In this document: piece after piece, positions 1 to 64,000 of the stretch | Layout: each line of letters starts with the position of its first letter | How positions within the stretch are numbered: the stretch's first letter is position 1 | Assembly (NCBI GenBank): GCA_052426225.1 | Contig: JBNJNM010000021.1 | Span: forward strand, 2,046,001 to 2,110,000 | Direction: 5' to 3' | Source of the DNA: Zancudomyces culisetae HAW-14-8 | Taxonomy: Eukaryota; Fungi; Kickxellomycota | DNA: 64,000 nt | Made by a program: the position numbers and the translations under genes | Notes under the pieces: model-generated | The model's input: only the letters and a program-made list of their open reading frames with translations | What the model was told of the DNA's origin: nothing | The model's database searches: none

Positions 1-3000
1 ACCATCGTCATCAGCCGAATCAATCGCTGCGCCATCGCATTTGTACTTAGGTTTTTAGCCTGAATTGCCGTAATATATATGTTGATGTTTGCCAAAAGTG
101 CATTGATGTTGTTGCTATCGAGATTATGCAGCATTAGCTCTGTAATGTTCACAACTATTTGTACTACTGCTGCATTGACCTTGACTCCACCAATCAGTGC
201 AATCAGCTTGTTTACTACTGTTGTGTCTCCAATAAGCCAATATCTACTTTGCTTGTTGTTATCATCATCATCATTGTTAGTATTATTGCTTTCCAGGATT
301 GGAATATCAATGTTTTCTATAATACTCTTTATCAATTCCAATAAACTAGATTCGTTTTGAGTATTTTCCAATTCAAATCTTGACATTTTTGGCATAATCA
401 CTTTTTGTACAACACAATCTTTATATTGATCAGTTAATCTATTCTGCAATATCAATTCTGTAAATATCCGGTGTATCATTTTACTATTTTCTTTTTCTTT
501 CTCCTTTCCGTACATTTGCACATCTCTTTCAATAATTTCAACCATAAACTCCATAATCATCTCTATCGTACTATCGTCCATTTTATTCCCTAGTTTTTCC
601 ACCATTATATAAATATTCTTCAATTTACTCTCATCCTGTTTCTTGTTTCCTTCAACCATCAACTCTATCATCTTGCCTACATACACTCCCGCAAACTCTT
701 CCATTCTCAAGATAAATCCTACTATTGCACTACGCTTGATCTTGGTATCGCTTTTGTTGGTCCGATTACCTTCTCGAGATACCAATCGACCAAACAATAT
801 TCGACAAACAATCTCAACCACTATTTTTCCTCCATACTCTTTCTCGTCCTCCTCACTGTCTACTGCAATTTCTTTTGGCTGGTACTTTTGTAGCTCTTCT
901 TTCATTGTCTTGATATCCAAAATTCGCTTCATCGATTCAGTTTGTGAACTTCCCAAATCATAATATTCCGTCAAGTACTCAAAACTTTTTTCTTGAACTT
1001 CTTTATCTCCATTACTCAACTTGTCCATTGCCAGTCTTCTTATCTCGACTTTCTTTATCTTTGCCAATCTAAACATTTCTATATACATGGCTATCCGCCG
1101 ATTGTTTCGCTCAACTGGCAAAAACTCTTGCTCGATTTCGCCCATATGTCCCTTGACCATTGGAATATTCTCTCTTAGCAAATCTATTACACTATCGATA
1201 ATCACATTTTCTTGCTTATCTCTTTCTTCTTTTTGTGTCTCTCCCATACTTTCTCTCCAGTTACTAGCATTCTTGTATACTTGTTGGAATTTATTTTCAT
1301 ATCCATCATTATACTCGTGGCCCTCCAAGTATTTTTTAATTTTTTTAACTTTTAGTTGTATATTCTCCACTTGTTGTTCTTGTTCCTCTTTTTCTCCTTT
1401 TTCTTTTACTTCTTTTTGTTCAACAACAACTTGATCCATATCTACATTCATATTTACATCTTCATCCTCATCTTCATTCATATCCATATCTATATCTATA
1501 TCCATATCCAAACCTAATTGGATTTCTTGTTCTTTTTGTAGTGTACTCTCCTTAATTCCATCATAATATCCTTTCAATATATTATACATCTGCTTATACA
1601 CACTCTCTCGTACCTGAGCAAATCCACTCTGATCTGTTGCTAAAAGTATCTTTACGATTCCCGAAACTTCTTTACGAATATACATCAAATCACTATTAAT
1701 CATTACACAAATCGCACTTGCCACCACTTGTTTAACCATTTCATTGACCTTTTCTCCTCCATTTGCTTCCTTGTTCCGGGAATCTTTTGTTCCAACAACC
1801 AAACTTTTTGCTCTAACTGCCATTCTCGTCATCAAGTTTGTCTTTTCTTTTGATGTTTCCACCTTGTCTCGCATCTCCAACATTTCTTCTGTCTCTTCAA
1901 TCAACTTTTTCGCCTCTCCAAACTGCTCAAACTGTCCCTGTACCAATCCTCCATTTTGGTACTCTCCTTCCATCATTTCCTTAATTATCCAAACCAACAC
2001 TCTTGTCTTTTCTGATTCTCTTGTCACCAATAACTCTTCAAGCACTAGCTTTACTATTACCTTTTGTTGTTCCGCATCTCCAATGGTTATCGACTTTGAC
2101 TTTGACTTTGAATTCTTCTTTTCACTCAACAGTTCTTCTTTTTTTGCTTTTTTTTTACTCTTTTCAACTGTGTTGTGTTTTTTGGCTTGTTGGTTTATTC
2201 GTTGAATCATTTTTGCCATTCCACTCAAAAACTCTATACTAACTCTTTCTCTTTTATTTTTTCTTTCGTCATCCAACTCCTTCTCATCACTTTCCACCTT
2301 GCTTTCCCACATACCAACCATCTTTTCATACCATTCATATGGTACTTCCACTCCTGCCATTTCTCCACTATCTGCCACTGCACCTATTCCAACTCCCAAA
2401 ACCTCTGCGTCTTTTTCTTTTTCTTCTTTTTCCAACTCTCTTTCCACCATCTTGTACACCTCCTTTATCCTGTATTCTTTGATCGCTTTTATTGCTCCTT
2501 TCCTCAACTCCCTGTCTATCGTACTATCTTGTTTTCGAATAACTTTCTCTACTACCCCTCGAATATACTTTTCGCTATGAATCTTCACTTGTACTTTTGA
2601 CTCTCTCTCCAGCTCTCCAAGTCCTAGAATGCTTCTTTTCTGCGCTTGTGTCAGCTCTTCATCCTTGTCCTCTCCCGTCCATATCTTGTCCACCATTCTA
2701 CTTATTACCCGTGTATTTTCCTCCAGTTTCTCCTTATTCATCTTTCCAATAACACTCACTATCTCCATCAATCCTTCCTTTTGTCCCTCACTCACCACTA
2801 TATTTGCCACATATCTCTCGATCACTCTCGCCCACACCTCTCTATCTTCCTGTCGCTCACTCTTTATCAATATCGCAGTCATCATCTTTCGGTACTCGCG
2901 CTCTGTACTTGCTGTCAATACGTTTGCCTCCACTAACCGTTCTGCTAACCGATCAACATCTCGCAGTCTTTTAATTTCGTTTGGTCTTCTTATCATCATT

Positions 3001-4040
3001 ACTGCCACCGTCAATAGCTCCATTAACTCTTTTATGCCTGCTTCAACCCCTTCACTATCTGAGTCAACGCCCATTCCCTTTATAATCTCCTCTACTATCC
3101 CTCTAGCCTCTGCTTCATCATTTCTACCCACATAGTGAATAATCAACTTTAATGCAACCTCCATTACTTGCTTTACATCCTCTCGTTTTCCATTTTTTCC
3201 TTTTCCTTTTTCTTCTTCATCTTGCTCTTGTTTATCTTTTTCATTCAGTATTTCCACCATAATTCCCATTATTTCGTGTGCTCTGGAATACACTCTTCTA
3301 TTAATCCCTCTCATACACTCAAACAATATCAATCCTATAGCTTCCTTGTATTCTTCACTTTGTCCCGCTCCCTTTATCGATTCAACAATGTATTTGAATA
3401 TCTCTTTTACTCTACTCCTTTCCTGCTTTCGGATCAGAAACGATATACTTTCCGCTCCAAACCGTCTAATATGCTCTCGTTGTTTTGACTGGTACCAAAA
3501 CATCTCCTTCATCAAATCAAACGTACTCTCCAGTCGATCCTTAACATGCTCTCCCATATACTTGAACATACTCACTATTGTCTTGTATGTCTCCTCTACC
3601 ACCTCCACGCGCCTATCTTTTACATGCCCAACAAGTTGTCCTAGAACTTCCTCGTAATACTGGTAAAAATCTTCTTGTAAATCCTGCATTATACTCACCA
3701 CCAACTCAAACACTGGTACCAGACCATTCCCTCCCTTCTTGCCCAGCGCCCCAACTAGTATCCCCATAATTTCCCGCTGGTGATACACCAGTTGTGCCAG
3801 CGTAGTTCCGTATTTTCTCAGTTCATAGCGGAGGTCTTTATAATCCCTTGTAATATCCGAATCCTGCCATTTGACCAGTGTGTCTCCGTAATACGAGCCT
3901 GTTTCAACGCTTCCCTTCTTGCTGTCTATTCTTCTTGCTACGCCAAATTTCAGGCCCTCCACCCGCTGTGTAAACGTTTGGTATCGGAATCTATTTTTTC
4001 CCTCTCCAAGATTTAACTGTGATACTCTTTCGCTCTCCAT
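1..4040 (-). CDS. UTP20: U3 snoRNA-associated protein 20 (SSU processome HEAT-repeat protein), N-terminal part; runs off the left edge
   Basis: Not in the ORF track, consistent with no stop inside the window. Manual translation from ATG at 4040 gives MESERVSQLNLGEGKNRFRYQTFTQRVEGLKFGVARRID...YYGDTLVKWQDSDITRDYKDLRYELRKYGTTLAQLVYHQREIMGIL, matching the Utp20 N-terminal pattern (RY..F..R...LK; W...N/D.T..F/Y; TL.Q..YH...I). The many Ser/Phe/Leu-rich + strand ORFs here are its antisense shadows. Confidence 0.85.
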   Translation of the reverse strand, partial: MESERVSQLNLGEGKNRFRYQTFTQRVEGLKFGVARRIDSKKGSVETGSYYGDTLVKWQDSDITRDYKDLRYELRKYGTTLAQLVYHQREIMGILVGALGKKGGNGLVPVFELVVSIMQDLQEDFYQYYEEVLGQLVGHVKDRRVEVVEETYKTIVSMFKYMGEHVKDRLESTFDLMKEMFWYQSKQREHIRRFGAESISFLIRKQERSRVKEIFKYIVESIKGAGQSEEYKEAIGLILFECMRGINRRVYSRAHEIMGIMVEILNEKDKQEQDEEEKGKGKNGKREDVKQVMEVALKLIIHYVGRNDEAEARGIVEEIIKGMGVDSDSEGVEAGIKELMELLTVAVMMIRRPNEIKRLRDVDRLAERLVEANVLTASTEREYRKMMTAILIKSERQEDREVWARVIERYVANIVVSEGQKEGLMEIVSVIGKMNKEKLEENTRVISRMVDKIWTGEDKDEELTQAQKRSILGLGELERESKVQVKIHSEKYIRGVVEKVIRKQDSTIDRELRKGAIKAIKEYRIKEVYKMVERELEKEEKEKDAEVLGVGIGAVADSGEMAGVEVPYEWYEKMVGMWESKVESDEKELDDERKNKRERVSIEFLSGMAKMIQRINQQAKKHNTVEKSKKKAKKEELLSEKKNSKSKSKSITIGDAEQQKVIVKLVLEELLVTRESEKTRVLVWIIKEMMEGEYQNGGLVQGQFEQFGEAKKLIEETEEMLEMRDKVETSKEKTNLMTRMAVRAKSLVVGTKDSRNKEANGGEKVNEMVKQVVASAICVMINSDLMYIRKEVSGIVKILLATDQSGFAQVRESVYKQMYNILKGYYDGIKESTLQKEQEIQLGLDMDIDIDMDMNEDEDEDVNMNVDMDQVVVEQKEVKEKGEKEEQEQQVENIQLKVKKIKKYLEGHEYNDGYENKFQQVYKNASNWRESMGETQKEERDKQENVIIDSVIDLLRENIPMVKGHMGEIEQEFLPVERNNRRIAMYIEMFRLAKIKKVEIRRLAMDKLSNGDKEVQEKSFEYLTEYYDLGSSQTESMKRILDIKTMKEELQKYQPKEIAVDSEEDEKEYGGKIVVEIVCRILFGRLVSREGNRTNKSDTKIKRSAIVGFILRMEEFAGVYVGKMIELMVEGNKKQDESKLKNIYIMVEKLGNKMDDSTIEMIMEFMVEIIERDVQMYGKEKEKENSKMIHRIFTELILQNRLTDQYKDCVVQKVIMPKMSRFELENTQNESSLLELIKSIIENIDIPILESNNTNNDDDDNNKQSRYWLIGDTTVVNKLIALIGGVKVNAAVVQIVVNITELMLHNLDSNNINALLANINIYITAIQAKNLSTNAMAQRLIRLMTM

Positions 4041-4345
4041 TTTCCGTGATTTCGCCTTTAATTTACACTTCTATTTTACGATTCTAGATTTATATATTAA
4101 ATTGAAATTCTCCAAATATCCCTCCCTCTTTTTCGCTTTTTTACTGACACTTTTAATCTGCAAAAATTGGATCAAATATTTTTTTCGTATCCAATTTTTG
4201 GTTTCTCTTTTCTTGGAACGAGTATGGGAAACATGGTTGAACGTGGTTGAATGGTGGGAAATTATGATGTGGGGAGATTGGGGGGGGGGGGGAGAAGGGA
4301 TGGTAGACCAAACACTTTTCAGTACCCAAAAATATCGTGACCCGA

Positions 4346-4418
4346 GAAAAAAAAAATTTTTTTTCTTTTCCCTCTTGTCTACACCATCTTTAATTTGGCA
4401 CATTAAAAAATTTTTTTT
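4346..4418 (-). promoter_or_regulatory. Two RRPE-like A-tract/T-tract motifs upstream of UTP20
   Basis: AAAAAATTTT motifs at ~4346-4365 and ~4405-4418, about 300-380 bp upstream of a ribosome-biogenesis gene. RRPE (AAAWTTTT) is typical of fungal Ribi promoters, but the motif is low complexity. Confidence 0.3.
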
Positions 4419-4960
4419 ATTATTTGCTATTCCAAATGGCCGAGATGCTTGGACAAAAAAGTCACAATTTACCTGTGTAAATAACCACGTTCTCCTATAC
4501 TTGATGCGGATAAAATGGCAGAAACTCCATCTCTTCCTCCCTCTTCCTCTTCCCCTTCCCCACCCCAGTCTTAACTTGGAATTACTGTACTAACTTTAGC
4601 CCAATACAATTGGTATGTATGAAACTACAATCGTCCTACCAGATTATCACTTCTAACAATATCACCTTCAATTCCAAATACATACCCCGCTCCATCAACA
4701 CATTCATTTTTAGTTTTATTTGCAAATAGTCAAAAATAAACACAAGCATACCAACCATTTCTACAATCTTAAAATTACTTCAGTATACTGTTTATTTGAT
4801 ATCTATTTACTATGTAATCACTCAACTACAAAGAGGACACTCTCTCCTCTCCTCTCCTCTCATCTCCACTACTGCCTCCATTTTAAAATAATAACATTAA
4901 TGCTATCTCTCCAAAAACCCATCAAAAAAAAACATTATTTCCTTGTAGAAATAAAAAAAG

Positions 4961-6134
4961 TTAAAATACAGTCATCATCACAAAACAGGTATAAAAAATC
5001 GACACGGGATACGCAACCAAAATTTGTTGGTTCGACATCTTCAACACTGACACAAACAGCTTGGATGCCGAATACGTTGACCAAAGAATCGTCGCTGGTA
5101 CCGCACCCAAATACATAATCAATTGCGCCATTTGTGGGGTCAGCACCACCGACGCAAACTTGGCCAGCAATTGTGACCCGCTAAGCATTACTATTGGAAG
5201 CAAGCAGTATCCCAAAATACTTGCAGTTCTCGCAAAGTCTATTCCATCCACCGACATGAGATTTAGGAGCATGTATATTCCTATGAGCCCAAGAATAGCG
5301 ATACCATAAATGTATCCAAACTGCACCTTCCCTGCCTATTTTCCCATAGTTTCTATTACCATTAGTACTCCCTCTCATATAAACATAGTATAATATAATA
5401 CTGAAAAAATGAGTTTAAAAACAACTTTAAAAAACAACACTTGCCAGCAACATAAAAGTACCCAGTAATACTATAAACAGTATAGGTCCCGCAATATCCG
5501 AATCGGCGTATATCTCGGTATTCGAAATCCTTTTAAATGGATTGAGAACTGCCATTGTCTGTAGTAATTTTTTTAAATATAAGTTAGATCATATTTACCA
5601 TCAAGTACCGATGTAGTCTTACCTTGGTTTTGATGTGTTCAAAATTTACTCCCAGTTCTACAAATACAGTTTTGGCTCTTTAATTCGTATTTCTTGTAAA
5701 TTTTACTTTGCTGGAGAGGAGAAGAGGTAGTTTGAGTTGATAAGCGTACAAAAAACAAAAAATATACAAAGTTTACCTTGTAAAAGTGGTGGTTCACCAG
5801 GAAACCCGCCAGACCCAAATGCCGCAAGCCAGCTAATTTCCACAACAGGCTGGCCGTAGTTATATCCATACTGATTGCTGCTTCCTCCTTCGCCCGAGTA
5901 AGAAAAATCATTTAGCTGGTTGTAATCTGGATTGGCATCTAGATTTGCAGAGTATCCAGAGGATTGGTAGAAATCCAGATTCGTATCGAACTGCTGATGT
6001 TGCTGGTACTGGGTGTTATCCCCATACAAATTTGTGGGTTGTTGTTGTTGTTGTTGTTGCGAGGGATTGTTTCCCGATGCTTGTTGATACTGTGATTGGT
6101 CAAACAGCACCGAATGCCCACCTTGCGTATTCAT
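4961..6134 (-). CDS. YIP1: Yip1/YIPF5-family Golgi/ER membrane protein, 4 exons (6134-5777, 5657-5623, 5558-5445, 5335-4961)
   Basis: Spliced translation gives [38 protein letters not shown]...DSDIAGPILF...MLLAGKVQFGYIYG...ASILGYCLLP...WSTYSASKLFV...QQILVAYPV, the hallmark Yip1 motifs. The N-terminus is Gln-rich. Confidence 0.92.
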
Positions 6135-7005
6135 CTTTTGATTGTAGAATTCGGAGTTTACACGAAAATAATGTTTGTATTTAAAGTCTGTATTATTTTT
6201 ATCAACTACTGTTGTTTTCTGTAATTTTTTTAATTTAACCTCCAGCATTCACAATTAAAAATGGGTAAATGAAATTCCAACAAGTCGCACTTCAAGCCAA
6301 TTAAAAGTCTAAACCCGATTATTGCTCAATTCACTTGCTAGTTGGCCCAGTAGACTTCGAGTTTTTGAGGCCTTTTATTTTTTAGAGGGCGCAAAAAACC
6401 TTGTATTATTAACCAGAAAAATGCAGTTAGTCTCAGTAAATACATTTAACTGGCAAAAAAATATATATACCCACGTATATTGGGAAAAATGGTTGATACC
6501 CAGTTAGTTGCGTTTTATACACGCTGTAAGCTTTATATAAGAAAGATTAGGAGCTGAATTATTAAGTAGTCTTCTAGCAAATAATAGTGATACTTGCTTG
6601 TACTGGACACATTCTACCCGCATTTCGGTAGCACAATGTTGTTGTATCAAAAAGTTTATCAGCCTCAAAAAAAAAAGACATTTTGAAAACTGTCATACAT
6701 GATTTACTCAGATAGGTGTCTCAACCCAACTGCTTTGTAAAGTTGTGTACTCTGTATATCTACGTATGTTAACAGCTTGTTCAAAAAGCCTACGCTTCTC
6801 GTATATTTCTAGTTTATTTACTTGCGAATCTGAGATTTTCTTGAATCATACATTTTTTTAAATATGTACTACCCAAAAATTCTATACATCTCTTCGTTTC
6901 ATACGATAATCATCCTCTTCCTCCACTCCCACCCCTCCCTAAAAAAATTACTCTGCACACCTAAATAAATAAACATTTTGAAATAAGTGACGTTCAGAGC
7001 GACTT

Positions 7006-8178
7006 TTAGACATCCCAAGGCAAATTCCCTTCAAAAACATTGACTCCATCTTCTGGGCAATACTCTATCAACTCTCTTAACTCCTTACACGATGTATGAT
7101 ACCCATGTTGCCTGTTGAATGGATTTCGTTCCCTCCTTTTGGCATCCAGCTCGCCACGGCACCCATACAAGTCCTGTTCAAACCTTTCGTATCCATTTTT
7201 CTTTTCGTCTTTTATTGCTTCCTGTACATTGTCTGTTGGGTCAATCCCCACATAGTTAAATCTTATTCTGGGATATTTTATCGCTTTTCGGTGCAGATTT
7301 TCAAACCGGTATCGTTTAAACTCAAACCCAACGACTGATATTCTATCTGGGTAATTTCCTGTTACTTCTTTAAACCTACATATGGAATACATCAGGTTTT
7401 CATACGAATCTCTACTATAATCCTCAGTCAACACCCTTCCGTATAGCTCTGGCGTTATCCATCCTAATCTTTCAGCCGCGTTCTATTGTATAGTTTAGCA
7501 CAATTACTTATTTATGTCACCTATGGACACAGTTTGGCCAATTACTTCTGATAAATAACTCGAATATACCTACCCAATACCCCTGGGCCTCTGAGAGTAC
7601 GGTTTTTGCTCTTCTTGTAACACCACTATTTTTACAGAAATTTTATTTATTGTTAAAGACTACATACATATGGACGTTATTTCGTCAAATTCGTTAAATA
7701 TAATATAAACTTACCCACTAAATAGCAACAAGCTGCTGTCATGCTCCTTTAAAATCTCTATCGATCTGGCGATATGTTTCAAATACACACCAACATCGTT
7801 TTTTTGCCATTCTTTTAGAATCCAGTTGTTTTTCTTTAGGGGCGACCCTTTCCCATTGTAAATAGAATGCCCAGGCACCACTATCAGATCTGTGTACTCT
7901 GAGTAATCGATAGTTCTTATATTTGAATCCAATTGTGATCCACTCTCCCCAGCATTCTGTTCTTTTTCGTACATCTTTTCTAGCAATTCAGGCAGTTTTA
8001 ATGGCCTAGGTCTAGTTATATAGTACACGTTCATTACCAAAGAAAGTAGCAGCAATATAGGCACCAGCATTCTGAAGTTTCTCTGTGAAATCCGGCGTCT
8101 CACACCTGTTTTTGAAAGCCAAGGATCGTTGACGCTGCCCGGTGGCAGCTTTATTTGCACAAATGAATTTCTCGACAT
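7006..8178 (-). CDS. DUF218 / YOR238W-like membrane-anchored protein, 3 exons (8178-7715, 7625-7574, 7482-7006)
   Basis: N-terminal TM helix, then LIVVPGHSIY, LLLFSGGVT...SEAQGYW, TEDYSRDSYENLMYSICRFKEVTGNYP, FEFKRYRF, RNPF. Both introns are GT-AG and keep the frame. Confidence 0.8.
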
Positions 8179-9727
8179 GATTCAATCGTCCTTCTCGTTG
8201 ATTGCCGGAAAATGTAGATAAGTATATATAAAGTATCTAGCCAATGGCAAACCTCTACAAAGCTCCTAACTGAAATTTGAACAAAGATTTAAAGCTTTGA
8301 TTTACAATCACTACCAATTAAGCAATAGAGAGTTTTTGGGAACGTAGTTCAGCTTGATGGTTCTAGCTTTCAGTTAACAGATAATAATTTTTCCCTTCAC
8401 GTTCTTAGCAAACTACTTGCTGAAAATAGGGCATTTTATGTAAGCCAACATTCAAATGGCGTGTAAAAAAGTCTGTGTCAAATTCAAACAAACACAAGAG
8501 AAAAGCGGGATATTGCTGCTGTCCACTTGTATTTTTGACTGTTATTATTTCCATTGTCTATTGGATTTGCGTTGAGTATTTGGTTGGATGCACACTTTTT
8601 CCCACAAAATACGAATATTAGCCGATACGTGCCTCCCCTGAACCCAACCCCCCCGTGGGTAATCCTATATTGTCTGTACATTTTATTGCCCACTTTCCCG
8701 TTGACACAATAGACGATAATATGTATTTTCGCACGATTGCAGGCTGCCTTATATTTTATCAGTTGCAAACGCTAATACTACAAATAGTAAGCTGGCCCGG
8801 TTTTGTATCTTATTGAATTTGTCATCACGCCAAGTTGTTTGAAACAACAGTATACTAGCTGATCTACAATAAATAGTTTTATTTTGGTTCGAGAAATGCA
8901 AATTTTTGAGGGCCAAGCCCATCAAACCCATCATACCCATAGCCAAACACCCTTCTATAACTGTGCTAAAACGATATACACATGGTTAATATTCCTCTTG
9001 TTGGCATGTTTTAGTGTAATAGTTTCATTGTGATGTTGTTTATAGAGATTAGTTTCTTTTACTTAGAGCACATGTACTAATACAACCAAAAGCGGTGCGT
9101 GCCAAAAAAAACGTGCAACATTTCCGGTATACACAAATCAATCACATGAATACTGGGACCCTGGTTTATAACTGAGGCGCGCCCTATAAAGAATATATAC
9201 TAACAATTAATATCCTCCAAGTATAACTAGGTACCTCATCTTGTGTTCTGAGTAATCCACTCGTTAAAGCCATTCTATTTATTTTTTTCCACTAATCGCT
9301 GAAAACAAACAGTAAAAACACGCGAAAAGCACATTAATCAGCAGTAAATACAACCAAAGCCCTCGATTGTCAAACACATGATTTCTTACTTCAGTTTCAA
9401 GTTTACAAACACGAGCTTTGGCCATAGTCTGCCAATATCTACAATTTCATCCATGATTGGAATAAAAAATCGGCCCATTTGAAAAATTACTTGCGGTTTA
9501 AAACTGATTAGCATCATTTATGCCCAAATTAACAATCGATTTTCCAAATTTGAACTCTGGCTCTATTGGTTCGGTAGACTTGGAAACAGATAGCATCAGA
9601 AAAGGAAGGTTTTCTTGACATGAAAAAAATGTACAAAAGGCACATCTGTGCCCATTCAGTTTATTATATTTAGTGTTCTTAATATATACAAATACTAAAT
9701 AAAAAAACTCGGTAGAAACAGCTAAAA

Positions 9728-10210
9728 ATGCAAAAGGTAATAAAGGACAATGTTCCGCTAATAGTTACCATCACAGTTGTGGCAGTCAGTACTCTGCTGT
9801 TTAGCTGGATTTCATACACGAGAGAAACTGCAAAAAAAAACACAAAGCCAAAAGAAGAGAAGGTGGAAATGAAAAACTATACAAAGAGAGAATTAAGCAA
9901 GTTTACTGGAGAGTCTCCACGAACACCTATTCTAATTGCGGTTAAGCGAAAGGTCTACGATGTCAGTGTAAACGGGGGTGAAAGGAGCTACGGTCCTGGA
10001 GGACCATATTCGCTTTTTGCAGGTAGAGATGCAAGCAGGCTATTTTCAAACTTTGCTTTTGACGAAGGAATGACGGAAGAGGAACTTGATACACCAATTG
10101 ATCCCCTTGATGATTTAGACGAGTCTCAAAAGGAATCCTTGGAATCTTACATAGATTTGTTTGAAGCCAAATACAAACATGTTGGGTATTTGGTGGAAAA
10201 ACACGAGTGA
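9728..10210 (+). CDS. Membrane-associated progesterone receptor family cytochrome b5-like heme/steroid-binding protein (Dap1/PGRMC-like)
   Basis: N-terminal TM, then YTKRELSKFTG, ILIAVKRKVYDVS, YGPGGPYSLFAGRDASR, FEAKYKHVGYL, all MAPR family motifs. Confidence 0.9.
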   Translation: MQKVIKDNVPLIVTITVVAVSTLLFSWISYTRETAKKNTKPKEEKVEMKNYTKRELSKFTGESPRTPILIAVKRKVYDVSVNGGERSYGPGGPYSLFAGRDASRLFSNFAFDEGMTEEELDTPIDPLDDLDESQKESLESYIDLFEAKYKHVGYLVEKHE

Positions 10211-10502
10211 TTAATTAATAAAAGAGTTTTCTAATTATATGTTTTTATTATCAAAAAGCCGAAACTTGAATTTAAATTTTGATACAATTTCAATAAAGCT
10301 ATAAGATAAACACACAAAATGGTGTATAGAGATAAATCAAAGAAAATGTAGATAAAACACAAATATCTATAAATGATCTGTGGTCAAAACATGATTGAAG
10401 TGGAACCACTGGTAATAAGAGGTGGTGTGAAAGTTTAAAAGACAGAGCTTTTACAAAAGCATATTTGTGAGAAAACGAGTCAAGATGAACAAAAACAAGG
10501 CG

Positions 10503-10540
10503 TTAGGTTGGATCAGGGTTGGATTAGGGTTGGATTAGGG
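10503..10540 (+). repeat. Short 11-bp tandem repeat (TTAGGGTTGGA) x~3.5
   Basis: ttaggttgga tcagggttgga ttagggttgga ttaggg read directly. Confidence 0.7.
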
Positions 10541-12140
10541 TCGAATTAAGCTATATAATAGTGGCCATACTTTAAATTTCGAGGTCGATTAATATACAGT
10601 ATAAAGAAATACAAATATTTGTCTTGTGAGTTGTGTTTCTGAGGAGTGTTGTTATCAAAATTATAAAAAATGAGACCAAAAAAATGAGTTAATAGTCACA
10701 TATGTCTTGGATCATACTTGATACATCTTTTAGGACTCGTAAAAAATTATGTATACAAGTGCGCGTTGGATTGTTACCCTCCAAATGAGTTGGCTGTATA
10801 TTCCAGAGGAAAAGAATCCTGGGAAAATTGACACAAGCAGACCAATAGGTAAAAATGTTATTCTCATCTTTACATGTATACTTGGTTAGATAAAAACGTG
10901 TGGGATAGTAGCGATAACAGCCATAGCAATAGTAGCAATGAAATATGGTGCAGTTTAGTATGGTGTAATGTAGTGCGGTGTAATTCATAGGAATACCCAA
11001 AGGAATGTAATTTTTCCTAGTTCATCTGGAATGATTTGGCAAGTTCGAGGTGCGTTAATATTTATTTCAAGTATAGTATAATCAGTAGATGAAGCAAAGA
11101 AAATGAATGTTAAAAAAAATGTAAATAATACAAGGGAGAACAAAAATACGGAAATGCAAAGACACCAAGGTAATACAGCAGAATGGAGAAAAGAAAATAA
11201 CACAACAAAAAACAGTGCCAAAAATGAAAATTAAAGACTATGGAAAACAGATGGGTAATTCATACACTGTTGACCTGAATGTTCTTTAACATAGTAGAAT
11301 GTTCCTTTGGTTCTTGTATGAAACTGACTTTGGAATTCAAGTCATACAAGCACTTTATTTGTACACCAAAAAAGTAAAACAGAATGAGTTTGGAATTTTT
11401 CAAGGATTGGTTTATTGGACATTTGCAGTTTGAGTTTGGATCCACGTATAATAATTGGATTTGGCTAACGGATGATGTGAATTTTACTAGAATCTTTATT
11501 GATTGAAGCTGTTATTCTATTCAATTTATTTAATACTGAAAATTTTAAATGGGGGGAATTTGGATAAATAAACGAATTGGGCTCGAATAAATAAACAATT
11601 AAGCCGAGTTTAAATAAACGGAATAAATTGGGGCCGAATTGAAGCTGGAGTAAAAAAAAAAACCAATTTAAACCATCTCATATCTCCAGACTTGCTAATA
11701 AAAAAACCTTTACACTTATTTGGCCATTTTTGGATAGCTTTGTTGTACTCAAGTATACAATAGAAGGTAACACACTATATTATTTAGTTATTAACAAAAG
11801 GACGACGAAGTATCAGCTATAAACACCAATAAAAAGCAACAAAGAACATGGTCTACGGCGTCATCAAGCAAAAGCGCGTATACGATGTTTGAAAAGTAAT
11901 TTGTGGGGTGCAAGCATGATTTAACCAATCTTAGCAGGTCGATTTACACTCAACCATGCCAAAACAGTATTTATTTTTGTGTTGGGCTAGGGGGTTGAAA
12001 AGAATGGCCAATGCCAAACAATACCAAAAAGAGCAGCGTATATTTATGGTTGTTTGTAGATAGCTGTATGATCCAAGCCAATTTCAAACACTCTCATATA
12101 GTATTTAACACAAGGATACTCTATCTATAATAATAGGAAA

Positions 12141-14615
12141 ATGGCATCTGGTGATGAAAAGGCGGCTATTCGCCAACGAAAAAGTCCAGAGCGACAGACC
12201 ATTGAAAAGAAAAAAGAAGTTTTAGAAAAGAAGGTTGATGATGACAAGGTGAAGGTAAGACTAAAACGTAGGAATGGTGTATGAAACAAAGTGTGAAAAA
12301 GGGTGGGCAGGTGTACTAGAAAAGCAGGCAGGTGTACTATAAAAGCAGGCAGGTTATAATGGCATAAAAAGTAGTAACATTATACAATAAATGTATAGAT
12401 ACAAACTGTCGCAAGAGGATGGGCTTCATTGTATGCTTTTGCAGGAATACTGATATTGTCGTTTGTAGTAAGATTGTGGGGAATATGGTCACCAAAAGAA
12501 GTGGTGTTCGATGAAGTGCACTTTGGAAAGTTTGCAAGCTACTATTTAAGACGAGAATATTATTTTGACGTTCATCCACCATTGGCAAAGATGTTATTGG
12601 CAATTCCTGGAAAACTGGTAGGGTATGATGGAACGTATTTGTTTGACAAAATTGGACAAAATTATATTGAAAATGGAGCACCATACTTTGTAATGCGAGT
12701 ATTTGTAGCGATGTTTGGAGCAACAATCCCAGGCGTTGTTTATCTCATTATGGCAGAATCAGGATATTCACTAATCATTTCAACATTGACAGCATTTATG
12801 GCGGTGTTTGACAATGCACTCGTACTGCACAGCAGATTGGTATTGTTAGATTCTATCATGATATTCTTTATGGTTTGGGCAGTTTATTTCTACATCAAGT
12901 TTTTCAAACAACGATATCAACCATTCACGACAACATGGTATGGATATATGATTGCAACAGGCGTGATGATGGGATGCGCGATCTCAAGCAAGATGGTTGG
13001 GTTGTTTACAATCAGTAGTATTGGAGTAGCAGTTCTGTATGATCTGTGGAGACTGATTGATGTCCGCAGAAATCTGAAAGTGGAGGAGTTTGCAAAACAC
13101 TTTGTGGCAAGGGTTGGGGGATTCATAGTCGTTCCTATAACTATTTATTTAGCAATATTTTATGCACATCTCGCAATATTGACCAACAGTGGGCCTGGAG
13201 ATGATTACCATACCAAAGAATTTCAAATGCAGCTAAAGGGTAGCAAAATGCTTGACACTTACACGCCTGTGTACTATGGAGATGCCATCAGTTTTAAACA
13301 CGTGGGTACAAAGGTGTTTTTGAATTCCCGAGATTCAAAATATCCACAAAAGTATGCAGATGGGCGCGTAGGAAGTGCAGGAAACCAAGTTACCGGCCAC
13401 AAAGAAGAGAATGATGAATCATACTGGATAGTCCTTCCAGCTGAAAGAAATGAAGATTTTGACAGCTACCTGGAGAAACGAAAGAACGATGAAAACTACA
13501 AACTAACGCCAGAAGAAATGGATAAGTACGCACTCAGGAACCTTTATGAGGTTAGACTTATGCACAAAAAGACGCAGCGAGTAATGAGAACTCACGATGT
13601 TGCATCACCTCTAACAACCACAAATATGGAGTTTACCACAGTAGAAGAAAATGATGAAAAGGCGTTCCCCGATACCATATTTATTCTCAGGATTGACAGA
13701 CCAAAAAATGAGAATGGTGTACCTGATCAGCTCCGCACTCAAAACAAGTCACTCAGATTAACAAGTAAGAGCCAAAAAGTATCTATGAGCACCTTTAACA
13801 AAAAACTTCCAGATTGGGGCTCTTATGACCAAGAAATCAATGGAAAAAAGGATATTGACGGCGAGGGCACCTTGTGGACTGTCAACAACGTATTTGGAAG
13901 AAAAGTAGAAGAAAGTCCAGAGGCAAGAAAGGCTGTGCCCCGTATGGGATTTATGACAAAATTCTTTGAGCTTCAGACAGCAATGATTGATTCTAATAGC
14001 AAGCTTACGGCCCCGCATATTTATCAGTCTTATCCTGGCTCTTGGCCTTTGTTTAAACGCGGTGTTTCTTTTTGGACTAAAAGCGAGGGAAAAAGGCAAA
14101 TCTATTTTGTTGCTAATGTTTTCGGTTGGTATGCAATTGTTGCTTCTGTGGTAGCATTTATCCTGATTTACATTACAACAGCCGCATTCAGATATCGTAG
14201 AAATACCCCAATCACCAGCTACGTGACGGATCGTCATTTGTTCCGTAGCGGAATTTTTATGGAAGTTTTGTATTTAATGCACTACATTCCTTTCTTTTTG
14301 ATGGGAAGAGCCTTGTTTATTCACCATTATTTACCTAGTGTCGTATTTGGATACATGGTTATGGGCGCTGTGCTCCAATTTGCAGTAATAAGAGATTACA
14401 AGCGATACGCGCTAAACGACACATTCAAGGCAAGCCCTGAGACTCGATACATACCAAGCGATATAAAGTGTAGAGTGCTTCTCGGATCAGTTGCCGTTTT
14501 GCAAGTGTTGAGCTTTATTTACTGGTCTCCGTTTGTTTATGGTTGTGAAATGACAAAGGAAAGCATCATCAGCAGAAAGTGGGGTTCTAAGTGGGATTTT
14601 TCCTTTACAAAGTAG
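12141..14615 (+). CDS. PMT4: Dolichyl-phosphate-mannose:protein O-mannosyltransferase, PMT4 subfamily; 2 exons (12141-12254, 12399-14615)
   Basis: VVFDEVHFGKFASYYL...FDVHPPLAK matches the PMT4-type loop-1 DE motif. A MIR region and C-terminal HYIPFFLMGR.LF.HHYLP follow. An upstream ATG exon joins in frame across a GTAAGA...TAG intron. Confidence 0.9.
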
Positions 14616-14824
14616 TAAAATTCATTTTTTCTTCTTTTCTTTTCGTAAACCATTTATTTATTCGTTCTGTAGCCTTTTCTTGATTTACTAGCATTTTTAT
14701 ACAGCCTATAACTCAATCAAAAATTTATATATCGATTAATATTGTTTTGTTTGTGAAGCAGATGGTTTATAATGTATTGAACCAGAGCAAGAGTTTGGAA
14801 ACAAGTGAAATATGGATGGATATG

Positions 14825-14849
14825 GGGTTAGGGTTAGGGATAGGGTTAG
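14825..14849 (+). repeat. Interstitial telomere-like (GGGTTA)x4, potential G-quadruplex
   Basis: gggtta gggtta gggata gggtta g: four G3 tracts with 3-nt loops. Confidence 0.7.
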
Positions 14850-15173
14850 CTAAGGTTTTAGAAAGTGCTACTCATATTCATAATTATTGCGAGATACACC
14901 AGAATACATCACAGTTGTTGTATCTTGCGAGTATTACATTTTCATGTTCACTCAATTGTATTTACCCAGCTCCTATTCATCCTTTGTTTACAATCCTATC
15001 AAGCCATATTTATTCTCACAGCAATAAAATTACTGTGAAAACGAGGAACTTGGGTGCGAAAATTAATATCCCGAATTTCCATTCCATTTCTCAAAAATAC
15101 AGTTCCTTGGTATTTTGCCATTCCCAAATACTCAACCCAAAATACTGCTCTAAATCATCCTACCAAATGTAAA

Positions 15174-17654
15174 ATGTACTACTCGACAGCTTCAAGTAAC
15201 CAGCTACACGAACACACTCCGTACATACTTTCAAGTAACGAACTGGATACTCAAGTGCAAAATCTAGTTGAGGTAATAGTAGAATCGTTTATCGACGTTT
15301 GGTTTGCTGAAATAAGCAAGGACAAACGTTTTCAACTTGAGGTTACGAGTTTATTCAAAAAATGTATCCAAAAACTCGAGAAACGTGTCAGGAGGGTGGA
15401 GTGGACAAGGTATATTTTATATGATTTGGTAACAATAATCCAAACACATATCCAAGAAGTACATAACTGCGAAGCACGTCTGAACACTATCTATGCAGGT
15501 TCAGCAACTTCGATTGAAGAGTTATTTGCAAAGCGTATGCCTCATGTGGCTTTAACTGATACAGCTAATTCTGAACTGCTATATCTACGAACCTTAACAA
15601 CTCATATTTTACAACTTGTCTTGGAGCCTGAAACCATGGCAGATAAAACAGCTTTTCACTTGGTAAAGGAGATAGTGGCATGCACAGTTATTCGAAACTT
15701 ACTTGATAGCTTTACTGAACCCGAGTTTATCTACACACTGATATTGAAAGTATGTGGTTCGTTCTCGAAAAACCCATATTTCAGCCAACTTGATATGAGT
15801 AGGTATGTAACGGTTATATTTCAAGACGGATCGAGCAATAATAGTAAGGATGCTGATAGTAATAGTAATACCAATAGTGATTCTGGCAACATGAAAAACT
15901 ATAACAGCAATAAAAATACCCAGAATTATACTACTAACACCGGTACTACTGGATCACAAAACAAGTACAGTAGAAATGTATCAAGTTCAAACAAACAGCC
16001 AAGGACCGTGGAGCAAATGATGGATGAGGCAATGTCAACGAACATGATGGATGATCGCGGTAAAAATTATGGTGCTAGTGATAAACACAATATAGGGATG
16101 CTAAGAGCACATAGACTTAATAGACTCTACAAATCCAAATCCGACACTAATCTACACAACAAAATAATTCCCCAACACGACAATACAAATACAACTACAA
16201 ATATAAAGGGAAATAGAAATAAACTCACAACCGCAACCACAAGCGCAAATCCAACTAAAAGTAAAGAACGAGAAAGTAAAGTGTCAAGAAAGACCGGATT
16301 TATGAAGTTGCGGGTTGATAACACATTGGAATTAAAAACCACAGCGATGAAGAAACGAGTAGTCGAAAAATCAACCAAACTCTACAAGACTACAACGAGC
16401 TGGTTAAACATAATATTCATTTTGTATCCACTCAAACTTTACGTGGTTATATTATATGTGTGTAAAGCAGGATACAATATTGTAAAGATAAAGGCCAAAC
16501 AGTGTATAGACTATGTATTTGCATTTAGTTGGGAAAAGCGAAAGTTGGAGCTACAGAAGCTATCAACAGCAAATTTTTACTATTCATTGTTTAGTAGTTC
16601 AACCAATGTGATTGCTGGAGGAGAGGTATGGAAAGATAGGTATGGTAAAACAGATGATGATATGGATGGTTGTGACAGAGGTAGAGGGAAACTTAACATT
16701 AATCGACAAAACAAGGGGTACAGGGAGAGTAAAAACGATAAAGTATATGCAAAAACAAAAACAGGAGTTAAACTTGAGGTTACAACTAGCGTTAAACATG
16801 GTGCTAAAAATGGTGTTAAAGATAGTGTTAAAAGTTGTGTTAAAGGCGGTGTTAAAAATGGGATTAAAAATATACACTCAAATGACGATTCCAGTCTCGG
16901 AAAGTATAGTATTTTTGCAAAAAAGATAATAAACAGCAGAGTTATGAATAAAGTGGCTTCACTCAACCAGTTTATTCTTGAAAAGTTGAAAAGTTATCTG
17001 TTCATAACATACTATTATGACAAAATCAATACGCTAGTTGATACAAACTACAGTGGTCCCCGACTAGACAAGACTGGAGACGCAAGTAAACAACTGTTGG
17101 TGTTATTTGACAGTGTGTTTATGGCTAGCAAATTTAATCCTTGGTTAATGGCACAAATCAGGTATTATCTATTTCCACTTTATGTTGTGTTGGTTGGAAA
17201 GTTGGTAGATCAAGTGATATACAACAAACTCGGAACATTGTTTTTGAATTCCAAATGTATTTCTGGAATTGTGGCAGGGATTAGTGACAAATTATCAAGC
17301 ATGAAGGGAACGAAATCAAAAGAGTTGGTGACCGAGGAACAGCGAAAGTTGCTTAAGCAGGATGTGGTGAAACTGGTAGATGAGCTGATGCCAATGGGGT
17401 TAAAGGTGCTTTTCTACAACAATAAACAAGGTAAAAGATGGGGTGCAAAGCAGAGTGAGATGCATAATGAGATGCAGAGTAAGACTAAGGATGAGGATAC
17501 AGATGGAAGCAGGAACGGCGATGGAACTGGGAGCCAACTCGCAGTTGAAAAGATACTGAGTGTTGTGCAAAACCAAAAAGTAAATAAATATCTGGCTTAT
17601 TGCATTATTGACAGCCTAGTATCTCAACTGTTTCCAGAGCTTATTGGCACGTGA
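15174..17654 (+). CDS. PXA-domain protein (sorting-nexin/Mdm1-related N-terminal domain), copy 1
   Basis: ELDTQVQNLVEVIVESFIDVWFAEISKDKRF...HVAL...ELLYLRTLTTHILQLVL...LVKEIVACTVI is PXA-like. C-terminal VVQNQKVNKYLAYCIIDSLVSQLFPEL resembles the nexin C-terminus. First in-frame ATG is at 15174. Confidence 0.8.
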   Translation: MYYSTASSNQLHEHTPYILSSNELDTQVQNLVEVIVESFIDVWFAEISKDKRFQLEVTSLFKKCIQKLEKRVRRVEWTRYILYDLVTIIQTHIQEVHNCEARLNTIYAGSATSIEELFAKRMPHVALTDTANSELLYLRTLTTHILQLVLEPETMADKTAFHLVKEIVACTVIRNLLDSFTEPEFIYTLILKVCGSFSKNPYFSQLDMSRYVTVIFQDGSSNNSKDADSNSNTNSDSGNMKNYNSNKNTQNYTTNTGTTGSQNKYSRNVSSSNKQPRTVEQMMDEAMSTNMMDDRGKNYGASDKHNIGMLRAHRLNRLYKSKSDTNLHNKIIPQHDNTNTTTNIKGNRNKLTTATTSANPTKSKERESKVSRKTGFMKLRVDNTLELKTTAMKKRVVEKSTKLYKTTTSWLNIIFILYPLKLYVVILYVCKAGYNIVKIKAKQCIDYVFAFSWEKRKLELQKLSTANFYYSLFSSSTNVIAGGEVWKDRYGKTDDDMDGCDRGRGKLNINRQNKGYRESKNDKVYAKTKTGVKLEVTTSVKHGAKNGVKDSVKSCVKGGVKNGIKNIHSNDDSSLGKYSIFAKKIINSRVMNKVASLNQFILEKLKSYLFITYYYDKINTLVDTNYSGPRLDKTGDASKQLLVLFDSVFMASKFNPWLMAQIRYYLFPLYVVLVGKLVDQVIYNKLGTLFLNSKCISGIVAGISDKLSSMKGTKSKELVTEEQRKLLKQDVVKLVDELMPMGLKVLFYNNKQGKRWGAKQSEMHNEMQSKTKDEDTDGSRNGDGTGSQLAVEKILSVVQNQKVNKYLAYCIIDSLVSQLFPELIGT

Positions 17655-17910
17655 AAACGGGAATACGCGTTATAAATGGGCAGTAAGCAATAAAAAGTGA
17701 CTGAGTGGTAGACACATTCGTAGTCTTATACAACCAGAGCTGCTGCATTTGATTATAATTGTTTGTATTTTTATCCATGGTGGTTTATCAAGGCTATTTT
17801 GATTGTTTTTAGTGGTTTTGTACGATATTTTGTGGGTGGGTTATATATAGAATAGCCAGAGTAAACAGAATAGATGGAATAAAAGTGAATGTAGATATTT
17901 GGGTTTGGTG

Positions 17911-18080
17911 GTTAGGTAGTTAGGTGGTTTGGTAGTTAGGTAGTTTGGTAGTTAGGTAGTTAGGTAGTTAGGTAGTTAGGTAGTTAGGTAGTTAGGTAGT
18001 TAGGTAGTTAGGTAGTTAGGTAGTTAGGTAGTTAGGTAGTTAGGTAGTTAGGTAGTTAGGTAGTTGGGTAGTTAGGTAGT
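17911..18080 (+). repeat. 8-bp tandem repeat (TTAGGTAG)n, ~21 units, upstream of PRP4
   Basis: Read directly; 170 bp with a few variant units. Confidence 0.95.
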
Positions 18081-18287
18081 CTAGTTTGGGATTTCGATTC
18101 CAGATAATTCGATTCGAAATATTTTTCGTGATAATTGTGTTCATTTTTCACAAATCACTTTATTATACTAATATCATTCTGGTTTTACAGCCTTTTAGCA
18201 AAATATCAAGGCCAAAAGTACTAATTCTCTACTTCAAAATCGTTTAAAAAATACAAGTATACTCTCCTGTATTTATACCCTTGTAAA

Positions 18288-20121
18288 ATGGAAAATGACG
18301 AAAATCAACGAATATATTTTGGGAGTCTCGAGCACACTCTTCTAGATCGCCAAAATGACAACCATGAGCAAGATGAAACCGGAATTGATTTGGACGAACT
18401 AAGTGAGTTGTTGGTTGTAAACCTTAGAGCTGAGGGTTTCTAGTTTTTCTCTAACATGATATTATAAAAGTAGACTTATATACATAGCTCGATGTAACAA
18501 GAAAGCTAATTTTTCACATAAATCTTTTTAGGTGAAGCAAGCGACAGAGAATTGACTGAAATACAACTACAGGCCAAACAGGAACAGCAAGCACTACTGA
18601 ACGAGTTTGAGAGGCGGGAGGCGGCTCGAAAAATAGCAGTTCCTACCGAGGATCTCAAAGTTCGATTGAAGTTGCGAGAATATGGCGAACCCACCTGTCT
18701 GTTTGGAGAAGGGGTAAGATTTATATTGTTGCTGTGTAAAATAGTTGGAATATATTACAACATATGCAATCTTGTGGTAGTGGAGTTTTTATAATAATCA
18801 AAGTTGAGATATTTGATAAAATGAATTGAAACTGAATAATAAATAGCCTGGTGATAGAAGGGATCGATTGAGAGTAATAATGTCACAAAAACTGCTAGAA
18901 AATCAAGAAGTGCCTGAATCAGAGTCTAGTGTGAGTTTTTCTCGGAATATTGATGAAATTATACAGTTGTTTACACTTGAAAATACTTAATTATACAAAC
19001 TATACACATAGGAAAGTGAAGCAGAGCAAAACGAAGAGTTTTATACAGAGGGACCGCCTCAGCTAATGTTTGCACGTAGAAAAATGGCGGTATATTCACT
19101 ATCAAAGGCACGAGATCGTGTCAAGTCTCAAAAAAAATACACCGAAGTACCTCTAGCTCTGATTAAATCATCCCGAAAATCACTATTTGATAGATTTAGG
19201 AATTACACAGTTTATTCATCAGAGTACGGGGATTTACGACCATTGAGTTGTATAAAGTTTTCACCTAACCAACAAATATTGGCTACTGGATCATGGTCCG
19301 GAATTGTCAAGTTGTGGGATACAAAGTCATCACAGCAGCTGAACACATTGAAAGGCCATAATGATAAAATTGGAGGAATCTCATTTCATCCTCAATCAAC
19401 CATCAATCTTGATGAAACAGCAGCAAATATTGCAACAGGTAGTACAGACAACACAATCAAGCTCTGGAGTTTAGAATCACAGAAGCCACCAGTGGGTCAA
19501 CTGGTTGGCCATATGGCAAGAGTAGTGCATATTGATCATCACCCAATGGGGTCATATTTGGCTAGTGCGAGCTATGATGGTAGTTGGCGATTGTGGGACA
19601 TAGAAAGCTGTAAGGAGTTGTGTTTGCAAGAGGGACACTCACGCCAAGTACATGTTGTGAAATTTCAGGGTGATGGATCATTATTGGCAAGCGCGGGGCT
19701 GGATGGGATAGGAAGAGTGTGGGATATTCGGACGGGAAAATCAGCAATGACATTGACAGGACATATGGGAGAGATATACACAGTTGATTGGTCACAGAAT
19801 GGATATGTTATTGGGACAGGAGGCGGTGATAATTCAGTTAGGATTTACGATATTCGGGCATTGAAACAAACATATTCACTTCCAGCACATAATTCTATAA
19901 TATCACAGATGTGTTACTTGAAGAATGGAGTGAATACGTCTACAGAAGTGTTGGTTACAAGTTCATTTGACGGCTCAATCAAGGTATGGAGTGGTGTTGA
20001 TTACAAATTGATAAATACATTACACGGACATGAAGGAAAAGTGATGGGTGTGGATGTATCTAGCGAGTATATAGCATCATGCGGTTATGATAGATCGTTT
20101 AAGTTGTACGGTCAAAGTTGA
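18288..20121 (+). CDS. PRP4: U4/U6 snRNP WD40 protein Prp4, copy 1 (exons ~18288-18402, 18532-18713, 18847-18930, 19012-20121)
   Basis: SFM/PRP4 motif ([36 protein letters not shown]), then EEFYTEG, then WD40 repeats (ATGSWSG, LASASYDGSWRLWD, QEGHS, GRVWDIRTG). Introns are GT-AG. Confidence 0.93.
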
Positions 20122-20993
20122 GATGTTTTTCTTGCTAGCGATTTTTCAACGATGTTATATAGCATTCTAAAGCATTTGTATAATAAAGAAATGGATAATT
20201 GCTAAGTGTAGCAGTCAATGCTGTGGTGGGTGAAGATAGAAAAGAAAGTGTTGATGTAATGTGGAAATTTGTAAGAGACAGATCTATCAATGGTCAGAAA
20301 GTATGATTTAGTATTTAATGGGTGTTCGAATCATAGTTCTGAATTGAGACCCGTGTTTTTTGCTTTCAAACACCCATATACATGAATAAAAAAGTTGTAA
20401 TGTTATTGAGGTGGATGCTGACACGTTTTTTGCATCCATATATGATTTGCTCAATTTACAGGATAATAGCAAAAGCCAATATTTTCTTTAAATGTGATTG
20501 AGTATGTGAACATCAATCAGAGCAAATCAAATAGCCGATTTGCAAACGAGAAATTGTTGGCCATATTGTAAAAAAAGAAAATATTTGGGTAATTGCAGAG
20601 AAATTATTGGATGGAGTTGCCCAACCATCATGATCCAGCAAAGCTTTCACCCACGAGTTGGATTCAAAACCTGAAAATAATTGCGCTACACTCGCTTTAA
20701 CAGCCTTTTATCAACTATCCTAACAGCTTTGATATCCACTCTAATACATTTTATACCAAGTTTTGATAACGGAATCACGACTTTTTGGAGTATATATGTT
20801 CGAAAAATAGAATACGGAATAAGACATACACCAGTGATTTACACACTCGATTGTTTATTCATTCAGTTCTAGATTTGGTATTAAATAATATAATCACCAA
20901 CTCGACAAATCCTGACACGACTTCTTGTTTGGTTACACACCTTTGAAAGTAGACTTGAAATATTTCGAAAAGTAACAATACGCACTCGAAAGC

Positions 20994-22038
20994 ATGCTTG
21001 AGCAGTATACCAACTATGTAAGTACAACTATTATACTAGTAGCGTATTTGAAACAATAAACAACACCATAAAATTACTAACAAGTTCGCTTGTTTTACAC
21101 ACTGTAGATTTTATATGGCGTGGCACTTGCCAGCGCTAGATTTATAATACAAATATATGACTTGGAAAACCCTGCCAATATTCCGTAAGTTTGAAGTATT
21201 TATTTTTCATACTCTACTCATATTATTTGGGCTATGTGTATGTTGGTACTTATTTAGTTTGGATTTTTAAATCATTTTTACTATTGTTTACAAATTATGT
21301 ATTAAAGAAAGAGTCAAATTTAGCAATATGTAGCTAATCTGGATAAACTATACTAGATACATGAGACTTGCATTCATATCATCAGGTATATTGTACTATG
21401 GCCTTTCAGCCGTCCTTCAACAAAGTATCAATGAAGAAAACGATTTGAGACCATTTGAGTACGAAAATCCCGATCCAAATCAACCACCGATAGTTACTAC
21501 ATACAGAGACTATGATGTGGGAGAGGCAAACAAACAGCGTATACATACAGTATTACTGATTTTGGTAGCAGGAGTTTTACACTGGATATTTAGATTCAAC
21601 CAGCCATTGGTAGTCCAAACTATAATGATTAATTTGGCGTTGGTATCAAGCCCATGTTTCAGGGTTCATGTATTCAATACACCACAAACAGGAGTGTTGG
21701 TGAGACCATGGAAATCCAAAAATATATTGGGGTGAGTAATTTTATGATTGATAAATAATGGGTTTGTTTAAATATATTTTTATGGTATGGTATGGTATGG
21801 TATGGTATGGTATGGTATGGTATGGTATGGTATGATACAAATACTGCCATATAATATAGATGATGGCTACTATATGTAATTGTACAATATCGTTATATAA
21901 AATAGATTTTTGGATGTGTTTACTAGTCGTATCCTGACAACAGGACCAGTGAGAAGAATTGATCCTAGTATTGAAATGGAAAAAGAGGACAAAGGTGATG
22001 GGAGTCAGAATGTATCCGAGTTAAAAAAAGATAAATGA
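20994..22038 (+). CDS. PHO88: Pho88/Snd3-family ER membrane protein, copy 1, 4 exons
   Basis: Spliced translation includes DLENPANIPYMRLAF...INEENDLRPFEY...VTTYRDYD...LHWIFRFNQPLVVQ...RVHVFNTPQTGVLVRPWK, matching the Pho88 pattern (NDxT.xxY, TT.RDYD, H....TNPL..Q, G.L.RPF/WK). Confidence 0.82.
21781..21834 (+). repeat. (TATGG)n microsatellite in PHO88 intron 3
   Basis: About 10-11 units read directly. Confidence 0.95.
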
Positions 22039-23641
22039 AAATGAGAAACCACTCGAATACCCAACTAGAAATAGTCAGTTTTTACTGTACTTTATATCCA
22101 CTTTATTTAGAGGGGATACATCTTAACTACCAATAATATATTATAATTATAGAGTTTTGTTTTGATTTGGTGAATATAATCTTGTCTAGTTCAAAGCTGG
22201 TGTATTTTCTGGTTGATTAAATATTTAGAGCTACATTTAAACTGCCATATTTTGGATATGAAGGGAGAATAAGTGAGCGAGGGTGATAGTGGGTATTATA
22301 TTGGAGTTTATACAAGATGAGTTGGAATGGCTAGTTTCTATTGATACAACATAGTACTCCATTTCCTACTTTCTTTAAATATAACCAGTGGTTAACACTA
22401 AAACTGGGTATTCCAGAGAATGTTTGTTGGGTATTTTTACGTCTTCACTGTATCTAGCCCGTGTTCATTTCACTTCTTTCTTTATATCACTTGGTATTTT
22501 TTATTGGGGATAATTATTATTTTGACAGAGTATACCGATATTTCATGATATTAATACTTTTATCAATTTACGATTATGAAAACCTGTAATTGTCACTACA
22601 CACATCATTGCTTACTTTTATGTTTTCTTGGCAATGTAAAAATCCAAGCATTGGTGGGTATTGGTGGGTATTGGCAAAAGTGTTTTTCTTTGGCTATTTA
22701 AACCCAAAAGACTCGTTACCCTCTGTAACGCAGCAAAGAATAAGCGACTTTAAGATATGTTAGGATAGATGTTCTTAAATATCGGATTTTATGAAAACCG
22801 AAAAGGTGTACTGGATGCAATAAATACACATCTGTTATTGGTTGAAACGCTTTTTATAGATATCATCAGACGTCATATTACACATCCAGAAAAATGCGTA
22901 TAACACTCTGTGGCTGTAATCCAGATATTAAGAAGCTTAATCACTCTTATTTCCAAATAAAAAAGGTGGGTTTTTTTGTATTGTTCGGTACTAGTTCAAT
23001 CGCACAACCAAGTTTTTAGCGCCTATTTAACAAATAAATAGTAATCGCAGATTATCTTGATAATTTTGAAGCAAGTCTGGACCATAAAAATAACACCAGG
23101 CTGCTAGCAATAAGAAACTCACTACAAAACTATCACACAGACTTGATGAAAACTGACAGTTTGTTTACAATAGTATAATTCCAATCAATGTAAAGTCATT
23201 TTTGTTGGGCTTGGGTCTTGAGAATAGTAAAGTTCAGAGTTATGAACTTGCGTTTTCCCCCAACAATTAAGAATAAAAGTTGTTTCTCAGCATTTATTTT
23301 TTAGGAGAGTACAGAAAACCCACCTATTCAAAACACAATTGGGGCTGGATTGTCACTCTACAATCCGAATAACATCAATGTTAATTATCTACGGTGTTGA
23401 AGCTATATAAAATCTATTTATTGAAGTGACCATTTAATATTTTAGTACTCCATCAATATTCATAAACAGTAATATCTACAGAGTATAATATACAACTCAA
23501 CACATGTAACGATTATCAGTAATTTAGAGAGTTTAGTTGATAAAAATAACAAGATGGTGGTGTATAGCAACACAGCAATACAGTTGACTATTCTAAAAAA
23601 ACCGTTCGTGTATTTTAAAAGTATTTTTTGCTAGTGTCCGT

Positions 23642-26600
23642 TCATACACACAAAAGTTCTAAACTTTTGTTTTCTCTTTCTGCACGTTGACAAAGCTCAA
23701 TTAAATCTTTATCACTTAGGTCTTTTGCAACCCTCATAATCCATTCCCTGTGCGCACTTGCATCAACACCATACTTTATCAACAAATTGATCATTTCTAC
23801 ATTTCCGTGTTTCACTGCCTCTTTAAGCCCATAATCTTTTTTTAGTACCAAGTTTGGATTTCTTTTCAGCAAGAGTCTCAGCATTTCCAAATTATTATTC
23901 TCACACGTCTGAACCACCCCACTATCACATCCCCTTTTTACCTTTAGCCCCTTTTCAAACAACAGCTTCAGAATTTCTAAGCTATTATTTCTACAGGCAT
24001 AGAATACGAAATCCAATTCGTTATTTTCAAGCGTAGTCGTATCTTTCAAAAGCAATTTAGTTGCCTCTAGTTTGTCATTCAGAATAGCAGATTCGAGTAG
24101 GCGAGAGACTCCACCAAGCTCAGGGCAATAGTTCAATATTAACTGTAGAGTTTCAATATTGTCTAAGTTAGGATAATCTTTAATGTAATATGAATATTTA
24201 TCAATTTTTACACCATGTTCCAACAATAATCTGACCATCTCAATATTATTTGCTTTGAGTGGTACATCTAGAATATTAGTGTAGTCCATAACACTTAGCC
24301 CATTCTCCAAAAGTAGTTTTACCACCTCAATATTTCCCATCTGCACAGCAAATTCTGCTATTTCACCAGCATCATTGAGATCAATCTTATAAGTCAGCAG
24401 TAACTTTAATATTTCAATGTTATTTGTTTTAATTGCAGTGTTTATCCCATATAACAGATCGCCATTCTGGATGGGTTTACCCCTATCAAGTAGTATTTTA
24501 GTGATCCTGTATTCTTTAGAACAAACGGTGTTTTCATGACCCAAGAATAAATCATGTTGTAATTCCCCTTCCTTTGTATCTGTTTTATCTTTTTTTTGTA
24601 ATACTCCCAAACCAACATAATACGCAAGAATTGTCTTCACCAACCTAATGTCTTCAATTAAACACGCATACTCTAATTGGTATCTACAAAGATATCCTAC
24701 AACAGCATTGTTATCCAAGAGATATTTCAGAGTTTTCTTGAAACCCAGTCTACATGAAATCCTAATTCCATTTCGAGCTGGATCGCTCAACTCAACTCCA
24801 TCTTTTACTAATAATTTAACCATATCAAAATTACCTAGTAAACACGCCATGTTGATACAAGGATATTCTGGATTCTTGGGTACAACACCACCATTCTTCA
24901 TCCAGTGCTGCAAAACTTCAACTTTATCTGATTCACACGCCTGTTCAAACCCATCCGATTCATCTCTTAGTTTTGCACCTTTACTGATAAAGTAATCTAT
25001 CCAATCAATATCACCTGCTTTGTATGCTGTTCTCAAGATTAAACTATCATGCGAATTGACACTCATTCCATTCTCTATTAACAGTTTCAACATTTTAAAG
25101 TTTCGGTCCACCAATTCTGACTTTGCTAGCTCATAATGCTCATCATTTAATAGCTCTACATTTTTCTCGTTTTCTGACTCGTTGGTTTCACAGTGTTCAG
25201 TGTTGTTGAATGTTATTTCTGGGTCGTTTTCAAGAATATATTCAATAATCTCAACCACTTTATCGTAACAAGCTCTTTTACTTTTGTTGTTACAAGAAGG
25301 GTGTAAAAGAGTTGCAAAATATGATGCACATACATTGGTGATGTCCTTTTTTTTTGAGTTTGTACTTGTCATTATTTTCTCGTATAAATCCATATATTCA
25401 TAAAAATCATCAAGCTCGGCATTATCATTATATGCATCATATTTTTGATAAAGTCCAATAAGACACATTATTGTTTTACTAAATTTCAGTCTCGTTCCAA
25501 ATTTGAGTTTGTCTCCTAAAGTTTTACACTTAACCTTAAGCTTATCTTCTGAAAACATCAACAATCGTTCTGCTATTTGATAATTTTTAACACTACTCGA
25601 CTTTTCAATACCATGCTGAATATTTGGCTCAACAGAAGCACCATTTTCCAATAGCAATTGTAACACATTGATATCCTTTTTTTTGACGGCAATTAGTATT
25701 CCTTCAAAATGAGGTAATTTTAAATCCGCTCCAGATTCAACAAGTAGTTTTACAATTCTGGTATCTCCACTTTCCACAGCTTTCTCTAAACAATTAATAC
25801 TCACTATATTTGGATATCTATTTATGATTTCTAGCGCTAGTTTGTAGTCGTTCTCTTTTATAGCCGTTTTCAAAACTTTTTCGCTCAGATCCCCTTTCAA
25901 TTTATCACTGTGATTTAAAAGTAGTCTTATGAGATCAGTATTACCACTTTCGTATGCCACTTCTGTTATTTTTCTGATGTTTTCCGAGTCTAATTCAATT
26001 TTGAAAAAGTATTCCTTGACTAATACCCGATCTCTATGATAGACCGCTGCATCGAACAATATTTGTGCGTGTATACCGCTAAAGTAGTTATCTTTGAGAT
26101 ATGAGATAAAGCTTTTTATATTCAAAGAAATTGAATAATATACAACCAGCATGTATACCAACAACTCCATGTTATCCGTGTTTTTATATTGCATAATAAA
26201 AGTGTTAAAAGCTTCATCAATGGGATTATCACGAGATGCAGCAAATAGTTGTAGCTGTCTAAAAGAAAGGTCTGTGCTCATTTCCAGATCCAAAATTATT
26301 TTTAGCCATTCAAGATTGTGCAATTGACAGGTTTCATGTGCAGCCACTAATATACAACATATCATAAATTTGTCATCAATGCATCTAATATCTCTCCCGA
26401 TAGAACTACATATCTCTGGCGGAAACTCAAACCTAGTGTTACATATATTTATTAATAGTTCGATATCGTTTTCCCCAGCAATATTAACCATCTCGCGTAT
26501 TAAAAGTGATGAGGCATTGATTTTAGTTATTATTGGTTTAATACAGATATAATCAGAAACCCAAATGTCCGTTTCTTCTATTTGTGCTTTGTTTCCTTCT

Positions 26601-27055
26601 GAGAACAAATTTTCAATGTCAATATCCAAATATTCACCCTCCTTTATAAATAAAGTACCCTTATGCATAATTTTTGAGGTATTCCTATCAATCACTACAT
26701 ACATCTTGAGCAACTTAATTACAACATTTCCCCACCTATACTCAAATGCCATATCTAGAGCTGTTCCGTAGTCCAGGTTCTTGATGCTTCTCAAAACCAG
26801 TATCCCAATAGCTTCATTAGCTCTAATTCTGGTGTAACTCTCGAATATGTCTCTCGACCTCCACTGGGAAAGAAACCCTGTGCATGGCAAAATATAGTGA
26901 AGTATGTACTTGCTAATAGTGCTCACTTTCTGCGAGCTATAGTGCATATTTTTGTTTAAGAGTGACAACTGAGGGTTCTGGGCAAGCACAAATATGGTTG
27001 ACAGGACACTTCCTGGAAGCTTGTTAAATGCACAGCTGTTTTTGTTGAAATACAT
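23642..27055 (-). CDS. Intronless 1137-aa ankyrin-repeat protein with F-box-like N-terminus, copy 1
   Basis: Many ankyrin motifs (AVESGDTRIVKLLVESGAD, ACLLGNFDMVKLLV, AVQMGNIEVVKLLLENG, AVKHGNVEMINLLIKYGVD). N-terminal FNKLPGSVLSTIF resembles LPxElLxxIF. Confidence 0.9.
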   Translation of the reverse strand: MYFNKNSCAFNKLPGSVLSTIFVLAQNPQLSLLNKNMHYSSQKVSTISKYILHYILPCTGFLSQWRSRDIFESYTRIRANEAIGILVLRSIKNLDYGTALDMAFEYRWGNVVIKLLKMYVVIDRNTSKIMHKGTLFIKEGEYLDIDIENLFSEGNKAQIEETDIWVSDYICIKPIITKINASSLLIREMVNIAGENDIELLINICNTRFEFPPEICSSIGRDIRCIDDKFMICCILVAAHETCQLHNLEWLKIILDLEMSTDLSFRQLQLFAASRDNPIDEAFNTFIMQYKNTDNMELLVYMLVVYYSISLNIKSFISYLKDNYFSGIHAQILFDAAVYHRDRVLVKEYFFKIELDSENIRKITEVAYESGNTDLIRLLLNHSDKLKGDLSEKVLKTAIKENDYKLALEIINRYPNIVSINCLEKAVESGDTRIVKLLVESGADLKLPHFEGILIAVKKKDINVLQLLLENGASVEPNIQHGIEKSSSVKNYQIAERLLMFSEDKLKVKCKTLGDKLKFGTRLKFSKTIMCLIGLYQKYDAYNDNAELDDFYEYMDLYEKIMTSTNSKKKDITNVCASYFATLLHPSCNNKSKRACYDKVVEIIEYILENDPEITFNNTEHCETNESENEKNVELLNDEHYELAKSELVDRNFKMLKLLIENGMSVNSHDSLILRTAYKAGDIDWIDYFISKGAKLRDESDGFEQACESDKVEVLQHWMKNGGVVPKNPEYPCINMACLLGNFDMVKLLVKDGVELSDPARNGIRISCRLGFKKTLKYLLDNNAVVGYLCRYQLEYACLIEDIRLVKTILAYYVGLGVLQKKDKTDTKEGELQHDLFLGHENTVCSKEYRITKILLDRGKPIQNGDLLYGINTAIKTNNIEILKLLLTYKIDLNDAGEIAEFAVQMGNIEVVKLLLENGLSVMDYTNILDVPLKANNIEMVRLLLEHGVKIDKYSYYIKDYPNLDNIETLQLILNYCPELGGVSRLLESAILNDKLEATKLLLKDTTTLENNELDFVFYACRNNSLEILKLLFEKGLKVKRGCDSGVVQTCENNNLEMLRLLLKRNPNLVLKKDYGLKEAVKHGNVEMINLLIKYGVDASAHREWIMRVAKDLSDKDLIELCQRAERENKSLELLCV

Positions 27056-29385
27056 TGTGCAGTGGTCTGATTTACTTTTGTTTCCTCTCTTCTGGGTTAA
27101 TAAGGTTGCTAGTAATTTAAAGTAAACTAGTAAAATGAATAAAGCGCTGAACGGCAGAAATGTGTTTTCTTTTCACTGTTTCCTAATTTTTTTGTTATTT
27201 TCTAATTTATCAACTTTAATTTAAGCGGTTATTTTTAGCGTGAATTGAAAATAATTATTATTGAGAATCCAGATGATTGCACATTGTCCAGGATTATACA
27301 CCAAATCAGAAGGTTGATTTATTTCCAAGCCAATAACCTAGGATTTTTTCTGATTTTCAAGATGAATTAGCTAATATTATAAAAATCCCATCAACTTAGT
27401 AACACAAAGATGTTCCAACTCCACTATTTATCATCGTACACAAACCAGATATTCCATGTCTGTTATTCTTGTTGTGTTGATTATTGAATGGTTCTTGGTA
27501 GAGTTGTGTATTAGGATCGGTAAAATAGTTGTACTTTGAGATTAGATATATTTAGTAGATTTGTGAGTTTTATGAATCGGTTGTGATACTATATTTCAAG
27601 TAATCAATACTCATTCGTATTACTATTTAAATATATGACGAGAAATCAATCCCATTTCAGTTCAACAACCAAATAATACCCTAGATCAATACATGAGCTT
27701 AGAGTTGAATAAACTCTATCAGTTGAATGAATACAACTCGAACTAAAAAAGAGTATAAAAAAATTCCAAATATCAAAATAAGCAATTTTCTGGTAATATG
27801 TCGTCAGGAATATCTATATTTTTGCTCGACTTCAGAGTTATCTCAGCTGGCAAAAATAAGTAATACACCTCATATCAACAGGTTATAATCTGTTGTTTTT
27901 ACTGAGTTATGTTAGAATCAACAGAAAATCATGATTTTACTCCAATTCGTATAAAGTTTATGAGAAATATTCAATATTGTAACATAACAGAGTATACGAA
28001 AGGATTATACAGGTAATACTGACAACATTCCCGCAAGGTATCTGGTTTATGTTCATAAGAGTGTTGATTTTTGTAAAATAGCAGTTACAAATATATCGAA
28101 AAGTGATACTATTCATACTATTGGATTAAGTGGCATGGTTTATACTACAAGGTAAAAAATGGGAGTAAAAAATAAAATACTCAAGGTTATATATCTAACC
28201 GTAGCTACTGATCTGAACACACCTTTGAATAACTGTATAGCATTATATAAATATTATTTGAGTGGAGGTACATGATGGATTAACATTCTACTCAAGAAAG
28301 TTGAAAAACCATTGAACACTAACGAACTCCTGGTGAAAATTACTGTAGCTCTGAAAGTATTAAAAGTCTGAAACACTTGTTTTGTCAGGGTTGAAAGGTA
28401 ATTAAAAAACCAATTATCAGTTACCTTAAAATAGCATATAAATTCAAATATGTCGAATTGGTTCAAACGAATAAAATACTTGTATAAATGAGAGGTGTGA
28501 ACTTGGCAATTCAGTGAAACTGCAATACTTGATTGAAAAATGTGTCTCTATCATAAAATATATATATAATCTGTGGGTTACTTTTAAACAGGGAAATATC
28601 CAACTGGTAAAAATTATTGACTGAAAATTGAATTAATCTACTCACAAAGTATAATTATATGCATTCGAGTCGGGTTCCAAATAAGTCGATGATTCTAAAA
28701 TTGCTAACCAAAATTCGCATAGATCCTGGAAACAGGCTAGCAAAGTCTATTAATCTAGCATATGAGTAGGATAAACATAGTTATGTACAGCTATTGATAA
28801 GAGGTATCATATTTACTACGCTCTCCCTTAATCCAGAGCAATAAAGATGGTTTAGACCTTATTTAAATAAAACCAGTTCTTTTTTGTATATATTGATAGA
28901 CCAAAATTAATGAGTTTGTTGAAAATAGTCTTGGTTTGAGTTTTTTGTGATAGCAGGTTTCAATGCCAGATATACACACCTAAGTATTAAATGAAAATGT
29001 TTTATCCAACCCGAGTTTATTGATTTTAGTATTTCCTACTATTGTTATTTTCTTTAATGGAACAAATTAATCAAGGCTTAATAGCAACTGATATTTTGCA
29101 ACATTCTGGCTATATATTTATGTATTTATTTATTTCTGAAGAATAGAATAGTTCTAAAACTATAATACTACACAGGTTATGGTAAAATGCAAGAGTATGC
29201 TAATAAATAATAAACAAAAAAACATCAAGAGTTCAAAGTAAAATGATCTTGGTTTTTTGCTAACTGTCTGTTCTCACCAGTTACAAAAAAGTATGAATCT
29301 GTTAATGATACCAAAGTAAAAGCAGCGAATACCCCAACTACAAATATGTGCTGTGGGACATAAAACATGACTACTCCACTACTTC

Positions 29386-29781
29386 TTAACATTTACATCC
29401 AGATTCACAGTGACATTTCTCGCCTTTACTCTCCTTGCATTCACAGGTTGCTTGTTCACACGTACATGGTTCTCCACATGTACAACCTTTATCATCTCTG
29501 CACTGACATATACTTTTTCCTTCACACTTGCACTCATTCTCCCTGCAGATACACTTTTTACCTACTGAACACCTACAGAAGACACCAGCCTCCTTATTTT
29601 CAGCACAATTGCACTTTTCAGATTCACAACAACATTTTCCTTCAGAGGTGGCTGAACAACCTTGTCCCATCTTGCAGCAGCATTCACAATTTCCAACCTC
29701 ACATGAACACCGACCCCCGGGAGCATCTCTGCACTTTCCAATATCTTTGTTGTAACAGTCTTTCTTGTCGCATGAACTCAT
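29386..29781 (-). CDS. Long metallothionein-like Cys-rich protein (131 aa, 33 Cys), copy 1
   Basis: From the ATG of MSSCDKK: two CCC clusters, many CxC motifs, K/E/G-rich, almost no aromatic residues, no signal peptide. A TATAAATA box lies ~145 bp upstream. Confidence 0.8.
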   Translation of the reverse strand: MSSCDKKDCYNKDIGKCRDAPGGRCSCEVGNCECCCKMGQGCSATSEGKCCCESEKCNCAENKEAGVFCRCSVGKKCICRENECKCEGKSICQCRDDKGCTCGEPCTCEQATCECKESKGEKCHCESGCKC

Positions 29782-31783
29782 TTTTAGTTTATTTATTCTG
29801 GTTTGTATTGGTTTATTAGTCAACCTTATTGGTATTATTATTTTCTTTTTGTATTTAGTATGAAATACTAGGTAGTTTTATGATTAATACTTTCTTGTTT
29901 TTGTTTTTTTTGACAAAAGCTGTTGACTATTTATACTTTTTTCTTGATATCTGGTTTCCTATGTACATACTCAAGACTCGGATGGTATTTTTATGAAAAC
30001 AGGAACTTATACACTTGAAAAAGTGCATTACACATCCGAGTTACTTTTGCCTGTAACCAAGTATATATGATTATAAATCATTTACATACACTTTTCATTT
30101 TTCGTTATATTCATTAAAATTGCATTTACAAAACCCATCTTGTTACCCAATAGCGAAATTGGATCCCATTTAATATTTTAATTGATTTTTTTCCTAACTG
30201 CTTTATGATTCTGTCACAAGGTTTACCACTGCCATTTCTCCTCCTCACCTCTTATTTTCTAGTTGCGCTGATTCTGCTATTCGCTACTTTTTAGAAAATA
30301 TCACCACTGTTTATCTTCATTACACTTTTTTACTCAACCAACCTTTTATAATTTAGTCCTGCTTTTTGATACATTTATAACCACATTAAACCCAGGCATT
30401 AATACCTATTCCACAAATGTTTATTTGTTATTGACATGTAAATTAATACAACATAAAACTACAAAAAATCATAAATAATAATTATATAGATAATTAATCT
30501 TTCTCCTGCTGAGGACTCCATATACCAACCTAACATTGGATCAAGGGAAAGAAATATCTCTTTTTCAAAAGACATCATTATAATTCTAAACATGAAATCA
30601 CAAAGACTCCTTGTGTGTTAGATATTAACTTATTCGCAATAACTATATTTTCAACAAATATATCAAATATCATTAGAAATGGTGCTAGTAAATTAAATTA
30701 GCTCTATTTCTTTAGCTATGACTGTTATTATCTTCTAACAAAAAAATATACAAACATATTTGGCATTTATCATTAAAATATGCCAAACTATATATAGGTT
30801 TACCAAATGTAGCACCATGATTTAAAAATAAAGTTAATAATCAAGTACACTTTTACTTTCTCTTTTAACACTAGCAAAAAGTAAGTCCTTTAGATAATTC
30901 ATGTATTAGACATTTGTTTCGCATTTGTAACACTACAGTAAATAACAAATCGACGAATTCATCATCCGTGTAACACCATATGTCAAAAAAATATTCCACG
31001 ATTTATTTTTTATCACTACAACACATTTTCTTATTCAACTCACAATGAGTTATTGTATACAATTGAAGTTAAACCAACTTTTATTTCAACAGAACATCAT
31101 TGATCTTTAATATAAAACTATAAAGCCTATTTTATATTTGAAACCACACCCTCCAAGGCTGATAATTTTGCTGAAACGAATAATTTAGCATTTATCTACT
31201 ACTGAATCAAACCTTTCTAGAATATCAACAACCGGTACTGAGCATGGTAGCTATTTCAAGTATATAAAGACCCCTGTTAACTACTATAATTCTACTATAT
31301 TATTTTTTGTTTATACTAACTGGTCTGATATTAACTATCATTATTAAAGAAGTAACTGGTTTTAAATTGAAGTTATCAACTTATAAAATCTAAATATCCA
31401 GAACCTGTCGCTGCAATTCTATGGGTATTGTGAATAGTGTTGGAATATAAGTAAAAAAGTTTACTTACAAAACTAGAAACGGAGCAAAAATCGGATTTGA
31501 AACATTAGAGTAAAAAATCAAAACATTGAAAAATCAAATCCAAAGAATCGAGATAAATACTGATTTTGAATTAACGGAAATCAAATCTCTATCTAGATAT
31601 GGTGTTAAGCAGTGAACATAAACTTTTGTACATTCAGGTTACTGCTAAAGATTGCTTTTTCTACCCCGTTAAACTATCCTGTACGTGTAAACGTACATTA
31701 GAACTGCTGTATGAAAACCAGGTACAGCTTCGATCAATAAATATTGAGAAAACTGGCCGTTGTGTTAAACATATCGAGCAAAA

Positions 31784-32014
31784 CTAGTTTATTTGCTGCT
31801 TGCTTACATAGCTGAGAGGTGATCCGACAGTTGCTAGTCCATACTGAGTAATAATTAATTTGAGCCGTTCGATATTTTCAATTAATTTTTGTGAGGTCTC
31901 CCGGTTACTTTTTAACTGTTCTTTTATCGCTTTTGAAATCCTTCTTAGTTCAGTGCACTTTTGGATTAGAATTATTGATGTTAGGATTGTTAAAACAGAT
32001 ATACCTTCTACCAT
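31784..32014 (-). CDS. Small orphan ORF (76 aa; hydrophobic N-terminus plus coiled-coil-like segment), copy 1
   Basis: ATG-initiated ORF with protein-like heptad pattern in otherwise non-coding AT-rich DNA; no family recognised. Confidence 0.3.
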   Translation of the reverse strand: MVEGISVLTILTSIILIQKCTELRRISKAIKEQLKSNRETSQKLIENIERLKLIITQYGLATVGSPLSYVSKQQIN

Positions 32015-34238
32015 AAAAGTATGGTATTTAATGATATTTTTTATAACTAAAATTGATGTTTTGCTGAGGTGATAATAGTTTTTGAACTAATGTAGCTAGA
32101 AAAATGATATTATTTAGCAATATCGCGGTTAATGATAGTCTTTTTATATTTAAAGCGGTTTCCATAATCAATATTGATTGTTTATCTTTTTGAAGGTCTT
32201 TGTTTCGTTGTAGACATTCTAATGTTGTTTTTTTCAACTACAATAAACAGACTTTAAAGGTATAATGCAATAAATAGTGAACTTTATTGTTTGTATTAAA
32301 ACTTCAACGATTTTAAAATAGAAAGAGCATAAACTCAATATCAATATATATTTTAACGAACTCTTTATTATTGAATACAGAAATATACTCTATTGATAAA
32401 AAATAAGGCGTGAATTATACTTTGAAGTGTGATGTTACAAACGCAGTATAGTTGTTTATTAGTGTTGTTATTGTAGTGTTACGAATCCGGAGAAAGTTTA
32501 ATATTGGTAAATTATTCATCAAAGATGGTTTCTTTCTTAGATGTTAAAGGAAGGAGTACAAGCGAAAAATGATTTCTATCATTTTTCTTAATGTGATCCT
32601 ACATTTGATAAACCAACATATAATTTGATGTAGTTTAATACTGAATGTAAAGAACTACTGTTTATTATTAGCTTTTGTTAAGATAAATAATAGTCAATGA
32701 GTATAGTTTTAAATGAGTAAAATGTTGTCGACTTGTTTCTTTAAAATCCAAATAACCAGTTTAGTTGTAAAAATCAATGAGATTGTTAATGTATTTAATA
32801 TATGACAGATAAACACCAAATAATACTAGAGAGTTGAGTTTCATTATAAAAACAAAACCTAAATTCTGACTCTATGGATATAATGAATGTAGTATCATAT
32901 ACAATAGTTAGCAAATACACTATTATTTTTATTCTACTTTTCAATATTATAATTGAATAAAATTGATACCTTCGACACAATCGTTTATGATAAATGCCAA
33001 AGAGAAAATGCCTAACTATATTATCAGCCTTTCAATGATGTGCAACCAGCTATTTACCAATGTGAACAGTTTATAATACATTGACATTTTGGCTTCAATC
33101 TAGATGCTAGTCAATTTATACTCGTCCTCTAGATCTATTATTGTATTTATCCAGTCAATTTAATCATTACTATTATCTTCATTAACGAGTAAATTATAGC
33201 CCGGAAGGATATATAAACTGTTAATTATGAATGCACCGCCTAGTACTTTTTTCATTCCGGTCTTTAGCAAAATTAGTAATATGCAGTGATTAGTTTGAAG
33301 ATCACTATAGCCTATACACTTTACTGAATGCCATCATTGAGACCTTACAATTATTAAATCTAGTATTGTATTTCTTTTCATATTTGACAGCTAATGTCTA
33401 ATCATTTTGTTCAACCTTCTTGTTAAACAAAACTCAATCAGAGCATTGAAAGTTATAACCAAAAGTCTTTAAATTCTAAATTCTAGTTTTCCGATAATCC
33501 AGAAGCTGGGCTAGTAATGTCAATACTTTGTTAGTCAATGCTATTTCGCTTGAGCAGTTAATTTGTTCTTTCAAAATTGGCTAGAACATATATCACATAC
33601 CTTTCAATAATAATTACTAGTAACTCTGGTGTTGAGTATGAGAGTAAAGAGAACTGAGTGAAGGATATGACCACATAAATAAATTCTATTGAATAATTAT
33701 ATATAGCTTTGCCGATTATATTTTTATTTACTGCGAAAACTATTTATTCGGGCTCACTTGACAACAATTGTCAAAATATGTAACCTTTTCAATCAATAGC
33801 AACACCAGATTAAATCTACTGGTTATTACGAATATCAATTTTGAATATACATTGTACTAGAACAGCTAGCATTTTTTTCAACTCTACTGTTAATATGCAA
33901 GTTAATTCTAGTGTATTAATATAAGAAAGTACGAAGATCTGAAAATGTCAGGTCAATACTAAACTCGCTATGGACCTTTACAAATATAAAATGTTGATCT
34001 CCGTTAGGCTACACACCAACACAAGTCTGAAATATCAGCATCTAGATAATACAACTCAGTAACTATTAACGTAATACAGCGTTTATATATACAGCCAAAA
34101 GCTTAGCAGCAACAAAAAAAAGATATAAAGGGTCGATGTATTTTTGTAGAATTGATTTCTTTACATTTCAAAAGTGTTTAGAACTTTATCCTAGATAAAA
34201 ACAAACTAGACTTAGAAAAAAACTCAAAAAAAGTAAAA

Positions 34239-34718
34239 ATGGTAAACATTTTGTTGACAAGTGCACTTTTGATTGCCTCAAGCTTTGTAGCCAGTTCTAA
34301 CATCCCAGACGTTCAGCTTGCCGATGCCAATACCCCAAATGCTCAGATAGCACAAGCTAGCGGAGAAGCTGACTACAAACTCAGCCATTGTGGTTGTCGT
34401 GATGATGATGACAACCACAAGACTTTGGCTATCGAAATGTTTGGAGAAAGGCTTATGAAAAACAGGGTTGGCTTTAAAACAATTCGTCCACGTAAATGCT
34501 ACCGCTTACCTAACATTAATTCATGTCTACTTGATGGTGGCAAACCTGGTGAGGGAATAATTATGTTCTGCACTGGATCCAAGTGTAATGGTAGCTGCCG
34601 GTCCCTGCCAAGACTAAAATGGTATACCCCTGGAGATATGAATTTTGATATCGGAGGACATGCAAACTCAGTTTACTGGACCACTTCAGAAGATGATAGT
34701 TTGATACAACTTGCTTAG
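34239..34718 (+). CDS. Small secreted Cys-rich protein (159 aa), Asp-tract variant (CGC-RDDDDNH)
   Basis: Signal-peptide-like N-terminus (MVNILLTSALLIASSFVAS), A-rich start context, upstream TATAAA at ~34124, AATAAA at ~34818, Cys-containing C-terminal domain. Confidence 0.8.
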   Translation: MVNILLTSALLIASSFVASSNIPDVQLADANTPNAQIAQASGEADYKLSHCGCRDDDDNHKTLAIEMFGERLMKNRVGFKTIRPRKCYRLPNINSCLLDGGKPGEGIIMFCTGSKCNGSCRSLPRLKWYTPGDMNFDIGGHANSVYWTTSEDDSLIQLA

Positions 34719-35398
34719 AACTGTTTAAACCTGTGAACAAGGCTATGTTTCTTTAGATTTTAATTTTAGATTTAGGTACAGGCTTTTAGTTTTTGGCGAT
34801 AGAATCAACTTTAGGCAAATAAAACTGCATTGACAATGATCATTAGAGTAAATAGCCACTTGGCTATATTTTCTATTGTTTAGAAACAAGGTTTGAATAA
34901 ACTGAAATGTACGTATTATGGATTAGGAGCAATATCAAGGATTGAAGTATAGAAAGCTGCAAAAATAGCTATAGAAACCTCTCAATCCTAGTCATTTAGA
35001 AATGGTGAACCAATAAAAATTGAATATACTTTTACATAATTATTACTCAACTTAACCTTGTTCACCTTGCAAATTGCTTCCCTTTTATCTCATCTCTTCA
35101 TCCCCCACTATTTTATATTCAATTTATTAAATATTACTATATTTTTGATTGCTAATATATGAATTTAAAAAAACAAGATACAGCTCAAGTACTTCTAAAT
35201 ATAATTTAGACTAACACTCTGAAGTATTATTAAGTGCATGATGAAAATACAATTTTTATTTATTTTTGAAGCCTGTTTAAAAATGTATATAATATACACT
35301 CTCCTCTAGCTAAGGATTCAATCTTTTTTCACTAATTATCTTGTGTTTGAGATTGGACAAGCCATAATCTATAATTGTTTACAGTATTATCTTATAAA

Positions 35399-35626
35399 TT
35401 AATACTGTCGGACGAGACCGGGCGGGTTACGTTCCTTAGTCGGGTTTCTCATGCTAAGGAACTGTTGTTGCACATGCTCCTGGACAAAAGCAAATGGATC
35501 ATGTGACTCGGTACGATCCAACTTCATAGAGGTGGCTCCGGAACGGTCGCTGTCCGGAGAGTAACAACCCTCATTCTTGAGCTGTTGGATGATGGCTGCA
35601 CGTAGTTGCTGCATGAGACCTGACAT
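35399..35626 (-). CDS. GC-rich orphan ORF (75 aa)
   Basis: The ATG..TAA limits coincide with a sharp G+C-rich island within very AT-rich flanks; no family recognised. Confidence 0.4.
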   Translation of the reverse strand: MSGLMQQLRAAIIQQLKNEGCYSPDSDRSGATSMKLDRTESHDPFAFVQEHVQQQFLSMRNPTKERNPPGLVRQY

Positions 35627-36865
35627 GAAATTTTATTTATTTTAAACTTTTACTATTTACTATTTTAAACTTTTAGCTGAAGCACTATTATATTATTATT
35701 ATATATTGACTTTTAAATAAACTTGTACTAAAAAAGCTTCTTGATCAACGTCTATATTTCCTGATGTCTCTATTATGTTTTAAACTACTAAAAGAGCTAA
35801 AGAAACTCCAATTGAGTTATCTTAGCTATATATATAATATTTATTAGTTTTAAATATATGCTTATTTCTTATACTGCTTAATTTGGTTAATCGCTAACTT
35901 TATTTCTTCATCCATATTTGGTCGCATTTTCCATACTCGTGTTTTTACTCTTATAATAATTGATATATACTAATATTATTAAATTGTTTTTATGGTGTTA
36001 TTTCATTTTATGATTTTTCTCTTAGATTTTCGATCATAATATTTTCGACATTTTGTGATCAGAGACTTAATTCATATTTTTGATTGTTAATATAATAGTT
36101 ATAATGAATTTCATTAATTTTATTTTTATAATTCCCTTTAAATACTCTGTCTTTCCCAAGTAATTGAATTTTCTAGGTCTTATACCCAGAACACACGATA
36201 CTGGAAAAGAAAATATTATTCACAATTCTTTTAATCTGGTGGGTACTCGCTTAAAAAAAGATATTAAATCAGCTTATTTTTATACTTTTGTCTGGGATTT
36301 AGGTATAGAGCTATCTATTCACCAATAATGAAACATCTATACTGGTACTATGATCTTTATCAAATATGAAATATCAAAACTCGATTATATGATTTAAACA
36401 CTTTTAATAGAAATTACAATATTTTTACTAAGAGAAATCCTATTTCTATCAACATAATATACGCCACACTTATAGATACAGGTTGAATAATATGATATTC
36501 AGATGAAAGTGTTTTCCACCTATTTCTCACCCATACCTTGCTAATAAGATGGTACTGATTAAACAACCGATAAGAGATCAGTAAATATTCATTAATATTT
36601 CTTTATATAATTGGTTTTATTTTTTAAAGATATACTTGTAGAGGTATTTAAGTTCATAACTATCGACTAGAATTTTTAATTAGTTACATTTGAATGGATT
36701 AATCGAGGTAAACGAGTATTTAAGAATGACTTTTGACCGACAATCAATTCTGGTACACAAGTATTTGTATTTGGATAAGATGTGATGGGTTTATTAAAGG
36801 GTAACTTGCACTATAAGACAATTACGAAAAGGGATAAAGAAAATATATCCGAAATACGTAGCCCA

Positions 36866-37340
36866 CTAGAACGTGTCTTTGCCCGGGTTTTGCAGACCAG
36901 ACTTAGCAATGAAAGAGATTTGCATATCCTTGTTTGACGACTTTTTGGTTTCTTTAGGGTATCCTAATTCTAATTCTAATTCGGCTATTTTCAACTTAAT
37001 GTCTATTTTATTAATCTTTGACTCTGATATTATTCGGTTTTCTTCAAATTTTAGCCTTTTTTCAAAAGATAGCTTTAGTCTTTCATTTTCGACTCTGAAC
37101 TTCTTATTTTCGAGTCTCTTATTCTCAATTGTTAACCTCCTTTCTCTTTCTCTTTCTCTTTCTTATATTTGAAGCTTTAGCTTCTCATACTCTTCCTTGG
37201 TTTTTTCTTCATACACCTTTCGATTTTCATCGTATTTTAATAACAATTTGTAACTCTGGTGTTGAAAGTAAAGAAATTCGCATGCCACAATGCCTGGAAT
37301 TATCTGTAGACCAACCCAGCTATTTAAAAATTTAAGATCT
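36866..37340 (-). pseudogene. Degraded gene for a TM plus coiled-coil protein
   Basis: One frame reads LKFLNSWVGLQIIPGIVACEFLYFQHQSYKLLLKYDENRKVYEEKTKEEYEKLKLQI*ERERERERRLTIENKRLENKKFRVENERLKLSFEKRLKFEENRII...IAELELELGYPK...KDTF*, with an in-frame TAA at 37163-37165. Confidence 0.5.
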
Positions 37341-37823
37341 ATGAAGCTAAATAAAAAACCGAAGACACAAACTAGTTCTGGTTTAAGAAATATTACAAAG
37401 GTAATGTACGTTAACTTCTTTATAGTGGTTGATCATTGTCTTTTCACGCTTGAAATGGTTGCCATATTAAGAGTTGGTGATTGGCCTTCTCGAACGTTTA
37501 AGTTTCGGTTGTTCGTATATTTATAACTTTTTTTTTCCAGTATATTAACAAAATTAACTGTGTATTCACAAATGTAATTTCTTTATTGATATTTATTCAA
37601 AGGTCAATATTTTAAACATGGAATTAGCGTTAGTTGATGTAAATAAATATTTCAATAATCTCTTTTTGAGTTGAATGAGGAAATATGTTGATCAGGTAAA
37701 AAATAAAGCCTGAGATATACTCTTCAAATGTGGTGAAACAAATACATATTGATTCTTCATTTTTATTGTAGTATTACGAATGCTGAACATTTGTGTAATT
37801 AGATAATTAATCATCAAAAACAG

Positions 37824-39593
37824 CTAAAAAATAATGCATTTGCTTCCAGGTTGAGCTGATTCACTGACTTCTCTCCAGATTGGCTGAATATCAATTGGAA
37901 CATCAGCCAACAAATCAAGCAGCTTAATCGTCTTTTCACGATTGTTTCCATACTTTTCAACAAAATTTGCCGCATCTTCTTTACTCCCGTTGCCCTGAAT
38001 AATCAAGATATCACGCGTCAAATTGCTAACAGCAGTTTCAATATTTTCAAAGTTGACTTTTACTTTTCCAGATCCATCTTCATATTCGAATCCGCCATTA
38101 TCAACCAGATAGTTTAGCTGAATTGCTTGTCCCCTGCCATGGGCCTCATTCAATCCAAATCTAATTGATCTGAACGCAGATGCCAAGTACGTCACGTAAA
38201 ACTGTTCCAAAGTAATTCCAGTAATGGTATTGTTTTTTACCAACAACGATGCTGCAAATAACCCCGTGATATCGGCCTTTGCCTCCTCAAGTGTTGAATG
38301 GAGTTCTTCCATTCTGCTCCTAACCGTTGTATTGCTATCATCAACAATATGGTGTGGACCATTTGAATGGGCCACTTCATGAAGTAAAACGTGTGTGAAA
38401 AAGGCACCAAAATCCACATGTTTTTGCTGTTCTTCAACGAGAACGAGATTCGATATTGGTGTCAATACACTTTCGAACTTCCCATATTGTACATTTTTAA
38501 TGAGGGTTAGTTTGGCGCCTGCTATTTTAATCGCTTCTTCATCATTGGGCAAATTGTAGGCGGCTGTCATCGGTACTGATGTGTCGCCGCCACTATAGAT
38601 TTCGTTGACTACTACGATTGTTGGTTTTTTCAATTCGGTGTTTTTGTACTTGTCGGGCACAGGCAGGTGTGACTCAATAAATTGTAGGCTGTCTGTAAAC
38701 TTTGCTAGATTCTTTGTCTCGTCAAAATCACGAACATGAATAAAGGATTCGTAGAAGGATTTTGACGAGAACAAATTGTCCTTGTAAACTTCATATGGGC
38801 CAATTGCAACTATTGATATTGTAGGTAGATATTGTTACTTGTCGTTATAAACTCCAACCCTAAACGGATCTACTTATTGAATATATACGCGTAAATGTAC
38901 TGGTATTCAGGTAGATTATAGAACAGAATAGATAGAGTAAAAGGTTCATTCTTTAGGTTTACCTTCGATCGGGGAGCTCTCCGCAATCTTTAACCAGGAA
39001 ATTTCACTCGTAACATAGTCATTATCAATAAAGCTTTTACTTCTACCCAACAAAAAGGCACTCAAGCTAGCATCGCTAACAAGCTCCGAGGCTTCCTGCA
39101 AGAGCTGTGCTGCTGGTTCAAGGTACTCTTTATAGGCTTCGTTATACCCCTTCAACTGCAATTTTCCGTCGCAATCCCTTTCAATAACATCGTAAAATCC
39201 TCTCGCTCTTTTTTTATCATCTTCGCAAAGCGTGTCTACCCAGCTAAGAAATTCCTCCTTGGTCATGTCTTCGGGGTAGACATTAGATCCTAGTGGCTTT
39301 TTTGGAACACCCTCGATAAAACTGTTGTCGTCATCTGAGGCATCCCAGGGACCCTTAATTACCATAAAATACTTGTAAAGCAAGGCATCCTTTTCACTTT
39401 TGGAGCTGTCTCTTTGCAATCTTTCCTTTAGTTCAAGACACCCCTTCCAGAGCTGCTTGAAGTAAATACTGTCAATGATTTTGGAGGCAGCAACAAGTTT
39501 TTGGAGTGCCTGCTGATCGCCTTGGGACAAATGGCTGAGGTCGGCCTCGAGTTTTGTTGGTTTGTACTGCGCTAATCTCTTTTCAATATCCAT
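37824..39593 (-). CDS. Peptidase family M49 (DPP III-like, HEXXH type, similar to the peptidase domain of plant Nudix hydrolase 3 and bacterial DPP III); 2 exons (39593-38963, 38809-37824), ~538 aa
   Basis: KGPWD, G.NVYPEDMTKEEF, IGPYEVYKD, TAAYNLPNDE, KNVQYGKF, FFTHVLLHEVAHSNGP, LEEAKADITGL, RSIRFGLNEAHGRG. A GT-AG intron at 38810-38962 joins the two ORFs in frame. Confidence 0.9.
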
Positions 39594-39653
39594 TTTCCTT
39601 TTCCTTTTCCTTTTCCTTTTCCTTTTCCTTTTCCTTTTCCTTTTCCTTTTCCT
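39594..39653 (-). repeat. (GGAAAA)x10 microsatellite abutting the peptidase start codon
   Basis: (ttttcc)n on the + strand immediately after the CAT at 39591-39593. Confidence 0.95.
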
Positions 39654-40000
39654 TTATTGTATTTTTAAACTCAGACCATATATTACTATTTTACCACCCA
39701 TATCAGTCCCATTTCTTTTGTGTTCAACCCAATAATGGTCACCATCCAAAAAATGTAAATCCAATAATGCAGTTGTATTTGTAATAATTCTCCAGAAGTT
39801 GGCCAACCACCAATTAAATTGCTTTGATGCTCAATTGTTTAATTGGTCGAGAATTTAATATATCTAATTAATAACACAATTACCAAACAAATGAGAGCAA
39901 GGTGAGATCACCCTCCTTCCTCTCCACCTCCTATCCTCCCCTTAAGCTAATAGGGGGAAAAATACCAATACGAAAGCAAAAAGTCATAAATAACTGTAAA

Positions 40001-43000
40001 CTACAAGGTGCCAAGTATGGCTTCAATTTCTTTTTTCAGCACGATATCACTGGACTGTTCATGAATTGACCTCAACGTGCCAATGTCCTTTGCTGCGATG
40101 GCAGCCTCGACAGCTTCATTTAAAAAGTTGATTTTCAGATAGAGGGGAGGTCTTTGGCTTAGTTTACAGAACGGAATATACTTTGCTGCTTCTTGGAACT
40201 GCTGGGCATTTGTCAATTCATCAACAAAAGGCTTGAAGCCAATTGGGGAATTTTTGGCTTTGGAAAGCTTGTCAAGTTCGACAAAATCACGGATTTTCAC
40301 CAATGCACGGAGTTTTAGGTGGTAGTAAGAAGAGTCTGCAACATTGAAATCGTGCTTGACGGAATTAGCAAGTGAATACTGCTTTAGTAGTACCAACTTG
40401 GTTATTGTTTGGAACAGACTAAGACCTACAAAGCTCAAATGCTGGCCATGTTTGGAGGCATATGCATTCAGGCTTGAATTGAGCGACGACAAAGATGGTA
40501 GGGATTTCAAGTAAGTTGGGGTGTAGTTATTGTACCTAACAGTCAGCTGTGCATTGGTGAGGTCAGCCTCCAATTTGCACTGCAGGCTCAATAGTTTAGC
40601 TTGCAATATAAGTTCCTACATGAGTAAAGATATACGTTTGATAAGTGCGCACAAACAAACGAACAAAGAAATAGCTGAATAGGCGTATAACAAAAAATAA
40701 TTCTTAAAAAAAAAACTCCACAAAACTTACTCTATGCTCAAGAGACATATCGGGATCTTTAGAAAGCAAAGATATAATTGAGTTGAAATGCGAAATAAAC
40801 TCGATGTTTTCCTATTAGATAGTATTTCAGGTGAGATAAAGTCAAAAATCAGTTTGTAGATAGTGAAAATAAACTTACGAGAGGAGAATTGTAAACTTCA
40901 AGAACGTGTAGCAGAAACGAGCCAAAATAGTCGTCTTCTTGGAAGTGAAAGTTCTTCAAAACGCTGAGTTTGTTCAGGTTTAGACAATACTTAACAAACA
41001 ACAAAGAGGCAAACTTGTTTGTGCTTACAAGTTTGAAAAAGTCTCCAAGAGGAAGTTGGTTATACAGAGAAAAAAGAACAAGATAAATTAGATCAACGTT
41101 TCCGCTGCTTATAGACTCTTTCAAAGCTAACGAGTGGAATGACATTGATAGAAGTAGCGGAACCTTGTTTGACGCAGAGGTTTCAAGCTGGAGTAGCTTT
41201 GCGGCAAGTTTTTGTCTCCCGCATACTCTTGCTGTCTCGGCAATGTTGATATATGAAATGCCGGAAATCTCGCTCAGCTTGTTCAGTAATACCGAGTATA
41301 AATAGTCGTCGTCGCTGGTTGAGTTTCTGATTTTGGCATTGGCCCAGTGAATGTATACAGTGTCAAACCCAAGCTTTAAATGTTTGCAAAATTGAAGTCC
41401 CATAAAATGCAGGTTTCTCTCCAGCAACTTTTCAAGCCAACCAAAACTCGTTAAACTCAAATATTGCACCATAGTTGGACACAGAGCTATGCTTCCGTGT
41501 CTCAGCGAGTTTAGAATTCTCAAATTGTTACATGCTTCTACAAACCTTGCTGGGTTGTGGTCAACTATAAACGATTTCCCATATGATGCTGCCCGCAACA
41601 ACGCCTGCTGCAGTTCCACTTCAAACTCGTTGCCAGCTGCCTCTATACATGTGTTGACCGCCTGGCTTAAACTTGCGCCAATACTCTTGACAATCTCGTC
41701 CGCCTTAGCTGAGTTGTTCTTTAGTCTCTGATGAGCATCAAACAGCAATGCTGCTGGCTGTGTAGATCCCGCCTGAAAAACACTGAGTAGTGGTTCTATT
41801 TATACGGGGTTTTTTCATATCACTTATTAACTCCAATGTCTTTTTTTGACTTTCATTATTATGCATACCTGGTATTTTGTGAATAAACTCGTGGACTTCT
41901 TGGTTAAATACTCTGACTCCATCGATTTCTTGCACCAAATACACATCGCTCTCGTATTCAAACCTACAATCGCACAAAATTCATTGCTTTATCCTCCGCT
42001 CTGGATTACTTTTAAAAACAAATTCAATATATTTGATTCAAATCAATATATTTGGGCTTACTCTAGTGTTCCTCCAAATGGTCCAGCCAAAATAACTCTG
42101 TTTCCAAATGATACTACAACTCCATCTTCTCCACTCCTAAATTTTATATTTTGTCGGTTTTCAATCTGTTTAGTCCAGTTTTCACAAAATAATATTACAA
42201 ACTGCTTTACCATTTTATCTCGCTAATTTCACATTTGTCTTCCTCAGCTTCCTCGCTATCAATATTTTCCCCAAGTATTTCGTGCAAATCAATCTCTGAA
42301 AATGATTTCTGGAAATCCGATGACACTACCATTAGCTTTCCTGAGGGTTGGTATAGAGCAATCAACTTTGCATTCGGTGATATCGCCATTCTCGTAAACG
42401 GTCCCTGCTGTAAATACTATTACATTTTCAGTTATATATATGCTTTAGTAAATTATCCTTGAAACTATCACTCAAATCCATTATAAATCACCTGTTGTTA
42501 TCTTCACAACACAAGGTTAAGAAATATAAATGCATAGTTTATACCTGATCTTGAGTTTCAGAGATGTCCGCAATCAATATGGTGCCCCCAACTGACAAAT
42601 ACACCTCAACATGCCCGCTGTTAGTCAAATATGGCGGAACAACCTCCCAGCTATTTGGCTTCTCACGTAACTCTATTCATTTTTTTAATTTTTAATATCA
42701 ACTCCACCATATACCTTTACTCTCTTTATAACCTATAAGCTTTGGTCACCTACTTGTGTTCATGAATACAGTGGGTTTAGGATTCCACAAGTCTTCTACA
42801 CATATTATCTGAAAATTCGTCGTAATCGCAACCAACCCGCTTTCCCAAAACTTGCACTCCAAAATCCCCTCCAATTGTGGATCCTGTTTGTGTATAATCA
42901 AACCTTAGTATATTTCGTTCACATCCTCACCTCCATTCTCAACAAGTTGCACTTACTATGCCTAGCGTGAAAACTCGATTTTCGCCTGATATTCCAAATA

Positions 43001-43573
43001 TTCTAACCGCCCCATCGCTTTGAACACATACTATCTCATCTTTTCTATTCCAGCCAATACCTACTATCTCTATCTCCTCGCACTATCACGCATTCACAGA
43101 TTATTCTCCGTCTCAAAGTTAATATACATTTAATATTCTTGTAAAAACACCTACCTCAATCAATCCGATTTTTCCACCCGTAGCTTTAAAAACTCCAATA
43201 GAACCCTCCATTATCTCTGTCGATTCGACTTCAACAAGTACTCCAAAATTCCTTATCATCGCTAATTTGATATTTTCCGAATTCTTGTGACACAATACAA
43301 AAATGTATAATCAAAAAAAATAACGATTTCTCGAATTTTTACCTATTGGACCACCATATGGTGCGGGAAACACCCTGTATTTTGGAAGATAGATGTCATT
43401 CCAATCCATGTCGTAGATTTTGACTTTTCTAAATAGCACATAAAAATTAGGTTTTCCTTTAATTTTCACTAAGCAAGACAATACAAACTAGAAATAGGAA
43501 TAAAAGATTACCTATAGAATACATCTTGAAGCAGAAACCAATTGGCGGTTGGGTTGTCTATATCTTCCCTCAT
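40001..43573 (-). CDS. VPS16: Vacuolar protein sorting 16 (HOPS/CORVET core subunit), ~12 exons
   Basis: MREDIDNPTANWFLLQDVFYR|K..IYDMDW...PYGGPIA; MAISPNAKLIALY; EIDGVRVF; KADEIVKSI...AV.TCIEAAG.EF...QQALLRAASYGK; HWANAKI; GISYINIAETA...GR.KLA; KVPLLLSM; KNSPIGFKPFV. About 11 short GT-AG introns were traced by hand. Confidence 0.93.
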
Positions 43574-44123
43574 TTTATGATTGTTTATTTGTTCTGTTCA
43601 GGAATGTATGTGTGGCCTTGGATTCAAATAAAACAAAATGGGCAAAAAACAATAGTTAATTTCTAGATATTTCGGTCGGAGTAAATAAAGGCATGCAAAA
43701 TTAAAAGCTTGAATTATAAAAAATGTGTTAATTTAAAGCGCGTTGATTTGACAATTTAAATTGTCACAGTAACCCAAGAGTCACCTGGAAGTTGAGCCAA
43801 CCAAAGCAATTAAAATCGTTAGGAAGTCCCCATCCCCATGTAAAAAACAATCTGATGCCTGGATGAGCGTGTTTATAATTGAGGAAATCGATATGTTGAA
43901 TTTTTGTGTATTCTTTATTAAGAAATAGCCACTAATGGTGACTGGAGAATTCGTTTTACAAAACATCTTTCGAAAGTCTATAATAACTCTATTAATGTTC
44001 AAGTATTGTCAATGCAGTTTTATTTGCCTAAAGTTGATTCTATCGCCAAAAACTAAAAGCCTGTACCTAAATCTAAAATAAAAAACTAAAGAAACATAGC
44101 CTTGTTCACAGGTTTAAACAGTT

Positions 44124-44603
44124 CTAAGCAAGTTGTATCAAACTATCATCTTCTGAAGTGGTCCAGTAAACTGAGTTTGCATGTCCTCCGATATCAAAAT
44201 TCATATCTCCAGGGGTATACCATTTTAGTCTTGGCAGGGACCGGCAGCTACCATTACACTTGGATCCAGTGCAGAACATAATTATTCCCTCACCAGGTTT
44301 GCCACCATCAAGTAGACATGAATTAATGTTAGGTAAGCGGTAGCATTTACGTGGACGAATTGTTTTAAAGCCAACCCTATTTTTCATAAGCCTTTCTCCA
44401 AACATTTCGATAGCCAAAGTCTTGTGGTGGTGATGATGATGATGACAACCACAATGATTGAGTTTGTAGTCAGCTTCTCCGCTAGCTTGTGCTATCTGAG
44501 CATTTGGGGTATTGGCATCGGCAAGCTGAACGTCTGGGATGTTAGAACTGGCTACAAAGCTTGAGGCAATCAAAAGTGCACTTGTCAACAAAATGTTTAC
44601 CAT
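44124..44603 (-). CDS. Small secreted Cys-rich protein (159 aa), His-tract variant (CGC-HHHHHHH)
   Basis: Mirror of 34239-34718; identical except S->N and RDDDDN->HHHHHH. Confidence 0.8.
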   Translation of the reverse strand: MVNILLTSALLIASSFVASSNIPDVQLADANTPNAQIAQASGEADYKLNHCGCHHHHHHHKTLAIEMFGERLMKNRVGFKTIRPRKCYRLPNINSCLLDGGKPGEGIIMFCTGSKCNGSCRSLPRLKWYTPGDMNFDIGGHANSVYWTTSEDDSLIQLA

Positions 44604-46827
44604 TTTTACTTTTTTTGAGTTTTTTTCTAAGTCTAGTTTGTTTTTATCTAGGATAAAGTTCTAAACACTTTTGAAATGTAAAGAAATCAATTCTACAAAA
44701 ATACATCGACCCTTTATATCTTTTTTTTGTTGCTGCTAAGCTTTTGGCTGTATATATAAACGCTGTATTACGTTAATAGTTACTGAGTTGTATTATCTAG
44801 ATGCTGATATTTCAGACTTGTGTTGGTGTGTAGCCTGACGGAGATCAACATTTTATATTTGTAAAGGTCCATAGCGAATTTAGTATTGACCTGACATTTT
44901 CAGATCTTCGTACTTTCTTATATTAATACTTTAGAATTAACTTGCATATTAACAGTAGAGTTGAAAAAAATGCTAGCTGTTCTAGTACAATGTATATTCA
45001 AAATTGATATTCGTAATAACCAGTAGATTTAATCTGGTGTTGCTATTGATTGAAAAGGTTACATATTTTGACAATTGTTGTCAAGTGAGCCCGAATAGAT
45101 AGTTTTCGCAGTAAATAAAAATATAATCGGCAAAGCTATACATAATTATTCAATAGAATTTATTTATGTGGTCATATCCTTCACTCAGTTCTCTTTACTC
45201 TCATACTCAACACCAGAGTTACTAGTAATTATTATTGAAAGGTATGTGATATATGTTCTAGCCAATTTTGAAAGAACAAATTAACTGCTCAAGCGAAATA
45301 GCATTGACTAACAAAGTATTGACATTACTAGCCCAGCTTCTGGATTATCGGAAAACTAGAATTTAGAATTTAAAGACTTTTGGTTATAACTTTCAATGCT
45401 CTGATTGAGTTTTGTTTAACAAGAAGGTTGAACAAAATGATTAGACATTAGCTGTCAAATATGAAAAGAAATACAATACTAGATTTAATAATTGTAAGGT
45501 CTCAATGATGGCATTCAGTAAAGTGTATAGGCTATAGTGATCTTCAAACTAATCACTGCATATTACTAATTTTGCTAAAGACCGGAATGAAAAAAGTACT
45601 AGGCGGTGCATTCATAATTAACAGTTTATATATCCTTCCGGGCTATAATTTACTCGTTAATGAAGATAATAGTAATGATTAAATTGACTGGATAAATACA
45701 ATAATAGATCTAGAGGACGAGTATAAATTGACTAGCATCTAGATTGAAGCCAAAATGTCAATGTATTATAAACTGTTCACATTGGTAAATAGCTGGTTGC
45801 ACATCATTGAAAGGCTGATAATATAGTTAGGCATTTTCTCTTTGGCATTTATCATAAACGATTGTGTCGAAGGTATCAATTTTATTCAATTATAATATTG
45901 AAAAGTAGAATAAAAATAATAGTGTATTTGCTAACTATTGTATATGATACTACATTCATTATATCCATAGAGTCAGAATTTAGGTTTTGTTTTTATAATG
46001 AAACTCAACTCTCTAGTATTATTTGGTGTTTATCTGTCATATATTAAATACATTAACAATCTCATTGATTTTTACAACTAAACTGGTTATTTGGATTTTA
46101 AAGAAACAAGTCGACAACATTTTACTCATTTAAAACTATACTCATTGACTATTATTTATCTTAACAAAAGCTAATAATAAACAGTAGTTCTTTACATTCA
46201 GTATTAAACTACATCAAATTATATGTTGGTTTATCAAATGTAGGATCACATTAAGAAAAATGATAGAAATCATTTTTCGCTTGTACTCCTTCCTTTAACA
46301 TCTAAGAAAGAAACCATCTTTGATGAATAATTTACCAATATTAAACTTTCTCCGGATTCGTAACACTACAATAACAACACTAATAAACAACTATACTGCG
46401 TTTGTAACATCACACTTCAAAGTATAATTCACGCCTTATTTTTTATCAATAGAGTATATTTCTGTATTCAATAATAAAGAGTTCGTTAAAATATATATTG
46501 ATATTGAGTTTATGCTCTTTCTATTTTAAAATCGTTGAAGTTTTAATACAAACAATAAAGTTCACTATTTATTGCATTATACCTTTAAAGTCTGTTTATT
46601 GTAGTTGAAAAAAACAACATTAGAATGTCTACAACGAAACAAAGACCTTCAAAAAGATAAACAATCAATATTGATTATGGAAACCGCTTTAAATATAAAA
46701 AGACTATCATTAACCGCGATATTGCTAAATAATATCATTTTTCTAGCTACATTAGTTCAAAAACTATTATCACCTCAGCAAAACATCAATTTTAGTTATA
46801 AAAAATATCATTAAATACCATACTTTT

Positions 46828-47058
46828 ATGGTAGAAGGTATATCTGTTTTAACAATCCTAACATCAATAATTCTAATCCAAAAGTGCACTGAACTAAGAA
46901 GGATTTCAAAAGCGATAAAAGAACAGTTAAAAAGTAACCGGGAGACCTCACAAAAATTAATTGAAAATATCGAACGGCTCAAATTAATTATTACTCAGTA
47001 TGGACTAGCAACTGTCGGATCACCTCTCAGCTATGTAAGCAAGCAGCAAATAAACTAG
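46828..47058 (+). CDS. Small orphan ORF (76 aa), copy 2
   Basis: Identical translation to 31784-32014. Confidence 0.3.
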   Translation: MVEGISVLTILTSIILIQKCTELRRISKAIKEQLKSNRETSQKLIENIERLKLIITQYGLATVGSPLSYVSKQQIN

Positions 47059-49137
47059 TTTTGCTCGATATGTTTAACACAACGGCCAGTTTTCTCAATA
47101 TTTATTGATCGAAGCTGTACCTGGTTTTCATACAGCAGTTCTAATGTACGTTTACACGTACAGGATAGTTTAACGGGGTAGAAAAAGCAATCTTTAGCAG
47201 TAACCTGAATGTACAAAAGTTTATGTTCACTGCTTAACACCATATCTAGATAGAGATTTGATTTCCGTTAATTCAAAATCAGTATTTATCTCGATTCTTT
47301 GGATTTGATTTTTCAATGTTTTGATTTTTTACTCTAATGTTTCAAATCCGATTTTTGCTCCGTTTCTAGTTTTGTAAGTAAACTTTTTTACTTATATTCC
47401 AACACTATTCACAATACCCATAGAATTGCAGCGACAGGTTCTGGATATTTAGATTTTATAAGTTGATAACTTCAATTTAAAACCAGTTACTTCTTTAATA
47501 ATGATAGTTAATATCAGACCAGTTAGTATAAACAAAAAATAATATAGTAGAATTATAGTAGTTAACAGGGGTCTTTATATACTTGAAATAGCTACCATGC
47601 TCAGTACCGGTTGTTGATATTCTAGAAAGGTTTGATTCAGTAGTAGATAAATGCTAAATTATTCGTTTCAGCAAAATTATCAGCCTTGGAGGGTGTGGTT
47701 TCAAATATAAAATAGGCTTTATAGTTTTATATTAAAGATCAATGATGTTCTGTTGAAATAAAAGTTGGTTTAACTTCAATTGTATACAATAACTCATTGT
47801 GAGTTGAATAAGAAAATGTGTTGTAGTGATAAAAAATAAATCGTGGAATATTTTTTTGACATATGGTGTTACACGGATGATGAATTCGTCGATTTGTTAT
47901 TTACTGTAGTGTTACAAATGCGAAACAAATGTCTAATACATGAATTATCTAAAGGACTTACTTTTTGCTAGTGTTAAAAGAGAAAGTAAAAGTGTACTTG
48001 ATTATTAACTTTATTTTTAAATCATGGTGCTACATTTGGTAAACCTATATATAGTTTGGCATATTTTAATGATAAATGCCAAATATGTTTATATATTTTT
48101 TTGTTAGAAGATAATAACAGTCATAGCTAAAGAAATAGAGCTAATTTAATTTACTAGCACCATTTCTAATGATATTTGATATATTTGTTGAAAATATAGT
48201 TATTGCGAATAAGTTAATATCTAACACACAAGGAGTCTTTGTGATTTCATGTTTAGAGTTATTGTCAAGAAGGTAAGTGCTTTTAGCTGTCAATTCCAAA
48301 TGACATACGAAATATAACTAAATATATGATGAAAAAACAAAATTCGTTGAATTATAATGATGTCTTTTGAAAAAGAGATATTTCTTTCCCTTGATCCAAT
48401 GTTAGGTTGGTATATGGAGTCCTCAGCAGAAGGAGTAATTATCTATATAATTATTATTTATGATTTTTTGTAGTTTTATGTTGTATTAATTTACATGTCA
48501 ATAACAAATCATTTGTGGAATAGGTATTAATGCCTGGGTTTAATGTGGTTATAAATGTATCAAAAAGCAGGACTAAATTATAAAAGGTTGGTTGAGTAAA
48601 AAAGTGTAATGAAGATAAACAGTGGTGATATTTTCTAAAAAGTAGCGAATAGCAGAATCAGCGCAACTAGAAAATAAGAGGTGAGGAGGAGAAATGGCAG
48701 TGGTAAACCTTGTGACAGAATCATAAAGCAGTTAGGAAAAAATCAATTAAAATATTAAATGGGATCCAATTTCGCTATTGGGTAACAAGATGGGTTTTGT
48801 AAATGCAATTTTAATGAATATAACGAAAAATGAAAAGTGTATGTAAATGATTTATAATCATATATACTTGGTTACAGGCAAAAGTAACTCGGATGTGTAA
48901 TGCACTTTTTCAAGTGTATAAGTTCCTGTTTTCATAAAAATACCATCCGAGTCTTGAGTATGTACATAGGAAACCAGATATCAAGAAAAAAGTATAAATA
49001 GTCAACAGCTTTTGTCAAAAAAATACAAGTATCAATCATAAAACCACCTGGTATTCCATACTAAATACAAAAAGAAAACAATAATACCAATAAGGTTGAC
49101 TAATAAACCAATACAAGTCAAAATAAATAAACTAAAA

Positions 49138-49533
49138 ATGAGTTCATGCGACAAGAAAGACTGTTACAACAAAGATATTGGAAAGTGCAGAGATGCTCCT
49201 GGGGGTCGGTGTTCATGTGAGGTTGGAAAGTGTGAATGCTGCTGCAAGAAGGGACAAGGTTGTTCAGCCACCTCTGAAGGAAAATGTTGTTGTGAATCTG
49301 AAAAGTGCAATTGTGCTGAAAATAAGGAGGCTGGTGTCTCCTGTAGGTGTTTAGTAGGTAAAAAGTGTATCTGCAGGGAGGATGAGTGCAAGTGTGAAAG
49401 AAAAAGTATATGTCAGTGCAGAGATGGTAAAGGTTGTACATGTGGAGAACCATGTACGTGTGAACAAGCAACCTGTGAATGCAAGGAGGGTAAAGGCAAC
49501 AAATGTCACTGTGAATCTGGATGTAAATGTTAA
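49138..49533 (+). CDS. Long metallothionein-like Cys-rich protein (131 aa, 33 Cys), copy 2
   Basis: Mirror of 29386-29781; 9 amino-acid differences, all Cys conserved. Confidence 0.8.
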   Translation: MSSCDKKDCYNKDIGKCRDAPGGRCSCEVGKCECCCKKGQGCSATSEGKCCCESEKCNCAENKEAGVSCRCLVGKKCICREDECKCERKSICQCRDGKGCTCGEPCTCEQATCECKEGKGNKCHCESGCKC

Positions 49534-51864
49534 GAAGTAGTGGAGTAGTCATACTGTATGTCCCACAGCACATATTTGTAGTTGGGGTATTCGCTGCTTT
49601 TACTTTGGTATCATTAACAGATTCATACTTTTTTGTAACTGGTGAGAACAGACAGTTAGCAAAAAACCAAGATCATTTTACTTTGAACTCTTGATGTTTT
49701 TTTGTTTATTATTTATTAGCATACTCTTGCATTTTACCATAACCTGTGTAGTATTATAGTTTTAGAACTATTCTATTCTTCAGAAATAAATAAATACATA
49801 AATATATAGCCAGAATGTTGCAAAATATCAGTTGCTATTAAGCCTTGATTGCTTTGTTTGATTAACGAAAATAACAATAGTAGGAAATGCTAAAATCAAT
49901 AAACTCGGGTTGGATAAAACATTTTCATTTAATACTTAGGTGTGTATATCTGGCATTGAAACCTGCTATCACAAAAAACTCAAACCAAGACTATTTTCAA
50001 CAAACTACATTAATTTTGGTCTATCAATATATACAAAAAAGAACTGGTTTTATTTAAATAAGGTCTAAACCATCTTTATTGCTCTGGATTAAGGGAGAGC
50101 GTAGTAAATATGATACCTCTTATCAATAGCTGTACATAACTATGTTTATCCTACTCATATGCTAGATTAATAGACTTTGCTAGCCTGTTTCCAGGATCTA
50201 TGCGAATTTTGGTTAGCAATTTTAGAATCATCGACTTATTTGGAACCCGATTCGAATGCATATAATTATACCCTGTGAGTAGATTAATTCAATTTTCAGT
50301 CAATAATTTTTACCAGTTGGATGTTTTCCTGTTTAAAAGTAACCCACAGATTATATATATGTTTTATGATAGAGATACATTTTTCAATCAAGTACTGCAG
50401 TTTCACTGAATTGCCAAGTTCACACCTCTGGTTTATACAAGTATTTTATTCGTTTGAACCAATTCGACATATTTGAATTTATATGCTATTTTAAGGTAAC
50501 TGATAATTGGTTTTTTAATTACCTTTCAACCCTGACAAAACAAGTGTTTCAGACTTTTAATACTTTCAGAGCTACAATAATTTTCACCAGGAGTTCGTTA
50601 GTGTTCAATGGTTTTTCAACTTTCTTGAGTAGAATGTTAATCCATCATGTACCTCCACTCAAATAATATTTATATAATGCTATACAGTTATTCAAAGGTG
50701 TGTTCAGATCAGTAGCTACGGTTAGATATATAACCTTGAGTATTTTATTTTTTACTCCCATTTTTTACCTTGTAGTATAAACCATGCCACTTAACCCAAT
50801 AGTATGAATAGTATCACTTTTCAATTTATCTGTAACTGCTATTTTACAAAAATCAACACTCTTATGAACATAAACCAGATACCTTGCGGGAATGTTGTCA
50901 GTATTACCTGTATAATCCTTTCGTATACTCTGTTATGTTACAATATTGAATATTTCTCATAAACTTTATACAAATTGGTGTAGAATCATGATTTTCTGTT
51001 GATTCTAACATAACTCAGTAAAAACAACAGGTTATAACCTGTTGATATGAGGTGTATTACTTATTTTTGCCAGCTGAGATAACTCTGAAGTCGAGCAAAA
51101 ATATAGATATTGCTGACGACATATTACCAGAAAATTGCTTATTTTGATATTTGGAATTTTTTTAAACTCTTTTTTAATTCGAGTTGTATTCATTCAACTG
51201 ATAGAGTTTATTCAACTCTAAGCTCATGTATTGATCTAGGGTATTATTTGGTTGTTGAACTGAAATGGGATTGATTTCTCGTCATATATTTAAATAGTAA
51301 TACGAATGAGTATTGATTACTTGAAATATAGTATCACAACCGATTCATAAAACTCACAAATCTACTAAATATATCTAATCTCAAAGTACAACTATTTTAC
51401 CGATCCTAATACACAACTCTACCAAGAACCATTCAATAATCAACACAACAAGAATAACAGACATGAAATATCTGGTTTGTGTACGATGATAAATAGTGGA
51501 GTTGGAACATCTTTGTGTTACTAAGTTGATGGGATTTTTATAATATTAGCTAATTCATCTTGAAAATCAGAAAAAAGCCTAGGTTATTGGCTTGGAAATA
51601 AATCAACCTTCTGATTTGGTGTATAATCCTGGACAATGTGCAATCATCTGGATTCTCAATAATAATTATTTTCAATTCACGCTAAAAATAACCGCTTAAA
51701 TTAAAGTTGATAAATTAGAAAATAACAAAAAAATTAGGAAACAGTGAAAAGAAAACACATTTCTGCCGTTCAGCGCTTTATTCATTTTACTAGTTTACTT
51801 TAAATTACTAGCAACCCTATTAACCCAGAAGAGAGGAAACAAAAGTAAATCAGACCACTGCACA

Positions 51865-54800
51865 ATGTATTTCAACAAAAACAGCTGTGCATTTAACAAG
51901 CTTCCAGGAAGTGTCCTGTCAACCATATTTGTGCTTGCCCAGAACCCTCAGTTGTCACTCTTAAACAAAAATATGCACTATAGCTCGCAGCAAGTGAGCA
52001 CTATTAGCAAGTACATACTTCAATACATTTTGCCATGCACAGGGTTTCTTTCCCAGTGGAGGTCGAGAGACATATTCGAGAGTTACACCAGAATTAGAGC
52101 TAATGAAGCTATTGGGATACTGGTTTTGAGAAGCATCAAGAACCTGGACTACGGAACAGCTCTAGATATGGCATTTGAGTATAGGTGGGGAAATGTTGTA
52201 ATTAAGTTGCTCAAGATGTATGTAGTGATTGATAAGAATACCTCAAAAATTATGCATAAGGGTACTTTATTTATAAAGGAGGGTGAATATTTGGATATTG
52301 ACATTGAAAATTTGTTCTCAGAAGGAAACAAAGCACAAATAGAAGAAACGGACATTTGGGTTTCTGATTCTATCTGTATTAAACCAATAATAACTAAAAT
52401 CAATGCCTCATCACTTTTAATACGCGAGATGGTTAATATTGCTGGGGAAAACGATATCGAACTATTAATAAATATATGTAACACTAGGTTTGAGTTTCCG
52501 CCAGAGATATGTAGTTCTGTCGGGAGAGATATTAGATGCATTGATGACAAATTTATGATATGTTGTATATTAGTGGCTGCACATGAAACCTGTCAATTGC
52601 ACAATCTTGAATGGCTAAAAAGAATTTTGGATCTGGAAATGAGCACAGACCTTTCTTTTAGACAGCTACAACTATTTGCTGCATCTCGTGATAATCCCAT
52701 TGATGAAGCTTTTAACACTTTTATTATGCAATATAAAAACACGGATAACATGGAGTTGTTGGTATACATGCTGGTTGTATATTATTCAATTTCTTTGAAT
52801 ATAAAAAGCTTTATCTCATATCTCAAAGATAACTACTTTAGCGGTATACACGCACAAATATTGTTCGATGCAGCGGTCTATCATAGAGATGGGGTATTAG
52901 TCAAGGAATACTTTTTCAAAATTGAATTAGACTCGGAAAACATCAGAAAAATAACAGAAATGGCATACGAAAGTGGTAATACTGATCTCATAAGACTACT
53001 TTTAAATCACAGTGATAAATTGAAAGGGGATCTGAGCGAAAAAGTTTTGAAAACGGCTATAAAAGAGAACGACTACAAACTAGCGCTGGAAATCATAAAT
53101 AGATATCCAAATATAGTGAGTATTAATTGTTTAGAGAAAGCTGTGGAAAGTGGAGATACCAGAATTGTAAAACTACTTGTTGAATCTGGAGCGGATTTAA
53201 AATTACCTCATTTTGAAGGAATACTAATTGCCGTCAAAAAAAAGGATATCAATGTGTTACAATTGCTATTGGAAAATGGTGCTTCTGTTGAGCCAAATAT
53301 TCAGCATGGTATTGAAAAGTCGAGTAGTGTTAAAAATTATGAAATAGCAGAACGATTGTTGATGTTTTCAGAAGATAAGCTTAAGGTTAAGTGTAAAACT
53401 TTAGGAGACAAACTCAAATTTGGAACGAGACTGAAGTTTAGTAAAACAATAATGTGTCTTATTGGACTTTATCAAAAATATGATGCATATAATGATAATG
53501 CCGAGCTTGATGATTTTTATGAATATATGGATTTATACGAGAAAATAATGACAAGTACAAACTCAAAAAAAAAGGACATCACCAATGTATGTGCATCATA
53601 TTTTGCAACTCTTTTACATCGTTCTTGTAACAACCAAAGTAAAAGAGCTTGTTACGATAAAGTGGTTGAGATTATTGAATATATTCTTGAAAACGACCCA
53701 GAAATAACATTCAACAACACTGAACACTGTGAAACCAACGAGTCAGAAAACGAGAAAAATGTAGAGCTATTAAATGATGAGCATTATGAGCTAGCAAAGT
53801 CAGAATTGGTGGACCGAAACTTTAAAATGTTGAAACTGTTAATAGAGAATGGAATGAGTGTCAATTCGCATGATAGTTTAATCTTGAGAACAGCATACAA
53901 AGCAGGTGATATTGATTGGATAGATTACTTTATCAGTAAAGGTGCAAAACTAAGAGATGAATCGGATGGGTTTGAACAGGCGTGTGAATCAGATAAAGTT
54001 GAAGTTTTGCAGCACTGGATGAAGAATGGTGGTGTTGTACCCAAGAATCCAGAATATCCTTGTATCAACATGGCGTGTTTACTAGGTAATTTTGATATGG
54101 TTAAATTATTAGTAAAAAATGGAGTTGATTTGAGCGATCCAGCTCGAAATGGAATTAGGATTTCATGTAGACTGGGTTTCAAGAAAACTCTGAAATATCT
54201 CTTGGATAACAATGCTGCTGTAGGATATCTTTGTAGATACCAATTAGAGTATGCGTGTTTAATTGAGGACATTAGGTTGGTGAAGACAATTCTTGTGTAT
54301 TATGTTGGTTTGGGAGTATTACAAAAAAAAGATAAAACAGACACAAAGGAAGGGGAATTACAACATGATTTATTCTTGGGTCATGAAAACACCGTTTGTT
54401 CTAAAGAATACAGGATCACTAAAATACTACTTGATAGGGGTAAACCCATCCAGAATGGCGATCTGTTATATGGGATAAACACTGCAATTAAAACAAATAA
54501 CATTGAAATATTAAAGTTACTGCTGACTTATAAGATTGATCTCAATGATGCTGGTGAAATAGCAGAATTTGCTGTGCAGATGGGAAATATTGAGGTGGTA
54601 AAACTACTTTTGGAGAATGGGCTAAGTGTTATGGACTACACTAATATTCTAGATGTACCACTCAAAGCAAATAATATTGAGATGGTCAGATTATTGTTGG
54701 AACATGGTGTAAAAATTGATAAATATTCATATTACATTAAAGATTATCCTAACTTAGACAATATTGAAACTCTACAGTTAATATTGAACTATTGCCCTGA

Positions 54801-55278
54801 GCTTGGTGGAGTCTCTCGCCTACTCGAATCTGCTATTCTGAATGACAAACTAGAGGCAACTAAATTGCTTTTGAAAGATACGACTACGCTTGAAAATAAC
54901 GAATTGGATTTCGTATTCTATGCCTGTAGAAATAATAGCTTAGAAATTCTGAAGCTGTTGTTTGAAAAGGGGCTAAAGGTAAAAAGAGGATGTGATAGTG
55001 GAGTGGTTCAGACGTGTGAGAATAATAATTTGGAAATGCTGAGACTCTTGCTGAAAAGAAATCCAAACTTGGTACTAAAAAAAGATTATGGGCTTAAAGA
55101 GGCAGTGAAACACGGAAATGTAGAAATGATCAAGTTGTTGATAAAGTATGGTGTTGATGCAAGTGCGCACAGGGAATGGATTATGAGGGTTGCAAAAGAC
55201 CTAAGTGATAAAGATTTAATTGAGCTTTGTCAACGTGCAGAAAGAGAAAACAAAAGTTTAGAACTTTTGTGTGTATGA
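51865..55278 (+). CDS. Intronless 1137-aa ankyrin-repeat protein, copy 2
   Basis: Mirror of 23642-27055; 16 amino-acid differences counted. Confidence 0.9.
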   Translation: MYFNKNSCAFNKLPGSVLSTIFVLAQNPQLSLLNKNMHYSSQQVSTISKYILQYILPCTGFLSQWRSRDIFESYTRIRANEAIGILVLRSIKNLDYGTALDMAFEYRWGNVVIKLLKMYVVIDKNTSKIMHKGTLFIKEGEYLDIDIENLFSEGNKAQIEETDIWVSDSICIKPIITKINASSLLIREMVNIAGENDIELLINICNTRFEFPPEICSSVGRDIRCIDDKFMICCILVAAHETCQLHNLEWLKRILDLEMSTDLSFRQLQLFAASRDNPIDEAFNTFIMQYKNTDNMELLVYMLVVYYSISLNIKSFISYLKDNYFSGIHAQILFDAAVYHRDGVLVKEYFFKIELDSENIRKITEMAYESGNTDLIRLLLNHSDKLKGDLSEKVLKTAIKENDYKLALEIINRYPNIVSINCLEKAVESGDTRIVKLLVESGADLKLPHFEGILIAVKKKDINVLQLLLENGASVEPNIQHGIEKSSSVKNYEIAERLLMFSEDKLKVKCKTLGDKLKFGTRLKFSKTIMCLIGLYQKYDAYNDNAELDDFYEYMDLYEKIMTSTNSKKKDITNVCASYFATLLHRSCNNQSKRACYDKVVEIIEYILENDPEITFNNTEHCETNESENEKNVELLNDEHYELAKSELVDRNFKMLKLLIENGMSVNSHDSLILRTAYKAGDIDWIDYFISKGAKLRDESDGFEQACESDKVEVLQHWMKNGGVVPKNPEYPCINMACLLGNFDMVKLLVKNGVDLSDPARNGIRISCRLGFKKTLKYLLDNNAAVGYLCRYQLEYACLIEDIRLVKTILVYYVGLGVLQKKDKTDTKEGELQHDLFLGHENTVCSKEYRITKILLDRGKPIQNGDLLYGINTAIKTNNIEILKLLLTYKIDLNDAGEIAEFAVQMGNIEVVKLLLENGLSVMDYTNILDVPLKANNIEMVRLLLEHGVKIDKYSYYIKDYPNLDNIETLQLILNYCPELGGVSRLLESAILNDKLEATKLLLKDTTTLENNELDFVFYACRNNSLEILKLLFEKGLKVKRGCDSGVVQTCENNNLEMLRLLLKRNPNLVLKKDYGLKEAVKHGNVEMIKLLIKYGVDASAHREWIMRVAKDLSDKDLIELCQRAERENKSLELLCV

Positions 55279-56891
55279 ACGGACACTAGCAAAAAATACT
55301 TTTACAATACACGAACGGTTTTTTTAGAATAGTCAACTGTATTGCTGTGTTGTTATACACCACCATCTTGTTATTTTTATCAACTAAACTCTCTAAATTA
55401 CTGATAAACATTACATGTGTTGAGTTGTATATTATACTCTGTAGATATTACTGTTTATGAATATTGATGGAGTACTAAAATATTAAATGGTCACTTCAAT
55501 AAATAGATTTTATATAGCTTCAACATCGTAGATAATTAACATTGATGTTATTCGGATTGTAGAGTGACAATCCAGCCCCAACTGTGTTTTGAATAGGTGG
55601 GTTTTCTGTACTCTCCTAAAAAATAAATGCTGAGAAACAACTTTTATTCTTAATTGTTGGGGGAAAACGCAAGTTCATAACTCTGAACTTTACTATTCTC
55701 AAGACCCAAGCCCAACAAAAATGACTTTACATTGATTGGAATTATACTATTGTAAACAAACTGTCAGTTTTCATCAAGTCTGTGTGATAGTTTTGTAGTG
55801 AGTTTCTTATTGCTAGCAGCCTGGTGTTATTTCTATGGTCCAGACTTGCTTCAAAATTATCAAGATAATCTGCGATTACTATTTATTTGTTAAATAGGCG
55901 CTAAAAACTTGGTTGTGCGATTGAACTAGTACCGAACAATACAAAAAAACCCACCTTTTTTATTTGGAAATAAGAGTGATTAAGCTTCTTAATATCTGGA
56001 TTACAGCCACAGAGTGTTATACGCATTTTTCTGGATGTGTAATATGACGTCTGATGATATCTATAAAAAGCGTTTCAACCAATAACAGATGTGTATTTAT
56101 TGCATCCAGTACACCTTTTCGGTTTTCATAAAATCCGACATTTAAGAACATCTATCCTAACATATCTTAAAGTCGCTTATTCTTTGCTGCGTTACAGAGG
56201 GTAACGAGTCTTTTGGGTTTAAATAGCCAAAAAAAAACACTTTTGCCAATACCCACCAATACCCACCAATACCCACCAATGTTTGGATTTTTACATTGCC
56301 AAGAAAACATAAAAGTAAGCAATGATGTGTGTAGTGATGATTACAGGTTTTCATATTCGTAAATTGATAAAAGTATTAATATCATGAAATATCGGTATAA
56401 TCTGTCAAAATAATAATTATCCCCAATAAAAAATACCAAGTGATATAAAGAAAGAAGTGAAATGAACACGGGCTAGATACAGTGGAGACGTAAAAATATC
56501 CAACAAACATTCTCTGGAATACCCAGTTTTAGTGTTAACCACTGGTTATATTTAAAGAAAGTAGGAAATGGAGTACTATGTTGTATCAATAGAAACTAGC
56601 CATTCCAACTCATCTTGTATAAACTCCAATATAATACCCACTATCACCCTCGCTCACTTATTATCCCTTCATATCCAAAATATGGCAGTTTAAATGTAGC
56701 TCTAAATATTTAATCAACCAGAAAATACACCAGCTTTGAGCTAGACAAGATTATATTCACCAAATCAAAACAAAACTCTATAATTATAATATATTATTGG
56801 TAGTTAAGATGTATCCCCTCTAAATAAAGTGGATATAGAGTACAGTAAAAACTGACTATTTCTAGTTGGGTATTCGAGTGGTTTCTCATTT

Positions 56892-57934
56892 TCATTTATC
56901 TTTCTTTAACTCGGATACATTCTGACTCCCATCACCTTTATCCTCTGTTTCCATTTCAATACTAGGATCAATTCTTCTCACTGGCCCTGTTGTCAGGATA
57001 CGACTAGTAAACACATCCAAAAATCTATTTTATAACGATATTGTACAATTACATATAGTAGCCATCATCTATATTATATGGCAGTATTTGTATCATACCA
57101 TACCATACCATACCATACCATACCATACCATACCGTACCATACCATATAAATATATTTAAACAAATCCATTATTTATCAATCATAAAATTACTCACCCCA
57201 ATATATTTTTGGATTTCCATGGTCTCACCAACACTCCTGTTTGTGGTGTATTGAATACATGAACCCTGAAACATGGGCTTGATACCAACGCCAAATTAAT
57301 CATTATAGTTTGGACTACTAATGGCTGGTTGAATCTAAATATCCAGTGTAAAACTCCTGCTACCAAAATCAGTAATACTGTATGTATACGCTGTTTGTTT
57401 GCCTCTCCCACATCATAGTCTCTGTATGTGGTAACTATCGGTGGTTGGTTTGGATCGGGATTTTCGTACTCAAATGGTCTCAAATCGTTTTCTTCATTGA
57501 TACTTTGTTGAAGGACGGCTGAAAGGCCATAGTACAATATACCTGATGATATGAATGCAAGTCTCATGTATCTAGTATAGTTTATCCAGATTAATTACAT
57601 ATTGCTAAATTTGACTCTTTCTTTAATACATAATTTGTAAACAATAGTAAAAATGATTTAAAATTCCAAACTAAATAAGTACCAACATACACATAGCCCA
57701 AATAATATGAGTAGAGTATGAAAAATAAATACTTCAAACTTACGGAATATTGGCAGGGTTTTCCAAGTCATATATTTGTATTATAAATCTAGCGCTGGCA
57801 AGTGCCACGCCATATAAAATCTACAGTGTGTAAAACAAGCAAACTTGTTAGTAATTTTATGGCATTATTTATTGTTTCAAATACGCTACTAGTATAACAG
57901 TTGTACTTACATAGTTGGTATACTGCTCAAGCAT
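56892..57934 (-). CDS. PHO88: Pho88/Snd3-family protein, copy 2
   Basis: Mirror of 20994-22038 with intact splice sites. Confidence 0.82.
57094..57147 (-). repeat. (TATGG)n microsatellite, copy 2
   Basis: (CCATA)n on the + strand with one variant unit. Confidence 0.9.
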
Positions 57935-58806
57935 GCTTTCGAGTGCGTATTGTTACTTTTCGAAATATTTCAAGTCTATTTTCAAAGGTGTGTAACCAAA
58001 CAAGAAGTCGTGTCAGGATTTGTCGAGTTGGTGATTATATTATTTAATACCAAATCTAGAACTGAATGAATAAACAATCGAGTGTGTAAATCACTGGTGT
58101 ATGTCTTATTCCGTATTCTATTTTTCGAACAAATATACTCCAAAAAGTCGTGATTCCGTTATCAAAACTTGGTATAAAATGTATTAGAGTGGATATCAAA
58201 GCTGTTAGGATAGTTGATAAAAGGCTGTTAAAGCGAGTGTAGCGCAATTATTTTCAGGTTTTGAATCCAACTCGTGGGTGAAAGCTTTGCTGGATCATGA
58301 TGGTTGGGCAACTCCATCCAATAATTTCTCTGCAATTACCCAAATATTTTCTTTTTTTACAATATGACCAACAATTTCTCGTTTTCAAATCGGCTATTTG
58401 ATTTGCTCTGATTGATGTTCACATACTCAATCACATTTAAAGAAAATATTAGCTTTTGCTATTATCCTGTAAATTGAGCAAATCATATATGGATGCAAAA
58501 AACGTGTCAGAATCCACCTCAATAACATTACAACTTTTTTATTCATGTATATGGGTGTTTGAAAGCAAAAAACACGGGTCTCAATTCAGAACTATGATTC
58601 GAACACCCATTAAATGTTAAATCATACTTTCTGACCATTGATAGATCTGTCTCTTACAAATTTCCACATTACATCAACACTTTCTTTTCTATCTTCACCC
58701 ACCACAGCATTGACTGCTACACTTAGCAATTATCCATTTCTTTATTATACAAATGCTTTAGAATGCTATATAACATCATTGAGAAATCGCTAGCAAGAAA
58801 AACATC

Positions 58807-60640
58807 TCAACTTTGACCGTACAACTTAAACGATCTATCATAACCGCATGATGCTATATACTCGCTAGATACATCCACACCCATCACTTTTCCTTCATGT
58901 CCGTGTAATGTATTTATCAATTTGTAATCAACACCACTCCATACCTTGATTGAGCCGTCAAATGAACTTGTAACCAACACTTCTGTAGACGTATTCACTC
59001 CATTCTTCAAGTAACACATCTGTGATATTATAGAATTATGTGCTGGAAGTGAATATGTTTGTTTCAATGCCCGAATATCGTAAATCCTAACTGAATTATC
59101 ACCGCCTCCTGTCCCAATAACATATCCATTCTGTGACCAATCAACTGTGTATATCTCTCCCATATGTCCTGTCAATGTCATTGCTGATTTTCCCGTCCGA
59201 ATATCCCACACTCTTCCTATCCCATCCAGCCCCGCGCTTGCCAATAATGATCCATCACCCTGAAATTTCACAACATGTACTTGGCGTGAGTGTCCCTCTT
59301 GCAAACACAACTCCTTACAGCTTTCTATGTCCCACAATCGCCAACTACCATCATAGCTCGCACTAGCCAAATATGACCCCATTGGGTGATGATCAATATG
59401 CACTACTCTTGCCATATGGCCAACCAGTTGACCCACTGGTGGCTTCTGTGATTCTAAACTCCAGAGCTTGATTGTGTTGTCTGTACTACCTGTTGCAATA
59501 TTTGCTGCTGTTTCATCAAGATTGATGGTTGATTGAGGATGAAATGAGATTCCTCCAATTTTATCATTATGGCCTTTCAATGTGTTCAGCTGCTGTGATG
59601 ACTTTGTGTCCCACAACTTGACAATTCCGGACCATGATCCAGTAGCCAATATTTGTTGGTTAGGTGAAAACTTTATACAACTCAATGGTCGTAAATCCCC
59701 GTACTCTGATGAATAAACTGTGTAATTCCTAAATCTATCAAATAGTGATTTTCGGGATGATTTAATCAGAGCTAGAGGTACTTCGGTGTATTTTTTTTGA
59801 GACTTGACACGATCTCGTGCCTTTGATAGTGAATATACCGCCATTTTTCTACGTGCAAACATTAGCTGAGGCGGTCCCTCTGTATAAAACTCTTCGGTTT
59901 GCTCTGCTTCACTTTCCTATGTGTATAGTTTGTATAATTAAGTATTTTCAAGTGTAAACAACTGTATAATTTCATCAATATTCCGAGAAAAACTCACACT
60001 AGACTCTGATTCAGGCACTTCTTGATTTTCTAGCAGTTTTTGTGACATTATTACTCTCAATCGATCCCTTCTATCACCAGGCTATTTATTATTCAGTTTC
60101 AATTCATTTTATCAAATATCTCAACTTTGATTATTATAAAAATTCCACTACCACAAGTTTGCATATGTTGTAATATATTCCAACTATTTTACACAGCAAC
60201 AATATAAATCTTACCCCTTCTCCAAACAGACAGGTGGGTTCGCCATATTCTCGCAACTTCAATCGAACTTTGAGATCCTCGGTAGGAACTGCTATTTTTC
60301 GAGCCGCCTCCCGCCTCTCAAACTCGTTCAGTAGTGCTTGCTGTTCCTGTTTGGCCTGTAGTTGTATTTCAGTCAATTCTCTGTCGCTTGCTTCACCTAA
60401 AAAGATTTATATGAAAAATTAGCTTTCTTGTTACATCGAGCTATGTATATAAGTCTACTTTTATAATATCATGTTAGAGAAAAACTAGAAACCCTCAGCT
60501 CTAAGGTTTACAACCAACAACTCACTTAGTTCGTCCAAATCAATTCCGGTTTCATCTTGCTCATGGTTGTCATTTTGGCGATCTAGAAGAGTGTGCTCGA
60601 GACTCCCAAAATATATTCGTTGATTTTCGTCATTTTCCAT
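58807..60640 (-). CDS. PRP4: U4/U6 snRNP protein Prp4, copy 2
   Basis: Mirror of 18288-20121; the 351-aa WD40 ORF is identical. Confidence 0.93.
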
Positions 60641-60847
60641 TTTACAAGGGTATAAATACAGGAGAGTATACTTGTATTTTTTAAACGATTTTGAAGTAGA
60701 GAATTAGTACTTTTGGCCTTGATATTTTGCTAAAAGGCTGTAAAACCAGAATGATATTAGTATAATAAAGTGATTTGTGAAAAATGAACACAATTATCAC
60801 GAAAAATATTTCGAATCGAATTATCTGGAATCGAAATCCCAAACTAG

Positions 60848-61041
60848 ACTACCTAACTACCCAACTACCTAACTACCTAACTACCTAACTACCTAACTAC
60901 CTAACTACCTAACTACCTAACTACCTAACTACCTAACTACCTAACTACCTAACTACCTAACTACCTAACTACCTAACTACCAAACTACCTAACTACCTAA
61001 CTACCAAACTACCTAACTACCAAACCACCTAACTACCTAAC
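60848..61041 (-). repeat. (TTAGGTAG)n tandem repeat, copy 2, ~24 units
   Basis: (CTACCTAA)n on the + strand; 24 bp (3 units) longer than the left copy. Confidence 0.95.
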
Positions 61042-61297
61042 CACCAAACCCAAATATCTACATTCACTTTTATTCCATCTATTCTGTTTACTCTGGCTAT
61101 TCTATATATAACCCACCCACAAAATATCGTACAAAACCACTAAAAACAATCAAAATAGCCTTGATAAACCACCATGGATAAAAATACAAACAATTATAAT
61201 CAAATGCAGCAGCTCTGGTTGTATAAGACTACGAATGTGTCTACCACTCAGTCACTTTTTATTGCTTACTGCCCATTTATAGCGCGTATTCCCGTTT

Positions 61298-63778
61298 TCA
61301 CGTGCCAATAAGCTCTGGAAACAGTTGAGATACTAGGCTGTCAATAATGCAATAAGCCAGATACTTATTTACTTTTTGGTTTTGCACAACACTCAGTATC
61401 TTTTCAACTGCGAGTTGGCTCCCAGTTCTATCGCCGTTCCTGCTTCCATCTGTATCCTCATCCTTAGTCTTACTCTGTATCTCATTATGCATCTCACTCT
61501 GCTTTGCACCCCATCTTTTACCTTGTTTATTGTTGTAGAAAAGCACCTTTAACCCCATTGGCATCAGCTCATCTACCAGTTTCACCACATCCTGCTTAAG
61601 CAACTTTCGCTGTTCCTCAGTCACCAACTCTTTTGATTTCGTTCCCTTCATGCTTGATAATTTGTCACTAATCCCTGCCACAATTCCAGAAATACATTTG
61701 GAATTCAAAAACAATGTTCCGAGTTTGTTGTATATCACTTGATCTACCAACTTTCCAACCAACACAACATAAAGTGGAAATAGATAATACCTGATTTGTG
61801 CCATTAACCAAGGATTAAATTTGCTAGCCATAAACACACTGTCAAATAACACCAACAGTTGTTTACTTGCGTCTCCAGTCTTGTCTAGTCGGGGACCACT
61901 GTAGTTTGTATCAACTAGCGTATTGATTTTGTCATAATAGTATGTTATGAACAGATAACTTTTCAACTTTTCAAGAATAAACTGGTTGAGTGAAGCCACT
62001 TTATTCATAACTCTGCTGCTTATTATCTTTTTTGCAAAAATACTATACTTTTCGAGACTGGAATCGTCATTTGAGTGTATATTTTTAATCCCATTTTTAA
62101 CACCGCCTTTAACACAACTTTTAACACTATCTTTAACACCATTTTTAGCACCATGTTTAACGCTATTTTTAACCTCAAGTTTAACTCCTGTTTTTGTTTT
62201 TGCATATACTTTATCGTTTTTACTCTCCCTGTACCCCTTGTTTTGTCGATTAATGTTAAGTTTCCCTCTACCTCTGTCGCAACCATCCATATCATCATCT
62301 GTTTTACCATACCTATCTTTCCATACCTCTCCTCCAGCAATCACATTGGTTGAACTACTAAACAATGAATAGTAAAAATTTGCTGTTGATAGCTTCTGTA
62401 GCTCCAACTTTCGCTTTTCCCAACTAAATGCAAATACATAGTCTATACACTGTTTGGCCTTTATCTTTACAATATTGTATCCTGCTTTACACACATATAA
62501 TATAACCACATAAAGTTTGAGTGGATACAAAATGAATATTATGTTTAACCAGCTCGTTGTAGTCTTGTAGAGTTTGGTTGATTTTTCGACTACTCGTTTC
62601 TTCATCGCTGTGGTTTTTAATTCCAATGTGCTATCAACCCGCAACTTCATAAATCCGGTCTTTCTTGACACTTTACTTTCTCGTTCTTTACTTTTAGTTG
62701 GATTTGCGCTTGTGGTTGCGGTTGTGAGTTTATTTCTATTTCCCTTTATATTTGTAGTTGTATTTGTATTGTCGTGTTGGGGAATTATTTTGTTGTGTAG
62801 ATTAGTGTCGGATTTGGATTTGTAGAGTCTATTAAGTCTATGTGCTCTTAGCATCCCTATATTGTGTTTATCACTAGCACCATAATTTTTACCGCGATCA
62901 TCCATCATGTTCGTTGACATTGCCTCATCCATCATTTGCTCCACGGTCCTTGGCTGTTTGTTTGAACTTGATACATTTCTACTGTACTTGTTTTGTGATC
63001 CAGTAGTACCGGTGTTAGTAGTATAATTCTGGGTATTTTTATTGCTGTTATAGTTTTTCATGTTGCCAGAATCACTATTGGTATTACTATTACTATCAGC
63101 ATCCTTACTATTATTGCTCGATCCGTCTTGAAATATAACCGTTACATACCTACTCATATCAAGTTGGCTGAAATATGGGTTTTTCGAGAACGAACCACAT
63201 ACTTTCAATATCAGTGTGTAGATAAACTCGGGTTCAGTAAAGCTATCAAGTAAGTTTCGAATAACTGTGCATGCCACTATCTCCTTTACCAAGTGAAAAG
63301 CTGTTTTATCTGCCATGGTTTCAGGCTCCAAGACAAGTTGTAAAATATGAGTTGTTAAGGTTCGTAGATATAGCAGTTCAGAATTAGCTGTATCAGTTAA
63401 AGCCACATGAGGCATACGCTTTGCAAATAACTCTTCAATCGAAGTTGCTGAACCTGCATAGATAGTGTTCAGACGTGCTTCGCAGTTATGTACTTCTTGG
63501 ATATGTGTTTGGATTATTGTTACCAAATCATATAAAATATACCTTGTCCACTCCACCCTCCTGACACGTTTCTCGAGTTTTTGGATACATTTTTTGAATA
63601 AACTCGTAACCTCAAGTTGAAAACGTTTGTCCTTGCTTATTTCAGCAAACCAAACGTCGATAAACGATTCTACTATTACCTCAACTAGATTTTGCACTTG
63701 AGTATCCAGTTCGTTACTTGAAAGTATGTACGGAGTGTGTTCGTGTAGCTGGTTACTTGAAGCTGTCGAGTAGTACAT
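61298..63778 (-). CDS. PXA-domain protein, copy 2
   Basis: Mirror of 15174-17654, same length (2481 bp), 7 amino-acid differences. Confidence 0.8.
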   Translation of the reverse strand: MYYSTASSNQLHEHTPYILSSNELDTQVQNLVEVIVESFIDVWFAEISKDKRFQLEVTSLFKKCIQKLEKRVRRVEWTRYILYDLVTIIQTHIQEVHNCEARLNTIYAGSATSIEELFAKRMPHVALTDTANSELLYLRTLTTHILQLVLEPETMADKTAFHLVKEIVACTVIRNLLDSFTEPEFIYTLILKVCGSFSKNPYFSQLDMSRYVTVIFQDGSSNNSKDADSNSNTNSDSGNMKNYNSNKNTQNYTTNTGTTGSQNKYSRNVSSSNKQPRTVEQMMDEAMSTNMMDDRGKNYGASDKHNIGMLRAHRLNRLYKSKSDTNLHNKIIPQHDNTNTTTNIKGNRNKLTTATTSANPTKSKERESKVSRKTGFMKLRVDSTLELKTTAMKKRVVEKSTKLYKTTTSWLNIIFILYPLKLYVVILYVCKAGYNIVKIKAKQCIDYVFAFSWEKRKLELQKLSTANFYYSLFSSSTNVIAGGEVWKDRYGKTDDDMDGCDRGRGKLNINRQNKGYRESKNDKVYAKTKTGVKLEVKNSVKHGAKNGVKDSVKSCVKGGVKNGIKNIHSNDDSSLEKYSIFAKKIISSRVMNKVASLNQFILEKLKSYLFITYYYDKINTLVDTNYSGPRLDKTGDASKQLLVLFDSVFMASKFNPWLMAQIRYYLFPLYVVLVGKLVDQVIYNKLGTLFLNSKCISGIVAGISDKLSSMKGTKSKELVTEEQRKLLKQDVVKLVDELMPMGLKVLFYNNKQGKRWGAKQSEMHNEIQSKTKDEDTDGSRNGDRTGSQLAVEKILSVVQNQKVNKYLAYCIIDSLVSQLFPELIGT

Positions 63779-64000
63779 TTTACATTTGGTAGGATGATTT
63801 AGAGCAGTATTTTGGGTTGAGTATTTGGGAATGGCAAAATACCAAGGAACTGTGTATTTTTGAGAAATGGAATGGAAATTCGGGATATTAATTTTCGCAC
63901 CCAAGTTCCTCGTTTTCACAGTAATTTTATTGCTGTGAGAATAAATATGACTAGGTAGGATTGTAAACAAAGAATGAATAGGAGCTGGGTAAATACAATT

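Follow-up and report, generated by a model that had tools for sequence, protein, structure and literature searches.

The 64,000 nucleotides of DNA of the mosquito-gut fungus Zancudomyces culisetae HAW-14-8 that we analysed (contig JBNJNM010000021.1, positions 2,046,001 to 2,110,000; hereafter the window) carry a gene-bearing palindrome, which measures 57.6 kb in total when the neighbouring DNA is added and runs on beyond the window end, with two inverted arms of 24.2 kb each. The palindrome is very probably a genuine and old inverted segmental duplication whose arms have been kept alike by gene conversion, with the exception of an island in the 3' part of the protein O-mannosyltransferase gene PMT4.

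Within the window, an inverted-repeat search and self-BLAST matched 14954-30586 with 64000-48349 (98.7% identity, 148 mismatches and 10 gaps) and, in the inner arm, 30580-34837 with 48262-44005 (99.55%). The full arms (Table 1) were set by self-BLAST of contig positions 2026001-2130000 and by arm-to-arm alignment. An earlier note on this DNA had placed the left boundary at 14954, which is merely the mirror image of the window end, the true start being 10684; its sizes of at least 49 kb for the palindrome and about 20 kb for each arm were likewise underestimates, and its unique core of 9.2 kb is borne out. At both ends the arm boundaries can be placed to within a few bases, and the flanks outside the arms are unique and different from each other, homology stopping abruptly there. 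Outside the 1.7-kb island, the arms are 99.1% identical (0.87% difference). The HAW-14-8 assembly contains just two copies of the arm block, and the locus is internal, at 2.05-2.11 Mb on a 3.43-Mb contig.

Table 1. Features of the palindrome, in window coordinates (L, left arm; R, right arm).
Feature	Left arm or single position	Right arm	Strand	Basis or remark
Left arm	10684-34837 (contig 2056684-2080837; 24,154 bp)			Self-BLAST, arm alignment
PMT4-L main ORF	12429-14615		+	Pfam PMT and PMT_4TMC; gene model starts at ~12142
Divergence island, 3' two-thirds of PMT4 (1.7 kb)	12880-14590		+	Arm alignment
PXA-domain (sorting-nexin-like) gene	15054-17654	61298-63970	L +; R -	Pfam PXA, E=1e-37
8-bp tandem array	17903-18080 (22.2 copies)	60848-61049 (25.2 copies)
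PRP4 (U4/U6 snRNP WD40 protein), last exon	19066-20121	58807-59862	L +; R -	WD40 families
PHO88 exon	21361-21735	57193-57567	L +; R -	Pfam Pho88
Ankyrin-repeat protein, 1137 aa	23642-27055	51865-55278	L -; R +	Pfam Ank families
Cys-rich metallothionein-like ORF, 145 aa	29386-29823	49096-49533	L -; R +	Translation
SNP-free tract, 2,950 bp, mostly non-coding	30751-33701	45141-48091 (mirror)		Arm alignment
Secreted-type Cys-containing ORF, 159 aa	34239-34718	44124-44603	L +; R -	Translation
Unique spacer, 9,167 bp	34838-44004			Left part non-coding with repeats, then DPP3 and VPS16
Dispersed non-coding repeat	35370-36217			47 or more matches in the genome (66-91% identity), often close to contig ends
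DPP3 (M49 peptidase) ORF	37824-38774		-	Pfam M49
VPS16 ORF	40001-41748		-	Pfam Vps16_N/C
Right arm		44005-68269 (contig 2090005-2114269)		Self-BLAST, arm alignment; last 4.3 kb past window
PMT4-R		64339-66525	-	Right arm, outside window; frame open

The spacer is single copy in the genome, one dispersed family excepted, and the other copies of this family (that of 35370-36217) contain no long ORF. No Rfam families were found across the window and, as the earlier note had observed, no transposase or recombinase is visible, at least among ORFs of 110 aa or more; the inner arms and the left spacer nevertheless carry dispersed non-coding repeat families. The block exists in two copies only, these lie 9.2 kb apart, and neither short inverted repeats nor microhomology mark the ends of the spacer; the locus thus has neither the inverted triplication of an ODIRA product nor the spacer-less form of a fold-back.

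Seven genes are duplicated with frames open in both arms, namely PMT4, the PXA-domain gene, PRP4, PHO88, the ankyrin-repeat gene, the metallothionein-like ORF and the 159-aa ORF, so that the duplication of intact genes claimed previously holds, the number being seven and not six. The first five of these are ordinary cellular genes, and to describe the block as a metal/stress accessory cluster, as had been done, overstates the case. The copies differ to varying degrees: those of PRP4 by 1 nt and 0 aa (in strain COL-18-3, the annotation places the PRP4 domain PF08799 on the exon upstream), those of PHO88 by 3 nt and 0 aa, those of the ankyrin-repeat gene by 24 nt and 16 aa (dN/dS ~0.5), and those of the metallothionein-like ORF, located where SNPs between the arms are dense, by 14 nt and 11 aa (dN 0.037, dS 0.013). 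Both PXA-domain copies are intact, since the 2-nt indel between them is upstream of the first shared ATG. The 159-aa ORF is part of a dispersed gene family, whose unit here (34051-34831) stops 6 bp short of the inner edge of the arm, and the exact proteins of this and of a 150-aa ORF are not on record in other assemblies.

Near-identical inverted arms might result from an assembly artefact, in which two alleles or haplotypes, or a fold-back chimera, were misjoined, possibly round a heterozygous DPP3-VPS16 inversion, and the divergence between the arms is indeed of the same order as that between strains in unique DNA (0.65-1.0%). However, the arms lose homology abruptly where two distinct unique flanks begin, a point beyond which alleles would remain homologous; the spacer is a unique and gene-bearing segment rather than a zero-length fold-back; and no haplotigs of the region were found elsewhere in the HAW-14-8 assembly. 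Further, typical HiFi reads are far longer than 2.95 kb, the longest SNP-free run between the arms, and the arms can therefore be phased by such reads. The HAW-14-8 assembly was made from PacBio HiFi data, and the palindrome is not mentioned in the paper describing it (PMC12611240).

Further evidence against an artefact comes from an independent short-read assembly of a second strain, COL-18-3 (Illumina/Ray, 500-bp insert library; PMC5026252), in which both flank-arm junctions and the VPS16-side junction are present with identical breakpoints. The left outer junction is crossed gap-free by contig LSSK01001233.1 and the right outer junction by LSSK01000197.1, and LSSK01000220.1 spans 34907-44004 and then runs on into the arm, with the right inner junction (44004/44005) the same to the base. 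Three of the four junctions are thus confirmed; at the fourth, the left inner one, the COL-18-3 contig stops 70 bp before it, and no crossing contig was found among the COL-18-3 contigs reached. The junction contigs end either 1-1.2 kb inside the repeat or at this point 70 bp before it, and the COL-18-3 arms are collapsed over ~20 kb. Both types of PMT4 island are also present in COL-18-3, on separate contigs, and each is ~99% conserved. Because COL-18-3 shows three junctions gap-free together with both PMT4 versions, an artefact is very unlikely, and the reading of the arms as two alleles of one region is contradicted by these junctions and by the different flanks. The inverted repeat reported in the earlier note is therefore real, being found in two strains and with two technologies.

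The second strain also allows the history of the arms to be considered. Outside the island, the two arms of HAW-14-8 differ by 0.87%, about half of their distances from COL-18-3 (1.79% for the left arm and 1.76% for the right). Consistent with this, 266 sites have the same state in both arms and another in COL-18-3, compared with 88 and 81 that are private to one arm (p<1e-21); since the COL-18-3 arms are collapsed, most of these site patterns are unphased, whereas the distance inequality is robust to collapse. In the outer 977 bp, where four phased sequences could be compared, five informative sites group by strain and none by arm. Since the arms are closer to each other than to COL-18-3 and the phased sites are strain-wise, the arms evolve in concert through arm-to-arm gene conversion, in keeping with the conversion-maintained locus that had been proposed from the window alone. 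The density of SNPs between the arms is over-dispersed (index 3.15, p=1e-11), and the SNP-free tract has no differences between the arms, where the chance expectation of such a run is ~2e-9, with 115 differences (3.95%) between HAW-14-8 and COL-18-3; it is a recent multi-kb conversion tract. Between this tract and the inner junction, at 33701-34837, there are 15 arm-specific variants. The strain divergence of this tract, about 4%, is higher than the genic baseline of 0.65-1% and near that of other non-coding DNA here (2.9%).

Alternatively, the palindrome might be young and without ongoing conversion, starting from two old PMT4 paralogs that had already diverged and stood in inverted orientation, with the near-identical DNA around them produced by large-scale copying in one or two recent steps (e.g., break-induced replication) and the ~1% divergence reflecting merely the time since then. 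A single recent event would likewise yield ~99% identity, homogeneous DNA flanks the island on both sides, and the junctions do not reveal the mechanism of formation. However, the same junctions are found in both strains, so such an event would predate their split, whereas the distance between the arms is only half that of either arm from the other strain. Strain-wise grouping where phase is available, the tract that differs nowhere between the arms but by 4% between the strains, and the strongly heterogeneous SNP density also argue against it. In addition, the 5' edge of the island is a mosaic, with codons 281-360 having a dS of 0.16, between a stretch with dS 0.39 and saturation, as expected from repeated conversion tracts. 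We therefore consider a young palindrome unlikely, and return to repeated conversion as the preferred explanation.

The exception to this homogeneity is PMT4. PMT4-L encodes a protein O-mannosyltransferase of the PMT4 subfamily and matches the annotated PMT4 of Z. culisetae at 99% identity, and both PMT4-L and PMT4-R have open frames, although their proteins are only 78% identical to each other. The divergence is concentrated in the island, which comprises the end of the PMT domain, the MIR region and the C-terminal 4-TM region. Across the island, which is 2.2 kb from the outer flank, the two arms align at 73-86% identity and free of indels, and the divergence breaks off at the stop codon. The proportion of fourfold-degenerate sites that differ between the copies is 0.456 at codons 361-720 vs 0.012 at codons 1-200, and the island as a whole has a dS of ~1.0 and a dN of ~0.20 (dN/dS ~0.2). 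These values show that both copies are under purifying selection and that synonymous sites of the island are near saturation, and the presence of both island types in COL-18-3 shows that the island is older than the split of the two strains. The earlier suggestion that the arms let gene copies diverge thus has a clear case in PMT4. In phylogenetic analysis, PMT4-L and PMT4-R are sisters inside the Zancudomyces branch (support 1.0), with PMT4-R evolving faster (49 vs 22 unique changes, p=0.0014). A foreign origin of the island is unsupported, since the two copies are sisters, and conversion by a third PMT paralog was also rejected, the other paralogs in the genome being only 30-35% identical. 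Conversion into the island would be either removed by selection, with two functionally distinct PMT4 'tails' attached to a common catalytic 'head', or now blocked by accumulated mismatch, and a mismatch barrier alone could maintain it.

The gene order of Furculomyces gives an indication of how the palindrome may have formed. There the order is PHO88-DPP3-X-VPS16-PMP3-CYB5-PMT4-PRP4-PXA, all in single copy, so that four of the five ordinary arm genes are single-copy neighbours of the spacer genes. The left arm shares with Furculomyces both its outer end (the CYB5-PMT4 adjacency) and its inner end (the PHO88-to-DPP3 order). Because it keeps these ancestral neighbours, the left arm is judged to be ancestral and the right arm the derived copy. 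The synteny of Smittium megazygosporum was uninformative, with PMT4 at a contig start and unrelated neighbours. The 1242-aa gene in the right flank was considered as an ortholog of the VPS16-adjacent gene of Furculomyces, which would fix the insertion point, but the two have no similarity, and the right-flank gene has no Pfam match. Very probably, the seven-gene 24.2-kb block was copied in inverted orientation to the far side of the adjoining DPP3-VPS16 segment, and intrachromosomal conversion with tracts of up to several kb has since repeatedly overwritten one arm with the other, giving ~99.1% identity, while the PMT4 3' island would have been spared by selection against conversion or by the mismatch block. 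Under this model, crossovers between the arms would be expected to invert the core occasionally.

A regulated form of such inversion can also be envisaged, in which the locus is a programmed switch and inter-arm recombination flips the core and changes expression, as in mating-type (MAT) switching of methylotrophic yeasts; outer crossovers would also swap the PMT4 islands between the flanks. The geometry, with 24-kb arms of 99% identity round a 9-kb core, permits this, one further locus bracketed by inverted repeats was verified next door, and in Candida albicans far shorter inverted repeats are known to give rise to inversions (PMC6591007). However, the Pfam scan, which covered 18 ORFs and left out four smaller window ORFs of 115-129 aa, gave no recombinase, MAT-type or regulatory match, and in particular no HMG, homeodomain or recombinase domain that would mark orientation-dependent regulatory or cell-identity genes in the core or arms; the core genes VPS16 and DPP3 are housekeeping genes; and the human Y palindrome P6 shows frequent conversion and rare inversion (PMC3723533). 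No inversion isomer was seen. The sole apparent hint of one, a COL-18-3 scaffold in which the right flank is linked to PMT4-L, was rejected. The join consists of 439 N and falls where the arms are identical over 2.2 kb, the sequences on its two sides share an overlap of 228 identical bases, a single A10 run is the breakpoint of all three contigs, and the insert size of the library is 500 bp; the join therefore carries no phase information. A programmed switch is therefore improbable.

Inverted repeats round a core are also the geometry of centromeres of the Schizosaccharomyces pombe, Candida tropicalis or Komagataella type, and AT-rich DNA (27-33% GC) that is poor in genes and contains dispersed repeats makes up the inner arms and the left spacer. 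However, rather than being gene-free, the core and arms hold nine or more conserved genes whose frames are open and constrained, and the dispersed repeats, instead of marking one site per chromosome, are found in many copies on each contig, with an excess towards contig ends. It is hard to believe that this locus is a centromere.

The old, conversion-maintained duplication that we prefer has counterparts elsewhere, and the locus is a fungal example of a known structure, the palindrome of the Y-chromosome type. Human Y P6 has arms of ~110 kb. Like the mammalian sex-chromosome palindromes (human Y P1-P8; for P6 see PMC3723533), the Zancudomyces locus has long inverted gene-bearing arms and a unique spacer, multi-kb conversion tracts, and arms that are closer within a lineage than orthologous arms are between lineages. 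Unlike them, it belongs to a fungus (Zoopagomycota) and lies in an ordinary chromosome interior, not on a sex chromosome that lacks recombination; its arms are smaller (24 kb) and less similar (99.1% vs >99.9%), and they include an old island, under selective constraint, that is exempt from conversion.

Among organelles, the plastid inverted repeats IRa and IRb flank the small single-copy region, are ~25 kb long, are homogenised by conversion and exist as flip-flop isomers. The present locus similarly has inverted arms of about this length round a single-copy core, but it is nuclear rather than part of a multicopy organelle, its arm identity is lower, and it contains an internal divergence island, of which we know no example in plastid inverted repeats. 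Among yeasts, the MAT inverted repeats of Ogataea polymorpha and Komagataella phaffii are ~2 kb long, and the arms described here are about ten times longer and contain housekeeping genes. The MAT repeats similarly bracket a segment of ~10-20 kb, which is invertible by homologous recombination (PMC5720833, PMC6692504), whereas the Zancudomyces locus has no MAT or regulatory genes and no known silencing centromere or telomere as a neighbour. The long inverted repeats of C. albicans are also fungal, contain ORFs, have high identity, lie on one chromosome and are substrates for recombination and inversion, but they measure 65-6,499 bp (Todd et al. [quoted passage not shown]

More tentatively, the locus might be a long-lived palindrome partitioned by selection, with a shared PMT4 'head' and two selected 'tails' (MIR and C-terminal), core-flipping crossovers and perhaps a place among many invertible loci in the genome. 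The PMT4 subfamily normally works as a homodimer. If this possibility were true, conversion would keep 22 kb identical, the N-terminal catalytic third of PMT4 among them, while the MIR and C-terminal modules were kept distinct, giving two PMT4 isoforms, e.g., for different substrates or as a heterodimer.

For the biology of Zancudomyces, the palindrome means a lineage-specific duplication of PMT4, in which the 5' third is shared and the 3' two-thirds have diverged, and a doubled dose of PRP4 and PHO88, both single copy in Furculomyces. It also means that the old reference collapses the locus and that annotation pipelines will treat it wrongly. Sex chromosomes provide the best-known large palindromes maintained by conversion; this one occupies an ordinary position in a culturable early-diverging fungus, and with two sequenced strains it is a natural system in which conversion can readily be measured relative to mutation. 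It also shows how a stable island of divergence is carved out of a homogenising repeat by selection or by mismatch barriers.

In the window, an inverted-repeat search and self-comparison gave two inverted matches around a unique spacer of 9,167 bp, and self-comparison after 20 kb had been added on either side yielded the full arm extents listed in the table, for a whole palindrome of 57.6 kb. The large inverted repeat described in the earlier note is thus present, but it exceeds the ~20-kb arms and at least 49 kb claimed there, and the proposed left limit at 14954 is not a real boundary but the mirror of the window end. The limits are sharp at both boundaries, left and right flanking DNA being unrelated, and junction comparison found no inverted repeat or microhomology common to the two spacer ends.

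Features of the palindrome and its surroundings (positions beyond 64000 lie past the window end; C21, contig of the HAW-14-8 assembly)
Feature	Left or single position	Right position	Detail
Arm	10684-34837	44005-68269	24.2 kb each
Inverted match, outer	14954-30586	64000-48349	98.7%
Inverted match, inner	30580-34837	48262-44005	99.55%
PMT4 divergence island	~12880 to stop codon		73-86% left/right identity, zero indels
8-bp tandem array	17903-18080	60848-61049	22.2 vs 25.2 copies
Metallothionein-like ORF	29386-29823 (-)	49096-49533 (+)	145 aa, Cys-rich
Dispersed non-coding families	29901-30470; 32200-32900; 35370-36217 (spacer)		about 14 to 47 genomic matches, 66-91% identity
Family unit with 159-aa ORF	34051-34831		paralogs elsewhere, 70-78% identity
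93-bp segment		near 48350	right arm only
Right-flank gene		68669-72397 (-)	1242 aa
Second inverted pair	73907-76617 (C21:2119907-2122617)	87772-90481 (C21:2133772-2136481)	2,711 bp, 99.67% identical

An ORF and domain survey found seven genes per arm, one above the minimum of six in the earlier note, encoding PMT4, a PXA-domain protein, PRP4, PHO88, a 1137-aa ankyrin protein, the metallothionein-like ORF and a 159-aa secreted-type ORF. Every reading frame is open in both arms, those of PRP4 and PHO88 included, as had been noted; near the PXA ORF there is a 2-nt indel that precedes the first shared ATG. The metallothionein-like copies differ at 14 nt, 11 of them amino-acid-changing (dN 0.037, dS 0.013); the plus-strand ORF called mechanically at 29367-29819 is probably not genuine. 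Within the spacer, DPP3 (M49 peptidase) and VPS16 are both encoded on the minus strand. The old public annotation of the second strain, COL-18-3, under-reports this locus: no gene is called at the PXA-domain ORF (LSSK01001687.1:1166-4729; 866-890 aa in HAW-14-8), and PMT4-R, the right copy, is cut to 343 aa at a contig end.

Of the dispersed families, the spacer repeat has 47 or more matches across the genome; many of these are near contig ends, and because of this enrichment it looks subtelomere-like, though the copy here is mid-chromosome. Further such families are found in the inner arms. The unit holding the 159-aa ORF, several of whose paralogs also lie near contig ends, stops 6 bp from the inner boundary of the arm, and therefore a member of this family may have been the marker or the seed of the duplication breakpoint. 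No Rfam family was matched. A short near-direct repeat bounds the 93-bp segment. The product of the right-flank gene is a lineage-specific protein with many copies of a Lys-rich motif ending 'YC' and no Pfam family. The second inverted pair lies only 5.6 kb beyond the right end of the large palindrome and brackets 11.15 kb; COL-18-3 contig LSSK01000197.1 stops 650 bp within it.

The HAW-14-8 assembly was built from PacBio HiFi reads with hifiasm (26 contigs, 27.2 Mb, >48x depth), and the word "palindrome" is absent from the paper describing it (PMC12611240). It is very improbable that the structure is an assembly artefact, for example two alleles wrongly joined, since alleles would stay homologous beyond 10684 and 68269, where homology stops, and this assembly holds no additional copy or haplotig of the region. 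Further, nowhere are the arms free of arm-specific differences for more than 2.95 kb, a length far below that typical of a HiFi read.

The older COL-18-3 assembly (GCA_001969505.1; 2x150-bp reads, 500-bp-insert library, Ray assembler; PMC5026252) served as an independent witness. Both outer junctions are crossed without gaps, the left by LSSK01001233.1, which runs from the flank into 977 bp of arm and then stops, and the right by LSSK01000197.1, with 1.2 kb of arm. LSSK01000220.1 extends from 34907 through the spacer and across 44004/44005, a junction that is the same to the base, into ~15.6 kb of arm (to ~59580); its other end lies 70 bp before the left inner junction, in otherwise unique DNA. 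Both types of the PMT4 island are present, the right type joined to PXA and PRP4 on LSSK01001687.1 and the left type on LSSK01000197.1. Contigs stopping just within the repeat, one collapsed arm copy and two island versions are the expected short-read output for a true near-identical duplication, and the palindrome is real. The one apparent hint of an inversion isomer, a COL-18-3 scaffold combining the right flank with left-type PMT4, was rejected as evidence, as its N-gap join falls inside the identical zone and has no phasing power.

The arms are maintained by conversion, as had been proposed. Outside the island they differ at 0.87% of sites, whereas each HAW-14-8 arm differs from COL-18-3 at 1.76-1.79%; at 266 sites both arms agree and COL-18-3 differs, against 88 and 81 arm-private sites. 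Unless conversion acts, the distance between paralogs cannot fall below that to any mosaic built from the arms of the other strain, and therefore this result holds despite the collapsed COL-18-3 arms. Differences are over-dispersed (index 3.15, p=1e-11), and 30751-33701 has zero between arms but 3.95% (115 sites) from COL-18-3. In the outer 977 bp, where the COL-18-3 arms are assembled separately, each anchored to its own flank, there are five parsimony-informative sites, and each of them unites arms of the same strain, with none pairing left with left or right with right. Since the breakpoints are common to both strains, the duplication is older than their split, with homogenisation continuing afterwards.

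Zancudomyces culisetae belongs to the Harpellales and is a gut symbiont of mosquito larvae. Furculomyces boomerangus has one single-copy cluster, PHO88-DPP3-X-VPS16-PMP3-CYB5-PMT4-PRP4-PXA, and therefore the CYB5-PMT4 adjacency at the left outer junction and the PHO88-then-DPP3 order from left arm to spacer are ancestral. Both junctions of the right arm are derived, and the duplication is confined to the Zancudomyces lineage.

The view that the arms let copies diverge is borne out by the 3' two-thirds of PMT4, where orthologs are far closer than paralogs (each island type is ~99% conserved between strains), opposite to the remaining arm. Codons 201-720 have dS ~1.0 and dN ~0.20 (dN/dS ~0.2), and 46% of fourfold-degenerate sites differ in codons 361-720 versus 1.2% in codons 1-200. 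At its 5' edge the island is a mosaic that includes a patch of low divergence (codons 281-360); the 3' edge is abrupt, at the stop codon. The two copies are sisters inside the Zancudomyces branch, other PMT paralogs having only 30-35% identity, and the derived right copy evolved faster (49 unique changes vs 22, p=0.0014). The simplest reading is an old duplication in which the 3' part of PMT4 escaped homogenisation; selection may have favoured two distinct MIR and C-terminal modules, or a mismatch barrier may have reinforced itself.

Like sex-chromosome palindromes (PMC3723533), the structure behaves as conversion-maintained, but it lies at an ordinary site inside a fungal chromosome, is less homogeneous and contains a divergence island under constraint. 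Compared with the repeats catalogued in C. albicans (65-6,499 bp; PMC6591007), the arms are nearly four times the length of the largest. The genes that define MAT flip-flop loci are absent. The palindrome of Z. culisetae is a real and well characterised member of an already known class of structure.

Follow-up and report, generated by a model that had tools for sequence, protein, structure and literature searches.

Inter-strand template switching, with inversion of the spacer, is described by the four-point model of Loytynoja and Goldman (2017; PMC5453318), and template switching at short imperfect inverted repeats was reported in coding genes of S. cerevisiae (Abraham and Hazkani-Covo, 2021; PMC8604942). 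In the yeast gene REG2, such a switch combined inversion of the spacer with perfection of the arms, which resulted in seven substitutions affecting five residues; in the course of yeast evolution, spacers have also been inverted again and again where the stem is perfect and at least 9-11 bp long (PMC8604942). The repair synthesis that accompanies gene conversion in yeast has been reported to raise mutagenesis about 1000-fold and to be prone to perfecting quasi-palindromes (Sugawara, Towne, Lovett, Haber; bioRxiv 10.1101/2023.08.09.552703).

The locus presented here lies in a window of 64,000 nucleotides, this being the whole stretch of DNA analysed, from strain HAW-14-8 of Zancudomyces culisetae (assembly GCA_052426225.1, contig JBNJNM010000021.1, positions 2,046,001 to 2,110,000). 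This fungus is a Harpellales gut symbiont of mosquito larvae. The window contains two copies of a gene for a putatively secreted protein, which differ in a histidine tract encoded within a short inverted repeat.

Two gene copies in the arms of a palindrome

The genome from which the window was taken comprises 27.09 Mb in 25 contigs, with 34% G+C; the published assembly of HAW-14-8 is given as 27.18 Mb in 26 contigs (PMC12611240). Both gene copies are situated in a palindrome with arms of about 24 kb (Table 1), the identity between the arms being 90.6% in their outermost part, 98.7% further in and 99.55% over the inner 4258 bp, with zero differences over about 3 kb (30752-33700). This looks like ongoing gene conversion from arm to arm, strongest near the spacer.

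As a comparison strain we used COL-18-3, whose Illumina assembly (GCA_001969505.1) holds three copies of the gene, one on contig 220 (LSSK01000220.1; L021) and one in each of the two arms of contig 223 (LSSK01000223.1; L022 and L023). Contig 223 is collinear with the window, from left arm through spacer to right arm, so that the palindrome is real and was assembled independently, L022 being the positional counterpart of the left copy. The arms of contig 223 are ~1.5% apart, and those of the window genome are largely homogenised. Comparison with L021, L022 and L023 over 25500-34837 shows the window arms to be mosaics in which two haplotype classes of COL-18-3 are combined: from 28489 to 29068 L022 clusters with the right arm, from 33701 to 34005 with the left one, and at 34385 the left copy has the state of the other haplotype class. 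L021 and L023 represent two assembled versions of the right arm and spacer, about 1% apart, which suggests that COL-18-3 is heterozygous or has a duplicated locus. In L023, moreover, the gene model (P0004, 110 aa) is cut short by an N gap.

The two 159-aa open reading frames of the window differ solely at residue 48 (Ser or Asn) and in the tract, RDDDDNH versus HHHHHHH. The original prediction, made from the letters of the window, had read a perfect stem encoding RDDDDNHK in the left copy and an imperfect stem encoding HHHHHHHK in the right one, and both readings were confirmed by sequence and translation. On the coding strand of the right copy (44454-44422), the left arm is the same as in the left copy, the loop reads ATCATCATCAT, and the right arm is matched at 9 of 11 positions. 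Folded as single-stranded DNA, the derived repeat reached -11.5 kcal/mol (z = -3.8) and the ancestral one -4.8 kcal/mol, not better than shuffled sequences. A perfect 11-bp stem is in itself unexceptional, as two such hairpins were present in the window against ~1.15 expected from shuffles. The only other perfect short hairpin in the window is AT-rich and lies at 4161-4200, with a 12-bp stem and a 16-nt loop.

Table 1. Coordinates of the palindrome, the gene copies and the sequence features within them (window positions).
Feature	Position	Strand or copy	Remarks
Palindrome left arm	10684-34837	.	From comparison of the window and the 10 kb that follow it
Unique spacer, 9167 bp	34838-44004	.	Carries Vps16 and M49 peptidase genes
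Palindrome right arm	44005-64000	.	Runs about 4.3 kb past the window end (L025:1-4269)
Left gene copy, 159 aa	34239-34718	+	Signal-peptide-like N-terminus, predicted disordered linker with CGC-RDDDDNHK (derived allele), predicted beta-gamma-crystallin-like Cys-rich domain
Right gene copy, 159 aa	44124-44603	-	CGC-HHHHHHHK, ancestral tract state
Asn/Ser codon	34384-34385	+	AGC in the left copy (Ser), AAT in the right copy (Asn), AAC in the COL-18-3 type-2 copies
Derived perfect inverted repeat	34388-34420	left copy	11-bp arms and 11-nt loop
A>G, His>Arg	34399	+	At the inferred switch junction; left unexplained by a simple copy
21-nt segment, putative template-switch copy	34400-34420	+	Reverse complement of ancestral 34388-34408; covers 34401, 34404, 34407, 34410 and 34413
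Ancestral quasi-palindrome	44422-44454	right copy	Arms matched at 9/11, (CAT)n loop

The substitution cluster and its fit to a reverse-complement copy

Over the inner 4258 bp the arms differ at 19 positions, six of which fall within the 15 bp at 34399-34413, where 0.04 differences per 15 bp are expected at the local divergence (probability of six or more, ~5e-12). Two more arm differences, at 34384 and 34385, lie 14-15 bp upstream of the cluster and had been omitted from the original prediction. With the COL-18-3 copies and the nearest paralog as references, the left copy is derived at all six tract positions and, by an A>G (Asn>Ser), at 34384; at 34385, a C>T is derived in the right copy and in L022, not in the left copy. 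This polarity follows from the presence of His7 in COL-18-3 (L021 and L023, both with the upstream codon AAC) and of a longer His-rich tract at the same place in the nearest paralog (59% identity), in agreement with the ancestral state, His7 as in the right copy, that had been assumed beforehand. All seven left-derived changes at 34384-34413 alter the protein. C>G accounts for four of the six cluster changes, against 4.3% of the other 161 differences between the arms (P = 5e-5).

Five of these six tract changes are explained by a copy of the reverse complement of the ancestral left arm and loop. With the same copy, the stem goes from 9/11 matched positions to 11/11 and the loop is inverted, 10 of its 11 bases being those of the reverse complement; the exception is 34399 at the junction. 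The imperfect inverted repeat required for such a copy pre-existed in the His7 alleles (right copy, L021 and L023), with arms matched at 9/11 and an 11-nt loop. Of the two arms of the left copy, the left one has kept the ancestral sequence and the right one is altered at 34410 and 34413 to full complementarity, so the relationship is non-reciprocal. Stem perfection together with loop inversion had been put forward as the signature of template switching, and such a non-reciprocal reverse-complement copy indeed matches the published inter-strand pattern (PMC5453318, Fig. 1B; PMC8604942). It leaves one mismatch, versus three for a reciprocal inversion, whether of the loop or of loop and arms. A reciprocal micro-inversion between the short arms was rejected on account of the unchanged left arm and these three remaining mismatches. 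A switch out of register by 3 nt would template the G at 34399 but adds one GAT unit, so that a second event would be needed, namely the loss of 3 bp or a His6 ancestor, seen in no allele. The A>G at 34384 is likewise not accounted for by the copy model. It makes AGCCA (34383-34387) complementary to TGGCT (34426-34430), 5 nt past the stem, and extends the potential hairpin; this complementarity could be due to chance, for which our own estimate is ~0.1.

The fit was specific to this site. Arm-versus-arm and strain-versus-strain alignments, ~60 kb in all, contained 45 substitution clusters. When these were scanned with partial coverage allowed (the copy need not cover every difference in a cluster), a reverse-complement copy fitted this one only. 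Reverse-only control copies, modelled on the false-positive test of PMC5453318, and complement-only control copies gave 0 fits of 90 each in the same alignments. With six random substitutions in the tract, five were explained in 0.06% of simulations (P = 0.0006). Small arm-to-arm substitution clusters also occur at 29053-29068 and 29363-29430, in and near the metallothionein-like ORFs (29367-29823), and a reverse-complement copy fits none of them.

A donor elsewhere in the genome was also considered. In favour of short ectopic gene conversion from a paralog with an Asp tract, the family has at least 120 genome matches and some paralogs show a DDDN tract in the linker. It is nevertheless hardly credible: in a whole-genome search, the 27-mer with up to 3 mismatches matched only the two sites themselves, the DDDN of the paralogs is encoded by GAC GAC GAC AAT, that is by different codons at a non-homologous position, and the nearest paralog is 59% identical only.

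We consider it probable that a single short template switch at the quasi-palindrome produced the core of the cluster. During synthesis over the ancestral His7 quasi-palindrome of the left copy, the nascent strand would have quit its template just past the left arm, copied about 14-21 nt of the complementary strand through the loop and left arm, and then returned. The outcome would have been in frame, CAT/CAC codons becoming GAT/GAC/AAC and HHHHH becoming DDDDN, with the stem made perfect. The synthesis concerned may have belonged to replication or to repair, the latter in the course of gene conversion from arm to arm; had the other palindrome arm served as template, its plus strand having the reverse-complement sequence, the product would be identical to that made from the local complementary strand. 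For the two remaining A>G changes, His>Arg at the junction and Asn>Ser 15 bp upstream, the same error-prone synthesis may be responsible, or point mutation at a later time. The sequences themselves show how the two tracts are related, which of them is derived, that the fit is unique and that there is no other donor; a single event, its timing and the kind of synthesis are what we infer from this pattern of substitutions.

It could be objected that the Asp allele, known from one assembly only, is an assembly or consensus artefact and absent from the organism. Indeed, exact-protein look-ups in the protein collection returned no second record of either window allele, and no match was obtained when metagenome contigs were scanned with a degenerate pattern that allowed for every possible state of the tract. 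We judge an artefact to be very unlikely, however, since the HAW-14-8 genome is a PacBio HiFi/hifiasm assembly at 48x (PMC12611240), the six substitutions are in frame with no indel, which is atypical of long-read error, the tract is situated about 420-450 bp from unique spacer DNA, so that reads are easily placed, and the palindrome structure was recovered from the Illumina data of COL-18-3.

One switch or several steps

The nature of the tract complicates the interpretation of the cluster. Read in frame, (CAT)n becomes (GAT)n on reverse complementation, and a C>G at codon position 1 is the sole one-step route from His to Asp, so that selection for Asp would mimic loop inversion, and four of the five 'explained' changes are also those expected from stepwise point substitutions under selection for an acidic or non-His tract. 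The match to a copy would then be a by-product of codon structure. In line with this, five of the six changes were explained in 3.4% of simulations of selection for Asp, with four His>Asp and two other replacements (P = 0.034); every left-derived change is protein-altering, and the linker is hypervariable among paralogs. We nevertheless regard a stepwise origin as rather unlikely. It requires six to seven substitutions to be fixed within 30 bp, against a gain of ~0.2% in the 4.2 kb around them, four of the substitutions being C>G against the spectrum given above, with Asp exactly at codons 2-5 and His>Asn exactly at the stem-perfecting codon. Selection for Asp would be least likely to yield the pair CAC>GAC and CAC>AAC, which falls on precisely the two stem positions that were mismatched. 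The His>Arg replacement is, furthermore, at odds with acidification. Lastly, the 63-nt His-rich tract of the sister paralog (HHHYDHGHDHHHHHHHH) is DNA-identical between the strains (L003:1501-1992 versus L024:1501-1884) despite a divergence of 3.7% in the surrounding 1.3 kb, which indicates that His tracts are not generally unstable here. Selected His>Asp changes and loop inversion thus predict the same nucleotides in a (CAT)n tract, and calls of this kind need outgroups and allele surveys.

The alleles of COL-18-3 bear on the number of steps. L022, with the upstream codon AAT, encodes HHDHHHH through a single C>G at the equivalent of 34404, which is the exact centre of the quasi-palindrome and one among the five 'copied' changes. 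In a stepwise history this allele would be a surviving early step, present in the positional ortholog of the left copy. The original prediction had named stepwise point-mutation intermediates as refuting it, and HHDHHHH, being of that kind, counts in part against it. Its claim of one event is weakened: five of six changes fit one copy, and the A>G at 34399 and 34384 and the HHDHHHH allele of the second strain fall outside it. L022 and the left copy also have four variants in common (33701, 33911, 33912 and 34005), so the G at 34404 may have been inherited by the left copy on an L022-type haplotype; a full-loop switch would restore C there, in which case the history needs more steps. With strains 1-3% diverged, about one substitution is expected in the 63 tract positions of the three copies, and the chance that it falls on one of the five predicted changes is about 0.05-0.08 by our own estimate. 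On the evidence of five alleles, HHDHHHH in L022 may be inherited, independent or a conversion remnant. A history consistent with the single switch that we favour would have gene conversion between the arms return the left tract to His7, with the switch arising in that repair synthesis.

Two or more separate switches at the same quasi-palindrome could also be envisaged, either as an intra-strand switch that perfects the right arm, followed by a loop flip on the perfect stem, or as a partial switch on an HHDHHHH ancestor. Yeast offers a parallel, 9 of 10 spacer inversions having occurred on already perfect stems and some sites having flipped repeatedly (PMC8604942), and in our reading a copy confined to 34405-34413 on an HHDHHHH ancestor would explain 34407, 34410 and 34413. 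Such histories appear improbable to us, as they involve more events than a single switch, as the five alleles observed (RDDDDNH, three times His7, and HHDHHHH) do not include the intermediate HHHHDNH, and as the partial switch leaves 34399 and 34401 unexplained.

HHHHDNH is also the third form that had been predicted to arise if the loop re-inverted on the perfected stem, and the two loop orientations on the same perfect stem were not seen among the five alleles of the two strains. Since yeast spacers on perfect stems have flipped repeatedly (PMC8604942), re-inversion of the loop would by analogy be a precedented, rare event. It is very doubtful that the perfected stem lets the loop flip appreciably, to the point that a clonal culture would be a mixture of RDDDDNH and HHHHDNH. 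If true, this would constitute a heritable, reversible and recombinase-free toggle between an acidic and a His-rich linker in a secreted, gut-exposed protein.

The encoded protein and comparison with known systems

The N-terminus of the protein looks like a signal peptide in our reading of the sequence. Residues 1-60, which include the tract (53-59), were predicted with low confidence and correspond to a hypervariable, gap-rich region in the alignment of relatives, and residues 61-150 were modelled by AlphaFold2 with a pLDDT of about 96. The top 50 structural matches in the PDB were beta-gamma-crystallin domains in 50 cases out of 50, at a Foldseek E of only about 0.01, and structural comparison gave VIA Z values of 7.4-8.4 with 2.3-3 A rmsd over about 78-90 residues. 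The modelled fold of residues 61-150 thus qualifies as a beta-gamma-crystallin-like double Greek-key beta-sandwich of about 85-90 residues. Pfam, including the Crystall profile, gave no match for the protein at E <= 0.01 or for 20 aligned relatives at E <= 1.

The gene is not an orphan and belongs to a lineage-restricted expanded family, given the 120 or more six-frame matches in the genome, many of them within about 60 kb of contig ends, and relatives limited to 15 representatives among 1.84 billion proteins. Family members are small secreted Cys-rich proteins, some copies being identical on different contigs, and relatives in other organisms are nearly absent. Several relatives (for example P0008, P0016, P0017 and P0018) present KR, RR or KRR directly before the conserved domain (alignment A1, columns about 80-95), and the variable linker may accordingly be a Kex2-type propeptide; P0016 retains the CGC motif immediately ahead of the dibasic site. 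Since the tract is part of a linker that is disordered and hypervariable and precedes the folded domain, its change was probably tolerated. Any functional effect, such as the loss of a putative His-rich metal-binding tract, is conjectural, altered metal binding being plausible for a CGC-His7 tract.

The locus illustrates in compact form how one error of copying can exchange five neighbouring residues and give a tract the opposite charge; without this explanation, a secreted protein showing such a pattern would be taken to be under strong positive selection. Template switches in coding sequences are thereby extended to an early-diverging fungus (Zoopagomycota), here with an event within gene-converting palindrome arms. 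It also provides a natural protein pair, His7 versus Asp-rich on an identical background, suited to testing the role of the tract.

As regards the protein, the predicted domain shares the beta-gamma-crystallin fold with lens crystallins, microbial single-domain crystallins, N. crassa APP and S. mansoni IPSE/alpha-1. It differs from known beta-gamma-crystallins in being Cys-rich, in belonging to a lineage-restricted family and in having no Pfam match.

As regards the mutation, REG2 offers the closest likeness: in both cases an imperfect repeat in a fungal coding gene was perfected and its spacer inverted, leaving a cluster of substitutions with about five adjacent residues replaced. Unlike in REG2, the spacer here is an 11-nt triplet repeat, so that its inversion reads as the swap of a His homopolymer for an Asp one, two bases, one at the junction and one nearby, are not accounted for by the copy, paralogs in palindrome arms are compared instead of strains, and a one-step allele exists in another strain. 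The event proposed for the left copy corresponds to the inter-strand case, with inverted spacer, of the four-point model and of Ripley's quasi-palindrome model; unlike the study that introduced the former, ours concerns a single locus examined by hand and not a whole genome, and the low complexity of the repeat lowers the information in the match. The locus resembles the quasi-palindrome mutations of yeast break repair in that it lies in palindrome arms that exchange sequence by gene conversion, whereas the event here may have happened during ordinary replication. The mechanism is one already described, and the locus is a clear example of a known mutation type, not of a new mechanism.
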